DNA from: a virus
Reading direction: 5' to 3' (one strand)
Length of the DNA: 64,000 bases
IMG/VR virus record: IMGVR_UViG_3300042691_047309
Coordinates: 1-64,000 of that record
In this document: one piece after another, positions 1 to 64,000 of the stretch
Position numbering within the stretch: position 1 is the first letter of the stretch
How the letters are laid out: each line of letters opens with the position of its first letter
The notes under the pieces: model-generated
What the model saw: the letters and a program-made list of their open reading frames with translations, nothing else
The model's database searches: none
Told to the model about the DNA's origin: nothing
Translations under genes and position numbers: made by a program

Positions 1-20
1 ATTTTATATATATTTGCATT

Positions 21-497
21 ATGAATTTAAAAGAACCATTTGTTATACTTCTTGTTGGTCCAACTTTATCGGGTAAATCTACCTGGATAAGAAATAACTA
101 TCCAAATGTAAATGTTATTTCTAGAGACGAAATAGTTATGGAAGTTGCTGGAACCAGAGATTATAATAAAGCATTTAATACTGTTGATCATAAGTTAGTT
201 GATAAAGTTTTAGCAGAAAGACTCACCGAATCAAACTCCAATAAAACATCGACTATTGTTGATATGACAAATATGACAGTAAAAAGAAGAGAACAAACTT
301 TGAGATATTTTGACGATAGTTTTTACAAAGTTGCTGTTATATTTCCTATACTTTCTGATGATGAATATCAAAAGAGAAACATCGATAGAAATGCAAAAGA
401 GAATAAGTGGATACCACCAACTGTTATTAAATCAATGATTGATTCTTATCAAGAGCCTACTACTGTAGAGGGATTTGATAATATTATTTCTCTATAA
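21..497 (+). CDS. P-loop kinase, AAA_33 / polynucleotide-kinase-like
   Basis: Walker A GPTLSGKS, ISRDEI, IVDMTN, and a lid-like RNxxR, as in T4 Pnk-type kinase domains. Confidence 0.75.
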   Translation: MNLKEPFVILLVGPTLSGKSTWIRNNYPNVNVISRDEIVMEVAGTRDYNKAFNTVDHKLVDKVLAERLTESNSNKTSTIVDMTNMTVKRREQTLRYFDDSFYKVAVIFPILSDDEYQKRNIDRNAKENKWIPPTVIKSMIDSYQEPTTVEGFDNIISL

Positions 498-511
498 AAA
501 ATCCTTAAAAT

Positions 512-543
512 TTTGGTAAAATCGAATATTTATACTATATTTG
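512..543 (+). promoter_or_regulatory. Bacteroidota primary-sigma promoter (-33 TTTG / -7 TAnnTTTG)
   Basis: TTTG 512-515, 20-nt spacer, TATATTTG 536-543, upstream of ORF 564. Confidence 0.75.
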
Positions 544-563
544 TATAAATAATAACGATATAT

Positions 564-920
564 ATGATTTCTACTGAGCACGTAATTGACTTTGACAACT
601 TAGTTCTAACAGATAAAGATGTTTTTGACGATTGGGAATATCTTATTTGCGAGCACGATGGTAGTTATAGTCAAGACTCACAATACCTTTATTTTGATTA
701 TAAAGGATTGGAAGTTGTGATTGGTTTTGAATTGACTATCAGAGGATGGTCTTGGTATAAACCATCATCATATATGGAACCAGAAGATGGTGAAACTAAA
801 ATTACTGATGTTGAGATAGATGTTGATTTCTTCTCAATTGAAGATGAAGAGGTAACCATTGATAAAGACTTGAAAAAGAATTTATTAGAGGTAGTAAAGA
901 AATATGTTAGTTATGAATAA
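564..920 (+). CDS. hypothetical acidic protein
   Basis: ORF behind a host-type promoter; no motif recognised. Confidence 0.6.
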   Translation: MISTEHVIDFDNLVLTDKDVFDDWEYLICEHDGSYSQDSQYLYFDYKGLEVVIGFELTIRGWSWYKPSSYMEPEDGETKITDVEIDVDFFSIEDEEVTIDKDLKKNLLEVVKKYVSYE

Positions 921-1230
921 AGTTTATTTTAACAAAGAAGAAAATTATTGGTTTGTAAATGAACCAGAAGATTTCTATTCCTTTAAATTTGTTAATATTG
1001 AAACTAACAAAGAGTCAAGTCAGATTTTATCATGGACTAGAGGACTTGGATTAGAAGAATATCCACATCATATTAGAATGTATGATGTTGATATTGAGGA
1101 TGTAAAATATTTCTTTCTTATGAGAAAAGAAGAAACATATTATATAATTGAATCTGAAAATCCAATGGAATTGGAAAAACTTATAAATAATCACAACATA
1201 TTTTTTGTAGGTGAAACTATGAATTCTTAG
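904..1230 (+). CDS. hypothetical protein
   Basis: ORF overlapping the upstream gene end; true start may be M4. Confidence 0.55.
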   Translation: MLVMNKVYFNKEENYWFVNEPEDFYSFKFVNIETNKESSQILSWTRGLGLEEYPHHIRMYDVDIEDVKYFFLMRKEETYYIIESENPMELEKLINNHNIFFVGETMNS

Positions 1231-1232
1231 TT

Positions 1233-1243
1233 TTAATATATAC
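1233..1243 (+). promoter_or_regulatory. putative phage late promoter TTAATATATAC
   Basis: Same WATATATA motif precedes many genes (2163, 5716, 36667, 42261, 55284, 63297); resembles T4 late TATAAATA. Confidence 0.55.
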
Positions 1244-1248
1244 TCCTA

Positions 1249-2103
1249 ATGAAAGTAAGAAAATTAGGAGATTGGAAACCAAAAGTTTTGGTTTTTCAGG
1301 GATCACCCAGAGATCCAGACACTTGTGCAAACATGGAGTCAAAAACTCATAAGATTGTTGAGTATATGATTTCTAAGTGGTCTCCATTTGTTAATTTTCA
1401 AGTAATTGATCTTTCAGTAAATCATTCAAAAAAACCAATAATTCAACCTTGTAAAGGTTGTGTTTCTACTGCTGGTGGATTTCACTGTCATTTTCAGTGC
1501 TCTTGTTTTTTTAAAGGAGACTCTGAAAAGCCAGACCTTCTAAAAGAACAAGACGTTTATACTAAACTTCAGGATTGTGATGCTTTTATCATAGTATCAC
1601 CAATACATTGGCATTCACTCACTGCTCAAATTAAGACTCTTTTTGATCGTTTAGTTTGTATCAATCAAACGCTTACGGTTGATGATGCAAAGAAATTAAT
1701 GGGAGACGACAATATAAAGAATTCAGAAATCACTGGTAAGTTTTCACGTTCTGGAAAATATGATCATTTATTAAGAAATCATCTTGAAGGAAAAGTTGCT
1801 GCCTTTTATGCTCATGGAGACAACGGAGCTGACGACTATGAAGGAAAAGAATTACCAGATTCATATTCAGATGTTTTTGATGATGGATTTGGTAATAATC
1901 CAAAAGCGACGGTAATGCCTTATGTGATGCAATTGAAATACTCTGGTGTTTATGTTCCTAATGAGTTAATAGAAGCATTCTATGTAAATCAAGGAATTGA
2001 TTATAACTTGGCAAATAAAACATTTAACAATACTAAAGATTTTTTTGATAGAGCTGATAATCTTTTAGAAAACCTACTAACTTATTTAGAAGAAAATAAA
2101 TAA
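1249..2103 (+). CDS. flavodoxin-fold NADPH-dependent FMN reductase / iron-sulfur flavoprotein-like
   Basis: FQGSPR FMN loop, CKGC-x8-C-x3-C cluster, SPIHW, KTLFDRL. Confidence 0.8.
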   Translation: MKVRKLGDWKPKVLVFQGSPRDPDTCANMESKTHKIVEYMISKWSPFVNFQVIDLSVNHSKKPIIQPCKGCVSTAGGFHCHFQCSCFFKGDSEKPDLLKEQDVYTKLQDCDAFIIVSPIHWHSLTAQIKTLFDRLVCINQTLTVDDAKKLMGDDNIKNSEITGKFSRSGKYDHLLRNHLEGKVAAFYAHGDNGADDYEGKELPDSYSDVFDDGFGNNPKATVMPYVMQLKYSGVYVPNELIEAFYVNQGIDYNLANKTFNNTKDFFDRADNLLENLLTYLEENK

Positions 2104-2176
2104 AGTATGAGATTATTAGAAATTTTTTTCTAAAATGAATATTAAAAATTGAATTGACAAAGTTAATATATAGAAT

Positions 2177-2686
2177 ATGAATTATCTAAAAAAGTTTAAT
2201 GAAGAAGTTGGTTTTGATGATGAGGAAACAAGAGATAGACTTGAAATACCCAATCTTAGAGGAGAATTTGAACCATATAGTCCAACTATGAAACCTTACT
2301 ATGTTCCAAGTGGTAAAATAAATACTTCTACTGAACTTAAAAAAATTCTTTTTAGATATCCTATATTAGAAGATTTTCATAAAGATTCAAAAAGAATAGA
2401 AGGTTCTATTTTAGAATCTTTTTATGCAACAAGTAAAACTCCTGTTAATGGAGAAGATTTTTACGCACAATTATCATTTGCTTTTCATGAAGGTCAGTAC
2501 TATATTGGTACTATTCTCAGAGATAGGTTGGATTGGAATAATGAAGAAAAATGGGTAAAGCATACTTTCTTTTTTGATAAAATAGAAGAGACTTTTTCGG
2601 TTGCAGAATCTTTTTTAAAATGTTGCGATAAACTTGGAATACTAGATTCTGATGATTTATCAAAATTTGACTCACTTTTTAATTAA
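2177..2686 (+). CDS. hypothetical protein with N-terminal capsid-targeting-like tag
   Basis: MNYLKKFNEE start; TTAATATATAG upstream. Confidence 0.65.
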   Translation: MNYLKKFNEEVGFDDEETRDRLEIPNLRGEFEPYSPTMKPYYVPSGKINTSTELKKILFRYPILEDFHKDSKRIEGSILESFYATSKTPVNGEDFYAQLSFAFHEGQYYIGTILRDRLDWNNEEKWVKHTFFFDKIEETFSVAESFLKCCDKLGILDSDDLSKFDSLFN

Positions 2687-2709
2687 TTTTTCATTTTTTT
2701 CTTAAAATA

Positions 2710-2741
2710 TTTGGTGAAATTAAATTCTTGCCTTATCTTTG
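2710..2741 (+). promoter_or_regulatory. Bacteroidota-type promoter for the tRNA-Tyr-like gene
   Basis: TTTG-N20-TATCTTTG. Confidence 0.75.
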
Positions 2742-2754
2742 TATTCACAACGAT

Positions 2755-2842
2755 GGGGAAGTTCCAGAGCGGCAAATGGAGTTACATAGTAATGTGACTG
2801 GTCTCAAAAGATCTTCGGTGGTTCGAGTCCAACCCTTTCCCA
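2755..2842 (+). tRNA. atypical tRNA-Tyr-like gene (8-nt anticodon loop ATAGTAAT, bulged T-stem)
   Basis: Acceptor GGGGAAG/CTTTCCC+A, Tyr-type D arm CCAGAGCGGCAAATGG, long variable arm, TTCGAGT T-loop. Confidence 0.7.
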
Positions 2843-2862
2843 CAAAATAAAATAAAAAAAGA

Positions 2863-2894
2863 TTTGGTAGATTGAAAAAGTTTACTTATCTTTG
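2863..2894 (+). promoter_or_regulatory. Bacteroidota-type promoter for a small structured RNA
   Basis: TTTG-N20-TATCTTTG. Confidence 0.75.
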
Positions 2895-2900
2895 TAAAAC

Positions 2901-2982
2901 AAATCACGGGTGGCTCCCTTAATAGTTAAGGCTGACCTTAAGCATCCACCGAGAGGTATACAGGGGCGAAAGTGATTTTTTT
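2901..2982 (+). ncRNA. unassigned ~80-nt structured RNA, possibly pseudoknotted
   Basis: Closing stem AAATCAC/GTGATTT, hairpins TTAAGG-CTGA-CCTTAA and ACC-GAGA-GGT, crossing pairings GGGTG/CATCC and TCCCT/AGGGG; own promoter and 3' T-run. Confidence 0.6.
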
Positions 2983-3064
2983 AAAATTAGACATTTAAGA
3001 TAGCCTAATCGGAAACAAATCGGAAACGTCTGATATAAGTTAAACAAAAATTTTTACAAAAAGA

Positions 3065-3096
3065 TTTGGTCAAAATAAAAAAAGTTCATATCTTTG
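3065..3096 (+). promoter_or_regulatory. Bacteroidota-type promoter for the tRNA-fMet / large ncRNA operon
   Basis: TTTG-N20-TATCTTTG. Confidence 0.75.
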
Positions 3097-3134
3097 TAAA
3101 ACAAATAAGAAATAAGAAATATAAAAATACACAT

Positions 3135-3207
<73 letters not shown>

Positions 3208-3213
3208 CAAAGA

Positions 3214-3258
3214 GTTCTCAACGGAGAACAACGTTCTTTGACATATTGATCTTTAACA
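3214..3258 (+). promoter_or_regulatory. rRNA-leader-like boxB hairpin plus tandem boxA antitermination sites
   Basis: Hairpin GTTCTC-AACG-GAGAAC, then GTTCTTTGACATATTG and TGATCTTTAACA (one mismatch to E. coli boxA TGCTCTTTAACA). Confidence 0.5.
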
Positions 3259-4090
3259 GTCGGTTTCGACTGACTGTGAAAAGAAGGGCGGCTTATAGTC
3301 CTTAAAATAAACCGTGAAAGCGGGATAAAGTAAATAGAATAGCTAAATCTGTTTGCGTCTTGAATCTTCGGATTTGAGGTCGAGTAAGCAAGTGGGACAC
3401 CACAAAACCTTATTAGTCGAGGGTAACACTGTAGATGAAATGGATTTGTGACCAGGCAATTGTAGTTGTTTGGTTGACCTCGGAAGAGGAATAGGATTAA
3501 CCCATAGGATTGTTGCAAGAAGTAGTGACTCACCGGTTGTTATCATTGCGGAATCCAACTTAATAGGTATCTTAAAGTTGAAAGACAATCATTCGTACAG
3601 GTGGTGCTGTTGTTTGACACTTTTCTCTCTACCAGGGGAGTTATGGTGAAGATATCTTGAAGAGTTGTGGTGGAGGCATCACACGGAGTAGTTCAGTATT
3701 CTTGAGGTCAAAAGCTTTGAGAGCTGAGAGGTAACCACTACTTCGACACAATCTACAAAGCACTAAATTTCACTATTAATGAAACATTTAAAAAGGAAAT
3801 CAAAAGTGTTACCTAGTTACTGATGAAAAGTACCTACTTAGTCGTGAGTGTTCACGGCCACTGAAGCTCGAAAGGCTGATGTGATTTCATCGAAAAGCTT
3901 ATAGAGGGTCGAACCTCGAGTCAGCTCGCAAGGTTGAGTAAGTGGATTAAATGGAGAGTAATTAGTAACTTAAGGAGTGGTTAGTCTAACTAACCGGTAC
4001 TGACAGAGTACTTCTCAAAAGGAAGTGGATAAGAAGGGAAACCATAATCTAACAAAAGTTCTGTCGTAATAAGGTGTAATCTCAACCTTT
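3256..4090 (+). ncRNA. large ornate ncRNA, GOLLD-like
   Basis: ~840 nt, richer in GC than its flanks, no plus-strand ORF, many UUCG/GNRA hairpins (ACAGTCGGT-TTCG-ACTGACTGT, CCGT-GAAA-GCGG, CCTC-GGAA-GAGG), inside a phage tRNA cluster; boundaries approximate. Confidence 0.65.
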
Positions 4091-4093
4091 TCT

Positions 4094-4140
4094 GGTCGGT
4101 TCATAGGAACCTCTGAGAGCGAGACTCAGACCGACCTCAA
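4094..4140 (+). ncRNA. minimal tRNA-like element (acceptor + T arm only)
   Basis: 7-bp GGTCGGT/ACCGACC stacked on 5-bp CTGAG/CTCAG with a 7-nt loop, then N-CAA as in neighbouring tRNAs. Confidence 0.5.
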
Positions 4141-4220
4141 AGTTTTCGTAGTGGTTAACTTCCCTTTAATTAGGGAGTCTGTCATAGACAGGATGGGTAC
4201 TTAACCCCATACTAAATCTT

Positions 4221-4326
4221 GGCCCGTTCGTCTAGAGGACTCTTAAAAGAGATACAGAAACTTTGTGAACGTAGAGGACGCCTAACTTTTCATTAGGAGA
4301 CATGGGTTCGAATCCCATACGGGCTA
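4221..4326 (+). tRNA. tRNA with Glu-type body, ~33-nt D-loop insertion and register-shifted anticodon loop
   Basis: Acceptor GGCCCGT/ACGGGCT, D-stem GTCT/GGAC, anticodon arm CCTAA-CTTTTCA-TTAGG, T arm ATGGG-TTCGAAT-CCCAT. Confidence 0.75.
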
Positions 4327-4383
4327 CTTATTTCTTTTATTTATAATATCAGATATATTCAAAATTTATGTATAATAAAATAT

Positions 4384-4487
4384 GGTCCTTTAGCTCAGTA
4401 GGTTAGAGCAACTGACTCTAAGTGTTATAAGTAAATTAACACAACGTTATAATCAGTAGGTCCACGGTTCGAACCCGTGAAGGACCA
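4384..4487 (+). tRNA. tRNA with Ile-type body and a 30-nt insertion in the anticodon loop
   Basis: Perfect acceptor GGTCCTT/AAGGACC, normal D and T arms, stem ACTGA/TCAGT enclosing 37 nt instead of 7. Confidence 0.85.
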
Positions 4488-4488
4488 C

Positions 4489-4519
4489 AAATCCATCAAA
4501 AAATTTGGTGGGTTTTTTT
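4489..4519 (+). terminator. intrinsic terminator of the RNA cluster, overlapping the next promoter
   Basis: ATCCATCAAA/TTTGGTGGGT stem plus T-run; TTTG-N20-TATATTTG at 4504-4535. Confidence 0.6.
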
Positions 4520-4540
4520 ATTTTTATTATATTTGTTATT

Positions 4541-4804
4541 ATGAATATTTTCACAAAAGCTGAACTAACTAGAGTATTATCAATAAAAGTAAAGGAAGAT
4601 GAGATAAAAAACTTTTGCCTGACCGATACTTATTTACATATTCAAAAATCAAAGAGGACTAGTTTTACTTTTAAATTATCTGATATATCTGATAAGATTT
4701 TGATAAAAGTTATTCGTAAAAAAACACCAAATCCTTCTGTTCAAAATATAAAAGATTTTTACAAGTCGGAAATTAGAAATTCAAAAATTTTAGAAATACT
4801 ATAA
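4541..4804 (+). CDS. hypothetical protein with C-terminal RxxK[IL]xx[IL] tag
   Basis: Start moved to ATG 4541 after the promoter; ends IRNSKILEIL. Confidence 0.65.
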   Translation: MNIFTKAELTRVLSIKVKEDEIKNFCLTDTYLHIQKSKRTSFTFKLSDISDKILIKVIRKKTPNPSVQNIKDFYKSEIRNSKILEIL

Positions 4805-5145
4805 TGAGTCCAGAAAGAGTACTATATCACATAGATAACCAAGTTTTGGATAAAATTAATTTAGGCCAAAGATGGGATGATATAATTGAATATTTAACTT
4901 CAAATGTAAAAAGATATAAAAAGAGAGACGCTTATATTCAGGTAAGTGAAAAATATCTTATAAATAACTGGGAAAGGATAGAGTGGAAAAAAAGAATGAC
5001 AACAATGCTTGTTATACAATCTATGAGAAGAATTTCAGATATAAAATGGATAAGCGAAAATCATAACAAATTTCCAAGATATAGTTCCCATAAAATGTAT
5101 AAATTAGTATCATTAAAGGATAAATTAAAGGCTAATATATGTTAG
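4804..5145 (+). CDS. hypothetical protein
   Basis: TAATG-coupled ORF. Confidence 0.6.
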   Translation: MSPERVLYHIDNQVLDKINLGQRWDDIIEYLTSNVKRYKKRDAYIQVSEKYLINNWERIEWKKRMTTMLVIQSMRRISDIKWISENHNKFPRYSSHKMYKLVSLKDKLKANIC

Positions 5146-5474
5146 AAAAACTTTGGAAAGACATTGAACTCATTTATGAATCTCAATTTAGATTACTAAA
5201 AAAACCAGGATATGTAGATGATATTATAATTATGTCACAAGATAATTATTACTACATACACCAAATTTCTAAAAGAATTGAAATCAAGATAGAAAAGAAT
5301 TACAACTTAGTTAGAATGTGGGGTGGTGATATACCATATGATATAACAAATTATAAAATTTATGTTAAAAGGGGTGACCAAATATACACCTCTGAAAACT
5401 CTATGATTGAATTGACTTATAAAATAATAACACCTCTTCTAAGAGATTCTAAATTAAAACAAATTGGAGTATGA
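5139..5474 (+). CDS. hypothetical protein with C-terminal tag
   Basis: Ends LRDSKLKQIGV. Confidence 0.65.
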   Translation: MLEKLWKDIELIYESQFRLLKKPGYVDDIIIMSQDNYYYIHQISKRIEIKIEKNYNLVRMWGGDIPYDITNYKIYVKRGDQIYTSENSMIELTYKIITPLLRDSKLKQIGV

Positions 5475-5713
5475 AAACATGGTATATGAAATTCAAATTA
5501 GGAGACGTTGTAAAATCAAAATGGAATACCTATGATAAAGATTCTTCTTGTATAGTTGATAGAATATATCAAAGACAAGACAAAATAGATATGGTGAGAT
5601 TGAAGTTTTATTATAACGGTGAAGAGAAGAGAATTAATGTTCCTGCACATTCTTGTGAAATAGACATATCATACGTCAGAAATGATAAGTTGAATAAACT
5701 TTTTGATAGTTAA
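5471..5713 (+). CDS. small SH3/KOW-like hypothetical protein with C-terminal tag
   Basis: FKLGDVV start; ends VRNDKLNKLFDS. Confidence 0.6.
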   Translation: MKTWYMKFKLGDVVKSKWNTYDKDSSCIVDRIYQRQDKIDMVRLKFYYNGEEKRINVPAHSCEIDISYVRNDKLNKLFDS

Positions 5714-5750
5714 ATTTAATATATACAATCTAAGTAAATAGTAGATAGAA

Positions 5751-6245
5751 ATGAATATTGAAATTGAAAGAAAGTTCCTCCTAAAGGCAATACCAAAAGG
5801 GGAACCAGTTGAAACCATTGAGATCTTTCAGTGGTATCTGAAAAATTCAGAGGGAATTTGGGAAAGAGCCAGATCCTGCTATTCTGATGTTAAAGGTTTT
5901 TATTTTGTTCACACAATCAAAAAGAATATTGCTCCTGGTATAAATGAAGAAGATGAAAAAATAATCACATCTGAAGAATTTAACCAGTTTGTAGAAAGAT
6001 GTAAAGTCTCACAATCAAAATATATTTCTAAAGAAAGACTAATCTACCCTGATGGTGATTTAAAATGGGAGGTAGATGTTTTTAATAATGGTCACCATCT
6101 TATTGTTGCTGAAATTGAAGTTCCATCTATGGAATATGAAGTTCAAATTCCTAAGTTTATTTCAGATAGACTTCTGATGGAAGTTACTGGAATGAAACAG
6201 TTTGGTAACAGAAACCTATCCAATAAATATGTTAGAAAAAGTTAG
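5751..6245 (+). CDS. CYTH-domain (triphosphate tunnel) protein
   Basis: EIERKFL, KER, WEVDVF, VAEIE motifs. Confidence 0.85.
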   Translation: MNIEIERKFLLKAIPKGEPVETIEIFQWYLKNSEGIWERARSCYSDVKGFYFVHTIKKNIAPGINEEDEKIITSEEFNQFVERCKVSQSKYISKERLIYPDGDLKWEVDVFNNGHHLIVAEIEVPSMEYEVQIPKFISDRLLMEVTGMKQFGNRNLSNKYVRKS

Positions 6246-6468
6246 AAAAGTCAAAGTAATTTTGACTTTGGATGATGTATTTCAAAAAGGTGAAACACTT
6301 TTTGAATTTTTGGACTATCCAGACCATTTTTATAAAGAAGATAATATTAAAGATTTTATTAATATTAAAACTATTTGTGAATATGGTCCATTTGAAATGT
6401 GGTTTGAAGAGTTAAAACCTGTTGAAAAAGAAAAAACACCTCAGTATAAACTTCTAATTTCTAAGTGA
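6229..6468 (+). CDS. hypothetical protein
   Basis: Likely ATG at 6229 (MLEKVRK). Confidence 0.5.
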   Translation: MLEKVRKVKVILTLDDVFQKGETLFEFLDYPDHFYKEDNIKDFINIKTICEYGPFEMWFEELKPVEKEKTPQYKLLISK

Positions 6469-6478
6469 TATAATTTTT

Positions 6479-7069
6479 ATGAACGAAAAATTAGAACTTA
6501 GAATGTATGGCTTAGTCCCCTACAATATTTCCGCCATCCAACAAGCAATTCAATTTGGACATGCTGTTGTCGAATATGGTCAGATGGTTAAACAACCACA
6601 ATCTCTTAGTAAGATGGCTATTAATGCTTCTTTTATTTATGATGATTGGGCTGATAATTGGAAGACCTTTATAGTACTTAATGGAGGTACAACTAATCAT
6701 AGAAACAATGATGATGGTCTTCCATTTGGAACTCTTAATAACCATGTTTTGGCATTGGATGAAAATAGAATTGATTTTGCAACTTTTAATGAACCTGATT
6801 TAGGTGATCAATTGACATCGGTTGTTTTTATTGTTGATGAAAGAGTTTTCAATCGTAAAAGATATCCTGATTTTGAAGATTGGGTTATGAATAATTATGG
6901 AGAATTGGTGAGAACAGATTACTACACGTCATCTTATATGTTAGCTCAAAAAATTAAAAATTCGGATAGTAAAGCTGATAAAAAAGTTTATGAAGAATGG
7001 ATAAAATTTGTTGGTGGAAATAAGAATGTCTTTTTAAGAGATTTTTTGAAAAATTTTAAATTAGCATGA
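6479..7069 (+). CDS. peptidyl-tRNA hydrolase PTH2-like protein
   Basis: QAIQFGHAVVEY, WKTFIVL, FNEPDLGDQLTSV match the PTH2-fold pattern of phage homologues. Confidence 0.65.
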   Translation: MNEKLELRMYGLVPYNISAIQQAIQFGHAVVEYGQMVKQPQSLSKMAINASFIYDDWADNWKTFIVLNGGTTNHRNNDDGLPFGTLNNHVLALDENRIDFATFNEPDLGDQLTSVVFIVDERVFNRKRYPDFEDWVMNNYGELVRTDYYTSSYMLAQKIKNSDSKADKKVYEEWIKFVGGNKNVFLRDFLKNFKLA

Positions 7070-7476
7070 TAAATAAGTGGTTTAAAATAAATGATGATAA
7101 CTTTACTGCTAAAGATATATCTATTCAATTTTCTATTGATACTGCTAATAATACTTTTGGATATGCAAAAATAGTTAATAGTGGACACCAAACAATAGAT
7201 ATAACTATATCAGTAGATTATAATCAAAATAATAAAGATTACTTTTTTAATCTTTTTGATAAAAGAAATCAGATGTTATCTGCTTCTGATTATAAGTTTA
7301 ATATATCATCTGCTGAATTTGTTGCAAATGGCTGTATAATAAGATCGATAACTTCTGATCCAACTACAAACTTAATTTTGATGGATATAAGAAGTGATTA
7401 TTCAAGTGTCAAACCAATAGATGAGAGAAGAGACGAAATAATAGATGAAATATTAAATGAAACTTCTAAAAAATAA
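7066..7476 (+). CDS. hypothetical protein with C-terminal tag
   Basis: Ends RRDEIIDEILNETSKK. Confidence 0.6.
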   Translation: MINKWFKINDDNFTAKDISIQFSIDTANNTFGYAKIVNSGHQTIDITISVDYNQNNKDYFFNLFDKRNQMLSASDYKFNISSAEFVANGCIIRSITSDPTTNLILMDIRSDYSSVKPIDERRDEIIDEILNETSKK

Positions 7477-7501
7477 AAACATATAATAAAAAAATATAAC
7501 T

Positions 7502-9619
7502 ATGATGAATAACAAACAAAATTTAGAGGGTAAAGATTATACATCACCTGATATTAAAATGGCATTAGAAGATGATGAGGATGATGATAGAGGATTTGGT
7601 TCAAAAAAATCAGAATCTAAATCCAAAACCCCAGTTTTAGATACATATAGCCGAGATTTAACTAAAATGGCAGAAGAAGGAAGACTTGATCCAATCGTTG
7701 GTAGAGAAAAAGAGATTGAAAGAGTTTCACAAATCTTATCACGTAGAAAGAAAAATAATCCTATTCTTATTGGTGATCCTGGTGTTGGTAAATCTTCAAT
7801 TGCTGAAGGCTTGGCACTTAGAATAGTACAAAGAAAAGTTTCAAGACTACTCTTTAATAAAAGAGTTGTTATGCTTGACTTAGCTTCTATGGTTGCTGGT
7901 ACTAAATATCGTGGTCAATTCGAAGAGCGTATAAAAGCACTTATGGCTGAATTAGAAAAAGAACCAGATGTTATTCTTTTTATTGATGAGATTCACACAA
8001 TTATCGGAGCAGGTGGTGCTTCTGGATCACTTGATGCCTCTAATATGTTGAAACCCGCACTTGCTCGTGGTGAAATTCAAATCATTGGTGCTACTACACT
8101 CGATGAGTATAGAAAACATATTGAAAAAGACGGAGCTCTTGAAAGACGTTTTCAAAAAGTTCAAGTTGAGCCGGCTACAGTTGAAGAAAGTATGCAAATT
8201 CTTAATAATATCAAAGATAGATATGAACAACACCATAATGTTAATTATACAGAAGATGCTATCAAAGCTTGTGTTGATTTGACAAATAGATATCTTACTG
8301 ATAGACATTTACCAGATAAGGCAATTGATGCACTTGATGAGGTAGGGGCTAGAGTTCATATTTCAAATATTAATGTTCCGAAGGAAATTACAGATATTGA
8401 AAAAAAGATTGTGGAAATCAAAGAAAAAAAGAATGATGTAATTCGTTCTCAAAAGTATGAAGAAGCTGCAAAATTAAGAGATGTTGAAAGACAACTTACT
8501 ACTGATTTAGAAATTGCTAGAAAAAATTGGGAAGACGACCAAAAAAATCACAGACAAACAGTAAGTGAAGAAGATGTGGCTGAGGTAGTATCTATGATGT
8601 GTGGAATTCCTCTTCAGAAAGTTTCTCAAAATGAAAACGAGAAACTATCTAAAATGGGTAACGAAATTACTGGTAAAGTAATTGGACAAGACGACGCTGT
8701 TAAGAAAGTTGTTAAAGCTATTCAAAGAGGTCGAGTTGGATTGAAAGATCCTAACAAGCCAATCTTCAGTGGAATTTTAATTGGAAACTCCGGTGTTGGT
8801 AAAACTGAGTTAGCTAAACAAATTGCTAAATACTTGTTTGACTCAGAAGATTCTCTTATTAGATTAGATATGTCTGAGTATATGGAAAAAATATCTTTGA
8901 CTAGAATTCAAGGTTCGGCTCCTGGATATGTTGGATATGACGATGCTAACGTTCTTGATAAAATAAGAAGAAAGCCTTATTCAGTAGTTCTTTTTGATGA
9001 AATTGAAAAAGCTCATTCTGATATATTCAACCTATTCTTACAAATGTTAGACGATGGTCATATGACTGACTCACATGGTAGAAAAGTAAGTTTCAAAAAC
9101 TGTGTCATTCTTATGACATCTAATGTTGGAACTAAGATTGTTAAGGATTTTGGATCAGGTGTTGGATTCTCAACTAAAGCTAAAAAGGAAAACTCTGATG
9201 AACAAATCAAAGGTATTCTTGAAAAAGAGTTGAAAAAGAAATTTGCACCAGAGTTTATTAATCGTTTAGATGAAATAATTTATTTTAAAGATTTAGGTAA
9301 AGATGAGATTCTTAAAATTGTGGATTTAGAATTAAATAAAACAATTTCAAGAGCTACAGAAATCGGTTATACATTACAAGTAACTGATAAAACCAAAGAA
9401 CATCTGGTTGAAGTAGGATATGATCCTCAATTTGGAGCTAGACCTTTGAAAAGAGCTATTCAAAAATGGATTGATGATTATGTAACTGAATATATCATCG
9501 ATAATAATCCAAAACAGGGAACTGAAATTACAGTTGATTATGATTCTGATAAAGATGAATCTGTAGTAATTGTACCAAAGAAATCTTCAACTCGAAAAAA
9601 GAAAAAATCTGAAGAGTAA
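7502..9619 (+). CDS. clpC: ClpC-type Hsp100 AAA+ ATPase lacking the N-terminal Clp-repeat domain
   Basis: Two Walker A (GDPGVGKS, GNSGVGKT), KYRGQFEER pore loop, UVR coiled coil, VGF ClpP-docking loop, GARPL. Confidence 0.9.
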   Translation: MMNNKQNLEGKDYTSPDIKMALEDDEDDDRGFGSKKSESKSKTPVLDTYSRDLTKMAEEGRLDPIVGREKEIERVSQILSRRKKNNPILIGDPGVGKSSIAEGLALRIVQRKVSRLLFNKRVVMLDLASMVAGTKYRGQFEERIKALMAELEKEPDVILFIDEIHTIIGAGGASGSLDASNMLKPALARGEIQIIGATTLDEYRKHIEKDGALERRFQKVQVEPATVEESMQILNNIKDRYEQHHNVNYTEDAIKACVDLTNRYLTDRHLPDKAIDALDEVGARVHISNINVPKEITDIEKKIVEIKEKKNDVIRSQKYEEAAKLRDVERQLTTDLEIARKNWEDDQKNHRQTVSEEDVAEVVSMMCGIPLQKVSQNENEKLSKMGNEITGKVIGQDDAVKKVVKAIQRGRVGLKDPNKPIFSGILIGNSGVGKTELAKQIAKYLFDSEDSLIRLDMSEYMEKISLTRIQGSAPGYVGYDDANVLDKIRRKPYSVVLFDEIEKAHSDIFNLFLQMLDDGHMTDSHGRKVSFKNCVILMTSNVGTKIVKDFGSGVGFSTKAKKENSDEQIKGILEKELKKKFAPEFINRLDEIIYFKDLGKDEILKIVDLELNKTISRATEIGYTLQVTDKTKEHLVEVGYDPQFGARPLKRAIQKWIDDYVTEYIIDNNPKQGTEITVDYDSDKDESVVIVPKKSSTRKKKKSEE

Positions 9620-9623
9620 AATT

Positions 9624-9656
9624 GAAAGAGAGAGAGTAACTTCTCTCTTTTTTTTT
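9624..9656 (+). terminator. intrinsic terminator
   Basis: AGAGAGA/TCTCTCT stem followed by a T-run after clpC. Confidence 0.7.
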
Positions 9657-9668
9657 ATATAATATTTT

Positions 9669-10061
9669 GTGGGAAACTGGAAAAGCGAACAAAATATAAA
9701 TTATTTTTTAGAGAATAGCTTCAGAGAATTGGCTCAGGATTTCTTAGATAAAGGATATGATTTTTATGTTGATGGATTCACATCTCAACCAATTTTCGGC
9801 ATCAATGTTATTAAAAAAGATGAAGATATAAATTGGGTTTTAGAAACTGTGAGTTTGCAGTGTCAAATAATTGGATTTGAAAACTATAAAGAAATGATTT
9901 CTATTTTAGAAGAAAAAGGTAAAGACAATTATGTTTTTATGTATGCTATAATGCCATTCCAAATGAGAATTGCTACTGTATCTTCAGAATACGATATACC
10001 AAACACAAGTAGAAAAGTGAGAATAAGAGAACAAAAAATAAACCAATTATTAAATGATTAA
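9669..10061 (+). CDS. hypothetical protein with C-terminal tag
   Basis: GTG start; ends IREQKINQLLND. Confidence 0.6.
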   Translation: MGNWKSEQNINYFLENSFRELAQDFLDKGYDFYVDGFTSQPIFGINVIKKDEDINWVLETVSLQCQIIGFENYKEMISILEEKGKDNYVFMYAIMPFQMRIATVSSEYDIPNTSRKVRIREQKINQLLND

Positions 10062-10338
10062 TAAAATTTTTCAATTTATAGAAGGCCACTTAAAAATGTT
10101 TGGTGATAAATTCGATTTATTACCTGAACATCAAAAAGAACAATTTCTTTTTCGTGTTAGTATATGTAAAGATGATTGTCTTAAAGATAAAGTTTGTAAG
10201 TATTGTGGGTGTATGGTTCCTGAAAAACTTTACGTTTGGCAATCTTGTAATAATGGTCAAAGATTTCCTGATATGATGGAAGAAGACGAATGGGAAACTT
10301 ATAAAGAAGAAAATAATATAAAAATAGAAATTAATTAA
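10054..10338 (+). CDS. small Cys-rich putative metal-binding protein
   Basis: C-x3-C, CKYCGC and a further Cys. Confidence 0.65.
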   Translation: MINKIFQFIEGHLKMFGDKFDLLPEHQKEQFLFRVSICKDDCLKDKVCKYCGCMVPEKLYVWQSCNNGQRFPDMMEEDEWETYKEENNIKIEIN

Positions 10339-11259
10339 ATGAATAAAGATTCTAAAATTTTTATTGCAGGTCACAATGGAATGGTTGGCTCTGCTTTAGT
10401 AAGAAAACTAAAAGACTTAGGTTATACAAACCTTCTACTTAAAACAAGAAAAGAGTTGGATTTGACTAATCAATTTCAAGTCAATCAATTTTTTCATTTC
10501 GAAAAACCAGAATATGTTTTTTTAGCAGCTGCTAGAGTTGGCGGAATAAAAGCAAATGACCAATTTAGAGCTGAGTTTATTTATCAAAATTTGATGATTC
10601 AGTCTAATATAATTAAGGCTTCTTATGATAATAAAGTCAAAAAACTATTATTTTTAGGCTCTTCTTGTATTTATCCTAAAATGTGTCCTCAACCAATCAA
10701 AGAAGAATACTTATTGACTGGTCCTTTAGAAACATCTAATGATGCCTATGCGGTTGCTAAAATTGCAGGAATCAAAATGTGCCAAGATTTTAATAAACAA
10801 TTTGGAACTAATTATATTTCTGTTATGCCAACTAATCTTTTTGGCCCGAATGATAATTACGACTTAAATAATTCTCACGTACTTCCTGCTTTAATTAGAA
10901 AGTTTCACGAGGCTAAGATAAATTGTAGTGATTTAGTTGAAATCTGGGGAACAGGTTCTCCGATGAGAGAATTTCTTTATGTAGATGATTTGGCAGATGC
11001 ATGTCACTATTTGATGTTAAATCATAACGGTTCTGACATTGTAAATGTTGGTACTGGAAAAGATATAACTATCAAAGATTTAGCATACACCATAAAAGAA
11101 GTAGTTGGATTTGAAGGTGATATCTACTTTAATACTGAAATGCCAGACGGTACCCCAAGAAAGCTTTTAGATGTAACAAAACTAAAAGAAATAGGTTGGG
11201 AATATAAAACTTCTTTAAGAGAGGGAATCAAAAAAACTTATTTAGATTATGTCAAATAA
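10339..11259 (+). CDS. fcl: GDP-L-fucose synthase
   Basis: AGHNGMVGSA, LAAARVGGI, LGSSCIYP, YAVAK, SHVLPALIRKF, WGTGSPMREF. Confidence 0.95.
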   Translation: MNKDSKIFIAGHNGMVGSALVRKLKDLGYTNLLLKTRKELDLTNQFQVNQFFHFEKPEYVFLAAARVGGIKANDQFRAEFIYQNLMIQSNIIKASYDNKVKKLLFLGSSCIYPKMCPQPIKEEYLLTGPLETSNDAYAVAKIAGIKMCQDFNKQFGTNYISVMPTNLFGPNDNYDLNNSHVLPALIRKFHEAKINCSDLVEIWGTGSPMREFLYVDDLADACHYLMLNHNGSDIVNVGTGKDITIKDLAYTIKEVVGFEGDIYFNTEMPDGTPRKLLDVTKLKEIGWEYKTSLREGIKKTYLDYVK

Positions 11260-12292
11260 AATTGCACTTATATCCGGTATAACCGGGATGGATGGCTCAC
11301 ATTTAGCTGAGTTACTTTTAGAGAAAGAATATGAAGTCCATGGTATTATTAGAAGAACATCTACTTTCAATACTGATAGAATAGACCATATTTTTGATAA
11401 ATTAAAACTACATTATGGTGATGTTACAGATCCATTAGTTATTTCAAATTTAGTTTCAAAAATTCAACCAGATGAAGTTTACAATTTAGCTGCTCAATCT
11501 CATGTTAAAGTGAGCTTTGAGATTCCTTACTATACGGCACAAGTTGATGGACTTGGAACTTTAGCAATACTTGAGGCTGTAAAAAATCATTGTCCTAAAG
11601 CTAAAGTTTATCAAGCTTCTACATCTGAACTATATGGTGGAATGGATTATAATATGCCTTCCACTGGATATACCGAAACATCTCAAATGCATCCAAGAAG
11701 TCCTTACGGGGTTGCTAAACTATATGGTTTATGGATTACAAAAAATTATAGAGAGTCTTATGGCATGCACATAAGTAATGGAATACTTTTCAATCATGAA
11801 GGTGAGCGTAGAGGTGAAACTTTTGTTACTAGAAAAATAACAATGGCTCTTGCTAAAATTAAAAAATCAATCGATAATGGTGATGATTTTCAAACACTAA
11901 AATTAGGTAATTTGTATTCTAAAAGAGATTGGGGTTATGCTAAAGATTATGTTGAAGGAATGTGGTTAATGTTACAACAAGAAAATCCTGATGATTATGT
12001 ATTAGCCACTGGTGAAACACATACTGTTAAAGAATTTGTTGAACTCTCTTGTAAAGAATGTGGATGGAACATAAACTGGGTTGGAGATGGAATTGATGAA
12101 AGGGGAATATTAGATAACGGAATTACTATTGTTGAAATAGATGACAGATATTATAGACCAGCAGAAGTTGATACTCTGTTAGGTGATCCTACCAAAGCTA
12201 AAGAAGTTTTAGGATGGGAACCAAAAATTAAATTCGAACAATTAGTAAAATTGATGATAACAAGTGATTTAAAAAATATTAATTCAATATGA
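11249..12292 (+). CDS. gmd: GDP-mannose 4,6-dehydratase
   Basis: GITGMDGS, NLAAQSHVKVSF, QASTSELYG, PRSPYGVAK, FVTRKIT, RDWGYA. Confidence 0.95.
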   Translation: MSNKIALISGITGMDGSHLAELLLEKEYEVHGIIRRTSTFNTDRIDHIFDKLKLHYGDVTDPLVISNLVSKIQPDEVYNLAAQSHVKVSFEIPYYTAQVDGLGTLAILEAVKNHCPKAKVYQASTSELYGGMDYNMPSTGYTETSQMHPRSPYGVAKLYGLWITKNYRESYGMHISNGILFNHEGERRGETFVTRKITMALAKIKKSIDNGDDFQTLKLGNLYSKRDWGYAKDYVEGMWLMLQQENPDDYVLATGETHTVKEFVELSCKECGWNINWVGDGIDERGILDNGITIVEIDDRYYRPAEVDTLLGDPTKAKEVLGWEPKIKFEQLVKLMITSDLKNINSI

Positions 12293-12993
12293 TACATATA
12301 CTATGGTGTACTTTACGCCCACAACAGTTTAAACAAATGCACTCTGAATGGATATCTAGATCGGATAAACCCGAAGATATACAAACTTATGTTGCTGTAA
12401 ATTGGCAAGAACATGCAACTGAATTAAAAGAATATCTTTCTAAAAACTATTTGATTACTCTTAACACTAACAAAATTGGAGTTTGTTATCCATCTTATCA
12501 ACTATCATCAAGCTTAGGTGTCAAAATGGGCAAGTGTGAAGATAGTGACATTGTAATTTTCGCCTCTGATGATTTTATGGCACCTAAAGGATGGGACACA
12601 TACCTAAAAAATAAACTTGGAGGTAAAGGAGATGTAGGTCTTATGGTAAGAGATGGATATCAACTACCAGACTCTTCTAATATGTTACATGCTGCTATTA
12701 CAATTCCGATTATGACTTACGGTTGTCTTAAAAAATTGAATATGACAATTTATCACCCAGCTTATAATCATATGTTTTCTGATTGTGAATTATATAACAA
12801 TTTAAAAGAATTAGACTTACTATATGATGATAGACTAAATGACGAAACAGTCTTTGAACATTTACATTACGCAGCTGGTAAAAGACAAGCAGACGGAGCT
12901 GATCAGGCTTATAATTCAAAGTGGCAAGAAGATGATATAACCTGGAATAAAAGAAAAATCATGCCAGTGGAAAAAAGATTAGAAGTAGCTTAA
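12289..12993 (+). CDS. putative GT-A fold glycosyltransferase
   Basis: FASDDF acidic motif, YNHMFSD, EHLH; glycan-island context. Confidence 0.65.
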   Translation: MIHILWCTLRPQQFKQMHSEWISRSDKPEDIQTYVAVNWQEHATELKEYLSKNYLITLNTNKIGVCYPSYQLSSSLGVKMGKCEDSDIVIFASDDFMAPKGWDTYLKNKLGGKGDVGLMVRDGYQLPDSSNMLHAAITIPIMTYGCLKKLNMTIYHPAYNHMFSDCELYNNLKELDLLYDDRLNDETVFEHLHYAAGKRQADGADQAYNSKWQEDDITWNKRKIMPVEKRLEVA

Positions 12994-12996
12994 TGT

Positions 12997-13704
12997 ATGA
13001 AAGTATTCACAACACTAAATCCAAATAGTAATCATGAAGCTCAAACTGAAGCTATGAACTCTTGGATTTCTAAATATCAAGTTTATTCAGTGAATACTAC
13101 TGATGAGATAGAAAAGTTATCTCAAATTTATCCTGATATAAATTTTATTGAAACTGATATTGTATATGAGTATAATGATAAAAAACTCATCAAGCTAAAC
13201 TCAATTTTATCCGCAATAGAATCAACTTGTAATAATTGTGATGTTGCTATTATAAATTCCGATATCATCTTAAATAGTAAATTCAAAAAATCAATTTTTG
13301 ATAAAAAATATAAAGACGGATTGACTATCGTTACGAGATATGAAATAGACAATGAAGAAGTTTATCCATTTACAGCTGGTTATGATCTTTTTATTTTTAA
13401 TACAAAATTTTTACCAATTTTTAAAAATGATAACTATGTTATAGGAATGCCTTGGTGGGATTTTTGGATTCCACTTATTGCTATAAAATCTGGTATAAAA
13501 GTTTATCATATAAAAAATCAATTAATTTTTCACAGAACTCACCAAACAAATTATGATTCAGATATTTGGACTAAGTTTGGTGAATATTTATATAGAGATA
13601 TTATGGTTGGTCTATTAAAAAATCCTTTAAATATTTCAGTATATGATTTTTGTATTGGTGTAAAAAATTTTATTGAAAAAAAACAAATTAATATAAAATT
13701 ATGA
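12997..13704 (+). CDS. putative glycosyltransferase
   Basis: IINSDI, GYDLF, GMPWWDFW; context. Confidence 0.55.
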   Translation: MKVFTTLNPNSNHEAQTEAMNSWISKYQVYSVNTTDEIEKLSQIYPDINFIETDIVYEYNDKKLIKLNSILSAIESTCNNCDVAIINSDIILNSKFKKSIFDKKYKDGLTIVTRYEIDNEEVYPFTAGYDLFIFNTKFLPIFKNDNYVIGMPWWDFWIPLIAIKSGIKVYHIKNQLIFHRTHQTNYDSDIWTKFGEYLYRDIMVGLLKNPLNISVYDFCIGVKNFIEKKQINIKL

Positions 13705-14438
13705 AAATAGTATTTTTTACAACATCAACATTTTCAGACATACAAGAAGTACAAACCGCTTGTATCAGAAAGTTTTTTCCAGAGTCTCATCACGTTAAGT
13801 TTGATGGTAGAAGAGGTTGGTTTATGGTTTGGTATCAATGGTTAGATTTTGCAAAAACCTATGAAGCAGATTGGTATGTACATATCGATGAAGATTGCTT
13901 TATCACTTCAAAAGAAGAAATTGAAAATTTAATTCAATATATGACTGATAACGAATATGATATCGCAGGCCCACCAGATGGTCATTTTGAATACAGAAGT
14001 GGAAATCATATGGCTTTTAACTCATTTTTTATGATTATGAATAGAAAATGCATTGATAGTTGGAATAATAGAACAATTATTCCACAATTTAAAAGTGAAT
14101 GGATAGAAGAGTATCCATATGAAAAAAAGAATCACTCTCACTATGAATATAATATGGAATTTGGATCTTCAGGAAAACCACTTGGATCTATTTGGAAACC
14201 TGAGACAGAACCCTATTATGATTTTATGTGGGTTTTAAAAGAAGCTGGTCTAAAGTTTCATTATTTAGAACCAGTTTTTGGTGAAGAATTTCAAACAACA
14301 AATCTTTTGAATGAAACTATAATACACATGTGGCATCAAAGAGAGAGATGGATAGATAATATTGTTTCTCCTTTACACAAAATGTCGAATAAACAAAGAT
14401 TTGATGGTGTCATAGAAAAATTAAAACAAATACTGTGA
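13701..14438 (+). CDS. putative GT-A glycosyltransferase
   Basis: HIDEDCF DxD motif, HMWH. Confidence 0.6.
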   Translation: MKIVFFTTSTFSDIQEVQTACIRKFFPESHHVKFDGRRGWFMVWYQWLDFAKTYEADWYVHIDEDCFITSKEEIENLIQYMTDNEYDIAGPPDGHFEYRSGNHMAFNSFFMIMNRKCIDSWNNRTIIPQFKSEWIEEYPYEKKNHSHYEYNMEFGSSGKPLGSIWKPETEPYYDFMWVLKEAGLKFHYLEPVFGEEFQTTNLLNETIIHMWHQRERWIDNIVSPLHKMSNKQRFDGVIEKLKQIL

Positions 14439-15091
14439 CTGATATTTTTGTTTGCTTTCATGACACTATTCCTAATTATTCAGATAAAGTAACTTATTTG
14501 AAATTGAATACGCAGTATATCAATAGATATCAATATTCCAACATAATTAATCAACCGAATAATTTACAATGTACTCAACCTTATCTCTCAGAATTTACAG
14601 GATTTAAAATGATACAGGATTTAAATTTGACTGACTCTAATTGGATTGCTACTCTTCAATATGATCATATAATATCTGAATCTGACATTGAATTCATTGA
14701 TAATAATGATTGTATTTTATTGTTTAATCCTTTTGGAACTGGATTAAGTCCTTTAAGAGAACAAGGTTATACAATTGGTAATAAAAACTTTATTGACTTT
14801 GTATTAGAAAGATATAATCAATATTTTTCTACTGACTATAAAGATATAGATTTGCAAAATATCCCATTCCCAAGTTGTTCATCTTTAAAAATCTCAAAAC
14901 AACAATTTGATAAAATAATGAATTTTATTTTTTCTAATGAATTAAATGAAATTTTAAGTTTGGGTTCAAGTTTATATTTTATACACAGATGGCCAGCTCA
15001 CTTATTTGAAAGAATGTTTGCAATATCCGTTATGATAGAAATATTAGAAGGTTCGGAATATAAAATTTATCAAATAGAACATCATGCTTAA
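14435..15091 (+). CDS. putative glycosyltransferase (DUF4422-like)
   Basis: YLSEFTG, LQYD, HLFERMF; context. Confidence 0.45.
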   Translation: MTDIFVCFHDTIPNYSDKVTYLKLNTQYINRYQYSNIINQPNNLQCTQPYLSEFTGFKMIQDLNLTDSNWIATLQYDHIISESDIEFIDNNDCILLFNPFGTGLSPLREQGYTIGNKNFIDFVLERYNQYFSTDYKDIDLQNIPFPSCSSLKISKQQFDKIMNFIFSNELNEILSLGSSLYFIHRWPAHLFERMFAISVMIEILEGSEYKIYQIEHHA

Positions 15092-15800
15092 TAAACTAAT
15101 TACTTTTACTTTATGGGGAGATGCCAAAATTTATTGGTATGGAGCAAGTCGAAATATTGAATTAGCAACTAAATATTATCCAGATTGGACACTGAGGTTT
15201 TATATAGATTCTAAATCGAATAAGGAATTAATTGAATCTATACAGGGTAATAATGTTGAAGTTATTCTTATGGAGCCAAACAACGATTATGTTTTCAGTA
15301 ATCAAAATCATCGATTTAATCATTCTGGTCTTTTCTGGAGATTTTTAGCACTAAAAGATCCAAACGTTGATATTGTTCTTTCAAGAGATTGTGATTCTAG
15401 ATTCTCACAAAGAGAAGTCGATGCTGTTAATGAATGGTTAGATTCGGACAAAGACTTTCATATTATGAGGGACCATCCACATCATCAAGTTCCGATATTA
15501 ACTGGAATGTGGGGAGCGAGAAATAAAGTTCTAAAAAATATTGGAGATTATTTATCAGATTGGACTCAGTGGCCTCATAAAGGAAGATATCAAGCAGAAG
15601 ACCAAGATTTTTTAGGTCAAATAATTTATCCTTTAATAAAAGACAAATCTTTAGAGCATTCTGAATTTGGTATAAATTATGGTGGTGAAATAAAATGTTT
15701 TCCATCGAGTCGTAATGATTATGAATTTATAGGAGATGTCTTTGATGAAAATGAGAATAGACATCCAGAATACTGGCATTATATAAAAAATAGAAGTTAA
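15084..15800 (+). CDS. putative glycosyltransferase
   Basis: FTLWG, FWRF, SRDCDSR, HIMRDHPHH, GMWG, DQDFL. Confidence 0.65.
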   Translation: MLNKLITFTLWGDAKIYWYGASRNIELATKYYPDWTLRFYIDSKSNKELIESIQGNNVEVILMEPNNDYVFSNQNHRFNHSGLFWRFLALKDPNVDIVLSRDCDSRFSQREVDAVNEWLDSDKDFHIMRDHPHHQVPILTGMWGARNKVLKNIGDYLSDWTQWPHKGRYQAEDQDFLGQIIYPLIKDKSLEHSEFGINYGGEIKCFPSSRNDYEFIGDVFDENENRHPEYWHYIKNRS

Positions 15801-15803
15801 AAT

Positions 15804-16652
15804 ATGAAAATTGATAAAATTTTATTTGTAAGTGATTCAAATATAAACTATTTAAGTTTTTGGAACTCGGTTTCAAAATACTATAAAACACGTTTTGGTT
15901 TAGACTGTAAGTTATTTTTCTTAGGTGAAAAAAATGAAGAAAACGAACAATTTCTTTCGGAAGAGTGGGGAGAAGTTGAGGTAGTTAAGCCTATTGAAAA
16001 TGTTCCTATTATAATACAGTCACTGTGGGCTAAATTTTGGTTTACTCAAACTGAATTAGAAACGAATTGGTTAATTGGAGATATTGATCTTTATTTACTT
16101 AATAAGGATTATTTAGATTTTTGTATGTCTCAAATTCCAGATGGAAACTACGGACATATTAATGCAAATGGTTATAAAGATGGCAATTGGTGGGAAAGAC
16201 CACTTACTGGAATTCCTGGTTATTTTCACTGTGGTCCTGGTAAGAAGTTTAAAGAGTATCTTGAGTTATCAGATTCTTTTGAAGAGGACTGTCTTTATAT
16301 TTATAATTCTAAAAAATATGGTATTCTATATAACGGACTTATAAGAAGTGAAGAACAAGCTCCACAAAGAGTCAAAGATAAAAAAGATTATGGATTTATT
16401 TGTTGTGAGGAAAATCTTACAACCGAAAGATTGGCTAAGTATAAAGATGAAATTACATCAATAACATATCCAACTAATTTGGTTAGAGTTGAAACTCCAT
16501 ATGCTTTGCATGGATTAGCAACACCAGATGACTTTGATTTTAGTCAAATGTTTAATCCTGATTATAAATCACACTATATTGATTTTCATGCACCAAGACC
16601 TTATACAGTTTTTGGAGAAAGGATTGAAAAATTATTAAGTCATTATGAATAG
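15804..16652 (+). CDS. putative glycosyltransferase
   Basis: GDIDL DxD motif, IDFHAPRP. Confidence 0.55.
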   Translation: MKIDKILFVSDSNINYLSFWNSVSKYYKTRFGLDCKLFFLGEKNEENEQFLSEEWGEVEVVKPIENVPIIIQSLWAKFWFTQTELETNWLIGDIDLYLLNKDYLDFCMSQIPDGNYGHINANGYKDGNWWERPLTGIPGYFHCGPGKKFKEYLELSDSFEEDCLYIYNSKKYGILYNGLIRSEEQAPQRVKDKKDYGFICCEENLTTERLAKYKDEITSITYPTNLVRVETPYALHGLATPDDFDFSQMFNPDYKSHYIDFHAPRPYTVFGERIEKLLSHYE

Positions 16653-17454
16653 TATTTCTCAGTGGTGTGGAAGATTTGGAAATAATATTCAACAAATTTC
16701 AAACGCTATTTATTATTGCAAAGAAAAAGGTTTGAATTTTAACTCTCCTGATAATGAGTTGGTTAATTCATTTGGTCAAATATTTGGTGATAATAATTGT
16801 CACTCAGCACTTTATTTCTTTCATATACCAAGTAAATTAGGACACGGAAGACCAGATTTTGAAATCAACAATTTAGAAAGTTTGTTTAGTGAAAGAAGAG
16901 AAATTTGTCAAAAATATATTTATCCAAATCTGAAAATAAATTTTGAAAACATAATAGAATTACCAGAAGATACTGTAGTAATGCATATAAGAAGTGGTGA
17001 TATTTTTAGTAGAAGAAATTATTACTGTCCTGTAGTTTCAAACTATTTACAAAATCCTCTTTCCTACTATACTAAAATTGCTGAAAAATATAACCGTATA
17101 ATTGTATTAACTGAAGATTATAATAATCCAGTAATATCGGAATTAGAAAAAAATGAAAAGATAGAAATTAAAATATTAGATATAACTCAAACTATAGAGA
17201 TTATGCTAAGTGCAAAAAATATTGTCACATCAGGTGTCTCAAGTTTTGCAATAGCTTGTGTTTTATTATCTAAAAATATAAAAAAAATGTATTGTTCTAA
17301 TTTAGTTGTTGAAGAAATTTTAAATCAAAGAGATTTACAAGACACTAAAGTTGAAATCGAAGTTATTGGTATTGATACAGAGAGATATATTAGATGGAAC
17401 GAATGGTTAAATACAGATGAACAAAGAAAATTAATGTTAGAATATGTTTTATAG
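16645..17454 (+). CDS. GT11-like fucosyltransferase (divergent)
   Basis: GRFGNNIQQ, HIRSGD, SSF motifs. Confidence 0.65.
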   Translation: MNSISQWCGRFGNNIQQISNAIYYCKEKGLNFNSPDNELVNSFGQIFGDNNCHSALYFFHIPSKLGHGRPDFEINNLESLFSERREICQKYIYPNLKINFENIIELPEDTVVMHIRSGDIFSRRNYYCPVVSNYLQNPLSYYTKIAEKYNRIIVLTEDYNNPVISELEKNEKIEIKILDITQTIEIMLSAKNIVTSGVSSFAIACVLLSKNIKKMYCSNLVVEEILNQRDLQDTKVEIEVIGIDTERYIRWNEWLNTDEQRKLMLEYVL

Positions 17455-18064
17455 TCAGTCAGGAGAAGATAAAGTACTTTATGATAAGTACTTAAATTAT
17501 GAGAATGGATTTTTTATAGAATTAGGAGCTATGGATGGTTTGATGTACTCAAATAGCTTGTTCTTTGAAAAGAATCTAAATTGGAAAGGCGTGTTAATCG
17601 AGCCAACAAATCAATATGATAGACTTATAATTAATAGACCAAATTGTTACAATTTCAATTTTGCTATAACAAAAGAAGAAGGCGTTGTCAATTTTTTAGG
17701 AAATGGAGCTGTAGGCGGAGTTGTTGAAACAATGCCAGAAGGACATAGAGTGGGGAATCGAATTGGTAATAATGTTTATCAAGTTAAGTCTTCTCCTATT
17801 TCAAATTTATTGAAAGAGTTGAATATTGAAAGAGTTGATTTATTCTCAATAGATGTTGAGGGTGGTGAATTACAAGTTCTTGAAACATTTGATTGGAATA
17901 TTCCAGTATATATTGTTTTGATTGAAATGTCAAGATATGTTCCTGAAAAAGATGAGATGTGTAGAGATTTTTTAAGAGAAAAAGGATTTGAGTTAGATAC
18001 ATCATCAGTCATAAACTATGGATGTGAAGAAATATGGATAAATAAAAATAATGTAAGAAAATGA
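17444..18064 (+). CDS. FkbM-family methyltransferase
   Basis: SQSGED, FIELGAMDG, SNS, LIEP, IDVEGGE. Confidence 0.85.
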   Translation: MFYSQSGEDKVLYDKYLNYENGFFIELGAMDGLMYSNSLFFEKNLNWKGVLIEPTNQYDRLIINRPNCYNFNFAITKEEGVVNFLGNGAVGGVVETMPEGHRVGNRIGNNVYQVKSSPISNLLKELNIERVDLFSIDVEGGELQVLETFDWNIPVYIVLIEMSRYVPEKDEMCRDFLREKGFELDTSSVINYGCEEIWINKNNVRK

Positions 18065-18906
18065 AAATACTCATATCAGACATATACTTAAAAGGAAAGG
18101 ATAACTGTGACTGGAAAGATGGATACGAATTATATTACGCATTTAAAAGTTTAGGCTATGAGTGTGATATTGCTGGTAAAAATGGAGATATACCAGAAGC
18201 CGAAATTCCAAACATAGCTAATAATTATGATTTAGTAATTATTACTGAAAACTATCATCAATATAGCCAATGGGAATGGTGGAACTGGAAAGAAGTAAAA
18301 ACTCCAAAGTTATTTTGGGCTATTGATACTCATTTAATAGATTTTACTGATTTCATTAACTATCACAATATAGACTATGTTGCATTCAACAACAAAAGAG
18401 ATATTGATAAAATGATAACATCTGCAAAGAAATTTTGGCTTCCTTATGGGATTTCAAAAAAACACTATGGTGTTGATTATGAAACTGAAAAAGTTCATGA
18501 TATTACATTTATTGGAGGATTAAATCCTGATAGACAAAGTTATATTTCAAAATATAATATGGAACACTTTCAACTTTATGGTCCTAACTATGTTAGGGAA
18601 ATGCAAAAGTCTAAAATTTGTTTTAATAAATCTATGTCTCATGATTTAAATGCTAAAAATATGGAAATAATTGGATCAGGAACTTTTATGTTATCAAATA
18701 TGAATCAAGATTTTTTAGATTTCATGGATAATAATGAAGATATAAAAGAAATGCTCTATCTAAATGATATTGACTTAGATATTAAAATAAAATATTACTT
18801 AGATAACGAAGAGAAAAGAGAAGAAATAGCAAAAAGAGCTCGTAAATATATTTTTGAAAACCACTCTTATGAGAAAAGAATGGAATACTTAATAACAAAT
18901 TTATAA
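18061..18906 (+). CDS. GT-B glycosyltransferase (CgeB-like C-terminal domain)
   Basis: DITFIGG, SKICFN, EIIGSG, REEIAKRA, HSY. Confidence 0.7.
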   Translation: MKILISDIYLKGKDNCDWKDGYELYYAFKSLGYECDIAGKNGDIPEAEIPNIANNYDLVIITENYHQYSQWEWWNWKEVKTPKLFWAIDTHLIDFTDFINYHNIDYVAFNNKRDIDKMITSAKKFWLPYGISKKHYGVDYETEKVHDITFIGGLNPDRQSYISKYNMEHFQLYGPNYVREMQKSKICFNKSMSHDLNAKNMEIIGSGTFMLSNMNQDFLDFMDNNEDIKEMLYLNDIDLDIKIKYYLDNEEKREEIAKRARKYIFENHSYEKRMEYLITNL

Positions 18907-18913
18907 AATAACT

Positions 18914-19723
18914 ATGAATAGAATTATATACTTACTTAAAAACGACAAAAAAGAAATTGGTATGTTGTTTCAAAGTTTAAAACTTTTGAAACAGAATTTT
19001 TTACCAAATAATAATTATCCTATTGTAATTATCCACGATGAAGAGATTGAAGATGAGATTTTTACTCAATTAAAATCTTATTCAGATGTAGATTTTGAAA
19101 CTATCTTAATAAGTTTTGATAGTGATGATTATAAAAGTAAAACAATAGGAGTTCCTGAATATGTTATGGTTCCGGGTATAGATAGAGGATTTGGAATCGG
19201 ATATAGACATATGTGTAGATTTTACTCATATGGATTGTATCAGATACCTCAATTGCAAGATACTAACTATTATTTGAGATTAGATTGTGACTCTTATTTT
19301 GTAAGTCCGGTTACATATGATATTTTTAAACATATGGAAGAAGGACGGTTTGTATATGGATACAATCAAATTACTACAGATAATCCATTGGTTTCAAAGA
19401 ACCTTTGGGAAGTTAGTAAGGAATATTCCAAAACGACAACTGTTTTAAAAACTCCTATAGATGAAGTTACACAATATAATGTTTATTATACAAACTTTGA
19501 GATAGCAAAATTTGACTGGTTTTCTAATTCAGGATATAAAGATTACTTTGAGTTTTTAGATGAACAAAATGGAATATATGAATATAGATGGGGTGACCAT
19601 TGTATAAAGTATTTGGGAGTTGAAATGTTTTTAGAAGACTCTAAAAAGTCACATATTAATTTACCATATAGACACGGAAATATTTTTGAAATAAATGATT
19701 TTGAACAATTTATTAATAGGTAA
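18914..19723 (+). CDS. GT15 (KRE2/Mnt1-like) glycosyltransferase
   Basis: YRHMCRFYS, YYLRLDCD, YYTNFEI, YRWGDH. Confidence 0.8.
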   Translation: MNRIIYLLKNDKKEIGMLFQSLKLLKQNFLPNNNYPIVIIHDEEIEDEIFTQLKSYSDVDFETILISFDSDDYKSKTIGVPEYVMVPGIDRGFGIGYRHMCRFYSYGLYQIPQLQDTNYYLRLDCDSYFVSPVTYDIFKHMEEGRFVYGYNQITTDNPLVSKNLWEVSKEYSKTTTVLKTPIDEVTQYNVYYTNFEIAKFDWFSNSGYKDYFEFLDEQNGIYEYRWGDHCIKYLGVEMFLEDSKKSHINLPYRHGNIFEINDFEQFINR

Positions 19724-20492
19724 TACTTCACAACTATCCTACTTTTTTCCTGAAGAGAACTTTATTAAAGTTTCTTCAAGAAATTTAGATTTAGAAAATT
19801 TTTCTACTAAAAAGTGGAATAGAATTTTTATATGCTTTGGTGAATCAAGAAAGTTCATAAGTGATATTAATCTACATGATGATATCAATTTTTATTTAAC
19901 GATAAAAGTAATAGATGCATTAAAAGAATGTTGTCAGTCTATTGTAGTCTATTCAAGTTGTGAATTGTGGAATAAATATGAAGGTCAAATTTCCTTAGAT
20001 TTAGATTTTAATTTTTATTCAAGTCCTTATACACAATCTAAATATAAACTATCTAAATATATTTTATCAAATCAAAATAAATACTCAAATGTTTTTATAC
20101 TTTATCCATTTAACTTTAACTCAGTTTATAGAAGCCAAAACTTTCTTTTTGGAAAAATATTTGATTCTATAATAAATAAAAAAGTAGTTGAAATAGGTGA
20201 TACTTATTTTTACAGAGATATTGTTCATCCAAAGTATATAGTTGATGAATCAATCACCGTTAATTCACATAAATTAATCGGTTCTGGTCGTAAAGTTTAT
20301 GTAAATGATTTTATAAGAGATTTATATAAACACTTTGATTTGAAATATGAAGATTATGTAGTGGAGGATTGTGATAAATTTAATGAGTATTCAAAGAAAA
20401 ATGAATACTATTTAAAATCCAATATTTGCACTTATACTTATAAACAATTACTTGAAGATACAATACAAGATATTAAATCAAATATGAAATAA
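19695..20492 (+). CDS. divergent NAD-dependent epimerase/dehydratase (SDR)
   Basis: YSS, YTQSK catalytic motif, RDIVH; glycine-rich loop degenerate. Confidence 0.6.
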   Translation: MILNNLLIGNTSQLSYFFPEENFIKVSSRNLDLENFSTKKWNRIFICFGESRKFISDINLHDDINFYLTIKVIDALKECCQSIVVYSSCELWNKYEGQISLDLDFNFYSSPYTQSKYKLSKYILSNQNKYSNVFILYPFNFNSVYRSQNFLFGKIFDSIINKKVVEIGDTYFYRDIVHPKYIVDESITVNSHKLIGSGRKVYVNDFIRDLYKHFDLKYEDYVVEDCDKFNEYSKKNEYYLKSNICTYTYKQLLEDTIQDIKSNMK

Positions 20493-21242
20493 ATGAATAT
20501 AAAATTATATGATGAGAATTTATTAAATTCTCAAAACTCTTATACTAAAGATAAATTAAATCTACTTAAATATAAATTTAAAGGTTTTGAAAATATAATA
20601 CAAAACTACTCAGCATCTCATCAAGATTTATTTGTACTTAGTATGTTAGATGGAAAACATAATGGACAATATGTTGATATTGGTGGAGGTGATCCGTATA
20701 TAAACTCCAATAGCTACTTATTGGAAAAATATTATGGTTGGAAAGGAGTTTCATTTGACCTAAAATCTGAATTAATAAATTCGTGGAAAGAAGATAGAGA
20801 AAATCCTTATTTAGTTGAAAATGCAATAACATTCAACTATTCAGATTATTTTAAAAATAATAACTTTCCTAAACAAATAGACTACTTATCTTTAGATATC
20901 GAGCCTGCTTATAATACACTGAACTGTCTCCGTAATTTACCACTTAATGATTATAGATTTAGTGTTATTACATACGAGACAGACTACTATGCAACTAGGC
21001 TTAATAACTCAGAGTCTTTAGCAAATGAAATAAGAGAAGAATCTAGAAGAATTTTACTTTCACATGGTTATATTTTAATCAGTGGTAATGTTTCAGCTAT
21101 ATCAACAGAGTGTCCTTATGAAGATTGGTACGTCGATCCTAATGTAATTGATAAATCAATCTATGAAATCTTTCTACAAACAAACGATGATAGTAAATTT
21201 TATGAAGATATCGTTTTAAAAAATAATAAAAAAAATGACTAA
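20493..21242 (+). CDS. FkbM-like methyltransferase
   Basis: QDLFV, YVDIGG, NSYLLE, IDYLSLDIEP, YEDWY. Confidence 0.75.
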   Translation: MNIKLYDENLLNSQNSYTKDKLNLLKYKFKGFENIIQNYSASHQDLFVLSMLDGKHNGQYVDIGGGDPYINSNSYLLEKYYGWKGVSFDLKSELINSWKEDRENPYLVENAITFNYSDYFKNNNFPKQIDYLSLDIEPAYNTLNCLRNLPLNDYRFSVITYETDYYATRLNNSESLANEIREESRRILLSHGYILISGNVSAISTECPYEDWYVDPNVIDKSIYEIFLQTNDDSKFYEDIVLKNNKKND

Positions 21243-22110
21243 AGTATTACTTATACATTCAGGTAACGAATTTCCACCACATATAAACGATTGTATATCA
21301 CAATTAATTAAATTTAATTTTGAAATTCATTTGGTTCTAAGTGAATCATTACATTCTTTTGTAGAGCAACCTGAAAACATTATACTTTCATCAATTGAAG
21401 AAAACACCGATTATAGATATGAAAGCTTTACTGTTAATCATGATATATCCTTTAGAGATTCTTTTTGGTTAAGAGTTTCAAATAGATTTTTTATTATTGA
21501 CAATTATGCAAAAAAAAATAATATAGAAAATTTTATCTATATCGAAAATGATGTATTATTATACAACAACTTTGAAAAAAATATAGAAATACTTAAAAAG
21601 ACTAATTGTGAAATTTGCGTATCAGTGGATTCTGAAAGAAGAGCTGTTCCTTGTTTGATATATTTTAGAGATTCTGAGGCTACATCAAACTTATCAAATC
21701 ATTATTACAATAATAGAAATTGGAATGATATGGAGAATCTTTTCATTTATTTCAATAATAACAGAGATAAAGTAATAAATTTTCCAATACTTCCGAATAA
21801 CTCGGGATTAGAACTCTGTAGTCAAACCGGAATCAGAGACACCGGAAACATTAATTACTCTTTTATGTTTGAAGAGTTTAGTTGTATATTTGATCCACAA
21901 GCAATTGGTCAGTATATTGGTGGATTAGACCAAAGAATACATCATCGCGATACGATAGGATTTGTAAATGAAACTACAATTTTTGATGTTTCAAAATTAG
22001 ATTTTATATGGATAGATTCTTTACCTTATATCAATTTTAATGATAGAAAAATTCCAATACATAATATACATGTTCATAGTAAGGATTTACAAAAATTAAT
22101 GAATATGTGA
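21235..22110 (+). CDS. putative glycosyltransferase
   Basis: YIENDVL, FDPQAIGQY, HNIHVHSK; context. Confidence 0.55.
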   Translation: MTKVLLIHSGNEFPPHINDCISQLIKFNFEIHLVLSESLHSFVEQPENIILSSIEENTDYRYESFTVNHDISFRDSFWLRVSNRFFIIDNYAKKNNIENFIYIENDVLLYNNFEKNIEILKKTNCEICVSVDSERRAVPCLIYFRDSEATSNLSNHYYNNRNWNDMENLFIYFNNNRDKVINFPILPNNSGLELCSQTGIRDTGNINYSFMFEEFSCIFDPQAIGQYIGGLDQRIHHRDTIGFVNETTIFDVSKLDFIWIDSLPYINFNDRKIPIHNIHVHSKDLQKLMNM

Positions 22111-22973
22111 TGGTAATTGACTGGATACAAGGTGATAAATTTGCATCATTAGCAAATGATAATATAGTTTTTTGTAGAACACATGATGTGAATAATTTTT
22201 TTAGAAATTGTCAAAAAGAAAAACCTTTCATATTGGTAACTCACAACAGTGATGGTTATATTACTGATAATCCAAGATATGTAAATACATTAGAGCCTCA
22301 TCATCATGCTGATGTAAGATTTATGCCTGATAATTTACATAAGTGGTTTGGTTGTATGGTTGAGTATAGTAGTGATAAAGTTATTTCTATTCCAATAGGA
22401 GTTGAGAATAATCAACACTTTGGTAACAAAGGTGAAATAATAAAATTAATAAATCAGCAAAATATTCAAAAAAGAGAAGACAAATTAGTTTATGTAAATT
22501 TCAAAATTTCCAATAATTATACAGAAAGAATTGCCTGTTATAATTCTCTTAAAGACAAAGATTTTTGTACATTCGCTGATAAAATGTTCACTGATGAGCA
22601 ATTAAATCCACCAACAGAACCTTTTCCACACATCTATAAAGAATCTTATGAACTTTTTGCTAATGAAATCAAGACTCATAAATTTGTTGTTTGTCCAGTA
22701 GGAAATGGACTTGAATCTCATCGACTCTGGGAAACACTATATTTAGGTTCTATTCCAATAACCAGACGAAATGTAAATTATGCTTTTTATGAAGACAAGA
22801 TACCTATTTTAATGATAGATGAATGGTCTGAAATAACAAAGGAATTACTTGAGGAAAAGTATATTGAAATAAATAATAAATTGAAAGAAGGTAAATATAA
22901 TCTAGAAATGCTTGAATTTTCTTATTGGTCTAATCTAATTTCAAAAGAATACAATAAATTAAAAGAAAAATGA
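22107..22973 (+). CDS. exostosin/GT47-like glycosyltransferase
   Basis: FVVCPVGNGLESHRLWETLYLGSIPI. Confidence 0.7.
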   Translation: MMVIDWIQGDKFASLANDNIVFCRTHDVNNFFRNCQKEKPFILVTHNSDGYITDNPRYVNTLEPHHHADVRFMPDNLHKWFGCMVEYSSDKVISIPIGVENNQHFGNKGEIIKLINQQNIQKREDKLVYVNFKISNNYTERIACYNSLKDKDFCTFADKMFTDEQLNPPTEPFPHIYKESYELFANEIKTHKFVVCPVGNGLESHRLWETLYLGSIPITRRNVNYAFYEDKIPILMIDEWSEITKELLEEKYIEINNKLKEGKYNLEMLEFSYWSNLISKEYNKLKEK

Positions 22974-23563
22974 AAAATTATATTCAAATAGGTACAAATA
23001 AAGGCAATGATGATTTTATGTCAATCATGAAAAATCTTGATGAAAAATCAAGAATAATTCTTATTGAGCCTCAACCTGAATTAATTGAATTAATAGAAAC
23101 TTCTTATTGTGAATTAAAAGAAATACATGACATAACTATTTTGAATGTTGGTATAGTAGTCGATAAAAAAATCAATACTTTGTATAAATACAAAAATGAT
23201 ACTGATTCTGCGCTTACTTCAATTATAGATAGAAAAAGTGTTGATTTAGAATCAGAGGAGATTAAATTTAAACCTCTCACCTTTCAAGAACTTTGTGATA
23301 ATTTTTGTATTTATGATATAGACTTACTATTCATAGATACAGAGGGATATGACTATGAAATAATAAACTCTATAGATTTTAGTAAAGTTAATATTGCGGA
23401 GATTATTTGCGAAAAATGGCCCTTTGATATTGATTCATCTGATGATATAAAAACAGGACCGTCATATTTCAACAATGTTCTGTTAAAAAAGTTATCAAAT
23501 TATGAATTGAAAGAATTTGATGAAAAAAATCACAAGTTTTTAAAGAAAAAAAATCAAATCTAA
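22970..23563 (+). CDS. FkbM-family methyltransferase
   Basis: YIQIGTN, LIEP, IDTEGYD. Confidence 0.8.
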   Translation: MKNYIQIGTNKGNDDFMSIMKNLDEKSRIILIEPQPELIELIETSYCELKEIHDITILNVGIVVDKKINTLYKYKNDTDSALTSIIDRKSVDLESEEIKFKPLTFQELCDNFCIYDIDLLFIDTEGYDYEIINSIDFSKVNIAEIICEKWPFDIDSSDDIKTGPSYFNNVLLKKLSNYELKEFDEKNHKFLKKKNQI

Positions 23564-23566
23564 AAA

Positions 23567-24331
23567 ATGATAACTGTTGAATTATTGGGTCGGCTTGGAA
23601 ATCAGATGTTTCAGTATGCTGTTTGTAGAACAATAGCTGAAAAAAACGGGTATAGTTTTCATATACCATATGATTTATCAATTAACGATGGTCATAACAT
23701 ATCAAACTATTTTAGTGTCGATATGGGTAGCTCGGATGGAGAAATAATTTATAAATTTTCAGAAGATGCGAGGATACAAAAATTTAATCCAGAAATATTT
23801 AATATTCCTGATGGAACTTTAATTTGGGGATTCTATCAAACAGATAAGTATTTCAAAGAAAATGAAAGTAATGTAAAAAGTTGGTTTAAAGTCGATTTAG
23901 ATGAAAAAACAGAAAGTATTCTTAATTTGTATAATAAAGAGGATTATTGCTTTATACATTTTAGAGGAACAGATTATAAGCAGTTTGATTCAGGATCTAG
24001 ATTTTTACCTAAGAAGTATTTTGAAGACGCTAAAAATTTAGTTAAGAAAAAAAAATCAGATATAAAATTTATTGTTATTACTGATGACATAGAAGAGGCT
24101 AAAAATTATTTTCCAGAAGATAAGTCAATATCTAATGAAATGATGGTGGATTTCAAATTACTTTATTATTCTAAATATTGTATTATACCAAATTCTACAT
24201 TTTCTTGGTGGGCTGCTTGGTTAAGTGATAAAATCATAACAGTAGCTCCTAATAATTGGTTAAACTACCAAATGCCACATCTAGGATTTTATCCTGTGGA
24301 TATTAAAGTTGAAAAATTTAATTATGTCTAA
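23567..24331 (+). CDS. GT11 alpha-1,2-fucosyltransferase
   Basis: GRLGNQMFQYA, GFYQ, HFRGTDY, NSTFSWWAAWL. Confidence 0.9.
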   Translation: MITVELLGRLGNQMFQYAVCRTIAEKNGYSFHIPYDLSINDGHNISNYFSVDMGSSDGEIIYKFSEDARIQKFNPEIFNIPDGTLIWGFYQTDKYFKENESNVKSWFKVDLDEKTESILNLYNKEDYCFIHFRGTDYKQFDSGSRFLPKKYFEDAKNLVKKKKSDIKFIVITDDIEEAKNYFPEDKSISNEMMVDFKLLYYSKYCIIPNSTFSWWAAWLSDKIITVAPNNWLNYQMPHLGFYPVDIKVEKFNYV

Positions 24332-24969
24332 TGTATATAAGCTTTGATTATCTTTGTAAAAATTACGGAACTCCTAAGGGAGTAATTCACATAGGCGCTC
24401 ACTTATTAGAAGAAAGAGATGCTTACCTAAGAAATGGAATAAAAAAAATATTATGGGTCGAAGGTAATCCATCTATATTTAATCAAATTAGTAGTATAAA
24501 TGATAATAACAATATCGAATACGAAAAGGTAGTCAATCATATCATATCCGATGTCGATGATGTTGAGTATGATTTCAAAATTACAAACAATGGCCAATCT
24601 TCTTCTATATTAGATTTAGACAGACATAAAATTTTTCACCCGGAAGTTTCTGTTGTTAGTTCGATAAAATTAAAATCAAAAAGAATGGATACTCTTATTG
24701 AAGAAATCTCATTAAACATTGATAATTTTAATTTTATCAATCTTGATATTCAGGGTGTTGAGTTACTGGCTCTAAAAGGATTTGGTGATTTGCTAAATAA
24801 AATAGACTTTGTTTATACTGAAGTAAATGTAGGATATGTCTATAAAGACTGTGCTTTAATCACAGAAATAGATGAGTATCTAAGCAGTTTTGGATTCTCA
24901 AGAACAGAGACTCATCTCACAGAAATGGAATGGGGTGATGCTTTTTATGTAAAAAAATACAATAAATAA
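24331..24969 (+). CDS. FkbM-family methyltransferase
   Basis: HIGAH, NGQSSSIL, LDIQGVEL, YTEV, WGDAFY. Confidence 0.85.
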   Translation: MYISFDYLCKNYGTPKGVIHIGAHLLEERDAYLRNGIKKILWVEGNPSIFNQISSINDNNNIEYEKVVNHIISDVDDVEYDFKITNNGQSSSILDLDRHKIFHPEVSVVSSIKLKSKRMDTLIEEISLNIDNFNFINLDIQGVELLALKGFGDLLNKIDFVYTEVNVGYVYKDCALITEIDEYLSSFGFSRTETHLTEMEWGDAFYVKKYNK

Positions 24970-25010
24970 AACTTTAATAAACTACTATATTATAAAAAAT
25001 AAAATAAATT

Positions 25011-25583
25011 ATGCCACCATTAGAAAAAAATTTGATTGATAATTGTTTATCAAAAATATCTAAATCATATACGGATTTTCCTGTTTTTATTGAAACTGGA
25101 ACTTTTATGGGAGAAACTACTCAATTAGCATTGGGTTTATTTGAAAAAACTTACACAATCGAACTTGAACCTAAATTATATGATAGAGCAGTATCGATAT
25201 TTTCAAATACTTCTAAAGTAGATGTAATGTTTGGTGATACTATTAAAGTACTCCCAGAAATTTTGAAAGAAGAAAAAAGGAATATCATTTTTTGGCTTGA
25301 TGGTCATAATTCAGGACCAGGAACCGCTGTTGGTGAAATCGACTTTCCTGCTTTACAAGAATGTGAAATTATAGATAATCAATTTAAAGGAGACTCAGGA
25401 TTAGTTTTAATTGACGATGTTAGATTGTTTGGAGTCGGTCACTCTCCTCAGATAGATGACTCACTATTGACAATAACAATTGATAAAATCATAAATTCAT
25501 TTAAAAATAAAAAAGTAGTTAATTATTGGATTTTACCAAGTTGTTTAGATCCTAATGATAGATTAGTTATTTATATCAATTAA
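25011..25583 (+). CDS. class I SAM-dependent methyltransferase-like
   Basis: FIETGT, TIEL, FWLDGH, LIDDVR. Confidence 0.7.
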   Translation: MPPLEKNLIDNCLSKISKSYTDFPVFIETGTFMGETTQLALGLFEKTYTIELEPKLYDRAVSIFSNTSKVDVMFGDTIKVLPEILKEEKRNIIFWLDGHNSGPGTAVGEIDFPALQECEIIDNQFKGDSGLVLIDDVRLFGVGHSPQIDDSLLTITIDKIINSFKNKKVVNYWILPSCLDPNDRLVIYIN

Positions 25584-25584
25584 T

Positions 25585-26682
25585 ATGAAATATGATTTTT
25601 TAATAGTTGGATCTGGATTCTTTGGCTCTATTTGTGCTCATGAATTGACAAAGAGAAATTTTAATTGCTTAGTAATTGAAAAGAGAAACCATATTGGTGG
25701 AAATTGTTATACTGAAAATAGAGATGGAATCAATATACACACGTATGGTCCTCATATCTTTCATACTTCAAATGGAACTGTTTGGAGCTGGATAAATCAA
25801 TTTGTAAAGTTCAATAATTTTACACTAAGACCAGTTGCTAATTATAAAGATGAAATTTACTCTTTACCTTTTAATATGTGGACGTTTTCTAAGTTGTGGA
25901 ATATAACTCACCCAGAACAAGCAAAAAAAATTATTGAAGAGCAATCTGCTGAAATTAATGAACCACAAAATTTAGAAGAACAAGCAATTAAACTAGTTGG
26001 TAAAGATGTCTATTATAAATTAATAAAAGGATACACAGAAAAACAATGGAGAAAGTCCGCAACTGAACTTCCTAAGGAGATTATAAAAAGACTACCTGTA
26101 AGATTTACTTATGATAATAACTATTTTAATGATAAGTATCAGGGAATTCCAATTGGTGGATATACTCAGATATTTGAAAAACTACTAGAAGGAGTAGAAG
26201 TAAAATTAGAAGTTGATTATTTAAAAGACAAAGATTATTGGAATTCAATTGCTAATAAAGTTATTTATACAGGACCAATAGATGCTTACTTTGATTATCA
26301 ATTTGGTGAATTAGAGTATAAAACAACTGAGTTTGAACACAAAAAGATTGATACTTCAAATTATCAAGGTATAGCTATGATGAACTATACAGATATCGAT
26401 GTTCCTTTTACTCGATGTATAGAACATAAACATTTTGAGGATATTATAACTGATTGTACTTGGATATCTTATGAATATCCGGTTGAATATAATAAATCAA
26501 AAGAACCTTATTATCCAGTGAATGATAATGTAAATAACTCTAAATATAATCAATATAAAAAACTTTCCGAATCTTCAGAAAATGTTTATTTTGGTGGAAG
26601 ACTCGCAGAGTATAAGTATTATGATATGCACCAGGTAATTGAGAGTGCTTTAAATTTTGTATCTGTTATATCCTCTGAATAA
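25585..26682 (+). CDS. glf: UDP-galactopyranose mutase
   Basis: VGSGFFG, HIGGNCY, YGPHIFHT, YTEKQW, EPYYP, GRLAEYKYYDM. Confidence 0.95.
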   Translation: MKYDFLIVGSGFFGSICAHELTKRNFNCLVIEKRNHIGGNCYTENRDGINIHTYGPHIFHTSNGTVWSWINQFVKFNNFTLRPVANYKDEIYSLPFNMWTFSKLWNITHPEQAKKIIEEQSAEINEPQNLEEQAIKLVGKDVYYKLIKGYTEKQWRKSATELPKEIIKRLPVRFTYDNNYFNDKYQGIPIGGYTQIFEKLLEGVEVKLEVDYLKDKDYWNSIANKVIYTGPIDAYFDYQFGELEYKTTEFEHKKIDTSNYQGIAMMNYTDIDVPFTRCIEHKHFEDIITDCTWISYEYPVEYNKSKEPYYPVNDNVNNSKYNQYKKLSESSENVYFGGRLAEYKYYDMHQVIESALNFVSVISSE

Positions 26683-27265
26683 TAGTAGGAACTTCACTTA
26701 ATTCAAGTACCTTACTTTGATTTAATAAGAACTCTATATCATAGAAATTGAAATGAAAGTTTAAAGTAAAATCTTTTGAAGAAACTTTTTGTTGTGAGTA
26801 ATTAAAGGTGTTTTCACTAAGACCTTTAAGAATAATTTCGTAAAATCTTATAACATATATTGCATCACGGTGAATATCAACACAAGTAATAGTAAAAGGA
26901 CTAATAAATGCATTTTCTGTATCTAAATAATGTTTTGTTATAATATCAAACATTAACCAATAATTCAAATCAGAATCTACACTTCGAAGAGTTACCGTTA
27001 AGTCGTGTGTTGTTGTGATATCTTGAACGTTTTTAGCGGGCTTGAATTGTCTTTCTTTACCTCTCATTGTAATTTGTTTTGGCATTTCAAATCCAATTCC
27101 AGGAAAATTAACACTTTTAATAGTAGAGTTAATATAGTCAATTACATTCTCATATTGAATCCAATTTTTTTCTAAAATAGGAGAATATGTATCAATAATT
27201 TCTGTAGGTAAGAAATCTGATGGTAGATTAAATATAAACTGGCTATTCTGACTACTTAACCTCAT
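26666..27265 (-). CDS. putative tail-tube-like virion protein
   Basis: IKSVNFPG...LTVTL...F-x-F pattern typical of T4 gp19/gp54-like tube folds; weak. Confidence 0.45.
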   Translation of the reverse strand: MRLSSQNSQFIFNLPSDFLPTEIIDTYSPILEKNWIQYENVIDYINSTIKSVNFPGIGFEMPKQITMRGKERQFKPAKNVQDITTTHDLTVTLRSVDSDLNYWLMFDIITKHYLDTENAFISPFTITCVDIHRDAIYVIRFYEIILKGLSENTFNYSQQKVSSKDFTLNFHFNFYDIEFLLNQSKVLELSEVPTIIQRI

Positions 27266-29415
27266 TTCTTAAATTTATTTTTTGACTTATCAAGCACTTC
27301 TTTAGCTTTAAGTTCTTGAGATTTTAATAAGTCTTTTGGTTTAGGATTAATTCCTTGTTTAATCAAGTCCTGTTTGTTAGTTGGTTTTGGAGTTGGTGCA
27401 ACTTCTTGAGATATATTTGAATTATTTTGTGGTAGATTTGTTTGAGCAGCCTGAGCTAAAGCTTGTGAAACAGCAGCTGATGTTAAGTTACTCAAAAGAG
27501 ATGGATCTAATTTTATCTCTTTAGCTAAATCTTCTTTAGAAGATTCTTTGATTGAGTCTTTAATACTTTGAGCATTAAGTTCTGCTAAATTCTTAGGACT
27601 ATCATGTAATTTAAATAGACCTGAGTAAATTAGCGAGGAGTTTGCCCCAGTAGAACCAACTATATAAAATATGTTTGAATTTGAATTAAATATCTTTTTG
27701 ATATCACCCATTCTATTTTCTGGTATTCTAAATACAACTTGTCCATTTTTTAAATTGACCTCATTAGATTGTGTGTATAGTGGAAAAGATGCTTCTAAGA
27801 CATCATTTTTTATAACAAATTTTAACTCGGTAAATCCAGTCAAATCGTAAAATTCTGGACTTTCATTTGTTCCTTTTGCTATACTAAACTTTAATACATT
27901 ATCAAATGGGTATAGGGTAATTGTCATTTTTGAATTGCCAAAATATTTGTTATTTCCAAAGTTTGCATTTTCACTTTTAGTAATAATATTAAACCTATCA
28001 TATAATACAGGATAGGGAACATTGACCGTTTGAATTGAAACTTGTGGATTTGCTGGTTGAGTAGATGCAGAGCTCATTGATGATATATTTGATGGTGCAT
28101 TTGAAACTAAACCATTATTAAGTGGATTGATATTATTATTTGAAATATTCACATCGTTTGTTAAAATCGAATTAGCCGAAGCCGGAGCAATTTGTCTTGG
28201 GGGAAGAGAAAGTCTATTTTTTCTAACTTTTATCATTCCCATTGAATTAGCCAAACCAACAAGTGATGGATCGATTGAATTCTTAATATTATAAATTTTT
28301 GGTTTAGATGCCTTTTGTAAATTTATTTTTATCAACTTTAATGAATATCTAGCAACCTCATCTTGTAACATACCGTAAGAACCTCTTCTTACTACATAAG
28401 TCTCATCAACAGCATCTATTAATCTCATTTCAACATCTATAATTGCGGTTGTCGTTGAGAATTTAATTATTGGTCTATATTCTATTGTTTCGTTGAAGTT
28501 ATCTGTCACTATAGTTGTCAATGTTTTACCTCTTACGTTCTGTTCAAAAGTAGTAATTTGATATTCAACATAGTATCTATGACCTGCATAAACAGAGTCA
28601 TCAATAAACTGTTTAAATCCACCAATTGTTCCGTTATATGTAGCGTAAATCTCAAAAAAATCACCATTGTTAGAGTGCTTAATCATAAGTCCTAAATCTT
28701 CTAGTTCTGGTGTTTGTGGAACTGTTGTTGAGATTTTAGGAGCTAAAATATAAGTTGAAATACCATTTACTGTTTGTATATTATTAATAAAATTAAAATC
28801 AATAAATACTGGAGAAGTTAAGCTAAAACCGGCATTGTTAGTTAGATTAGCATTTATACTATTTTCTTTTGGTCTATTATTTTGCCTTTGAAGAGCAATT
28901 GCCCCGAGTGCCGGAATATCAATTGTAATATTTTTACCCCAAAGTTTTTCTTGAAACAATAAAGGAGGAGATGAATAATTTAGTAAATAAGACTGACTCA
29001 CATCACTCATATCAAAATAAAAATTACTCAAATCAAAAGATTGTTGTAATACTGTGTCAAATCCATAAACTCTTATATAAAACCCAAGATATTCTCCAAA
29101 AGTCCAATTGACTGGTAAGTGTATTCTAATTGTATCGTGTTTTATTGGAGCGGGTGCTGAATAATTTCTTAATTGTAAAAATGTATAGTATGATGGATCA
29201 ATTTTACCATATCTATTAGAAATATTATCTAATCTAAAAAGAGAATTTCCTCTAGTGTTGTTAGTACCTGATGTAGAAGTAGCTAAATATGAGAATCTTT
29301 TTTCTTTAGAATTGACTAGTACTTCGTAAGCTTCTGATAAGTTATTCTCTGAATCATAAACATATTCTAGTAATATGTTTTTATCTAGTTTTACAAATTT
29401 AGAGATTTTCGACAT
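27262..29415 (-). CDS. large hypothetical protein, probably structural
   Basis: 717 aa, beta-rich, N/S/P linker, late-type motif upstream, coupled to the tube-like gene. Confidence 0.55.
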   Translation of the reverse strand: MSKISKFVKLDKNILLEYVYDSENNLSEAYEVLVNSKEKRFSYLATSTSGTNNTRGNSLFRLDNISNRYGKIDPSYYTFLQLRNYSAPAPIKHDTIRIHLPVNWTFGEYLGFYIRVYGFDTVLQQSFDLSNFYFDMSDVSQSYLLNYSSPPLLFQEKLWGKNITIDIPALGAIALQRQNNRPKENSINANLTNNAGFSLTSPVFIDFNFINNIQTVNGISTYILAPKISTTVPQTPELEDLGLMIKHSNNGDFFEIYATYNGTIGGFKQFIDDSVYAGHRYYVEYQITTFEQNVRGKTLTTIVTDNFNETIEYRPIIKFSTTTAIIDVEMRLIDAVDETYVVRRGSYGMLQDEVARYSLKLIKINLQKASKPKIYNIKNSIDPSLVGLANSMGMIKVRKNRLSLPPRQIAPASANSILTNDVNISNNNINPLNNGLVSNAPSNISSMSSASTQPANPQVSIQTVNVPYPVLYDRFNIITKSENANFGNNKYFGNSKMTITLYPFDNVLKFSIAKGTNESPEFYDLTGFTELKFVIKNDVLEASFPLYTQSNEVNLKNGQVVFRIPENRMGDIKKIFNSNSNIFYIVGSTGANSSLIYSGLFKLHDSPKNLAELNAQSIKDSIKESSKEDLAKEIKLDPSLLSNLTSAAVSQALAQAAQTNLPQNNSNISQEVAPTPKPTNKQDLIKQGINPKPKDLLKSQELKAKEVLDKSKNKFKK

Positions 29416-29464
29416 TGATATATTTCAACTATTTTAAAGTATATATAAAAAAAATAACCTTTCA

Positions 29465-29863
29465 TTACGAAAGGTTTTCTTTAATCAATCTTTGTCTGAC
29501 ATATTCTATTATATCATTTTCCGGAGTATCTGAATGTTTCAATTTGATGTTTCTCCAGAGCTCGGCTTCTTCTTGTCCTAGTTTTTCAATTTTTTCATTT
29601 AGAGGTTTTAAAGACTCTTCAAGTTTTTTTCCTTCTAATTCAGTACCATCTAAGACTTTAGTTATTTGTTTTAAAACTTCTTCAGAAGTTATGTCGGTTC
29701 GATTTTTCAAATTATTTTGAATTGTTGTGAGTTCATTTTGTAACTCTTCTAGTTTTGTCACCACATCACTAGCTTTTTTTCTATAAAAATTCATGCTATT
29801 GTTTAAACCAAGATATTCTCTTCTTATTTTTATAGCGGACTGAACTAAATTCTCATCTATCAT
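29465..29863 (-). CDS. coiled-coil hypothetical protein
   Basis: Heptad-rich ORF coupled to the upstream gene. Confidence 0.6.
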   Translation of the reverse strand: MIDENLVQSAIKIRREYLGLNNSMNFYRKKASDVVTKLEELQNELTTIQNNLKNRTDITSEEVLKQITKVLDGTELEGKKLEESLKPLNEKIEKLGQEEAELWRNIKLKHSDTPENDIIEYVRQRLIKENLS

Positions 29864-30876
29864 TTTTCGTCTGATTCTTTTTTAGCTCTGGGTTTTCTAG
29901 TAGTTGTTTTTTTAGGAAGGTCTTTTGATAAAACCGGTTCTTTCTCAAAAGAAAGTGGTTCATTTTTTTCAACTTGAGTAACCGAATCGGTAATTTGATC
30001 ATTTACTGTTTGAATATTTTTAGAATCTTTCTTTGTCTCTTTCTTCTCCTTATTTGTTGTATTGAAATTTGAGGATAGTGTGGTAGGGGCGCCATAAACA
30101 AGTTGTTTAATTTTACTTTTGATAGTTTCTCTTATAGTTGATGGATCTTGTAGAATTTTATTTGTAAATTCATCTGCTAAGAAATCAATCATTGAAATCT
30201 CATAAGAGTCTTCCATCATTTCAATAAAGTCTAATCTTGGAATTTTATCTGAAATTTCAACATTTATTTTAAATTCTACATTTCTTTTAGTTCGTTTAAA
30301 CATTGTTAAAATAGGATCTTCTACAGAAGTTACCTGTTGAACTGGATTATAATTTTGTTCAGGAATATCTCTATTTATTTCAATTCTTTGAACTGGTTCA
30401 TTAACTACTGGTCTGGCTATTGTCGGTAACTCATTTTCAGCATCCTCTCCTAACAATTTAGCAAATGCTTCGTTTTGTCTTGAGGTAGCCTCTATTGGAT
30501 TTGGATTTACTCCATATTTTCTAGCAAGTTCTGCTTTTTCATCTTCTTCTGTAGTCATAATAATTGCGCTTTCATTTGAAACCGGACCAAAGCTATCATA
30601 AGTGGTTGATGGATTTACTTTTATATTTCCATCATCATCGTCATTTATATGATTCGTTGGTATAGTTTTTATTTTTTCAAAAAGAGAATTGTAAGCTCCT
30701 TGATTATTGAAAAATTGATTTGGATCTATTTGTTCAGTATATTGATTCGAATCCATAAGTGTTCTAACATCTATTTTTTGTTTATTTTCAAGTATTGCAA
30801 TGTTTTCAAAAGAATCAATAACTTTGATTGTTTCACCAGTCTTATTATTTTTAAATGTTTTATTGGCTATACTCAT
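29860..30876 (-). CDS. hypothetical protein
   Basis: 338-aa ORF; TATAAATA upstream on the minus strand. Confidence 0.65.
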   Translation of the reverse strand: MSIANKTFKNNKTGETIKVIDSFENIAILENKQKIDVRTLMDSNQYTEQIDPNQFFNNQGAYNSLFEKIKTIPTNHINDDDDGNIKVNPSTTYDSFGPVSNESAIIMTTEEDEKAELARKYGVNPNPIEATSRQNEAFAKLLGEDAENELPTIARPVVNEPVQRIEINRDIPEQNYNPVQQVTSVEDPILTMFKRTKRNVEFKINVEISDKIPRLDFIEMMEDSYEISMIDFLADEFTNKILQDPSTIRETIKSKIKQLVYGAPTTLSSNFNTTNKEKKETKKDSKNIQTVNDQITDSVTQVEKNEPLSFEKEPVLSKDLPKKTTTRKPRAKKESDEK

Positions 30877-30940
30877 AATAATATATTACATTTTTATCTT
30901 TATTTATATAAAAAAATTATTTTTAGTTTATATAAAACAA

Positions 30941-30968
30941 AAAAATCCCACAAAAAAATTGTGGGATT
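30941..30968. terminator. stem-loop terminator downstream of the SSB gene
   Basis: AATCCCACAA/TTGTGGGATT inverted repeat with flanking A-run. Confidence 0.65.
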
Positions 30969-30986
30969 ATAAAATTTTATTTGTTA

Positions 30987-31952
30987 TTAGAGGTCACTAA
31001 AAAAGTCATCCTCGTCTTCTTCAACAGATGCTGATGAAGTAGATGCTGAGAAGTTATCTTCAAAGTCGAAATCATCAGAAGATGGTTTTGACTCAGTCTT
31101 AGCGTTTGAGTAAGAAGAAGAAGCTTTACCTGTTAAGAAATTAGTAATTTCTGTAATTTTAGATTGTTGTTCTTCGGTCAATTTCTTAGGAGAGTACTCT
31201 TCTAAGTCATGATCTCTTTCTAATAAAAATTCTCTGATTTTACCTTGAACAGATGCTTCAATTTTACCCTCATTAAGTGGTGCGTTTTTGAAAGCTCCTT
31301 TATCTTTAAAGTAAATAGGAAGAGAAGTTGTTTCTGGTTTAAACATACTCATTTTGTAATCAGGGTAAGTTTCATCACCAGTTTGGATTTCTTTAACTAC
31401 TAATACAAAATCTTTACCAGCAGCCAAGTCAAAAACATTACAAGGAACTCCGGAGATTTCTCCGTTTTTCTCAGCCATGATTTTATCTTTGATTGTTTTA
31501 CCATATTGGAAAATCATAATTTTACCAACGTTTTCTGGTTGTTGCTCATCTTCAAGAACTAAAACATAAGAGTAGTACTTCTTAGAATACTTCAATTGTT
31601 TTGATTTCTCAATAAGAATTGCATTTTTAGAATTTTGCATTGTGTAGTAAAGATCAGTCAAAGCGCATTTCTCATCGAAATTCTTTGGACTATCAAACCA
31701 TCCACTCAACTCTCTAGGTTGTTTAATATCAACATAGTGAGTGATTTTCTCAATTGCTGATTGACCAACTTTACCATCTTTGGTCAAATTAGGAAGAAAT
31801 CTCACTACAGATCTCCATCCTCTTTTTTTGTCCTTACATTTTGCAAGGTCAACACGGTAAATACCGTCGTTGTTTGTTGTTGTTTTTTGCTCATTTAAGA
31901 AGTCCATTTTGCTGTCTAAGCCTCCATTAAATAAATCATCAAAATCTGCCAT
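30987..31952 (-). CDS. T4 gp32-like single-stranded DNA-binding protein
   Basis: VVRFLP, YYSYVLV, GKIMIFQYGKTI, GKDF, YPDY, acidic tail DDFFSDL. Confidence 0.85.
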   Translation of the reverse strand: MADFDDLFNGGLDSKMDFLNEQKTTTNNDGIYRVDLAKCKDKKRGWRSVVRFLPNLTKDGKVGQSAIEKITHYVDIKQPRELSGWFDSPKNFDEKCALTDLYYTMQNSKNAILIEKSKQLKYSKKYYSYVLVLEDEQQPENVGKIMIFQYGKTIKDKIMAEKNGEISGVPCNVFDLAAGKDFVLVVKEIQTGDETYPDYKMSMFKPETTSLPIYFKDKGAFKNAPLNEGKIEASVQGKIREFLLERDHDLEEYSPKKLTEEQQSKITEITNFLTGKASSSYSNAKTESKPSSDDFDFEDNFSASTSSASVEEDEDDFFSDL

Positions 31953-32067
31953 AATTGCCTTTTATTTTTTTTTATTTCAGTCTATAAAACTGATAGTATT
32001 TATATTAAAATTTATTTGGAAAGTTTATAAATTTTTACTATAGTTCCAAACTTATTTTAACATAATA

Positions 32068-32805
32068 TTATATGAAATGATTTGTTACTTGTTTATCCAG
32101 ATTATGTTCATTGAATATATTAATAAGACTTTTATATTCTTCATCTGAACAATTTACTAAATATAAGTTTGAGTGTATAAAAGTTATCACATCACCGTTA
32201 TTTTCATCTACATAATCTTCTTTCCAGAAGCCATAAAGTGGTCTAAAATCAGTTGATTCATAAACCATTTTCAGTCTTTCTATTACCTCATCTAAATGTT
32301 CGGGTAGAAATATATCAAATGTCATATAAATAAAAGGATAAGCTTTTACTACTCCTCTTTCAATATTTTCTACAAGTAATTCCTCAAAAGTTTTACCAGT
32401 AACTCCAGACTTTTCAAGGTTAGTCCTTTTTTCTTCTACATCATCTAAATGTAACCACTCAACATTTCTTCTAAGAATTCCTTTATTTAGGTTTTTGACT
32501 GGATCCATAAAAAAATCAGACCATTTATCTCCAAATAAATCATAAGGTTTTTCTTCATACCAATTTCTTTCTTTCCACGACATCTCGTGATAAAGGTCAG
32601 ATTGAATAGTTCTATCCCATTTTTGTGGAAAGAAAAGATATCCACCGTCAATAAATTTACTCAAAGCTTCAGCACTATTATTATAGTTAAATTTAGTTAT
32701 CCCATCATCTTCTAACTCTATGAAGAAATCATGTAACTCTGTATATGTTGGAAAGTGTATTTTACCAACAGACTCAAATAATTTATATGATTTTATATAC
32801 TTCAT
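32068..32805 (-). CDS. N-tagged hypothetical protein (putative head-internal)
   Basis: MKYIKSYKLFES; HDFFIELEDDG family motif. Confidence 0.7.
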   Translation of the reverse strand: MKYIKSYKLFESVGKIHFPTYTELHDFFIELEDDGITKFNYNNSAEALSKFIDGGYLFFPQKWDRTIQSDLYHEMSWKERNWYEEKPYDLFGDKWSDFFMDPVKNLNKGILRRNVEWLHLDDVEEKRTNLEKSGVTGKTFEELLVENIERGVVKAYPFIYMTFDIFLPEHLDEVIERLKMVYESTDFRPLYGFWKEDYVDENNGDVITFIHSNLYLVNCSDEEYKSLINIFNEHNLDKQVTNHFI

Positions 32806-33641
32806 TACATTTTCAATAATATTTTTAAAGTATAATCATATATCGGTCTTGAAGTGTCAAAATATCTTTCATCCCTTGAAAAGGGCCAAAGAACTTCTTC
32901 ATAGTCTAATTCTGCTGTAATCAAGTCAATTCTATCATCTAATTCTTTTTCTAAGTCTAATAAACTCATTTGACCTGTTCTGTGAGAATCTACCGATGAC
33001 CAACCACCAATGTCAATTACCACACCTGGTTGATACATACTAAGAACATTTTCAGGAGAATATAATTTTAATTTTCTCATCTCATATTCTTTAAGTTCAG
33101 TAAATTCTGAGAAGTCAAAATTCTGACATTGCCACTTTTTATCTGTAACAAATTCAGATTCTGGTGCTGTTCTAAAATTGACTTCAGTATCTATCAATCT
33201 TGAACAAGATACCGTTGGTCTTACAATTTCAAAAATTATATTATGTAAAATATAACTTTTTCTTTTCATATCATCTGATTCAAAAATAGGCATAGTTCCA
33301 TTATACTTAAGCTCGTTAATATCATTTACTCTATCATAATCTCCATAAAGAACGGCACAATAAATATTCTTTTCTTTTTCATCAGGTAGAGTGTCATAGA
33401 TTTCAAGCATCGCATCTTTTATATGATTCAAATCAACTTCTGAAAGTATTTGAAACATTCTATCAACATGAGACTTTATTTTCTGCCACCAACCATCTCC
33501 TACAAAATGGTCAGTCCATCTTTCTAATTGTGATATATCATTATTTGACCAGTGATTATTTCTAAGATAATCATAGAAATCAAAAATAGAATATTCTTTT
33601 TGAGACTCTAAAAAAGATTTATATGTTTCTAATTTTTTCAT
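32805..33641 (-). CDS. N-tagged hypothetical protein
   Basis: MKKLETYKSFLES. Confidence 0.7.
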   Translation of the reverse strand: MKKLETYKSFLESQKEYSIFDFYDYLRNNHWSNNDISQLERWTDHFVGDGWWQKIKSHVDRMFQILSEVDLNHIKDAMLEIYDTLPDEKEKNIYCAVLYGDYDRVNDINELKYNGTMPIFESDDMKRKSYILHNIIFEIVRPTVSCSRLIDTEVNFRTAPESEFVTDKKWQCQNFDFSEFTELKEYEMRKLKLYSPENVLSMYQPGVVIDIGGWSSVDSHRTGQMSLLDLEKELDDRIDLITAELDYEEVLWPFSRDERYFDTSRPIYDYTLKILLKM

Positions 33642-35344
33642 CTTAAAGTTTTTATTCTTTCTACTTGATATTTCATTATATCAACATCTTGATTTTGTTT
33701 AAGTAAATCAATTATCTTTTGATACATTTGTATTGTTATCCTACAGTCTGTAATGGCGTCGTGATAACCCATCATATTAACTCCTAAGACCGGTCCTATT
33801 TTAGCCATTGATGATGATATAAGTCCGTTATCTCTTGTAGATGTTCCTATAAAATCAATCATTTCTTTATATTTAGTATCTGTTTCAGCTAATGTTTGTA
33901 ATAGAGGTAAGAAATATAACTGAATCAACATTTTAGTATCAAATACTTCGCTTTCAATTTTGTGACCGTATCTTCCACTTAGCATTGCCATATCAAAACT
34001 CGCATTTTGAGCAACTAATATATTTGGTGAGTAATTACTAACCCATCTGAAAAAGTCATCTACTATATCTTTTTCATTTTTATATTTATAATCACCTGAT
34101 CCATAGTGATTAAACCCCAATACCCACTTAGTTTTATCCTCAGGTTGTAGAAACTTTGATTTAGTTTCATCTGTTAATTTTATCTTTTCATCAAATGTTC
34201 CTATTTCACTAAAATTGTTTGATTTGAAATCATACTGAGTTGCTATTGCAGATACTTGAGTTAATTGTTGTTGTTTTGGACCACCTAACCCAGTCGTTTC
34301 GGTGTCGCACCAGATAAACGGCAGTGTGGATTTAGATTCTAACCACTCTAATATTTCTGGTATAGTTTTATACCACATTTTATTTTCATTCAATCCTTCC
34401 TCTACCTTATCAAAATGTATATAAACTTGCTCAGATATCGTTCCTTCATTAAGTGTTTTAATTTTTGTTGAAAATCCTTCAGATTCTAAATAACTTATAG
34501 TTGCCTCAACAACAGGACTTATTTCATTCCAAAACTCATCGTGAGTTAGTCTTCTTTGATTTTTAATCCAAACATAAGGACCATGTAACCAATAGTGTTT
34601 TTTATCTTTCGGTCTTATTAAGTCAATAAATGAATTAAGTTTGGAAGGTGACTCTGTGAATCCACTGATATGTGGTCTGTATCCTAAATCTTCTAATTCT
34701 AAAAGAATATTTCTTAAATAAGATTCCAATTCCAATCTAATTGGACTAGTTGGTAGTTTCCACTCAGAGTCATATTCTATACCTTCATGTTTAATTGATT
34801 CATTTGTTTTATAGTCAAATTTAACTTTTTCACCCGATGGCATTGAGTAAGTAATCTTATCAACATTTTTTACTTCATATTTATAACCAGGATTGACATA
34901 CTTTTTACCTGTTCCCTTTTTAACATAAGCAATTGTTATGTGTGGTTTGTAATCAGGATACTGATCTGAATTAGGAAACTTAGAAAGCTCATCGTGTAAG
35001 TATTGTAAAGCACCATCCGGTTTTACATTAAACTTAACAACATCAAACTTCTCATTCTCAAAGATATCTATACCATCTACTACTATGTTTATATTGTCTG
35101 TAAAGTTATCAAATACAGATTTTACCATATCTGGAGTTACCGTATCATGAAGACCATAGAGTAAAGTAAGGTGTGGGTTATTTTGAATTCCGTATGTTGA
35201 ATCTCCTTCTTCTTCATAAATATCTTCCTCATCAATAGATGATGTTATCTCATTCCAGTTACTAACTGGGATTTCGACCATAACACATCCATATTGATAG
35301 CCTGATGACTCCTTAATAAATTGTATGTAGTTTTTGATTTTCAT
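33638..35344 (-). CDS. N-tagged multidomain protein: 2H phosphoesterase + family domain + DEDDh exonuclease
   Basis: MKIKNYIQFIKES; HLTL and HITI; DTETTG, QNASFD, HDAITD; junctions KTNES and LNEN. Confidence 0.8.
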   Translation of the reverse strand: MKIKNYIQFIKESSGYQYGCVMVEIPVSNWNEITSSIDEEDIYEEEGDSTYGIQNNPHLTLLYGLHDTVTPDMVKSVFDNFTDNINIVVDGIDIFENEKFDVVKFNVKPDGALQYLHDELSKFPNSDQYPDYKPHITIAYVKKGTGKKYVNPGYKYEVKNVDKITYSMPSGEKVKFDYKTNESIKHEGIEYDSEWKLPTSPIRLELESYLRNILLELEDLGYRPHISGFTESPSKLNSFIDLIRPKDKKHYWLHGPYVWIKNQRRLTHDEFWNEISPVVEATISYLESEGFSTKIKTLNEGTISEQVYIHFDKVEEGLNENKMWYKTIPEILEWLESKSTLPFIWCDTETTGLGGPKQQQLTQVSAIATQYDFKSNNFSEIGTFDEKIKLTDETKSKFLQPEDKTKWVLGFNHYGSGDYKYKNEKDIVDDFFRWVSNYSPNILVAQNASFDMAMLSGRYGHKIESEVFDTKMLIQLYFLPLLQTLAETDTKYKEMIDFIGTSTRDNGLISSSMAKIGPVLGVNMMGYHDAITDCRITIQMYQKIIDLLKQNQDVDIMKYQVERIKTLR

Positions 35345-35766
35345 TAAAATGCTCTTCGTCGTTCTTTTTTATTTTTAAATATTTCGATAAATATATAATC
35401 TCTATATTCTGAAAATTGCAATTTATAATCAGGATATTTATCTGATAATCTTTTTAGACTAACTTTGACTTCTTGTAATAACTCGTTGTTAGTGTTATGA
35501 TTTTCAATATGGTTATAAATAGAAGAATTTTGGTCACCAATAAGATTTGCTGTCTTAGCAGTTTTGTGGTCTATATCAACTATCGTTTTTAATGTAATAG
35601 TTATATATGGTTCTGTTTGATCACCCATCAACATGGAGACTGAATCTCTTTCTATTAATTTTATTTCAGCTCTCTCATCATCTAATAATTCGGCAAAACA
35701 TTGATAAACATAATCATAATCTATGTAATCATTTTCACTTTCATTAAATCTTCTTAGCCTTTTCAT
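35344..35766 (-). CDS. N-tagged hypothetical protein, paralogue of 35803-36195
   Basis: MKRLRRFNES; IDYDYVYQCFAELLDD shared. Confidence 0.7.
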   Translation of the reverse strand: MKRLRRFNESENDYIDYDYVYQCFAELLDDERAEIKLIERDSVSMLMGDQTEPYITITLKTIVDIDHKTAKTANLIGDQNSSIYNHIENHNTNNELLQEVKVSLKRLSDKYPDYKLQFSEYRDYIFIEIFKNKKERRRAF

Positions 35767-35802
35767 TATATTTCTCCTATTTTATATAGTTTTTTATTTT
35801 CA

Positions 35803-36195
35803 TTAAAATGGATATTGTTCTTTTTTCTCTTCACCACCAAATATGTTAATATGAATTGAATAACCAAATATGTCAAAATTAATTTTATAAGTTGGATATT
35901 CTTCTGATAATCTATTTAAAGCAACTTCAACTTCTTGTAACAATTCGCTATTTGATTTTACGCCGTTTATGTAGTCAAATAATTTAGACCTTTCAATAGT
36001 GACAGTTCCTCCGTTATCTCTTCTTTCTGGATTAGATTGATTAATTTTCAAATCTATGGTAATATACTTTTGATAATCATTTTCAAATTCTCTAATTTGT
36101 GCTTTATTATCATCTAACAATTCAGCGAAGCACTGATAAACATAATCATAATCTATATCAATTTTACTTTCATTAAATCTTCTTAGTCTTTTCAT
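35803..36195 (-). CDS. N-tagged hypothetical protein, paralogue of 35344-35766
   Basis: MKRLRRFNES; ELLQEV..L.RLS..YP.YK shared. Confidence 0.7.
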   Translation of the reverse strand: MKRLRRFNESKIDIDYDYVYQCFAELLDDNKAQIREFENDYQKYITIDLKINQSNPERRDNGGTVTIERSKLFDYINGVKSNSELLQEVEVALNRLSEEYPTYKINFDIFGYSIHINIFGGEEKKEQYPF

Positions 36196-36662
36196 TATAT
36201 TTCTTCTATTTTATATTTCATAAATCTCATAAACTTGTTATGTAATTCATTTCTATCCTCTACATTAAATACAAGGTTATTAACTTTCATGTAACTAACC
36301 ATTCTTGGAAAATCATCTATTTTAGATATCTTATAACCTAAGTAGTCTAAACTATCTTCTAAGTGTTGATATTCTTCTGGATAAATCCTACTCAAATCTC
36401 CAGTTGTTTGTTTATAAACAAACATGTCAAATCCACTTTCATCTGGAACTAATTTTATTAAAAATAAAAAAGAACGTTCTTTTTCAGGTACACTATTTAA
36501 AAATTCATCTATGTCTAAATTAATAAAGAATATATCTTTACTATCATCATTTTTTATAACAGCTATCTTATAGTCGTCTATTTGATTCTCAAAACAAGAA
36601 AGAATGACTTCTTCTAATTCCTGTTTAGACTCAAATAATTTATATGATTTAAGAAACCTCAT
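36195..36662 (-). CDS. N-tagged hypothetical protein
   Basis: MRFLKSYKLFES; late motif at 36667-36677. Confidence 0.7.
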   Translation of the reverse strand: MRFLKSYKLFESKQELEEVILSCFENQIDDYKIAVIKNDDSKDIFFINLDIDEFLNSVPEKERSFLFLIKLVPDESGFDMFVYKQTTGDLSRIYPEEYQHLEDSLDYLGYKISKIDDFPRMVSYMKVNNLVFNVEDRNELHNKFMRFMKYKIEEI

Positions 36663-36724
36663 AATTGTATATATTAATTTGTCATCTTAAAAAGGATTAT
36701 TATCTTTGTAGAAATAATTAAAAG

Positions 36725-36916
36725 ATGGCAAGAGAAAAAGATATTATTAGATTAGAGAAAGAGATTAAAAGTAAAATGGCTCAGATTAAAAACAAAAAAT
36801 TAGCACCATCTGAGTCTGGTATTGGAAAACTTATCAATCTAATGAAAACTTTTGATGAGCCTCTTTTTGATAAATTGATGTCTGATTATAAACAGATACT
36901 CAAAGATATAAAGTAA
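36725..36916 (+). CDS. small hypothetical protein
   Basis: TTTG-N19-TATCTTTG promoter at 36678-36708. Confidence 0.6.
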   Translation: MAREKDIIRLEKEIKSKMAQIKNKKLAPSESGIGKLINLMKTFDEPLFDKLMSDYKQILKDIK

Positions 36917-38449
36917 TTATTTAACTTTAATCTTCATCTTAGTTCCGGTTGATATCTTTTCACAACTAAGTTCAAATCCGTGCTCTTTGATAATTGCTAA
37001 ACAGATATTCAGACCAAGTCCGGCCTCTTCAATATCTTTGTGTTTAGCTTTAATAATCTTTTCAAATTGTCTTTCTGAAAGACCTCTACCATTGTCTTCT
37101 ACAACTATGTTATCTTCTTCTAAATAAATCTTGACTAATTTATTCTCACTATCATTATATTTGAGACCATTTTTAATTAAGTTGTCAACAGCATTCCAGA
37201 AAAGTGTTTCATTTGCCTCTAAAGTTGTAAGTTCTCCTAATTCAACTTGCTGATGATAAGAAGTTTTAGAAATTGAATCTTCTAATAATTGTCTGATATC
37301 AACTTCTTTCTTTTCCAAAACAACATTTTGTTTTACTAAGTTTGTAAATTCATAAACACTCTTATAAACTTTTTGAGTGTGATTTAAACCTTCTCTAATC
37401 ATTTTAACTGATCCGTCAATCTTTAGATTTTTTAACTCATCTGGAGTAATTCTTTTTTCCAAAGATGAAATTCCTCTTGGTATATAAGTATTGATTCCTG
37501 AATGCATATCGTGTCTGATTATTCTAGCAGCATGTTCTAAATAAGTATTCTTTTTATTTATGTCTTCTAATTGTCTTTCAATTTCTTTATCTTGAACTTT
37601 AATAGTTCTTCTTTGTAAAAGTGCTAATACAGAAAGTATAAGAACGGTGATTGCTAAAATAGCACCCCATAGCCAATTTTTGATAACTTGTTTCTCTTCC
37701 TTTAATGTTTCTTTGTCAATATTCAAATCAATTACTTGTTTCTCTTTCTTTAAGGATTTGATATTAACATCTTTAGCATCAATTAGGTCTTGACTGCCAT
37801 TGTTATCTATTAATTGCTTTTTTTCTTTTTGGATTTTTTCAATTTGATTATCAATTTGTTTAGAAAGATTTTCTAAATCTTCTTTTGATAAACTATTAAA
37901 TGTTTGTGGAAGATTTTTAAGAAAATCTGCATCTTTTTTAAGACTTTGTAATTCAGAAATACTCAATTCTGTTTTAGATTCTTCAGTTTTTTTCTCCAAT
38001 TTATATTCTTTTTCTAACTCATTTCTAATTTCCTTTCTAATTTGAGAAATATTATTATAGTATGAGCTATCTCTAAAAACGTCTTTTAGTCTAACTCCTT
38101 TTTTTTCAGAAAATCTTTTAATTTTAGAAAGGTAAAAGTCAGCTTCTTGATAAAGGCCTTTATTATAAAACTCTACTCCTAACTCTCTATAAAGTCTTGC
38201 TTGTTCAGTAGTTATTTTATTTACATCTTCTAATGAAGCTGGATTTAATTTATAAATTAATTCCATTATAGTCTCATCTTCCGGCAAGATAGGAACACCT
38301 TGGTCATAAACTGCCTCATATTCATTTATCTTATTGTAAATAACATTTTCAGACTTATTTTTTAATGTGTCAATATATTGATTAAAATTTATTTGAGAAA
38401 ATAAATTGCATGAGAATAAAGTTATTAAAGTTAAAAGTAGTGGTTTCAT
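36917..38449 (-). CDS. membrane sensor histidine kinase
   Basis: Signal peptide, extracytoplasmic coiled coil, TM helix, H-box IRHDMHS, N-box NLIKNGLKY, EDNGRG, GLGL. Confidence 0.85.
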   Translation of the reverse strand: MKPLLLTLITLFSCNLFSQINFNQYIDTLKNKSENVIYNKINEYEAVYDQGVPILPEDETIMELIYKLNPASLEDVNKITTEQARLYRELGVEFYNKGLYQEADFYLSKIKRFSEKKGVRLKDVFRDSSYYNNISQIRKEIRNELEKEYKLEKKTEESKTELSISELQSLKKDADFLKNLPQTFNSLSKEDLENLSKQIDNQIEKIQKEKKQLIDNNGSQDLIDAKDVNIKSLKKEKQVIDLNIDKETLKEEKQVIKNWLWGAILAITVLILSVLALLQRRTIKVQDKEIERQLEDINKKNTYLEHAARIIRHDMHSGINTYIPRGISSLEKRITPDELKNLKIDGSVKMIREGLNHTQKVYKSVYEFTNLVKQNVVLEKKEVDIRQLLEDSISKTSYHQQVELGELTTLEANETLFWNAVDNLIKNGLKYNDSENKLVKIYLEEDNIVVEDNGRGLSERQFEKIIKAKHKDIEEAGLGLNICLAIIKEHGFELSCEKISTGTKMKIKVK

Positions 38450-38473
38450 AAATCTATATATTAATAAAAAATA

Positions 38474-38749
38474 TTAATAGAAAGTATTTTTCAACTCAAA
38501 TTCAATGTCATCATCATCACTTTTTTCAAAATCAAAATCGAATCCCATATTTACAATATATGATGCGACACAATCAACCATCATTGGATCCGCTCCTCTT
38601 TCTTCCATGTATTTCATATAGTCTTGAATAGTGAAACTACCTTTCTCATTTTTTAGTTTTTGTAATTTAGGTAAAATGTCTTTAGCGATATCTTCATGAA
38701 TATCAGAGTCTAATTTTCCGTAAGATTCAAAAGTTTTTAAATGTCTCAT
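38474..38749 (-). CDS. N-tagged hypothetical protein
   Basis: MRHLKTFES. Confidence 0.65.
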   Translation of the reverse strand: MRHLKTFESYGKLDSDIHEDIAKDILPKLQKLKNEKGSFTIQDYMKYMEERGADPMMVDCVASYIVNMGFDFDFEKSDDDDIEFELKNTFY

Positions 38750-38762
38750 ATCTATATTTTTT

Positions 38763-40829
38763 TTACATTTCTTCTACCCAAGGTTTCTTACCTCTTCTTT
38801 CAAGTTTCTCACACATATCTTTCCACTCATTAGGCTCAAATTTAAGTGCATTTTCTTTTAAGAATTGTCCTACTTGTTTTTTTAAGTCACCATTTGGAAG
38901 TTTTCTTGTATGACCCATCCAAGCAAAAGCATCAACAAATCCAGATTTACAACCTTTTGACATTTGGTCATTTATAATATCCATTCTACCATATTCAGCA
39001 GCCCATTTAACTACAAAGTTTTTACCAGCTTCTTCTGATTTAACTCCATATTTTAATAACATTTGGTATCCAGCAAAATAAGATTCTCCAATCTCTGTAA
39101 GACTTTTCCAAGATCCTTTACAAACTTTTCTGATTGGAAGATTTGAATTAAAGTTAGCATCAGCTCCTGCTTTTAAACAGAATTCTAAAGCATCTTCATC
39201 ACAAACAATGTTATTAAATACATCACCTGTAAGAACCGCGTGATTAGAAACTAACAACTTAATCATTTCCATATCTTTAGCTTTAGCAATTGCTGAATCA
39301 GCTCCTTTTTGTAAGTTAGGTGTTCCACCCAACGCAAAAATCATTTTAACTCTTTCTATATCATTATCTTCAACAGCATTGATAAGAGCTTTTCCATTAT
39401 CTCTATTTATGTCAGCTCCAAATTCTTTAACATATCCTTGTAAATCAGCCGCTGTAATAGTCCTTTCTCTACCAGTTTCTGGGTCCGGAATAGTTTTCTT
39501 AATAATAAATCTTTCAGCGTCTTTTGCTCTCTTTCTTCTGTCAATTTCTTCTTGACTAAGAGGTTGTAAGATATCAAAAAGACTATCACCAATCTCGTAT
39601 TCATTCTCCCATTGTTTTAAGAGTGATTTAAACTCACCACCTATATAATTATTATTCACTGTTTGACAAGCACCATTATCCCAACTTCTATTCGGTTTCA
39701 TTGTAATTCCAATAGTCCATCTAGTATTTGTAGATGAAAGATTAAAATTATAAATGTAGTATTGAATATTATACTCACCTAAATAACTATTCCAGTGAGA
39801 CTCGGTATTCACAATACAGTGTGAGCAGTGAGAGTTTAGCATTTTGTTAGCCGCGTAAGAATTGACCTCTACTATCATAATACCAGATACATTGTAAATA
39901 ACTTTACATCCTTTAACACCAAGTAAGTCATTTACTTTATTAATCTTTTCAATTCTATCAGAGTATCCTTCTGTTCCAGAGGCGTCTAAGTGTTGTTTTG
40001 CAGCTCTGATAAACTCAACAAGTGGATTTTCCTCATTATTAAATCTAGCTAATCTACTTCTCCAAACTAATTTTCCAAAATTTGGATTTGGTTTTCCATC
40101 TCTTGTTGTCTCCCAATTATCAACAAGCATTTCGCCAAAGAAAGTTTTCCAAATAATTTCTTTTTTATCATCTGGAGTGATACTTTCAAAACCAACAGCT
40201 ATTTCTATTAGTTGTTCCATTTGAAGTTCAGTTGCTGAGTTAGCAGCTTTTTTCAATTTTGGAGGAAGAGTATCAATAATTTTTTTAACCTTTCTATAGT
40301 CTCCTAATTTATCTAATTCATCCGAAAGAATCTCAGCATTTGTATGATTGTTAGATGGATTTGGAATTGACTCATCTATAAAGTTAATATCAAATTTCTT
40401 TGGAAGTTTATCTAACAAGTCTTTATATTCTATAAGAAGACCATAAAGTCTTTCAACTTCTTCATAAGATATTCCTTCAATGAAATACATATAAACAAAA
40501 TTATAAAGATATCCGATGTTTGGTTGAAAAAGGTCTCTTAGCTTAACAAACTCTTCATTGCGTTCAAGATTTCTAACTTGTTCATCTGTTAATCTAACAT
40601 CTCTCATTTTCATTCTGATTTCGTTAAATTGTTCCGGTGTAAAGTCATTTTTAGAAAGACCTTTCTTTTCACCATTTCTTAATTGGTAATCTAACTCAGA
40701 ATCAACAAATTTTAAATCAGTAGCCAACTTTTTTATAACAAATTGGTCTTTCAAAAACTTTTTTGATTTATCAAGATTCTCATTAAGAGGATGTAAATTA
40801 GTAAATTGGTTATATCTAAATAACTTCAT
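38763..40829 (-). CDS. N-tagged protein with C-terminal ankyrin-like repeats
   Basis: Start moved to MKLFRYNQF...LNEN; GADIN..ALINAV, MIKLLV, AGADAN, WAAEYG repeats. Confidence 0.7.
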   Translation of the reverse strand: MKLFRYNQFTNLHPLNENLDKSKKFLKDQFVIKKLATDLKFVDSELDYQLRNGEKKGLSKNDFTPEQFNEIRMKMRDVRLTDEQVRNLERNEEFVKLRDLFQPNIGYLYNFVYMYFIEGISYEEVERLYGLLIEYKDLLDKLPKKFDINFIDESIPNPSNNHTNAEILSDELDKLGDYRKVKKIIDTLPPKLKKAANSATELQMEQLIEIAVGFESITPDDKKEIIWKTFFGEMLVDNWETTRDGKPNPNFGKLVWRSRLARFNNEENPLVEFIRAAKQHLDASGTEGYSDRIEKINKVNDLLGVKGCKVIYNVSGIMIVEVNSYAANKMLNSHCSHCIVNTESHWNSYLGEYNIQYYIYNFNLSSTNTRWTIGITMKPNRSWDNGACQTVNNNYIGGEFKSLLKQWENEYEIGDSLFDILQPLSQEEIDRRKRAKDAERFIIKKTIPDPETGRERTITAADLQGYVKEFGADINRDNGKALINAVEDNDIERVKMIFALGGTPNLQKGADSAIAKAKDMEMIKLLVSNHAVLTGDVFNNIVCDEDALEFCLKAGADANFNSNLPIRKVCKGSWKSLTEIGESYFAGYQMLLKYGVKSEEAGKNFVVKWAAEYGRMDIINDQMSKGCKSGFVDAFAWMGHTRKLPNGDLKKQVGQFLKENALKFEPNEWKDMCEKLERRGKKPWVEEM

Positions 40830-40833
40830 AAAT

Positions 40834-41811
40834 TTATTTTTTCTTTTTTGATTCTCCAGCAAACGGACTTAATAAATGTTTTAGATTCCAAGATGGAATA
40901 AATTTCTTATTATGTTTTTCATAGTCTTCGTATGATTCAATTCCTGAATCTACAACATTTTGATAGTATTGGATATTAGCACCTTGTTTATTTAAGTCGG
41001 ATATTCTATCTCCAATGTCAATTCCTTTGGTCATTTTTCTTAACTTATTCCATTGATCGACCGTTTGTTGTCTTGGAAGAGATTCGTTTACATAATCTAC
41101 AAAGTTTAAAATCTTAGACTCAGATAACTGACCTTTAGACATTTCAATCACCTCTTTTGATGTTGTTGTGAAATAAAGACCGTCTTTTATAAACTCATTT
41201 CTGTTTGCAATTGAAACTCCATTTTTACCAGGAAAAGCCGTTATAACAGAAAGAACTACTTTATCTCCTAATTTACCTAATTTAGCTCCAATAAAACTTA
41301 AAAAGGTAGTTTTTTCACCTTCACCCTGTTTTACTTTAATATTAAATTCATTACCTCTAGAATCTTTGTATGTATAAACATTCATAGATTTAAATTCATC
41401 TGAATTAGCATCTAACTGATGGACATTTTCAACACCAACATCTGTTTTAGAATCTAAACCTAACCATTTAAACTTTTCAGCTTCATCTGGATTTGTAACT
41501 TTTGTTTCACTTGGACCAAACCCTTTGGTCATTTCAGTTGGTTTATTATTTTTAACTAACTCAACGATTGCTTTCTTTAAATCAACTCCTTTATCAAATT
41601 TAGAACCTGGTATAGTTTCTTCAACATGTGAATCTGTTATATGAGATAAATCTCCTAATAATAGAATAAAGTCACCGGATTCATAAACTGTATCTTTATT
41701 TGCCTCAACTTTTCCTTTCAGAAATTGATTATTATCAATCATCGATTGAATTTGAGAGTATATTAATTCTTCCCCATCTTCTACATTTTCAAATAATCTT
41801 ATGTGTTTCAT
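40834..41811 (-). CDS. N-tagged two-domain hypothetical protein
   Basis: MKHIRLFEN; internal second tag LSESKILNFVDYVNES. Confidence 0.7.
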   Translation of the reverse strand: MKHIRLFENVEDGEELIYSQIQSMIDNNQFLKGKVEANKDTVYESGDFILLLGDLSHITDSHVEETIPGSKFDKGVDLKKAIVELVKNNKPTEMTKGFGPSETKVTNPDEAEKFKWLGLDSKTDVGVENVHQLDANSDEFKSMNVYTYKDSRGNEFNIKVKQGEGEKTTFLSFIGAKLGKLGDKVVLSVITAFPGKNGVSIANRNEFIKDGLYFTTTSKEVIEMSKGQLSESKILNFVDYVNESLPRQQTVDQWNKLRKMTKGIDIGDRISDLNKQGANIQYYQNVVDSGIESYEDYEKHNKKFIPSWNLKHLLSPFAGESKKKK

Positions 41812-42242
41812 TGTTGTAATAATTCTTTTATATCATTCAAAAGTTCAGATACATCATCAAATGAACCAGAGAAAGCATATCCGTCTCCACCACAACTAAA
41901 TTCAAAAATAACTTTTGAGTTGTATTTATTTTTACCTTCAGTTCTTCTTTCATACATATCAAATTCATCTGGAATGCTTTCGTAAGTATTATCCATGTTC
42001 ATTCTTACAAAATCATCAGCAATACTTTCAGATTCTTGTTCTGATTTACCTGCTGATATAAGGCTATTGTAAACTAATGTGTTTATAATATTTTCTAATG
42101 TACTTTCAGAACCATAACTGTAACGGGCTTCAACCTTTTCGTTTAGATGGTCCTCAAATTGTTCAAGTGTTGTTTCATCAGTCACTACGAATTCTTCATC
42201 TTCGTTAGATTCAAATAACTTAAATGATTTAATATATTTCAT
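41808..42242 (-). CDS. N-tagged acidic hypothetical protein
   Basis: MKYIKSFKLFES; late motif at 42261-42271. Confidence 0.7.
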   Translation of the reverse strand: MKYIKSFKLFESNEDEEFVVTDETTLEQFEDHLNEKVEARYSYGSESTLENIINTLVYNSLISAGKSEQESESIADDFVRMNMDNTYESIPDEFDMYERRTEGKNKYNSKVIFEFSCGGDGYAFSGSFDDVSELLNDIKELLQQ

Positions 42243-42276
42243 ATTAAAAATTAATTTTTAGTATATATTAAAAGTA

Positions 42277-42302
42277 AAAAACCCACTTTTTAAAAGTGGG
42301 TT
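42277..42302 (-). terminator. terminator after nrdB
   Basis: AACCCACTTT/AAAGTGGGTT inverted repeat. Confidence 0.7.
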
Positions 42303-42330
42303 AAAAACAAAAAAAGAAAAAAACAAACGA

Positions 42331-43290
42331 TTAGAAATCATCATCTAAGTTATCAAAGTCGATAGCTTTGTCAGATGCCTTTTGATATTCAGAAACCCTC
42401 TTCTCAAAAAAGTTAGACTTGTTTTGAAGTGATAACATTTCCATAAAATCAAATGGATTTTCCACACCGTAAACTTTTGAACAACCAAGTTCAGTTAGCC
42501 AAAAGTCAGCAACATACTCAATATATTGTTGCATAAGTTTAGAATTCATACCAATCAGTGCCACTGGCAGTGAATCTGTAATAAATTCTTTCTCAATCTC
42601 AACTGCTTCACATATAATTTGTTTAATTCTATCTTCAGTGACTTTATTTTGGACATATTTACTGTGTAGCATACAAGCAAACATACAGTGAAGTCCTTCA
42701 TCTCTTGAGATTAACTCATTTGAAAAAGTAAGACCCGGCATAAGACCTCTCTTTTTTAACCAGAAAATTGAACAAAAAGATCCAGAAAAGAAAATACCTT
42801 CAACAGCTGCAAATGCAATAAGTCTTTCAGCAAATGATTCTGATGAAATCCATTTAAGAGCCCAATCAGCCTTCTTTTTAACCGCAGGTACTGTTTGAAT
42901 AGCATTAAAAAGATAATCTCTTTCCTGTGAGTTTTTGATGTAAGTGTCAATTAAAAGAGAATAAGTTTCAGAGTGAATATTTTCAATTGCTATTTGAAAT
43001 CCATAAAAACATTTTGCTTCTGGATATTGTACTTCTTTTAAAAAGTTTTCAGCTAAATTCTCATTTACAATTCCGTCAGATGCTGCAAAGAAAGCCAAAA
43101 CATGTTTAATGTAATGTCTTTCATCATCATTTAATTTTTCATTCCAATCCGTAAGATCTTGCGCCAAGTCAATTTCTTCAGCAGTCCAGAATGAATGTTC
43201 AGCAGTTTTGTACAATTCCCAAATATCATTGTATTTCAATGGGAAAAGAACAAATCGATTAGGGTTTTCTGTTAATATGTGTTCGTTCAT
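42331..43290 (-). CDS. nrdB: ribonucleotide reductase class Ia beta subunit
   Basis: [50 protein letters not shown]. Confidence 0.95.
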
Positions 43291-43375
43291 AAATTTTATT
43301 TTGATTTAGATTATATATTGAAAAAAGACACTGTTGTTTATATTAATTTTGTAAATTATGAAAAGAAAAAATATT

Positions 43376-43470
43376 TAAAAACGAAAAGGGGAAGTAGCGA
43401 ATTTCCCCTTTTCTATTAGCATAACTAATACCGGTCCTAAAGATGGGACTTTCGTCCTCCGGTTCATACC
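43376..43470 (-). ncRNA. candidate ~90-nt structured small RNA
   Basis: Minus strand: late motif TAATATATAA, then ACCGG/CCGGT stem, GGAC-GAAA-GTCC hairpin, terminator AAAAGGGGAA/TTCCCCTTTT. Confidence 0.55.
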
Positions 43471-43477
43471 TTATATA

Positions 43478-44299
43478 TTATTTTCTCATTTCGGTTGGTA
43501 GTGGTAAATCAGCTCTTAGTCCTAAAGTTATTACTGCTTGATTTCCACTAAATCCTAATATGTTATATTTTTTACCGAAATTTGTTAAATCAATTTGACC
43601 ATAGAATTTACTAACTTCTAATCTTGAAGAAAGTTTTAAACCATTAAATCCAAGAGCATCGGTTCCCAAAAATTCTTTTCTTAATTCGGAATTTTGATTT
43701 AAACCATAATCTCCACCTAATCTTCTAGTAACAAAACCACCAGATATTAATAGTCTAATTTTTTCATTTGATCTATTCAACATATTTACATCTAGTAATC
43801 TTAAAACTATATCTCCCGAAAAAGATGATATAGTTACTGGTAATTCAATAGATGATTTTTGCCAAGTCGTATTATTCACTCTATAATCAATTTGTATTCC
43901 AACTGATCTAATTAATTTTTGCCTAATTGTTCTTTTAATATAAATAGAATCTTTTTTATAAAAACTTTCTAGCCCAGCTATGAATTGAAAGTTAGATATA
44001 TTTGAAGAAGAGTTTTGAGGAAGCAATAAGTTAGTTCCAAATAATTTAGTCTCTGATAAATTATCAGTTGTTATTTGTTCATTTTGAGAATGCACAGTGA
44101 ATGTAGAAGAGCAATAAACTCTATCTACTTCAAATAAAACTCCAAGTGTTCCAACCGCTGATTGAGATTCTTTTCTTGTATCAGAAGCTGATGAAGCATA
44201 CTTTATATCAGTGTTTAAATAAACTCTTAAATCGTTTGTATCCTTTTGAGAAAGAGATATAAATGGTAGTAAAAATATAATAACTTTTAAGATTTTCAT
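43478..44299 (-). CDS. secreted, beta-rich (outer-membrane-like) protein
   Basis: Bacteroidota-style signal peptide ending SLSQ; alternating beta pattern near the C-terminus. Confidence 0.55.
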   Translation of the reverse strand: MKILKVIIFLLPFISLSQKDTNDLRVYLNTDIKYASSASDTRKESQSAVGTLGVLFEVDRVYCSSTFTVHSQNEQITTDNLSETKLFGTNLLLPQNSSSNISNFQFIAGLESFYKKDSIYIKRTIRQKLIRSVGIQIDYRVNNTTWQKSSIELPVTISSFSGDIVLRLLDVNMLNRSNEKIRLLISGGFVTRRLGGDYGLNQNSELRKEFLGTDALGFNGLKLSSRLEVSKFYGQIDLTNFGKKYNILGFSGNQAVITLGLRADLPLPTEMRK

Positions 44300-44397
44300 C
44301 TTTAATTTTTATTTTTATATATCAAAAATATCATTGTCGTATTTAAACTTTCTGTTTTATTATCATAGAAACTTAGTAATTTGTAATTAAAAATAAA

Positions 44398-44709
44398 ATG
44401 GTTAAACACGAAATTAGAGTGGAATTAGAAAAGTCAAATGAGATTTTATCATTAATTGAAAAGGCTTATTTTGAAGAAGGACTCGGTGGTAAAATTTTAG
44501 GTAAAGAACACTACCTTACAATTGATAAAGAAGATGAAATCAATTGGACAATATTCAGTGGTCTTCATAATACAACTGTTAAAATATCCAACACAGATGT
44601 TATTGATGGAACTATGAGATTTGTAATAGATGAAAGTGAGGAAGAAATTAAACTTTATCCAATTTCAATTTATTGCATCAAAGAAGACGATAGATATATC
44701 TTTTATTAA
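44398..44709 (+). CDS. hypothetical protein
   Basis: Clean ORF with A-rich leader. Confidence 0.6.
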   Translation: MVKHEIRVELEKSNEILSLIEKAYFEEGLGGKILGKEHYLTIDKEDEINWTIFSGLHNTTVKISNTDVIDGTMRFVIDESEEEIKLYPISIYCIKEDDRYIFY

Positions 44710-44724
44710 AAAATAAAAATTATT

Positions 44725-45741
44725 ATGAAACTAGATTGGAATGACATTTCTATAATACCAGAATGTTTGAGCTCAATTTCTTCAAGAAAAGAAATTAATT
44801 CAAGTTACGTCGGAAAACTACCATTATTTACCGCACCGATGGACAAAGTAGTTGATGAGACTAATGTTGATGATTTTGTAAATAATAATATTAATGTTTG
44901 CTTACCCCGTCATGTCAAATATGAAGTGGTAAAAAATGATGATTATTTCTACTCTTATGGATTGGATGAAATAATTGATCTTTTAAATAAAAAATCACAA
45001 CTCCCTAAACGAGTATTGATTGATGTAGCTAACGGTCATATGAAAAAGCTTTATGATACTGCTAAACTAATTAAAGAAACTTTTGGTAATAATATTGAAT
45101 TAATGGTCGGGAATATCGCCAATCCTGACACTTACCGAAAGTATTGTGAAATTGGCGTCGATTATATAAGAGTTGGAATTGGCGGAGGCAGCGCATGTAC
45201 TACCTCTGCCAATGTTTCCATCCATTATCCGATGGCATCATTAATAGAAGAATGTGCTTACTATAAAGGAGTATATGATAACCCAACTAAAATAGTTGCT
45301 GATGGTGGCTTTAGAAATTTCTCTGACATTATTAAAGCTCTTGCTTTAGGAGCTGACTATGTAATGTTAGGTGGTGTATTTAATAAATGTTTAGAAAGTT
45401 GTGGTGATAATTTCCTAAAAGATGCAAATGGTATTTATCATACAATTGAACCAGAAATAGCAACTTTGAATTTTAATACTGGGATTGATGTCTATAAATA
45501 TTATAGAGGTATGTCTACTAAAGAAGTTCAAAAGTCTTGGAATAAATCTGAGTTAAAAACTGGAGAAGGTATAACTAAATACAATAAGGTTGATTATACT
45601 TTAGAAGGTTGGTGTGAGAACTTTACAGATTACTTAAAATCCGCTATGTCATATACAGATAGTAGAGAACTTAAAGATTTCATAGGTCAAGTCAGATGGG
45701 AAGTTATTAGTCAAAACTCATTTAATCGATTCAACAAGTAA
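44725..45741 (+). CDS. guaC: GMP reductase (IMPDH/GMPR family)
   Basis: IDVANGH, VGIGGGSACTT, ADGG, GADYVMLG, YRGMS; no CBS domain. Confidence 0.75.
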   Translation: MKLDWNDISIIPECLSSISSRKEINSSYVGKLPLFTAPMDKVVDETNVDDFVNNNINVCLPRHVKYEVVKNDDYFYSYGLDEIIDLLNKKSQLPKRVLIDVANGHMKKLYDTAKLIKETFGNNIELMVGNIANPDTYRKYCEIGVDYIRVGIGGGSACTTSANVSIHYPMASLIEECAYYKGVYDNPTKIVADGGFRNFSDIIKALALGADYVMLGGVFNKCLESCGDNFLKDANGIYHTIEPEIATLNFNTGIDVYKYYRGMSTKEVQKSWNKSELKTGEGITKYNKVDYTLEGWCENFTDYLKSAMSYTDSRELKDFIGQVRWEVISQNSFNRFNK

Positions 45742-45783
45742 GAGATCTTGACTCTTAAAAATCAAGTGGTGTTCCGTGTGAGC

Positions 45784-45812
45784 AAAAAACCCAGTCGATG
45801 ACTGGGTTTTTT
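45784..45812. terminator. bidirectional intrinsic terminator
   Basis: AAAAAACCCAGTC-GAT-GACTGGGTTTTTT between convergent genes. Confidence 0.85.
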
Positions 45813-46609
45813 TATTTTTTTACCATAAAAAAGAAACTTGACGTTGATTGACCTTTGATTTCCTCTTCGACTTCTTTAACTTCTTCTTTACCTTGAGTAA
45901 CCAAGTCTGCTGCTTGAATTTTAACACCGCCTGGTAGAGTAAAGTCATATCGACCAACTAAATTTCCAAGTTGTTGTTTTGAATATCCCACTACATATTT
46001 AAAAAATAAATCATCTCTAAAAAGATTTTCCTGTGGAATATTCGCATAAGCTTCCATAATTACATCATACTTAACATTTGTCAAAATATGTATTCTGTGA
46101 TTTAGTTGATTAAATTGATATTTTAAAGTATATTTGTTAAAAACATTTAACATATCAGACATTGAATCTAATATTGTTTTATAAACTCCTAATTCTCCAA
46201 TAGTTGTTACATATGAAGAAAGATATGGTTGATTTGTAACCCCTAGATTAACTGATAAGTTTGGCGTATTTATACCTAATTGATATAAACTATCTCCTCT
46301 AACTTCATAAAGATATGTTACCGATTGAATCTCACAAGGAACATTAACAAAATTATATTTGGTAAATTCTTCTGCAAAAAATGCTTCTTTTCTAATTAAA
46401 AAATACATTTTTTGTACAGCAAATTGGTAACTACGATAAAACCAAGGAAGAGCTCTGGTCTCAATAATTTGTCTAATGTTTGCGTCAGGTAAAGTTTTAG
46501 GTAATGAACATGATATTGTTAATTCGTTCTGAACAAAATCAATTAATTCATCTATAGTATAACCACCTTGATATGGTATATATGTATCCCCTAATCCGTT
46601 AGTAGCCAT
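45812..46609 (-). CDS. T4 gp13-like neck protein
   Basis: C-terminal LGNLVGRYDFTLPGGVKI...GKEEVKEVEEEI resembles the gp13 family; late motif upstream. Confidence 0.7.
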   Translation of the reverse strand: MATNGLGDTYIPYQGGYTIDELIDFVQNELTISCSLPKTLPDANIRQIIETRALPWFYRSYQFAVQKMYFLIRKEAFFAEEFTKYNFVNVPCEIQSVTYLYEVRGDSLYQLGINTPNLSVNLGVTNQPYLSSYVTTIGELGVYKTILDSMSDMLNVFNKYTLKYQFNQLNHRIHILTNVKYDVIMEAYANIPQENLFRDDLFFKYVVGYSKQQLGNLVGRYDFTLPGGVKIQAADLVTQGKEEVKEVEEEIKGQSTSSFFFMVKK

Positions 46610-46674
46610 ATAGTATTATTATTTTTTTTATATATTAAATTGAGAATTTCATTAATTATGCTTATATTTGTATT

Positions 46675-46854
46675 ATGAAAAAGGGTAAAATACACTTAGG
46701 AACTTTTACTAAATTAGACTCATTGAAAGCATCTAAGAAGGCTTCTCGTGAGATGGAATTACAAAATTCTACTGGATGGATTGCAAAACATAAAGTGCAT
46801 AAATCTGTTAAAGATTATACTCGAAAGTTAAAACACAAAAATGAAACTTTTTAA
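46675..46854 (+). CDS. small basic protein, ArfA-like (absent from the ORF track)
   Basis: 59 aa ending HKVHKSVKDYTRKLKHKNETF; TATATTTG at 46663-46670. Confidence 0.55.
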   Translation: MKKGKIHLGTFTKLDSLKASKKASREMELQNSTGWIAKHKVHKSVKDYTRKLKHKNETF

Positions 46855-47362
46855 AGAATTTATATCTTATTTTAATAATCCTTTTGTTAGGCCAAAAATA
46901 AAATTTTATATTGGTAAGGTTGCTGTTGGAACTCCTTATTTTTTTCCAAGAAAAACTATCAAAGATCCTGATAAACCAAAATATCTAAAATTTATTCCAA
47001 AAAAAATTGGATTTGACATTGTTTCTTTAGGTTGGAAAACAAAATGGTCTCAATTTAGATTTGAGTGGGCTCCTGTAGTTTCTTTTGTTTTCTTTAAATG
47101 GCAAATTGCTATAACCATTGTAGCTCCTGAACAAGACCATTACTGGGAAAGTTGGCTTTACTATCAGTATGAAACTGATAAAAAAAAGTCTAAATTAGAA
47201 AGAGCTATACAGTGTCAAAAAGAATATCCTCAAAATTGGAAATCAACAAGAAATGGTGTTGAAACAAAAATAAACTTCTATGACATTATTTTAAAAAAGA
47301 AATATCGTATAAAAAATATTGATGAAATAAGAGAAGATAAATTAAACTCTTTATTTAAATAA
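46841..47362 (+). CDS. hypothetical protein with C-terminal tag
   Basis: Trp-rich; ends IREDKLNSLFK. Confidence 0.65.
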   Translation: MKLFKEFISYFNNPFVRPKIKFYIGKVAVGTPYFFPRKTIKDPDKPKYLKFIPKKIGFDIVSLGWKTKWSQFRFEWAPVVSFVFFKWQIAITIVAPEQDHYWESWLYYQYETDKKKSKLERAIQCQKEYPQNWKSTRNGVETKINFYDIILKKKYRIKNIDEIREDKLNSLFK

Positions 47363-47393
47363 AAAAACCTGTTCTTAATTGAACAGGTTTTTT
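47362..47393. terminator. bidirectional terminator
   Basis: AAAAAACCTGTTC-TTAATT-GAACAGGTTTTTT. Confidence 0.8.
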
Positions 47394-47542
47394 ATCTTTA
47401 TCTTTCTTTTAAAATTCTTATGATATGATCCTGATAAGTATTCGGTATATGAAATATTTCTATCTATTTGTTCTGCTACATATTCACTATAAGCAATAGA
47501 TTCAAATAACTTCTCTTTAAGATACTCTTGATATTCTATCAT
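47375..47542 (-). CDS. 55-aa protein with three 14-residue repeats and a C-terminal tag (absent from the ORF track)
   Basis: [55 protein letters not shown]; ATGA overlap with the dnaJ stop. Confidence 0.65.
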
Positions 47543-48618
47543 ACTGTGAAATTATTTGAGTTTTTTAGTTTTTCTAAAACGAATTTCTCTTCAAGTGAAA
47601 TGTTTTTAGGAATTTTAATTTCAATTTTCACTAATAAATCACCAAGACCTAAATTTAGATCAGGAATTCCTTTACCAGATATTCTGATTATCTTACCCGG
47701 TTCTGTTCCTGGTTCAATAGTAAGTGGTAAATCACCGTGTGGTGTTTTTACTTTTAAGTGAGATCCAATAATTGCATCTAAAACAGAAATTTGTTTTTCA
47801 ACAATCAAGTTATTATTATCTCTTTTGAAATAAAACTCCACAATTTCATCAATAACAATCTGTAAGTCACCAGGAGTTCCATCTTTAACATGATTACCAT
47901 AACCGTTAAGAGTGAAAATCATATTTTTACTAACACCTGCTGGAATATCCACATCAACAACTTGTTCTTTAATTATTGTACCTTCTCCTTTGCAATCTTT
48001 ACAAAGGTTATTAATTACTTTACCACTACCTTGGCAATCTGGACAACCAGTCTCTTGTCTAATCTGACCAAATGGAGTATTTTGAACAACTGTTCTTCGA
48101 CCTGAACCATTACACGGTAGGCAATTTCTTGAATCAGATCCACCTTTACCGCTACAACTTTGACAAGTTTCCTGTCTTTTGTATTTTAATTTTTTAGAGC
48201 ATCCCTTTAAAACTTCTTCAATAGTCAAACTAACTTTCAGTCTTAAATCACCTCCCCTTCTTTTTTGGTTTCTCCAACGTCCTCCATTTTGATTTCCAAA
48301 GTTTCCAAAGATATCTCCAAATTGAGAAAAAATATCATCCATTGAAAAGCCATGACCAAATCCGCTATTTCCAAATGGATTTCCTCCACCAAATGGATTA
48401 GAATCAGATGTACCGAATCTATCATAATTATTTCTCTTTTGAGAATCACTCAGTACATCATAAGCTTCTGCTGCCTCTTTAAACTTTGACTCAGCTTCGG
48501 GATTATCAGGATTTTTGTCAGGATGATACTGCATGGCCATCTTACGGTAAGCTTTTTTAATCTCATCTTCCGATGATTCTTTATTAACTCCTAAAATGTT
48601 GTAATAATCTTTGCTCAT
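47539..48618 (-). CDS. dnaJ: chaperone DnaJ
   Basis: J-domain HPD, G/F region, four CxxCxGxG repeats. Confidence 0.95.
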
Positions 48619-48935
48619 AATTTATTAAATATTTTTTCTAATTTAATATCTCTATATATCTGTTTAGTTGTATCTGTTAGCTTTATATCAACCCATCTGT
48701 TGTATTTAATTACAAACTCTTCTCCGTAAATATTTGCTCTCATTATTGGTAACTCTTCAATTATTTCTGAAAAAATAACCTCAATGTCTTCTAATTTATA
48801 ATCATTAATTTCTGATAATCTTTTGCAAAAATAATTCATACATGGTGATGCAGTTTTTATAACATTATTTAAATAATTATCTCCTTTAAAATTTTCCGGA
48901 GCTGCCTCGGATATTTCAACGTACCAATCAATCAT
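48615..48935 (-). CDS. hypothetical protein with C-terminal tag
   Basis: Ends [13 protein letters not shown]. Confidence 0.65.
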
Positions 48936-49480
48936 TTTACCAAATTTTTAATTTTTAAATCTCTAATATCTTCTTTTATATCATTAGACTCTAAAACTAA
49001 TTTAACAAGTTTTCCGATATAGTTATCAACAATTATTTCTAAAGTTGTAGATGTTTTATCAATGTATTGAAACTTTTCTAAACAATTCCTAGATGAAATA
49101 AGGTAATCAATTAGATATTCTATAAACTCATCAATATTATAGTGTAATTGAAAAAGTTCTAATCTACCATCCGGAACATATCCTTTAATTGCTTTTATTT
49201 CGGGTAACGTTTGAAATATTTTAGGTGGATCAATAAAAACTTTAGCAAAAACTCTTCTAACCGATGGTAGTATTAAGTCTAATATTTCATCTTCGCTTTC
49301 ATACATAGAACCCTCAAATTCTGGCGTATCAAATAAATGATATTTTTCTTCAATAATATAATTTAAAGTCATTTCATAATACTCTAAATATTCATCTGGT
49401 ATTCCTCCAGTTAGAGCATCAATGAGAGCATTTTTATAATTTTCATCTTTATGAATGGTAAAGAAGTTAGGTTTATCCAT
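48932..49480 (-). CDS. hypothetical protein with C-terminal tag
   Basis: Ends [11 protein letters not shown]. Confidence 0.65.
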   Translation of the reverse strand: MDKPNFFTIHKDENYKNALIDALTGGIPDEYLEYYEMTLNYIIEEKYHLFDTPEFEGSMYESEDEILDLILPSVRRVFAKVFIDPPKIFQTLPEIKAIKGYVPDGRLELFQLHYNIDEFIEYLIDYLISSRNCLEKFQYIDKTSTTLEIIVDNYIGKLVKLVLESNDIKEDIRDLKIKNLVK

Positions 49481-49940
49481 TTTTACCTAAAATAATTTTT
49501 GGATATCTAAACGGTCTTCCATTTAAAGTATATCCTTTACTGACAACATCAACCACTTTTGTTTCATCCATTGGAATAACACTTATTACTTCATGTAGTT
49601 CATCATCGTAAGTTTCGGTTTGAATTGTTTCGATACCTTGTGACTTTAAAAAAGTATCAAGTTTAGAAAGAATTAAAGAGGTGCCTTCTGATACTTCACC
49701 AGATGATTTAATTGCAAAACTTAAATCATTGTCCATATCTAAAATAGATTGTAAAAGTTTTACCTTAGTATTAGTAAGTAGTTCTTCTTTATCTTTAATT
49801 ACTCTTTTTTTATAGTTTTCAAAGTCCGCATAAAGAAGAAGATACTTTTTTTCTGATTCTTCAAGTTGTTGTTTTAGTGAATCTTCTAAACTAATTTCAA
49901 CATTTTCTTGTTCTAATTGTTCATTTTTATTCTCTTCCAT
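49473..49940 (-). CDS. grpE: nucleotide exchange factor GrpE
   Basis: ADFENYKKR, LHEVI, KGYTLNGRPFR. Confidence 0.9.
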   Translation of the reverse strand: MEENKNEQLEQENVEISLEDSLKQQLEESEKKYLLLYADFENYKKRVIKDKEELLTNTKVKLLQSILDMDNDLSFAIKSSGEVSEGTSLILSKLDTFLKSQGIETIQTETYDDELHEVISVIPMDETKVVDVVSKGYTLNGRPFRYPKIILGKNG

Positions 49941-49944
49941 ATTC

Positions 49945-50436
49945 TTAATAGTTAAATTTTAAAAGCTTCTTTATATTATTTGAGTTATAAAACTCATAAG
50001 TTACATTTTTATCAACGATTTTATGAATTTCTAATTTTTCCAATTCATCTTTCATTTCATTTATACAAACAACTAAATCTTTTAACGAGTTTGTCCAATT
50101 CACGGTTGGTTCCCAGTAATCAGGAAACTTATCTAAGAACTTATCAACTGCTGTATCAAAAGTTTTCTTTCTAATTAGAAGTCCATCTTTTTGAGGAGAA
50201 TGAATAGATTTATTTGTTAATATTTCAACTACATAAGTGTTGAATTTGTGAATTAGATTATCTGTCTCAATGACTTTCAAGAGACCTATGATAAGAGCAT
50301 CTCTTTCAGTCAATCTTATTGGACTATTCTCTTTTAGTATTTTCTCAGCTTCTTTTTCAGAACCTAATACATAATACACATAGTTGTCCCACACGCACAT
50401 TTTTATAACTTCTTCTGGGTAAATTTCAATTAGCAT
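49945..50436 (-). CDS. hypothetical protein
   Basis: First gene of the grpE-dnaJ run. Confidence 0.6.
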   Translation of the reverse strand: MLIEIYPEEVIKMCVWDNYVYYVLGSEKEAEKILKENSPIRLTERDALIIGLLKVIETDNLIHKFNTYVVEILTNKSIHSPQKDGLLIRKKTFDTAVDKFLDKFPDYWEPTVNWTNSLKDLVVCINEMKDELEKLEIHKIVDKNVTYEFYNSNNIKKLLKFNY

Positions 50437-50546
50437 AAATTAAATTATATTTTTGATTTATAGTCAGATTGTGACATAAAGTTTTTTATTTTAGATATTG
50501 ACAATTTTATAAATATAATTATATTTGTAAAAAATAATAACTGAAC

Positions 50547-50735
50547 ATGGAAATTTCAGAAAAAATCGAACTTAATAAACAACTAAAATCTTACAAAGGA
50601 GATAACTCTTTTGCTCTTTCATTACAAAAACAATTAAAGACTTCTAAATACTTAGATAAAGTTGAAGTCAATGGTAAGATGGTTAAAGTATTGAGTGAAA
50701 AACAATATGAAGCCGCTAAAACAGTTTTAGATTAA
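50547..50735 (+). CDS. small hypothetical protein
   Basis: TATATTTG at 50520-50527; LSEKQ motif. Confidence 0.6.
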   Translation: MEISEKIELNKQLKSYKGDNSFALSLQKQLKTSKYLDKVEVNGKMVKVLSEKQYEAAKTVLD

Positions 50736-51104
50736 TTTAAAAATTAAACTAAAAGATAATCCAAAAAGAATTCGAGCAATTAAAAAATAAATAGCTGTTA
50801 AGAAAATTGTTCCACAACCAACTGCTATAAAAAATAAACCTAAAAATATAGTAAAGTTGTGAATCAATTTAAAAAGATGCCAAGCATCAGTAAAACCAAC
50901 AAAGATGGTTGATGATCCTAAAAATTTCTCACCATTCTTAGGATTACCATCTTTCCATTTATTCATCCATGAAAATCCTGGATACCAAAATCTTTGATTT
51001 TTAAACTTTTTAAAAATAGAAGTATCATAATGAAACTGCAAAGTATCCATTATGGCTTCTGTCATTCCAGATAGGATAATTAAAAACAATCCAATTAAAA
51101 TCAC
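50727..51104 (-). CDS. membrane protein
   Basis: Three hydrophobic segments; TDAWH motif. Confidence 0.65.
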   Translation of the reverse strand: MILIGLFLIILSGMTEAIMDTLQFHYDTSIFKKFKNQRFWYPGFSWMNKWKDGNPKNGEKFLGSSTIFVGFTDAWHLFKLIHNFTIFLGLFFIAVGCGTIFLTAIYFLIARILFGLSFSLIFKLI

Positions 51105-51298
51105 TTCTTTGAATCCTTCTTATTTTTAATTAACCAGATAATGTTTGCTACCAATCCACCATAAATAGCAACAAAAGATCCAATAAGAGGATACCATTCG
51201 TCTAAATAACCATCTCTTAACCAAAATGGCCATAATACTGCAGCTGTTCCCAACAAAGCTATTGAAATCCAACTTGTAAATCCGTCAAAAAATCTCAT
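51101..51298 (-). CDS. small two-TM membrane protein
   Basis: Two hydrophobic helices and a basic tail. Confidence 0.6.
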   Translation of the reverse strand: MRFFDGFTSWISIALLGTAAVLWPFWLRDGYLDEWYPLIGSFVAIYGGLVANIIWLIKNKKDSKK

Positions 51299-51313
51299 AA
51301 TATAATTATTTTT

Positions 51314-51904
51314 TTACATTTCACCGAATCTTTTGATTCTAAAAATAGATCCGATGTTATTTAATTTAGCCTTTATCTCATTTAAGAGCAAAAGGTGTGT
51401 TCTGTTAAATTGTCTATGTTTCTCAATATCATCAACTATTCTCCAAGTTTCTTCAAAGTATTTGTTTCTGAATCTTTCATTGGCTGTAAAAGCATCTGAT
51501 ATGTTTTGTAGTCTATCTGCTAATTTGATAATAAGAGCATCATCAGACATTTCTATCATTTTATCTGACAAGTAAGCCGCTTTATCATTTTGATAAACCT
51601 TTTCTATTTCTTCTTTTGAAGAAGTTAATTCAGCAACTAATCCACCAACTCTACTTCCAAAAATCTCAGAGATTTCATGTAAGCCTACTTCTAAGTCGTC
51701 GTAACAATCTTCTGCAACATCATGTAAGATGGATGCACAAAGAATATCTTCATCTGTTGTATGTTGTTTAACAATAGCATTTACTTTTTTAACATGTGCA
51801 TCAAAATAAGGAAGTCCGATAAATCTCCTTACTTGTCCTTTATGTGCTGATTTGGCAAACTTCCAAGCCTCGGTTTCTTTTCTTGTTATTGGTCTATTTG
51901 GCAT
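51314..51904 (-). CDS. HD-domain (p)ppGpp hydrolase-like (Mesh1/SpoT-type small alarmone hydrolase)
   Basis: AHKGQVR, PY..H, LHDVAED, IKLADRLQN. Confidence 0.8.
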   Translation of the reverse strand: MPNRPITRKETEAWKFAKSAHKGQVRRFIGLPYFDAHVKKVNAIVKQHTTDEDILCASILHDVAEDCYDDLEVGLHEISEIFGSRVGGLVAELTSSKEEIEKVYQNDKAAYLSDKMIEMSDDALIIKLADRLQNISDAFTANERFRNKYFEETWRIVDDIEKHRQFNRTHLLLLNEIKAKLNNIGSIFRIKRFGEM

Positions 51905-51962
51905 ATAAACTATATATAAACTTTACAAAATTAAAGATGTATAATATAAAAAATAAATTATT

Positions 51963-52142
51963 ATGATGGATGAAGTAATGTCAGAAAGACCAAGCTACCG
52001 TTGGGATAACAAAGAGTATCTTGTAGAGGTTATGATGAAGCAATTAGGTATCACAGAAGAAGATTTAGAAAATGATCCTTCTTGGATGAAAGCTAAAGTT
52101 CGTGAAATGAATATCGAAAGAGTTTTAGAAAACGAAAATTAA
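51963..52142 (+). CDS. 59-aa hypothetical protein with C-terminal tag (absent from the ORF track)
   Basis: MMDEVMSERP...KVREMNIERVLENEN; followed by terminator AACCTCA/TGAGGTT. Confidence 0.6.
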   Translation: MMDEVMSERPSYRWDNKEYLVEVMMKQLGITEEDLENDPSWMKAKVREMNIERVLENEN

Positions 52143-52196
52143 AAATTAACCTCACTTAGTTGAGGTTTTTTTATGCTTTTTCCTTATCTTTGTATT

Positions 52197-52613
52197 ATGA
52201 TAACAAGAGAGAAAGTCCTACAGGTTCAAAATAAAATCAAAGAAGCAATTGCTCAAATTGAAAAAGATGAAAATGTTAAAATTGATTTTGGTTCATTAAG
52301 CTTTAATCCACAAAAGTATTCAACTTCTATGACGGTATCAACTTTAGAGAAATCTGAAAGAGTTGAGTCTGTTCTTGAAAGAACTTGTCGAGCAATTGGT
52401 TTTACTCAAAATGTTATTGGAATGACTTTTGATTTTCGTGGTGATAAATATGAAATCACTGATATCAAAACTAAAAACAGAAAGTATCCTGTTATTGCTA
52501 CTGAAATTAGAACTAAAAAAGGTTATAAATTTGCAGTAGAGACTATCAGAAAAGCATTGGGTGGTGATGCTCAAATTAATAGAAATAAGAATTTAGATAA
52601 ATTGGTTGATTAA
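52197..52613 (+). CDS. hypothetical protein with C-terminal tag
   Basis: Start moved after TATCTTTG 52185-52192; ends NRNKNLDKLVD. Confidence 0.65.
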   Translation: MITREKVLQVQNKIKEAIAQIEKDENVKIDFGSLSFNPQKYSTSMTVSTLEKSERVESVLERTCRAIGFTQNVIGMTFDFRGDKYEITDIKTKNRKYPVIATEIRTKKGYKFAVETIRKALGGDAQINRNKNLDKLVD

Positions 52614-53038
52614 TGTATCTTTACATAGGTGATAAAAATTACTGGTTAGACTTTGGATGTTTTCCTGAGAAAATATCTCGCCTAAAAAAATTGAATCAAA
52701 TTAAATTTAAAATAAATTTATATGATTATGACAACGTGAAATCAACGTCTGCTGGATCTCAAATTGAATTTGCTAATAAATTTACTTTTTTAAAATCATT
52801 AAAAACACTTCCCCAAACAATTTATGCTTCAAAAAGCGACCACTACTGGTGGTCATTTGATGGATGTCAACTTTTAGATAAAAAGATATATCAAGATAAA
52901 GACTACTATGATTATGATGGTAGAGATATAAAAAAATGGAATATTGAATTAACAATATCTTATAAAGATGTGTATGGTTCTAATAAAAAACAAGTCTTAG
53001 AAAGAGATATAAAATTAAAGAAACTATTTAATGAGTAA
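52613..53038 (+). CDS. hypothetical protein with C-terminal tag
   Basis: Ends ERDIKLKKLFNE. Confidence 0.65.
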   Translation: MYLYIGDKNYWLDFGCFPEKISRLKKLNQIKFKINLYDYDNVKSTSAGSQIEFANKFTFLKSLKTLPQTIYASKSDHYWWSFDGCQLLDKKIYQDKDYYDYDGRDIKKWNIELTISYKDVYGSNKKQVLERDIKLKKLFNE

Positions 53039-53279
53039 TATATCAAATAGAGTTTCAGAAACTAGACTTTTCAAAGAAAGAAGGAGTTTAGGAATTGAAT
53101 TTTGCTGGGAAACAGCAACTGAAGCTGTATTTTCCAGACCAGAAGATGATTTAGATATATTAGGTGAATATTACTTAATTGAATCTTTTTCAACCGGTGT
53201 TATTTCAGTCACTGACATAAAAGGAAATGTCTTAGATAAAACTGATAGAATCTTAAATTTATTTAGACTTGGTGTTTGA
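53031..53279 (+). CDS. hypothetical protein
   Basis: Coupled ORF. Confidence 0.55.
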   Translation: MSNISNRVSETRLFKERRSLGIEFCWETATEAVFSRPEDDLDILGEYYLIESFSTGVISVTDIKGNVLDKTDRILNLFRLGV

Positions 53280-53693
53280 TTTTTCCGATTTATAGCTCTC
53301 AATAACTCTCATTCTTAATTCAGTTGTAGAAAATGAATGTTTTCTTGAGTTATAATACATTTCAATATGTTCTAACTCTTTTCCTGTAAAATCTTTATCC
53401 TTATACTCTTCTCCTACAACTCTTATATTTATTGGATATGAATGTAGAATATCTAATAAATCTTTTTCAGTTGCATAGACTACAACCTCATCTACATATT
53501 TACAAGCTTCTAATTGAATAAACCTTTCAACAACAGATTGAATTGGTTTGTTTTTTTCAGGTCTATCAATAGTAGGGTCAGTTTGTAATCCTACAATTAG
53601 ATAATCACAAACCGACTTTGATTCCTTTAACATCATAATATGACCTGCATGAAATAGGTCAAAACATGAGCAAGTAAATCCTACTTTTTTCAT
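53259..53693 (-). CDS. TagD-like cytidylyltransferase
   Basis: FDLFHAGH (HxGH), VGEEY, RKHSFSTT. Confidence 0.85.
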   Translation of the reverse strand: MKKVGFTCSCFDLFHAGHIMMLKESKSVCDYLIVGLQTDPTIDRPEKNKPIQSVVERFIQLEACKYVDEVVVYATEKDLLDILHSYPINIRVVGEEYKDKDFTGKELEHIEMYYNSRKHSFSTTELRMRVIESYKSEKSNTKSK

Positions 53694-53881
53694 AGTGACT
53701 TTTTAATTTGTTTTGGTAGTTGTTCATTTGATAACTCAAATTCTCTAATACCACTTCTAGTATTACTCACCATTAAAAATTTAAAATTGAAACTATCATT
53801 AGTTTTTGTTCTAACATGATAGTATTCGTCAATTGATCCACTTGTGTGAATTGTTCCTAAATGTTTTTTATCTGTATTCAT
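53690..53881 (-). CDS. small hypothetical protein
   Basis: ATGA-coupled to the cytidylyltransferase gene. Confidence 0.5.
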   Translation of the reverse strand: MNTDKKHLGTIHTSGSIDEYYHVRTKTNDSFNFKFLMVSNTRSGIREFELSNEQLPKQIKKSL

Positions 53882-53940
53882 ATCTTTTTTATGATAATTT
53901 TTACAAAAGTTTTCACTATATTTGCAGAATATATAACTCT

Positions 53941-55260
53941 ATGAAGTTATTCAGATATATGGAATTTATAAAAGAAAGCGTTACTCAATACTCTATACCT
54001 TCTTATGAAGAGGCGGTTGAGATGTGCTCTAAACCAGATGCTGCTTTTTATGAATCAAAAACTGAAGTTGATGGTTTTCCAATAAGCATCTTCAATTATA
54101 GACTTGCTCAATTTAGTGATTTTAATCTACCATTGGAGAATAAACCAGAAGTTAAAGCTTTTGAAATGAGAGGTCTTACTTTTGTTTTTAATAAAGATGG
54201 TTCTCTTTATAAAAGATTTGTGCTACTTGAAAAGTTCTTTAACTTGAATCAAGTTCCTAATTCTATGTATTCTGTTGTTAAAGATTACAAAATTCGTTAT
54301 GTTAATAACAAAGAAGATGGTTCTATTGCTTCATTTATTCAATTACCAAATGGAAAGATTATAGGTCGTTCTAAAATGGGGTTTGATAATGACCAAGCAA
54401 ATGGTATAAACAAAATCTATAAAACAAATGCGGATATAAATCAATTTGTTAATTGGTGTTTATCACAAGACATAACTCCGATATTCGAGTATGTCGCGCC
54501 CCACAACCGTGTAGTTTTAAGATACTCACAAGAAGAGCTGATACTTTTAAGACTAAGAGATAACAAGACCGGAAAACATATCGATATCAAAGACCATTTA
54601 GATAAAATTGGTTCAATTAAGATTGCACCTTTTGAGGATGACCACACTTTGGATGACCTAATTGAAAAGTCAAAAACTGAAGCAGAGAGAGAAGGATGGA
54701 TTGTTCAGTTTGATAATGATCACATGCTTAAAATCAAAACTGATTGGTATTGCCAAAGACACGGACTTTTAACAAATGACATTTATAGAGAACATATTAT
54801 TATAGGATATATCTTAGATGATAAGATTGATGATATTTTAGGTCAAATTCCTGAGGATGAAAAAGAAGCACACGAAAGAATACAAAAGATAATTTCAATT
54901 GTTAAAAGAGAAATTAACAATTTAGTTTCACAGATGAATTCTGCTTACTCGGAATTTGTTAAGTCAGGTGCTGATAAAAGAGATTATGCTATTAATCATA
55001 GAGTTGGAAATCCTAACTTTCATTTTGTTATGAGTATGGATAAATATGATAAATTAAAATCTATGTCTAAAGAAGATATATTAGAGTATTATGATTCAGT
55101 TGAAGCTTGGGAAAAGGCAATTGAAAAATATCAACCTTATAACTTAGCTGTTGAGACAATAAGAGATAAAACTAAGAGATTGGAAATAGCCAGAGAATGG
55201 TTAGAATCAAAAGATCCTGGATTATTTTTTAGAGATCCAGAAGAGTCAGAGGAGAATTAA
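53941..55260 (+). CDS. T4 Rnl1-like RNA ligase with N-terminal tag
   Basis: Start moved to MKLFRYMEFIKES; EMRGL, KFFN, motif I KEDGS, FEY, EGWIV, KIK. Confidence 0.85.
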   Translation: MKLFRYMEFIKESVTQYSIPSYEEAVEMCSKPDAAFYESKTEVDGFPISIFNYRLAQFSDFNLPLENKPEVKAFEMRGLTFVFNKDGSLYKRFVLLEKFFNLNQVPNSMYSVVKDYKIRYVNNKEDGSIASFIQLPNGKIIGRSKMGFDNDQANGINKIYKTNADINQFVNWCLSQDITPIFEYVAPHNRVVLRYSQEELILLRLRDNKTGKHIDIKDHLDKIGSIKIAPFEDDHTLDDLIEKSKTEAEREGWIVQFDNDHMLKIKTDWYCQRHGLLTNDIYREHIIIGYILDDKIDDILGQIPEDEKEAHERIQKIISIVKREINNLVSQMNSAYSEFVKSGADKRDYAINHRVGNPNFHFVMSMDKYDKLKSMSKEDILEYYDSVEAWEKAIEKYQPYNLAVETIRDKTKRLEIAREWLESKDPGLFFRDPEESEEN

Positions 55261-55286
55261 GAGAGGTTTTTAACCTCTCTTTTTTT
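55259..55286 (+). terminator. intrinsic terminator
   Basis: AGAGAGGTT/AACCTCTCT plus T-run. Confidence 0.8.
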
Positions 55287-55298
55287 ATATATACTTTT

Positions 55299-56111
55299 AT
55301 GAAAATAAAGAAATACATAGAATTCATATCTGAAGAGATTTTTAACCTGACATCATGGCCTTCTTTATTTGATGATGAGAAAAACGGATATGTTCTTCCT
55401 ATGTTATTGTGGTCTGTTGATATTTCTGATGGTTCTTTTAGAGAAGGTGATTATGAAACACCTGTAGCATCTTCGGGTGTCAAATTAGTTAAGAGTTGGA
55501 ATTTAGAAAATAATTTAGTTGGTTCTTACTTTGAATTTATCGGACAAAAAAGAGGAGTAATATTTACACATATTAAAGAAGTTAATTTGGAATTTTGCGA
55601 CTCTAAAGAAAAAGGTTATACGCTTCCGAAAAATTTAAGTGAAAGAGTAAATAATTTATATAACCAGTATGGTTTAGGAACACCTATTTTTGCAACAGTT
55701 GTTAAAGGGTTTGAAGATGGTGTAAAGGTTGTGACCACTGGTTCTAACTGGCACTTAGTTTCTAAATTAGGTATTAAAAAACTAGGAACAACTACATATA
55801 GAGGATTTGTTAGAGAAACAAAAATTCCACTTTATAGTGATGATACTCAAACGCCGGAATCAAAAGAAGCTATTTGGAAAAAACTTTTACAGGATGAAAG
55901 TTGTGAAATAACTATTTGGTCTCAAAATATGAAGAAAGAATTTCCAATTCAAATGGTTGATGGAAATCCTTACTACAATGGAAATATACCTGTTTATTTT
56001 GGAGATAAAGAAATAAACCAACAAGTTTTAGATTTAGCTGGTGAAGACGAAGAGAAGTATAAAAAGATGAAATCTCTAACAAAAAACTTAAAATTGAAAT
56101 CAGTCAAATGA
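55299..56111 (+). CDS. N-tagged protein, possible GNAT-like fold
   Basis: MKIKKYIEFISEE; KLGTTTY...LYSD..QT..S...W pattern. Confidence 0.55.
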   Translation: MKIKKYIEFISEEIFNLTSWPSLFDDEKNGYVLPMLLWSVDISDGSFREGDYETPVASSGVKLVKSWNLENNLVGSYFEFIGQKRGVIFTHIKEVNLEFCDSKEKGYTLPKNLSERVNNLYNQYGLGTPIFATVVKGFEDGVKVVTTGSNWHLVSKLGIKKLGTTTYRGFVRETKIPLYSDDTQTPESKEAIWKKLLQDESCEITIWSQNMKKEFPIQMVDGNPYYNGNIPVYFGDKEINQQVLDLAGEDEEKYKKMKSLTKNLKLKSVK

Positions 56112-56935
56112 AATATCTAAAAACATATACTCTCTTCGAGAGAGTCTCTAATGAGACTAAATTATTTGAAGCATTAGTAGAAGATATTACTTTTATTAGA
56201 ATGTCTCATACCGATATGTTAAATGGTAGAGAAGCAGGTTGGTATCAACCAAAACAAAGAAGAATGATAGGTCCTGATACTTTTAATGACTCTTTGGTAA
56301 AAGCTGGATTCCCTGATAAACAAAGTTGTGTTCATTTTATGTCGGAGTCATCTTACGATGTTGGGTACTCTTATATTTATGGTAAAAATTTATTTCAAGT
56401 GGTAATAGATGATAAATCTAAATTAGGATGGTCATTTGTTGCTCCAATAAATGATTGGTTTTATAAAGGAAATTCTATTCAAAACTCACTTAGAAGTGGA
56501 AATGAATTGGTGTCTGATATTATGAAAAGTACATTTAATAAGATATATGCTGATTCTCAAACTGGTGAGGGTGTTGATGAGTCATTAAATTATTTGTTAG
56601 ATTTTAAAGCTATAGGAACAGGAACAATTGAAGATTTAAAAAGGTCACCACACTTTGGGAAATATAATTTATATGTTTGGACAACTGATAAAGTATATCT
56701 TAAAAGATATGTTAAAGAAAGTGAGATAAAGGAAAAAGAACCAAAACCTTATAAAAATCAACCAGTTTTAGATACTGAAGATTTTACTGAAAGAGGAATT
56801 AAACCAGAGGAAATTGGTAATTTTTATCAATCTGAGTGGGGAAGAAGATTTAAAAGACTTCAACCTACTGCAGATTACAATTTAAGAAGAGAAGAAGCTC
56901 TAAAACTTTTAGATGAATGGATAAAAACAAGATGA
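56108..56935 (+). CDS. N-tagged hypothetical protein (double-tag cassette)
   Basis: MKYLKTYTLFERVSNETKLFEA. Confidence 0.7.
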   Translation: MKYLKTYTLFERVSNETKLFEALVEDITFIRMSHTDMLNGREAGWYQPKQRRMIGPDTFNDSLVKAGFPDKQSCVHFMSESSYDVGYSYIYGKNLFQVVIDDKSKLGWSFVAPINDWFYKGNSIQNSLRSGNELVSDIMKSTFNKIYADSQTGEGVDESLNYLLDFKAIGTGTIEDLKRSPHFGKYNLYVWTTDKVYLKRYVKESEIKEKEPKPYKNQPVLDTEDFTERGIKPEEIGNFYQSEWGRRFKRLQPTADYNLRREEALKLLDEWIKTR

Positions 56936-57702
56936 GATACTTAAAAACATACAAATTATTTGAATCCAACTGGTATGATATGAAAGACCATATCAAAGTC
57001 CTTTCAGATATGTCACTTTCACTATGGGATAGAGATTTTAATGTTCAGGTCGCTGATGAGATTATAAGTAGAGAACACCAATGTGTAGTTGTCAATATAG
57101 TTAAAAAAGGTTCTACTAAATTTACTTTTCCAGTAATTAAAGAAGAGTTATTAGAAATGGTGGATTATATGGATAGTGAAGGTTGGGAAGTTTTAAATAT
57201 TGAATTGAGTGATTTATCTTCTGGTTACTTTTATTGTTATTTAGAAGGAGATAAATTACTTGCTCTTCATACAGATAGAGAAATCACGGAAGAATTTGAC
57301 CAACTCATAGTTAAGTTTGTTGAAAAACGAGAAGTTAAAACAAACGAATCTACTGAAGAAGATGTTCATAGAGAGATGATGATTAAAAAGTATGGTTTAG
57401 AAGAAATAGAGGAGTGTGATGAGGTTATTAGAAATATTAGTGATATGGGTTTAGAAGTCGAAGACTTAGGTATAACTGTATTAGTTGGTTATAGTCCTAT
57501 GACTTATATGTCTGCTGAATCAACTCCTAAAATTTCAGTTAGTGTTATTGCTGATGCAATACTTTTTGCGGGAAATATTGCTGATATAGATATTTTCACA
57601 GATACATTATTGAGTTATGTAAAATCATTAGGTTTTTCAACAGGTAAAAACACTTTTACAACAGACCGAAAAATGACAAGGCAAATTCTAATACAAAAAT
57701 GA
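56932..57702 (+). CDS. N-tagged two-domain family protein
   Basis: MRYLKTYKLFES; internal KTNES; second domain paralogous to 57699. Confidence 0.7.
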   Translation: MRYLKTYKLFESNWYDMKDHIKVLSDMSLSLWDRDFNVQVADEIISREHQCVVVNIVKKGSTKFTFPVIKEELLEMVDYMDSEGWEVLNIELSDLSSGYFYCYLEGDKLLALHTDREITEEFDQLIVKFVEKREVKTNESTEEDVHREMMIKKYGLEEIEECDEVIRNISDMGLEVEDLGITVLVGYSPMTYMSAESTPKISVSVIADAILFAGNIADIDIFTDTLLSYVKSLGFSTGKNTFTTDRKMTRQILIQK

Positions 57703-57781
57703 GAAAGTTAAAAACATATCAAAATTTTAATGAATCTACTGAAGAAGATGTTCATAGAGAAATGATGATTAAAAAGTATGG
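57346..57781 (+). repeat. 50-nt near-identical direct repeat (57346-57395 and 57732-57781)
   Basis: GAATCTACTGAAGAAGATGTTCATAGAGARATGATGATTAAAAAGTATGG, one mismatch. Confidence 0.85.
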
Positions 57782-58124
57782 ATCAGAAGAAATAGAAGAG
57801 TGCGACTCAGTTATAAGTGATGTAAAAGATATGTTATTAGAATTAAATGATTTAGAAATTTTTACAATTATAGATTATACATCAATGACATATATGTGTT
57901 TTGAAAAGACATCACCTAAGTTATTTCTAAATATTAAGTGTGGTAGTAAATTATGGGATTCTAATGAGAGTTTAATTGATGGTGTGATTTCCACAATAAA
58001 AGAATTTGTTAGAAGTTATGGATATAGTATCGGAACCAATGTTAAAAAAGAAGAAAAACGGCAAGTTACTATTCCAATTACTGACATATTTGAGGTTGAA
58101 TATCAAATGTTAATACAAAAATGA
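57699..58124 (+). CDS. N-tagged family protein
   Basis: MRKLKTYQNFNES; KDMLLELND. Confidence 0.7.
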   Translation: MRKLKTYQNFNESTEEDVHREMMIKKYGSEEIEECDSVISDVKDMLLELNDLEIFTIIDYTSMTYMCFEKTSPKLFLNIKCGSKLWDSNESLIDGVISTIKEFVRSYGYSIGTNVKKEEKRQVTIPITDIFEVEYQMLIQK

Positions 58125-59407
58125 AAAAGTTAAAAACATATAAGAGATTTTTAGAATCTAATTCTGAAGACATTAGTGAAGTTATGAGTGTCTTAAATGA
58201 CATGTCATTGGAATTAAGAGACAAAGGCTTTTTTGTTGAACAACAATCTTTATCATATGGAAAAATGGGAGTAATAAAGGGGTTTAGAATTGTCGTTGTA
58301 AAATCAAATGATGGTGGTGGTTTTATGTGGCATAATACAAAAAAATTTTACTTTCAGGACATTAAAGAAAATATATTAGAAATGACAGAATATTTAGAAT
58401 CTGAAGGATTTTCTATAGATACAATTGATTTTATTGATGATTCTGGTGTTGTTGATGGTATTTTAAAAGATGGTAATTTATATAACAATTTTTCAAAAGA
58501 AGAGGTAAATCACCTGACAGATGGCTTTATAATTAGGTTCATTAAATCAGATAAAACTAATGAATCTTCTGACAAACCAAGACAGACGGAATCTGATAAT
58601 CTTAATTTAACGAATAAATTTAATTTTGTTATTGGTAAAGAATATTCATTTGATGAATTACCACAAAATATAAAAGATGATATTTATATACAATTTGACG
58701 AATACTCTGATTTACAACCCGAAGACTATTACTATGTTGCTAAATTATTAAAACCAGAAGAAACAGAAGAATATTTACATAATCAATTTGGTGAATATAA
58801 CATTCAAGACGCACTTGAAGAACCGTATATGAAAAAAATTATTAGAGATATCCAAATAAATGGTTTAGATTATCCAGCTGTTGGAATAGAAGGAAATCAT
58901 AGAGCATTGGCTTTTTTGTATTTGAAAAAAGACTTACCATATTTAGAAATGATTGAGATTGCTAAATTGGATAAAACTAACGAATCATCTTCGGAAAGAT
59001 GGTCAAACACACAACAACAACTTAGAGAAGATAGTAATTTTATTTCTGACACTTGTTTAGAATTAGATGATAAAGGATTTAAAACTTGTGGAGCTCGAAC
59101 TCAAACAAATAAAATTAATGTCGTTCAATTTGGTCAGAGTCCAGTGTTGAAAATTAATGAAACTACACCTTATTTTATTATTGGACATCCTGTAGGTAGA
59201 TACTTCAAATTCTCGGAGATAAAAGATGAGCTTCTACAAATCAAATCTTATTTGGGTGATAGATGGATAAAATGTGGCGTTCTGTATGAGTTTTCACATG
59301 AGAGAATAGAGGTCTTTATAGATGAAAAAGATTATGACCATTTAGATGATTGGTTTCAAACTTCAGCTGCAGGAATTATAAATCTGGTTGTGTTCTTTAA
59401 TATATAG
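58121..59407 (+). CDS. N-tagged three-domain protein (family + ParB/Srx-like + family)
   Basis: MKKLKTYKRFLES; two DKTNESS junctions; middle GLDYPAVGIEGNHRALA. Confidence 0.7.
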   Translation: MKKLKTYKRFLESNSEDISEVMSVLNDMSLELRDKGFFVEQQSLSYGKMGVIKGFRIVVVKSNDGGGFMWHNTKKFYFQDIKENILEMTEYLESEGFSIDTIDFIDDSGVVDGILKDGNLYNNFSKEEVNHLTDGFIIRFIKSDKTNESSDKPRQTESDNLNLTNKFNFVIGKEYSFDELPQNIKDDIYIQFDEYSDLQPEDYYYVAKLLKPEETEEYLHNQFGEYNIQDALEEPYMKKIIRDIQINGLDYPAVGIEGNHRALAFLYLKKDLPYLEMIEIAKLDKTNESSSERWSNTQQQLREDSNFISDTCLELDDKGFKTCGARTQTNKINVVQFGQSPVLKINETTPYFIIGHPVGRYFKFSEIKDELLQIKSYLGDRWIKCGVLYEFSHERIEVFIDEKDYDHLDDWFQTSAAGIINLVVFFNI

Positions 59408-59410
59408 TTT

Positions 59411-59839
59411 ATGAAATTTTTAAAACCATATACTAAGTTCAACGAAGGTTTATCTGATTATCAAATCGAACAACTTGAAGAGGATAAAAATTTCATTTCA
59501 GATACACTTTTAGAATTGAAAGATAAAGAATTCCGTATAAATGTAGAGCATAATGTGAATTCTATAATAGGTAAGGTATTTATTGATTCTTTATCAATAA
59601 CTGAACCTATGCCTATATTAATAATAGGTGCTCCTGAAAATTCTCAATTTCAATTTTCAGATGTAAAAGACGAACTTCTACAAATTAAATCTTATTTGGA
59701 TGATAGATGGTATAAGTGTGGTGTTATGTTTAACTCGGAAATAATTGATGTTTTAATAGATGAAAAAGATTATGACAATCTAGATGATAAAACTTCAGCG
59801 GGTGGAATATTTTATTTGGCTGTATTTTTTAATATATAG
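59411..59839 (+). CDS. N-tagged family protein, paralogue of the last domain of 58121
   Basis: MKFLKPYTKFNEG; KDELLQIKSYL.DRW.KCGV shared. Confidence 0.7.
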   Translation: MKFLKPYTKFNEGLSDYQIEQLEEDKNFISDTLLELKDKEFRINVEHNVNSIIGKVFIDSLSITEPMPILIIGAPENSQFQFSDVKDELLQIKSYLDDRWYKCGVMFNSEIIDVLIDEKDYDNLDDKTSAGGIFYLAVFFNI

Positions 59840-59842
59840 TTA

Positions 59843-60316
59843 ATGAGACATTTAAAATCATACAAATTATTTGAATCAGTATCTGAGCAAACAGTAAGAG
59901 ACATATTATTAGAGATAACTGATGATAGTAATTTCAATGTTGAAATCAAAGAAGTAGATAATCATTTAGAAGTTTATATAACGAGAGGATCTTTTTTAGA
60001 TGGAAGAAAAACGAGAGAAATACCAGGAGCTCCTACTCCTCCAGGTAGTGGATATCCAGCTAATTTATTTTTATGGTTTGAAATAAAAGACACTATTATA
60101 AGATTATGTGAGTATGTTTATTCAGAAACTGATTTAGAACCGATTGAGAATAAACCATTTCAACAATGGTATTTACAACAGGGACATTTTGCAAAATCAC
60201 CATTTAGAATGAAAAATGGTGGAACCGAGTTTGGTATAGGATGGCACAAAGCAGAAGATTTTACTTTAGGTGATTTTATTTCTTTTACTGGTCTAAAATT
60301 AATAATTAAGTTGTGA
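59843..60316 (+). CDS. N-tagged family protein
   Basis: MRHLKSYKLFES; RDILLEITDD. Confidence 0.7.
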   Translation: MRHLKSYKLFESVSEQTVRDILLEITDDSNFNVEIKEVDNHLEVYITRGSFLDGRKTREIPGAPTPPGSGYPANLFLWFEIKDTIIRLCEYVYSETDLEPIENKPFQQWYLQQGHFAKSPFRMKNGGTEFGIGWHKAEDFTLGDFISFTGLKLIIKL

Positions 60317-61179
60317 AATACTTAAGAAGAATAAATGAAAGTTTGAATTCTAAAACTCTAACTAAACAAGAAGTTATTGAGTTATTGGAAAGAAACTGCC
60401 AAAAGTTTTTAAGTTATCCTAATAAAAATCAATCCAATCTCATATTCAGAAAAGATGAGGACCGTGGAGATTTTGCCTTAGTTAATCCTAAGTTATCAAC
60501 TTCTAAAAGAATTGCTCCTTATGCTCCAACAAATGTTCATAATTTACTTATTTCCAATTTAGATTCTTGGAAAGGTTGGCCTCGTAGAAATAAATCTTTG
60601 ATTTTTGCTTCTGATAAAGCGGCACTCTATCATAGCTCTGAGAATGAAGATTTGATTGTTGATTATGTTGTAATTCCATTTGATAGTACAAAAATAGCAA
60701 CCGGAGATAGAAGTGATTTTTGGGATTGTTTTGGAAAAATTCCAAACAGAAAGCAATTTCACAAAGATTTTTCACCAGACAACTATCCGAGACCTAGTAT
60801 TGCTTGGTATATCCGGAATTTAATGTTCGATTTAGAAATTAAAGAAGAATACCCAGAGACTGATTGGCAAAAAATAAAAACATTATTAGAAGAGGCCGAA
60901 CTTGTTGACCAAACACTTATTAAAAAATACTTTGAGATCGAAGGAGAAATTGTTTGGAATCCTAATATGAATCTTTTGGAAAACCTGAATCATATTTTAG
61001 ATCCAATTTATAACGATTTTAAATTAGGTGATGTTACTTCAACTATGGACTTATACTCACAATTAAATCCTAATGATTCTGACTATCTTAAAACTGCTTT
61101 AGAATCTTGGTCTGAAGATGAGGTCATACTTATAAAGTATAATATGTTAAATGAAATTTTAAATGAATTAGAATCATGA
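60313..61179 (+). CDS. N-tagged hypothetical protein, paralogue of 62242
   Basis: MKYLRRINES; KTLT, SNL.SWK..P, IPFD..KIA shared. Confidence 0.7.
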   Translation: MKYLRRINESLNSKTLTKQEVIELLERNCQKFLSYPNKNQSNLIFRKDEDRGDFALVNPKLSTSKRIAPYAPTNVHNLLISNLDSWKGWPRRNKSLIFASDKAALYHSSENEDLIVDYVVIPFDSTKIATGDRSDFWDCFGKIPNRKQFHKDFSPDNYPRPSIAWYIRNLMFDLEIKEEYPETDWQKIKTLLEEAELVDQTLIKKYFEIEGEIVWNPNMNLLENLNHILDPIYNDFKLGDVTSTMDLYSQLNPNDSDYLKTALESWSEDEVILIKYNMLNEILNELES

Positions 61180-61478
61180 AAAGAATAAAGACATATACTC
61201 TATTTGAGAGAGTCTCTAATGAGACTAAATTATTTGAGTCTGCTCAAAACTGGATAGAGATTGATGGAAAACTTTGTAGAGATTTCGAGTTTTCTGACTT
61301 CAATCAGGCTTTACAATTCATAAATAAAATCTCACAAATTTGTGAATCAGAAAATCACCACCCAGAAATAAATTGGGTTTATAATGAGATAACTCTAAAA
61401 TTATCAACTCATGATGCTGGTGATATTATTACTGAGAAAGATATAAAATTAGCTGAATTGATAGATGAAGTGGCTTAA
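61176..61478 (+). CDS. phhB: pterin-4-alpha-carbinolamine dehydratase with N-terminal tag
   Basis: F.DF..A..F, NHHPEI, STHDAG, DIKLA. Confidence 0.85.
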   Translation: MKRIKTYTLFERVSNETKLFESAQNWIEIDGKLCRDFEFSDFNQALQFINKISQICESENHHPEINWVYNEITLKLSTHDAGDIITEKDIKLAELIDEVA

Positions 61479-62238
61479 GACATATGAGACATTTAGACCA
61501 TTAAATTATCCAATTGGTGTTTTTGATTCTGGATATGGAGGACTTACAATACTAAATCGCTTAAAAAATGACTACCCGGATTGGAATATAATTTATTTAG
61601 GAGATAATCTAACTGCACCATATGGAAATATGAGTGATTCAGAGGTTGTTTTAAACACAAAAAAGTGTTTAGATTTTCTTAACAGTAAAGGTTGTAAAAA
61701 AATAATTTTAGCCTGTAACACAGCTTCTTCAAAATCAGAATTAATTAATAATGATACTATAGATATAATTTCACCTACCAAAGAATTTATTAAAAATTCA
61801 TCATCCAATATTGGTTTAGTTGCTACTAAAAGTACTGTTAATTCTGAAGTTTATAATAGTTCTAATGTCACTCAACTTGCTTGTCCTGACTGGGTTAGAA
61901 TAGTTGAAGAAGCAAACTTTTCAAATGAGTCTGTAAATATAATTAAATCTGATTTAGAAAAATTATTTGAATTGAATTCAGAAATTGAAACTATAATTTT
62001 AGCTTGCACTCATTTTAATGTTTTAAAAAATATAATTAATAGAATAATACCAAGTATTGAAATTATTAGCCAAGATTCTCTTCTGAGTAACTATTTAAAA
62101 ACTATAAAGATGAGTCCAAGTTATGGTGGTCAAGTGGAATATTATACAACTGGTGATAGTCATGAATTCTCAACCGAAACTATGAATATATTCGGAGAAT
62201 CAATTTTAGCAAAATCAATTAGTTTAACAAATATATAA
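61465..62238 (+). CDS. murI: glutamate racemase with N-terminal tag
   Basis: GVFDSGYGG, PYG, ACNTAS, ACTHF (both catalytic Cys present). Confidence 0.9.
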   Translation: MKWLKTYETFRPLNYPIGVFDSGYGGLTILNRLKNDYPDWNIIYLGDNLTAPYGNMSDSEVVLNTKKCLDFLNSKGCKKIILACNTASSKSELINNDTIDIISPTKEFIKNSSSNIGLVATKSTVNSEVYNSSNVTQLACPDWVRIVEEANFSNESVNIIKSDLEKLFELNSEIETIILACTHFNVLKNIINRIIPSIEIISQDSLLSNYLKTIKMSPSYGGQVEYYTTGDSHEFSTETMNIFGESILAKSISLTNI

Positions 62239-62241
62239 GTT

Positions 62242-63012
62242 ATGAGATATTTGAAGAAATATAAAGTATTTGAAAATTATAATAAATTTGGAACTAAAAC
62301 TCTAACTGAAGTAGAGTTTGACCAAATCAGAAAAGAAAATTGTAAAAACTGGACTAAAGTTGAAACTGAACTTTATAGAGGTATGCCTGATTTAGGAGAC
62401 TATTTGATTGTGGATCCCCTAAAAGGTGACTTCAGAAGTTCAATTGAAAATACTAACATTCACTTAGACTTACTTTCAAATTTACCAAGTTGGAAAGATT
62501 ATCCTAAATATGAAAGATGTGTAATAGGAGGAACTCGTGGATCAGCGACTGGTACTTATGGAGAAACTGTCTATGAAATGATACCATTTGACGGTGTTAA
62601 AATAGCAGTTTGTCCAGAATCAACCATCTGGGAATCATTCGGGAATGATGATGATGAATTTGGTGGTGATATTAATTTAGTTGATGGATTCTTATATATA
62701 TATCCTATAGTTTCAGCTCCAGGTGAAACACTAGAAGAGAGATTAAAATCTTTAGGAAAAATTGTCGAAATACCTCATATAGATGGATATCCAGGTGTTA
62801 ATGAATTTCTAATGAGACATGCCGAATTTAGTTGGAAAAAACCAAATGAAATTACTGGTGAAGATTGTTTTAATTTTATTAACAACAGTCTTTTTAATCC
62901 AAAAGTTAGAGGTTTTCAATTATTAAACTATGACCAAAATTTCAAAACTCAAACTGGAAAACAAATTTGGACTGAAGGACCAGTTTTACTTATCAAATCA
63001 CATTTAGTTTAG
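62242..63012 (+). CDS. N-tagged hypothetical protein, paralogue of 60313
   Basis: MRYLKKYKVFEN; LYRG. Confidence 0.7.
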   Translation: MRYLKKYKVFENYNKFGTKTLTEVEFDQIRKENCKNWTKVETELYRGMPDLGDYLIVDPLKGDFRSSIENTNIHLDLLSNLPSWKDYPKYERCVIGGTRGSATGTYGETVYEMIPFDGVKIAVCPESTIWESFGNDDDEFGGDINLVDGFLYIYPIVSAPGETLEERLKSLGKIVEIPHIDGYPGVNEFLMRHAEFSWKKPNEITGEDCFNFINNSLFNPKVRGFQLLNYDQNFKTQTGKQIWTEGPVLLIKSHLV

Positions 63013-63293
63013 AAACTTCTAAAGTCTTTTACACCTCCAATATTCATTAACTTAGGTGCCATATTTTTAATTCCAGATTGTGGTGAAATAGAAGTTATAT
63101 TTTTAAAATCAATTTTATCATACATTAAATCAGGATTTTCTGTAAAATAGTTTGTTAAAAAATCCATATTTTCTTCTTCAGATTTATCTTTATCCCATAA
63201 ATGAAGTAATCTAGTTTTATTCTTTTCAATAAAATCTACAACATCTTTATTTAAAATAGGATTCCAATTTTCAAATTTTTTTAAAAATTTCAT
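63009..63293 (-). CDS. N-tagged hypothetical protein
   Basis: MKFLKKFEN; late motif at 63297-63307. Confidence 0.65.
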   Translation of the reverse strand: MKFLKKFENWNPILNKDVVDFIEKNKTRLLHLWDKDKSEEENMDFLTNYFTENPDLMYDKIDFKNITSISPQSGIKNMAPKLMNIGGVKDFRSF

Positions 63294-63340
63294 AATGTAT
63301 ATATAAACTTTTTTGAATAGAATTGTATAAAATAAGTGTT

Positions 63341-63392
63341 TGTCATTAAGACTGTCATTCTGTCAGTAAAAAACTAATGGCACACCATTTGA
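63341..63392 (+). promoter_or_regulatory. sigma54-like -24/-12 element with upstream TGTCA repeats
   Basis: TGGCAC-ACCAT-TTGAC at 63377-63392; TGTCA at 63341, 63353, 63361. Confidence 0.45.
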
Positions 63393-63420
63393 CAAAGTAT
63401 AACTAAAAAATAAATAAAAT

Positions 63421-64000
63421 ATGGCAAAAGATGTAATTATAGGAATTGACTTAGGCACAACTAACTCTTGTGTTGCTGTGGTAGAAGGTGGAGAACCAAT
63501 CGTTATCACAAACGCTGAGGGTAAAAGAACAACACCATCAGTGGTTGGTTTTACCGACAAAGACAGAAAGATTGGTGATCCTGCTAAAAGACAAGCAGTA
63601 ACTAATCCAAACAAAACCGTTTATTCTATCAAAAGATTTATCGGTAAAGATTTTTCAGTTTGTAAGGATGAGGTAACTCGTGTTCCTTATGAAGTTACTA
63701 ACACTGGAACTAATGTTCCTGGTGTGAAAATCGATGATAGAGTTTATACTCCACAAGAAATTTCAGCAATGATCCTTCAGAAGATGAAAAAAACTGCTGA
63801 AGACTATTTAGGTTATGAAGTAAAAAGAGCAGTTATCACTGTCCCGGCTTACTTTGGAGATGCTGAAAGAACCGCTACTATTGAAGCTGGTGAAATCGCT
63901 GGTCTAAAAGTAGAGAGAATTATCAACGAACCAACAGCTGCGGCACTGGCTTATGGTTTAGATAAGAAAAACACAGACTCTAAAATCTTAGTATTTGACT
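63421..64000 (+). CDS. dnaK: chaperone DnaK (5' part, runs off the window)
   Basis: [39 protein letters not shown]. Confidence 0.95.

Follow-up and report, generated by a model that had tools for sequence, protein, structure and literature searches.

Why should many small and otherwise unrelated proteins of one phage end in the same short peptide, and what would read it? The question is raised by the window, the first 64 kb (64,000 nucleotides) of a 176-kb contig from a Mahaphage-type huge phage, a giant Bacteroidota phage. The initial annotation had reported a C-terminal tag on 12 small proteins of the window. All 12 of the listed C-termini were located in the sequence; the coordinates given for them are gene starts, and the tags lie at the 3' ends of the genes. 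The pattern R-[DNE]-x-[KNI]-[IL]-x-x-[ILV] fits 11 of the 12 tails, and the twelfth, that of the minus-strand gene 47375-47542, fits only the relaxed form R-K-x-K-I.

The extent of the tag is much larger than first noted. In our own gene call on the whole contig (241 genes, 175,894 bp), 28 proteins carry the strict motif no more than 8 residues from the stop, and in 16 of the 28 it ends exactly 2 residues before the stop, counts that are partly set by our regular expressions and by home-made gene calls. We found 6 internal strict matches on the contig and no N-terminal matches among the 241 called genes, and the density per position is 110-fold higher at C-termini. Residue shuffles gave a mean of 0.15 C-terminal matches and a maximum of 2. 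This enrichment at C-termini over internal positions agrees with the original description of the motif as a C-terminal tag. The consensus is [K]-x-x-h-R-[DEN]-x-K-[LI]-[NDK]-x-[IL]-[LGIF]-x-stop, a predicted helix of about 10-12 residues holding about 20 bits of position-specific information. The residue before the R is hydrophobic, the R is invariant, K is conserved at +3 and hydrophobics are conserved at +4, +7 and +8, while +2, +6 and +9 vary freely.

The tag is also found in two relatives of this phage. LR756502.1, a complete genome of 642 kb, has 117-143 tagged proteins among its 934, and LR756504.1, more distant than LR756502.1, carries 115 copies of a shifted version, R-K-x-[IKR]-I-[END]-x-L. 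About one sixth of the phage's proteins end in the ten-residue helix. Tags were absent from LR756501.1, our tagless comparison genome, from five related contigs and from 14 other huge viral contigs, all equally AT-rich. Base composition is not the cause of the tag, because LR756501.1 and the five related contigs have the same G+C and show no C-terminal excess. The tag is restricted to one clade. Within the window, gene 52173/52197-52613 (138-146 aa, plus strand; strict motif, tag at 52581..52613) has an LR756502.1 orthologue (52% identity) that retains the tag. The next gene, 52613-53038 (141 aa, plus strand), carries a strict motif at 53003..53038, 3 residues before the stop.

The bodies of the tagged proteins had been described as unrelated, and we found the same. 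An all-against-all BLASTP of 37 tag-less bodies returned one weak pair, and no Pfam or PHROG family is common to the bodies. The carriers are nearly all small, fast-evolving and otherwise unrelated, with a median length of 117 aa versus 153 aa for all genes. They turn over quickly; an LR756502.1 homologue is present for 38% of tagged versus 55% of untagged genes, and detectable LR756504.1 homologues for none of the 143 tagged LR756502.1 proteins. The earlier statement that recognisable enzymes lack the tag is nearly true, the one exception being an LR756502.1 protein in which a riboflavin-kinase domain is followed by the tag. The body of gene 47375-47542 (55 aa, minus strand; relaxed tag at 47375..47407) consists of short repeats that match those arrayed in an LR756502.1 protein of 699 aa.

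Tagged genes occur in tandem clusters, as might be expected if the tail were all that is still recognisable of a single huge paralogous family after extreme divergence. We consider such common ancestry extremely improbable. The Pfam domains of the bodies differ (DUF2158, Flavokinase, BtpA and zinc ribbon), lengths range from 51 to 622 aa, and AlphaFold2 models of two carriers have different folds, an SH3-like barrel and an alpha/beta fold. Homologues in a tagless phage, moreover, differ only by the missing tail; one tagged LR756502.1 protein, for instance, has an LR756501.1 homologue to which its residues 18-115 align and which ends without the tail. The DUF2158 domain that precedes the tag in one carrier is complete (residues 6-49 of 73), and a Flavokinase domain precedes the tag in another. 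Both AlphaFold2 models end in a C-terminal helix with a pLDDT of 50-63 that is not confidently packed on the body. The model of gene 48615-48935 (106 aa, minus strand; strict motif, tag at 48615..48653) combines an alpha/beta body with a tail helix (residues 89-104, pLDDT about 50), and within the family of this gene 120 cluster representatives at 63-100% identity retain the motif positions. The tag is thus a predicted helix appended to complete, unrelated domains, usually via a short linker.

The clusters of tagged genes are dense, with tiny overlapping genes. Gene 4505/4541-4804 (87-99 aa) has a strict motif 1 residue before its stop (4775..4804), gene 5139-5474 (111 aa) has a G-V-ending variant of the strict motif 2 residues before its stop (5442..5474), a stop which overlaps the ATG of the next gene, and gene 5471-5713 (80 aa) has a strict motif 3 residues before its stop (5678..5713); all three are on the plus strand. 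Of the tagged genes, 51% overlap or abut the next start; among untagged small genes the figure is 25%, and it is 30% for those whose neighbourhood is tag-rich. The distance from motif to stop is nearly fixed, with a mode of 2 residues. These observations would be consistent with a translational role, in which the nascent tail or its A/U-rich mRNA slows termination and so lets ribosomes re-initiate at the overlapping downstream gene, the host lacking strong Shine-Dalgarno pairing. However, 27% of tagged genes stand last in a unit (15% are followed by a gap of more than 30 nt and 12% face a gene on the opposite strand), some of them with terminator-like hairpins. Gene 46841-47362 (173 aa, plus strand; strict motif 2 residues before the stop, 47330..47362) is the last of its unit and is followed by a terminator-like hairpin, and its tag therefore has no link to a start downstream. 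Such a hairpin also lies 3' of gene 51963-52142 (59 aa, plus strand; strict motif, 52101..52142), whose tag Arg codon is CGT.

Selection at the nucleotide level was not seen in codon choice. The invariant R is encoded by AGA in 73%, AGG in 16% and CGN in 11% of tags, compared with 74, 13 and 13% genome-wide, and I/L swaps in the motif use unrelated codons. Across 120 representatives of one tagged family the motif hardly varies, while the number of trailing residues ranges from 1 to 5, and a second family likewise keeps the motif positions. Selection therefore acts on the peptide and not on the DNA. Relatives with the same gene packing do without the tag, and together with the variable stop distance within one orthologous family this makes a translational role distinctly improbable.

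A helix may also serve without a specific receptor, in peripheral membrane or nucleic-acid binding, in self-association, or as a cap that stabilises small proteins of marginal stability. MinD and FtsA carry short, basic, amphipathic membrane-targeting helices at the extreme C-terminus, and the tag resembles them in all of these respects; its carriers are small orphan proteins, and the modelled tail is helical and unpacked. A MinD/FtsA-type helix would have an uninterrupted hydrophobic face and an otherwise free sequence; helical-wheel geometry on the sequence logo places the invariant R and the conserved K of the tag inside the hydrophobic arc. All the same, we regard a generic helix as quite unlikely. 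The conserved face includes the invariant Arg and also a conserved acidic or amide residue, and the motif holds more position-specific information than a generic amphipathic helix would require. Relatives that are equally AT-rich and have similar small proteins do without the tag, and at +1 the entire set switches from D/E/N to K between lineages.

This switch is part of a concerted shift. K occupies +1 in 70% of LR756504.1 tags, while D/E/N do so in 93% of those of LR756502.1 and this contig, and +5/+6 are more acidic in LR756504.1. Because more than 100 proteins change consensus together from one lineage to the other, the shift points to one co-evolving reader, although it could instead reflect a common physical constraint such as membrane or nucleic-acid binding in place of a protein receptor. 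We favour, with a probability of about 0.55, a portable C-terminal address peptide that is read by one common, co-evolving receptor, probably encoded by the phage. Binding to a single receptor is suggested by the pattern of the motif and by its co-variation. Since the conserved residues fall on one face of the helix and +2, +6 and +9 vary, the helix may dock in a groove of this receptor. The address helix is appended to more than 100 small, otherwise unrelated, fast-evolving proteins per genome, whose genes mostly lack the presumed late promoter motif. Docking would bring every accessory protein to one and the same machine, which could use the carriers as exchangeable specificity modules or, alternatively, pass them on for removal at a set time.

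No paper describing the tag was found in a literature search, in keeping with the initial annotation, and the known systems that we compared with it differ in defined ways. The MIM1 helix of ESCRT-III, which binds the MIT domain of Vps4, is also a C-terminal amphipathic helix with a conserved Arg/Leu face that brings many clients to one ATPase domain. Its consensus, (D/E)-x-x-L-x-x-R-L-x-x-L-(K/R), is different, the system is eukaryotic and archaeal, and ESCRT-III clients are related to one another, unlike the tag carriers. Clamp-binding peptides (the PIP box Q-x-x-[LIM]-x-x-[FY]-[FY]; the tails of T4/RB69 polymerase, gp33 and gp55) are C-terminal, direct many clients to one hub, and have the same spacing as the tag with a polar +1, an aliphatic +4 and a hydrophobic pair at +7/+8. 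In contrast, the tag has no aromatic pair (F at +8 in 13/180) and is preceded by an invariant Arg. Its carriers are orphan accessory proteins, in which Pfam/PHROG domain annotation found no replication domains, whereas clamp clients are replication and repair enzymes. The tag was rejected as a PIP box or Q-L-x-L-F peptide, with +1 being D/E/N (K in LR756504.1), +7 I/L/V and +8 mostly L/G. A search for a gp45-type clamp with the Pfam gp45-slide_C model gave no match in this contig or LR756502.1.

Could the common receptor be ClpC, as was initially proposed? The window encodes a ClpC-type unfoldase without an N-domain (7502..9619, plus strand; 705 aa, 71% identical to the LR756502.1 copy), and its closest cellular relatives have about 150-190 additional N-terminal residues. 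It is flanked by tagged plus-strand genes, 7066-7476 (136 aa) directly upstream and 9669-10061 (130 aa; strict motif 3 residues before the stop, 10026..10061) directly downstream. The upstream tag (7429..7476) matches the strict regular expression 7 residues before the stop and is a weak variant with I at the K position; the LR756502.1 orthologue has lost the motif. Gene 48615-48935 lies between grpE and dnaJ, and gene 48932-49480 (182 aa, minus strand; strict motif 2 residues before the stop, 48932..48964) lies downstream of grpE. The reported association of tagged genes with clpC, grpE and dnaJ therefore holds in the window, but it is not conserved in LR756502.1 or LR756504.1.

The tag might dock on this ClpC, or be a degron for it, with ClpP; on this reading, the carriers would either stand in for the N-domain as substrate adaptors or be early proteins whose removal is timed. 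C-terminal degrons are an established principle, as in ssrA and MuA. In this contig, LR756502.1 and LR756504.1, ClpC lacks the N-domain but has a UVR middle domain and a VGF loop for ClpP binding. LR756502.1 and LR756504.1 each have in addition three ClpP-family genes and ClpS, with the gene directly after ClpP2 tagged in both. In the tagless LR756501.1, ClpC has an N-domain and neither a middle domain nor a VGF loop, and we found no ClpP or ClpS. ClpS was present in 4 of 4 tag-bearing and 0 of 11 tagless genomes tested. However, at least 14 large viral contigs without the tag (four rated complete) encode an N-domain-less ClpC with a VGF or IGF loop, and six of these have ClpP too, so the expected co-occurrence of the tag with this ClpC type was not seen. 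The acidic N-terminal tail of the window ClpC is absent from that of LR756504.1, and docking in a groove fits the conserved helical face better than threading into a pore. ClpS normally reads N-terminal residues and binds the ClpC N-domain, which the window ClpC lacks. We thus consider ClpC unlikely as the hub; of the docking-helix proposal, the peptide-level helix and one common reader are favoured.

Tags read by AAA+ proteases and their adaptor tails (ssrA, MuA-type ClpX C-motif 2, SspB LRVVK) are likewise exposed C-terminal peptides that bring many proteins to one machine, and ClpC, ClpP and ClpS are all encoded by phages that carry the tag. In sequence the tag is unlike any of the three peptides. 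In ssrA-type tags the last residues and free carboxylate are read, whereas here the last 1-5 residues vary and a helix face is conserved. Recognition of the ssrA/ClpX C-motif kind, through the last 2-3 residues and the free carboxylate (e.g. L-A-A-COOH), was rejected because within one family the post-motif residues differ in identity and in number (1-5) while the motif is invariant. Docking of the MecA/McsB type, on the N-domain and middle domain, is ruled out by the missing N-domain, and any docking on the window ClpC would therefore be of a new kind. The best candidate for the receptor of the address peptide is still the phage Clp module, since among the Clp components ClpS alone follows the tag; PrkA possibly does so too. 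The tag-bearing genomes form one clade, each gene-content correlation (ClpS, PrkA) is thus a single evolutionary contrast, and 64 genes have that distribution.

The same genomes carry an N-terminal tag resembling the T4 CTS; in the two genomes analysed, about 90 proteins have it. The two tags had been described as exclusive, and our counts support this, with 2 proteins bearing both versus about 14 expected and 3 mixed units among 148 tag-bearing ones. The C-tag might therefore be a second virion-packaging signal, an uncleaved counterpart of the N-tag that loads small proteins into the head for injection. HK97-fold encapsulin shells, related to phage capsids, do use C-terminal cargo-loading peptides, about ten residues long and carried by unrelated cargo; these are G-S-L-rich and extended, whereas the tag is predicted to be helical and its carriers lack the presumed late-expression signature. 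The C-tag units are separate from N-tag units, and a recurring motif, TTAATATATA, which we regard as a late promoter, is found upstream in 6% of C-tag versus 58% of N-tag units. A host-type TAnnTTTG box precedes only 28% of C-tag units; these promoter-like motifs are the sole basis on which we infer early timing of C-tag genes. Their dense clusters also resemble early regions, and the LR756501.1 lineage keeps the N-tag without the C-tag. Packaging is improbable on these grounds.

The T4 CTS of IPI-III and Alt is, like the tag, a short terminal address peptide common to unrelated phage proteins. It is N-terminal, ends in Glu and is removed by the prohead protease from late packaged proteins; the C-terminal tag has no cleavage-type Glu, and its genes are in separate units mostly without TTAATATATA. 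As a T4-type CTS the tag was rejected on position, all tags being within 8 residues of the C-terminus and none N-terminal, and on the prohead-protease site (h-x-E), with no conserved Glu after the motif and nothing downstream to release. Outside all statistics, and found only when K was allowed at the Arg position, is an uncertain tag-like end on an N-tag protein (gene 61176-61478, plus strand; 61437..61478), in which K replaces the invariant R.

We found that all 12 C-terminal tails assigned to the tag R-[DNE]-x-K-[IL]-x-x-[IL] in the initial annotation are present in the sequence; the positions attached to them are gene starts. We scored the strict pattern R-[DNE]-x-[KNI]-[IL]-x-x-[ILV] as C-terminal when it lay within 8 residues of the stop, using our own call of 241 genes on the whole viral contig (175,894 bp, 29% G+C), of which the window is the first 64 kb. 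The strict pattern occurred 28 times at C-termini, 16 of these exactly 2 residues ahead of the stop, and 6 times elsewhere in the contig proteins. When each protein was shuffled, the mean number of C-terminal matches was 0.15, so the proposed enrichment at C-termini is borne out. The ClpC-type gene of the contig (window 7502-9619, +) is 71-72% identical to its copies in LR756502.1 (642 kb) and LR745206.1 (635 kb), two Mahaphage-clade genomes that rank among the largest curated for phages and have Bacteroidetes as predicted hosts (PMC7162821). Read as a whole, LR756502.1 carries the tag on 117 (strict) to 143 (relaxed) of its 934 called genes, with 34 to 66 internal matches. An AT-rich compositional artefact is ruled out by the shuffles and by tagless relatives of equal G+C. 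The tag is thus genuine: a highly significant peptide tag that spans the clade and sits on approximately 15% of the proteome. We found no description of it in a full-text literature search.

Codon usage indicates that selection acts on the amino acids. The Arg at position 0 is invariant and is encoded by AGA, AGG and CGN in 73, 16 and 11% of tags, matching the genome-wide Arg usage of 74, 13 and 13%, and the I/L positions are encoded by a mixture of ATT, ATA, TTA, TTG, CTA and CTT. This free codon variation excludes a DNA-level element such as a promoter, recombination site or ribosome-binding site. A logo of 180 tags reads K(-4), hydrophobic(-1), R(0), D/E/N(+1), x, K(+3), L/I(+4), N/D/K(+5), x, I/L(+7), L/G/I/F(+8), x, stop. 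With a helical turn of 100 degrees per residue, the conserved positions would share one side of a helix, with +2, +6 and +9 on the opposite side. The variant in which I or V comes after G at +8 resembles a helix C-cap. Ends of the type L-G-I or I-G-V were also considered as mimics of the loop by which Clp ATPases dock to ClpP, and this was rejected since G occupies +8 in only 24% of tags and is not among the +8 residues listed for the tags of LR756504.1, a more distant tag-bearing relative. AlphaFold2 models built with alignments gave an SH3-like barrel with a C-terminal helix for a 73-aa DUF2158 carrier and an alpha/beta fold with a C-terminal helix for the 106-aa carrier at 48615-48935 (-). 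In both models the pLDDT of the terminal helix was only 50-63, so it is predicted to be helical yet not confidently packed on the body. A Foldseek search of the 106-aa model against the PDB returned no significant match.

The tag is appended to otherwise complete proteins. The DUF2158 domain occupies residues 6-49 of its 73-aa carrier and the tag comes after it. A carrier of LR756502.1 has a Flavokinase domain, with about 85 residues between this domain and the tag. A tagged LR756502.1 protein aligns at residues 18-115 to a homolog in the tagless relative LR756501.1, which lacks just the tail. Carriers have a median length of 117 aa (range 51-622 aa). Their bodies, already described as dissimilar, proved mutually unrelated and almost all without a Pfam or PHROG family, which rules out paralogy. 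Descent of all carriers from one ancestor, which would make the tag a relic of shared origin, is likewise excluded by the different domains and folds among the bodies. We rejected the 55-aa repeat carrier at 47375-47542 (-) as a fragment of a big protein joined to a tag, since its match is a short-repeat array with no unique domain. Carriers evolve fast: 38% of tagged genes on the contig have a homolog in LR756502.1 compared to 55% of untagged genes. The tail is usually kept in orthologs, and the motif positions were retained in two carrier families (120 cluster representatives each). The number of residues after the motif ranges from 1 to 5 in carrier families. Carrier genes lie close together (median gap -1 nt) and are grouped in large clusters, such as those at 600-642 kb and 3-20 kb of LR756502.1.

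We also found the tag in IMG/VR relatives sampled via gp32 and ClpS. In LR756504.1 (636 kb; gp32 45% identical) 115 of the 885 proteins are tagged, and the consensus of these tags has moved to R-K-x-[I/K/R]-I-[E/N/D]-[N/E/D]-L-[L/I]. For none of the 143 tagged proteins of LR756502.1 could a homolog be detected in LR756504.1. Judged by sequence comparison, turnover of the carriers between the two genomes is complete; the tag has outlasted it and has changed in concert. There is no C-terminal excess in LR756501.1 (735 kb; gp32 36% identical) or in five related contigs of the same G+C, and the DNA pattern coding for the tag, which gives about 1-6 matches per 100 kb in tag-bearing genomes, has essentially no matches in 14 other large viral contigs. 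Two features disfavor a generic membrane or nucleic-acid helix: the Arg that lies within the conserved face is invariant, and the tags shift in concert between lineages. Because the motif is uniform within a genome, shifted between lineages and outlives full carrier turnover, the pattern is best explained by one co-evolving reader. The most likely reading is that the tag is a docking or address helix for this reader.

The same genomes carry a second, N-terminal tag. Approximately 90 proteins in the two genomes analyzed bear the T4 capsid-targeting-like sequence M-[KR]-x-[IL]-[KR]-x-[FY]-x-x-F-x-E, encoded at window 32068-43290 (-), at 55299-63293 and contig-wide. The claim that the two tags exclude each other holds at the level of transcription units: 80 are C-only, 65 N-only and 3 mixed. 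We found TTAATATATA upstream of 58% of N-tag units versus 6% of C-tag units, and the Bacteroidetes-type -7 box TAnnTTTG upstream of 28% of C-tag versus 12% of N-tag units. Given this separation and the contrast in promoter-like motifs, the carriers read as non-late, probably early, accessory proteins. The same two observations disfavor the idea that the C-terminal tag is a packaging signal. Given its pairing of a 2',5'-RNA-ligase/Acb1-like domain with an exonuclease domain, one N-tag carrier (33638-35344) may act against CBASS as a packaged enzyme.

Translational coupling to the next gene is a possible role of the tag, since 51% of tagged genes run into or directly adjoin the start of the following gene versus 25-30% of untagged small genes. 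However, tags also occur at operon ends, the distance from tag to stop varies within a family and the tag codons are free.

We then looked for candidates for the reader. ClpC had been proposed as the hub. The ClpC of tag-bearing phages has no N-domain but has a UVR middle domain and a VGF loop, and LR756502.1 and LR756504.1 each have three ClpP-family genes. In contrast, the ClpC of tagless LR756501.1 has an N-domain, lacks the middle domain and VGF loop, and is accompanied by no ClpP. N-domain-less ClpC is widespread among tagless huge viral contigs, six of which also encode ClpP, and ClpC is not supported as a hub specific to the tag. Nor is the neighborhood of tagged genes around clpC, grpE and dnaJ conserved. 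Across IMG/VR large viral contigs (29-38% G+C) the N-domain-less form has about 660-710 aa, a UVR motif and often a VGF/IGF loop; as several of these contigs also have ClpP, a phage-borne ClpC-ClpP protease seems, from gene content, to be common in huge phages. The acidic N-terminal tail of ClpC was rejected as a docking site as it is missing in LR756504.1. DnaK, DnaJ and a DUF2201 metallopeptidase/VWA protein were rejected as tag-specific partners since all are present in tagless LR756501.1. A Pfam search for a gp45 clamp gave no match in this contig or LR756502.1, nor did the neighbors of gp32 against PHROGs and Pfam.

ClpS was present in 4 of 4 tag-bearing genomes tested and 0 of 11 tagless ones (LR756502.1 205052-205333, -, Pfam E 1.6e-18; LR756504.1 200028-200312). 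ClpS normally binds the N-domain of ClpC, and the phage ClpS keeps its N-D-D-Y core although the phage ClpC has no N-domain. The best 80 IMG/VR relatives of this ClpS all fall within the same tag-bearing clade, so they offer no independent contrast. PrkA is encoded by this contig, LR756502.1 and LR756504.1, and was detected neither in any tagless genome nor in two partial tag-bearing contigs. Since these correlations rest on one clade, and 64 genes common to LR756502.1 and LR756504.1 are absent in LR756501.1, ClpS and PrkA are leads only. ClpS with the wider Clp module is the best lead. A tagged small gene abuts ClpP2 directly downstream in both LR756502.1 (111651-112091, 146 aa) and LR756504.1 (291481-291825, 114 aa), with no homology detected between these two products. 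A 71-aa tagged protein (LR756502.1 320919-321131) has weak likeness to the UVR middle domain of phage ClpC (BLASTP E 6e-5; genome search E 3e-4) and could be a mimic of it. LR756502.1 also encodes a 111-aa low-molecular-weight-phosphatase-like protein (624083-624418, -; C-x5-R-S; Pfam LMWPc E 1.2e-7), which shows 60% conservation across the two tag-bearing lineages and is missing from LR756501.1. Bacillus YwlE, of the same family, is a phospho-arginine phosphatase of the ClpC pathway, which is of note because the tag Arg is invariant.

In the reading we propose, a portable C-terminal helix would connect the accessory proteins, over 100 per genome and rapidly exchanged, to one receptor, which would be phage-encoded and co-evolve with the tag. 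This receptor may be a re-wired Clp machine of ClpS, N-domain-less ClpC and ClpP, and the tagged set would then serve as a stock of interchangeable specificity modules or as a class of proteins cleared on a schedule. Analogous tags may have arisen independently in different huge-phage clades. Taken jointly, proteome-scale addressing through one co-evolving phage receptor, perhaps Clp, with such independent counterparts in other clades, is a tentative reading to which we give a probability of roughly 0.3. The T4 capsid-targeting sequence, encapsulin loading peptides, C-terminal degrons, clamp-binding tails and MIM1 helices work on the same terminal-address principle; the tag lacks the sequence or position features that define each of them. 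In the largest known phages, one sixth of the proteome is made up of orphan proteins that lack a functional handle, and the shared tag supplies one. Identifying a single reader would place hundreds of proteins per genome in a pathway in one step and reveal how giant phages organize host takeover, by programmable adaptors, timed proteolysis or localization. The lineage variants R-[DEN]-x-K and R-K-x-[IKR] provide a natural specificity test, and Bacteroidota engineering might adopt the tag as a compact, orthogonal label for docking or degradation.

The contig further encodes DnaK, DnaJ, GrpE, topoisomerase II, ribonucleotide reductase and a bacterial stress module, the PrkA/DUF444 (YeaH)/SpoVR triad (contig 70988-77343). 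Conservation on the contig peaks in this triad, whose proteins are 85, 80 and 75% identical to those of LR756502.1; the triad is absent in LR756501.1 and every tagless contig tested. ARAGORN identified one tRNA-Met at window 3135-3208 and called no tRNA at 4221-4487, shortly before the first tagged gene. The T4-type gp32 single-strand-binding protein (window 30987-31952, -) has a strongly acidic C-terminal tail ending in aromatic and aliphatic residues, resembling the partner-docking tails of SSB and gp32.
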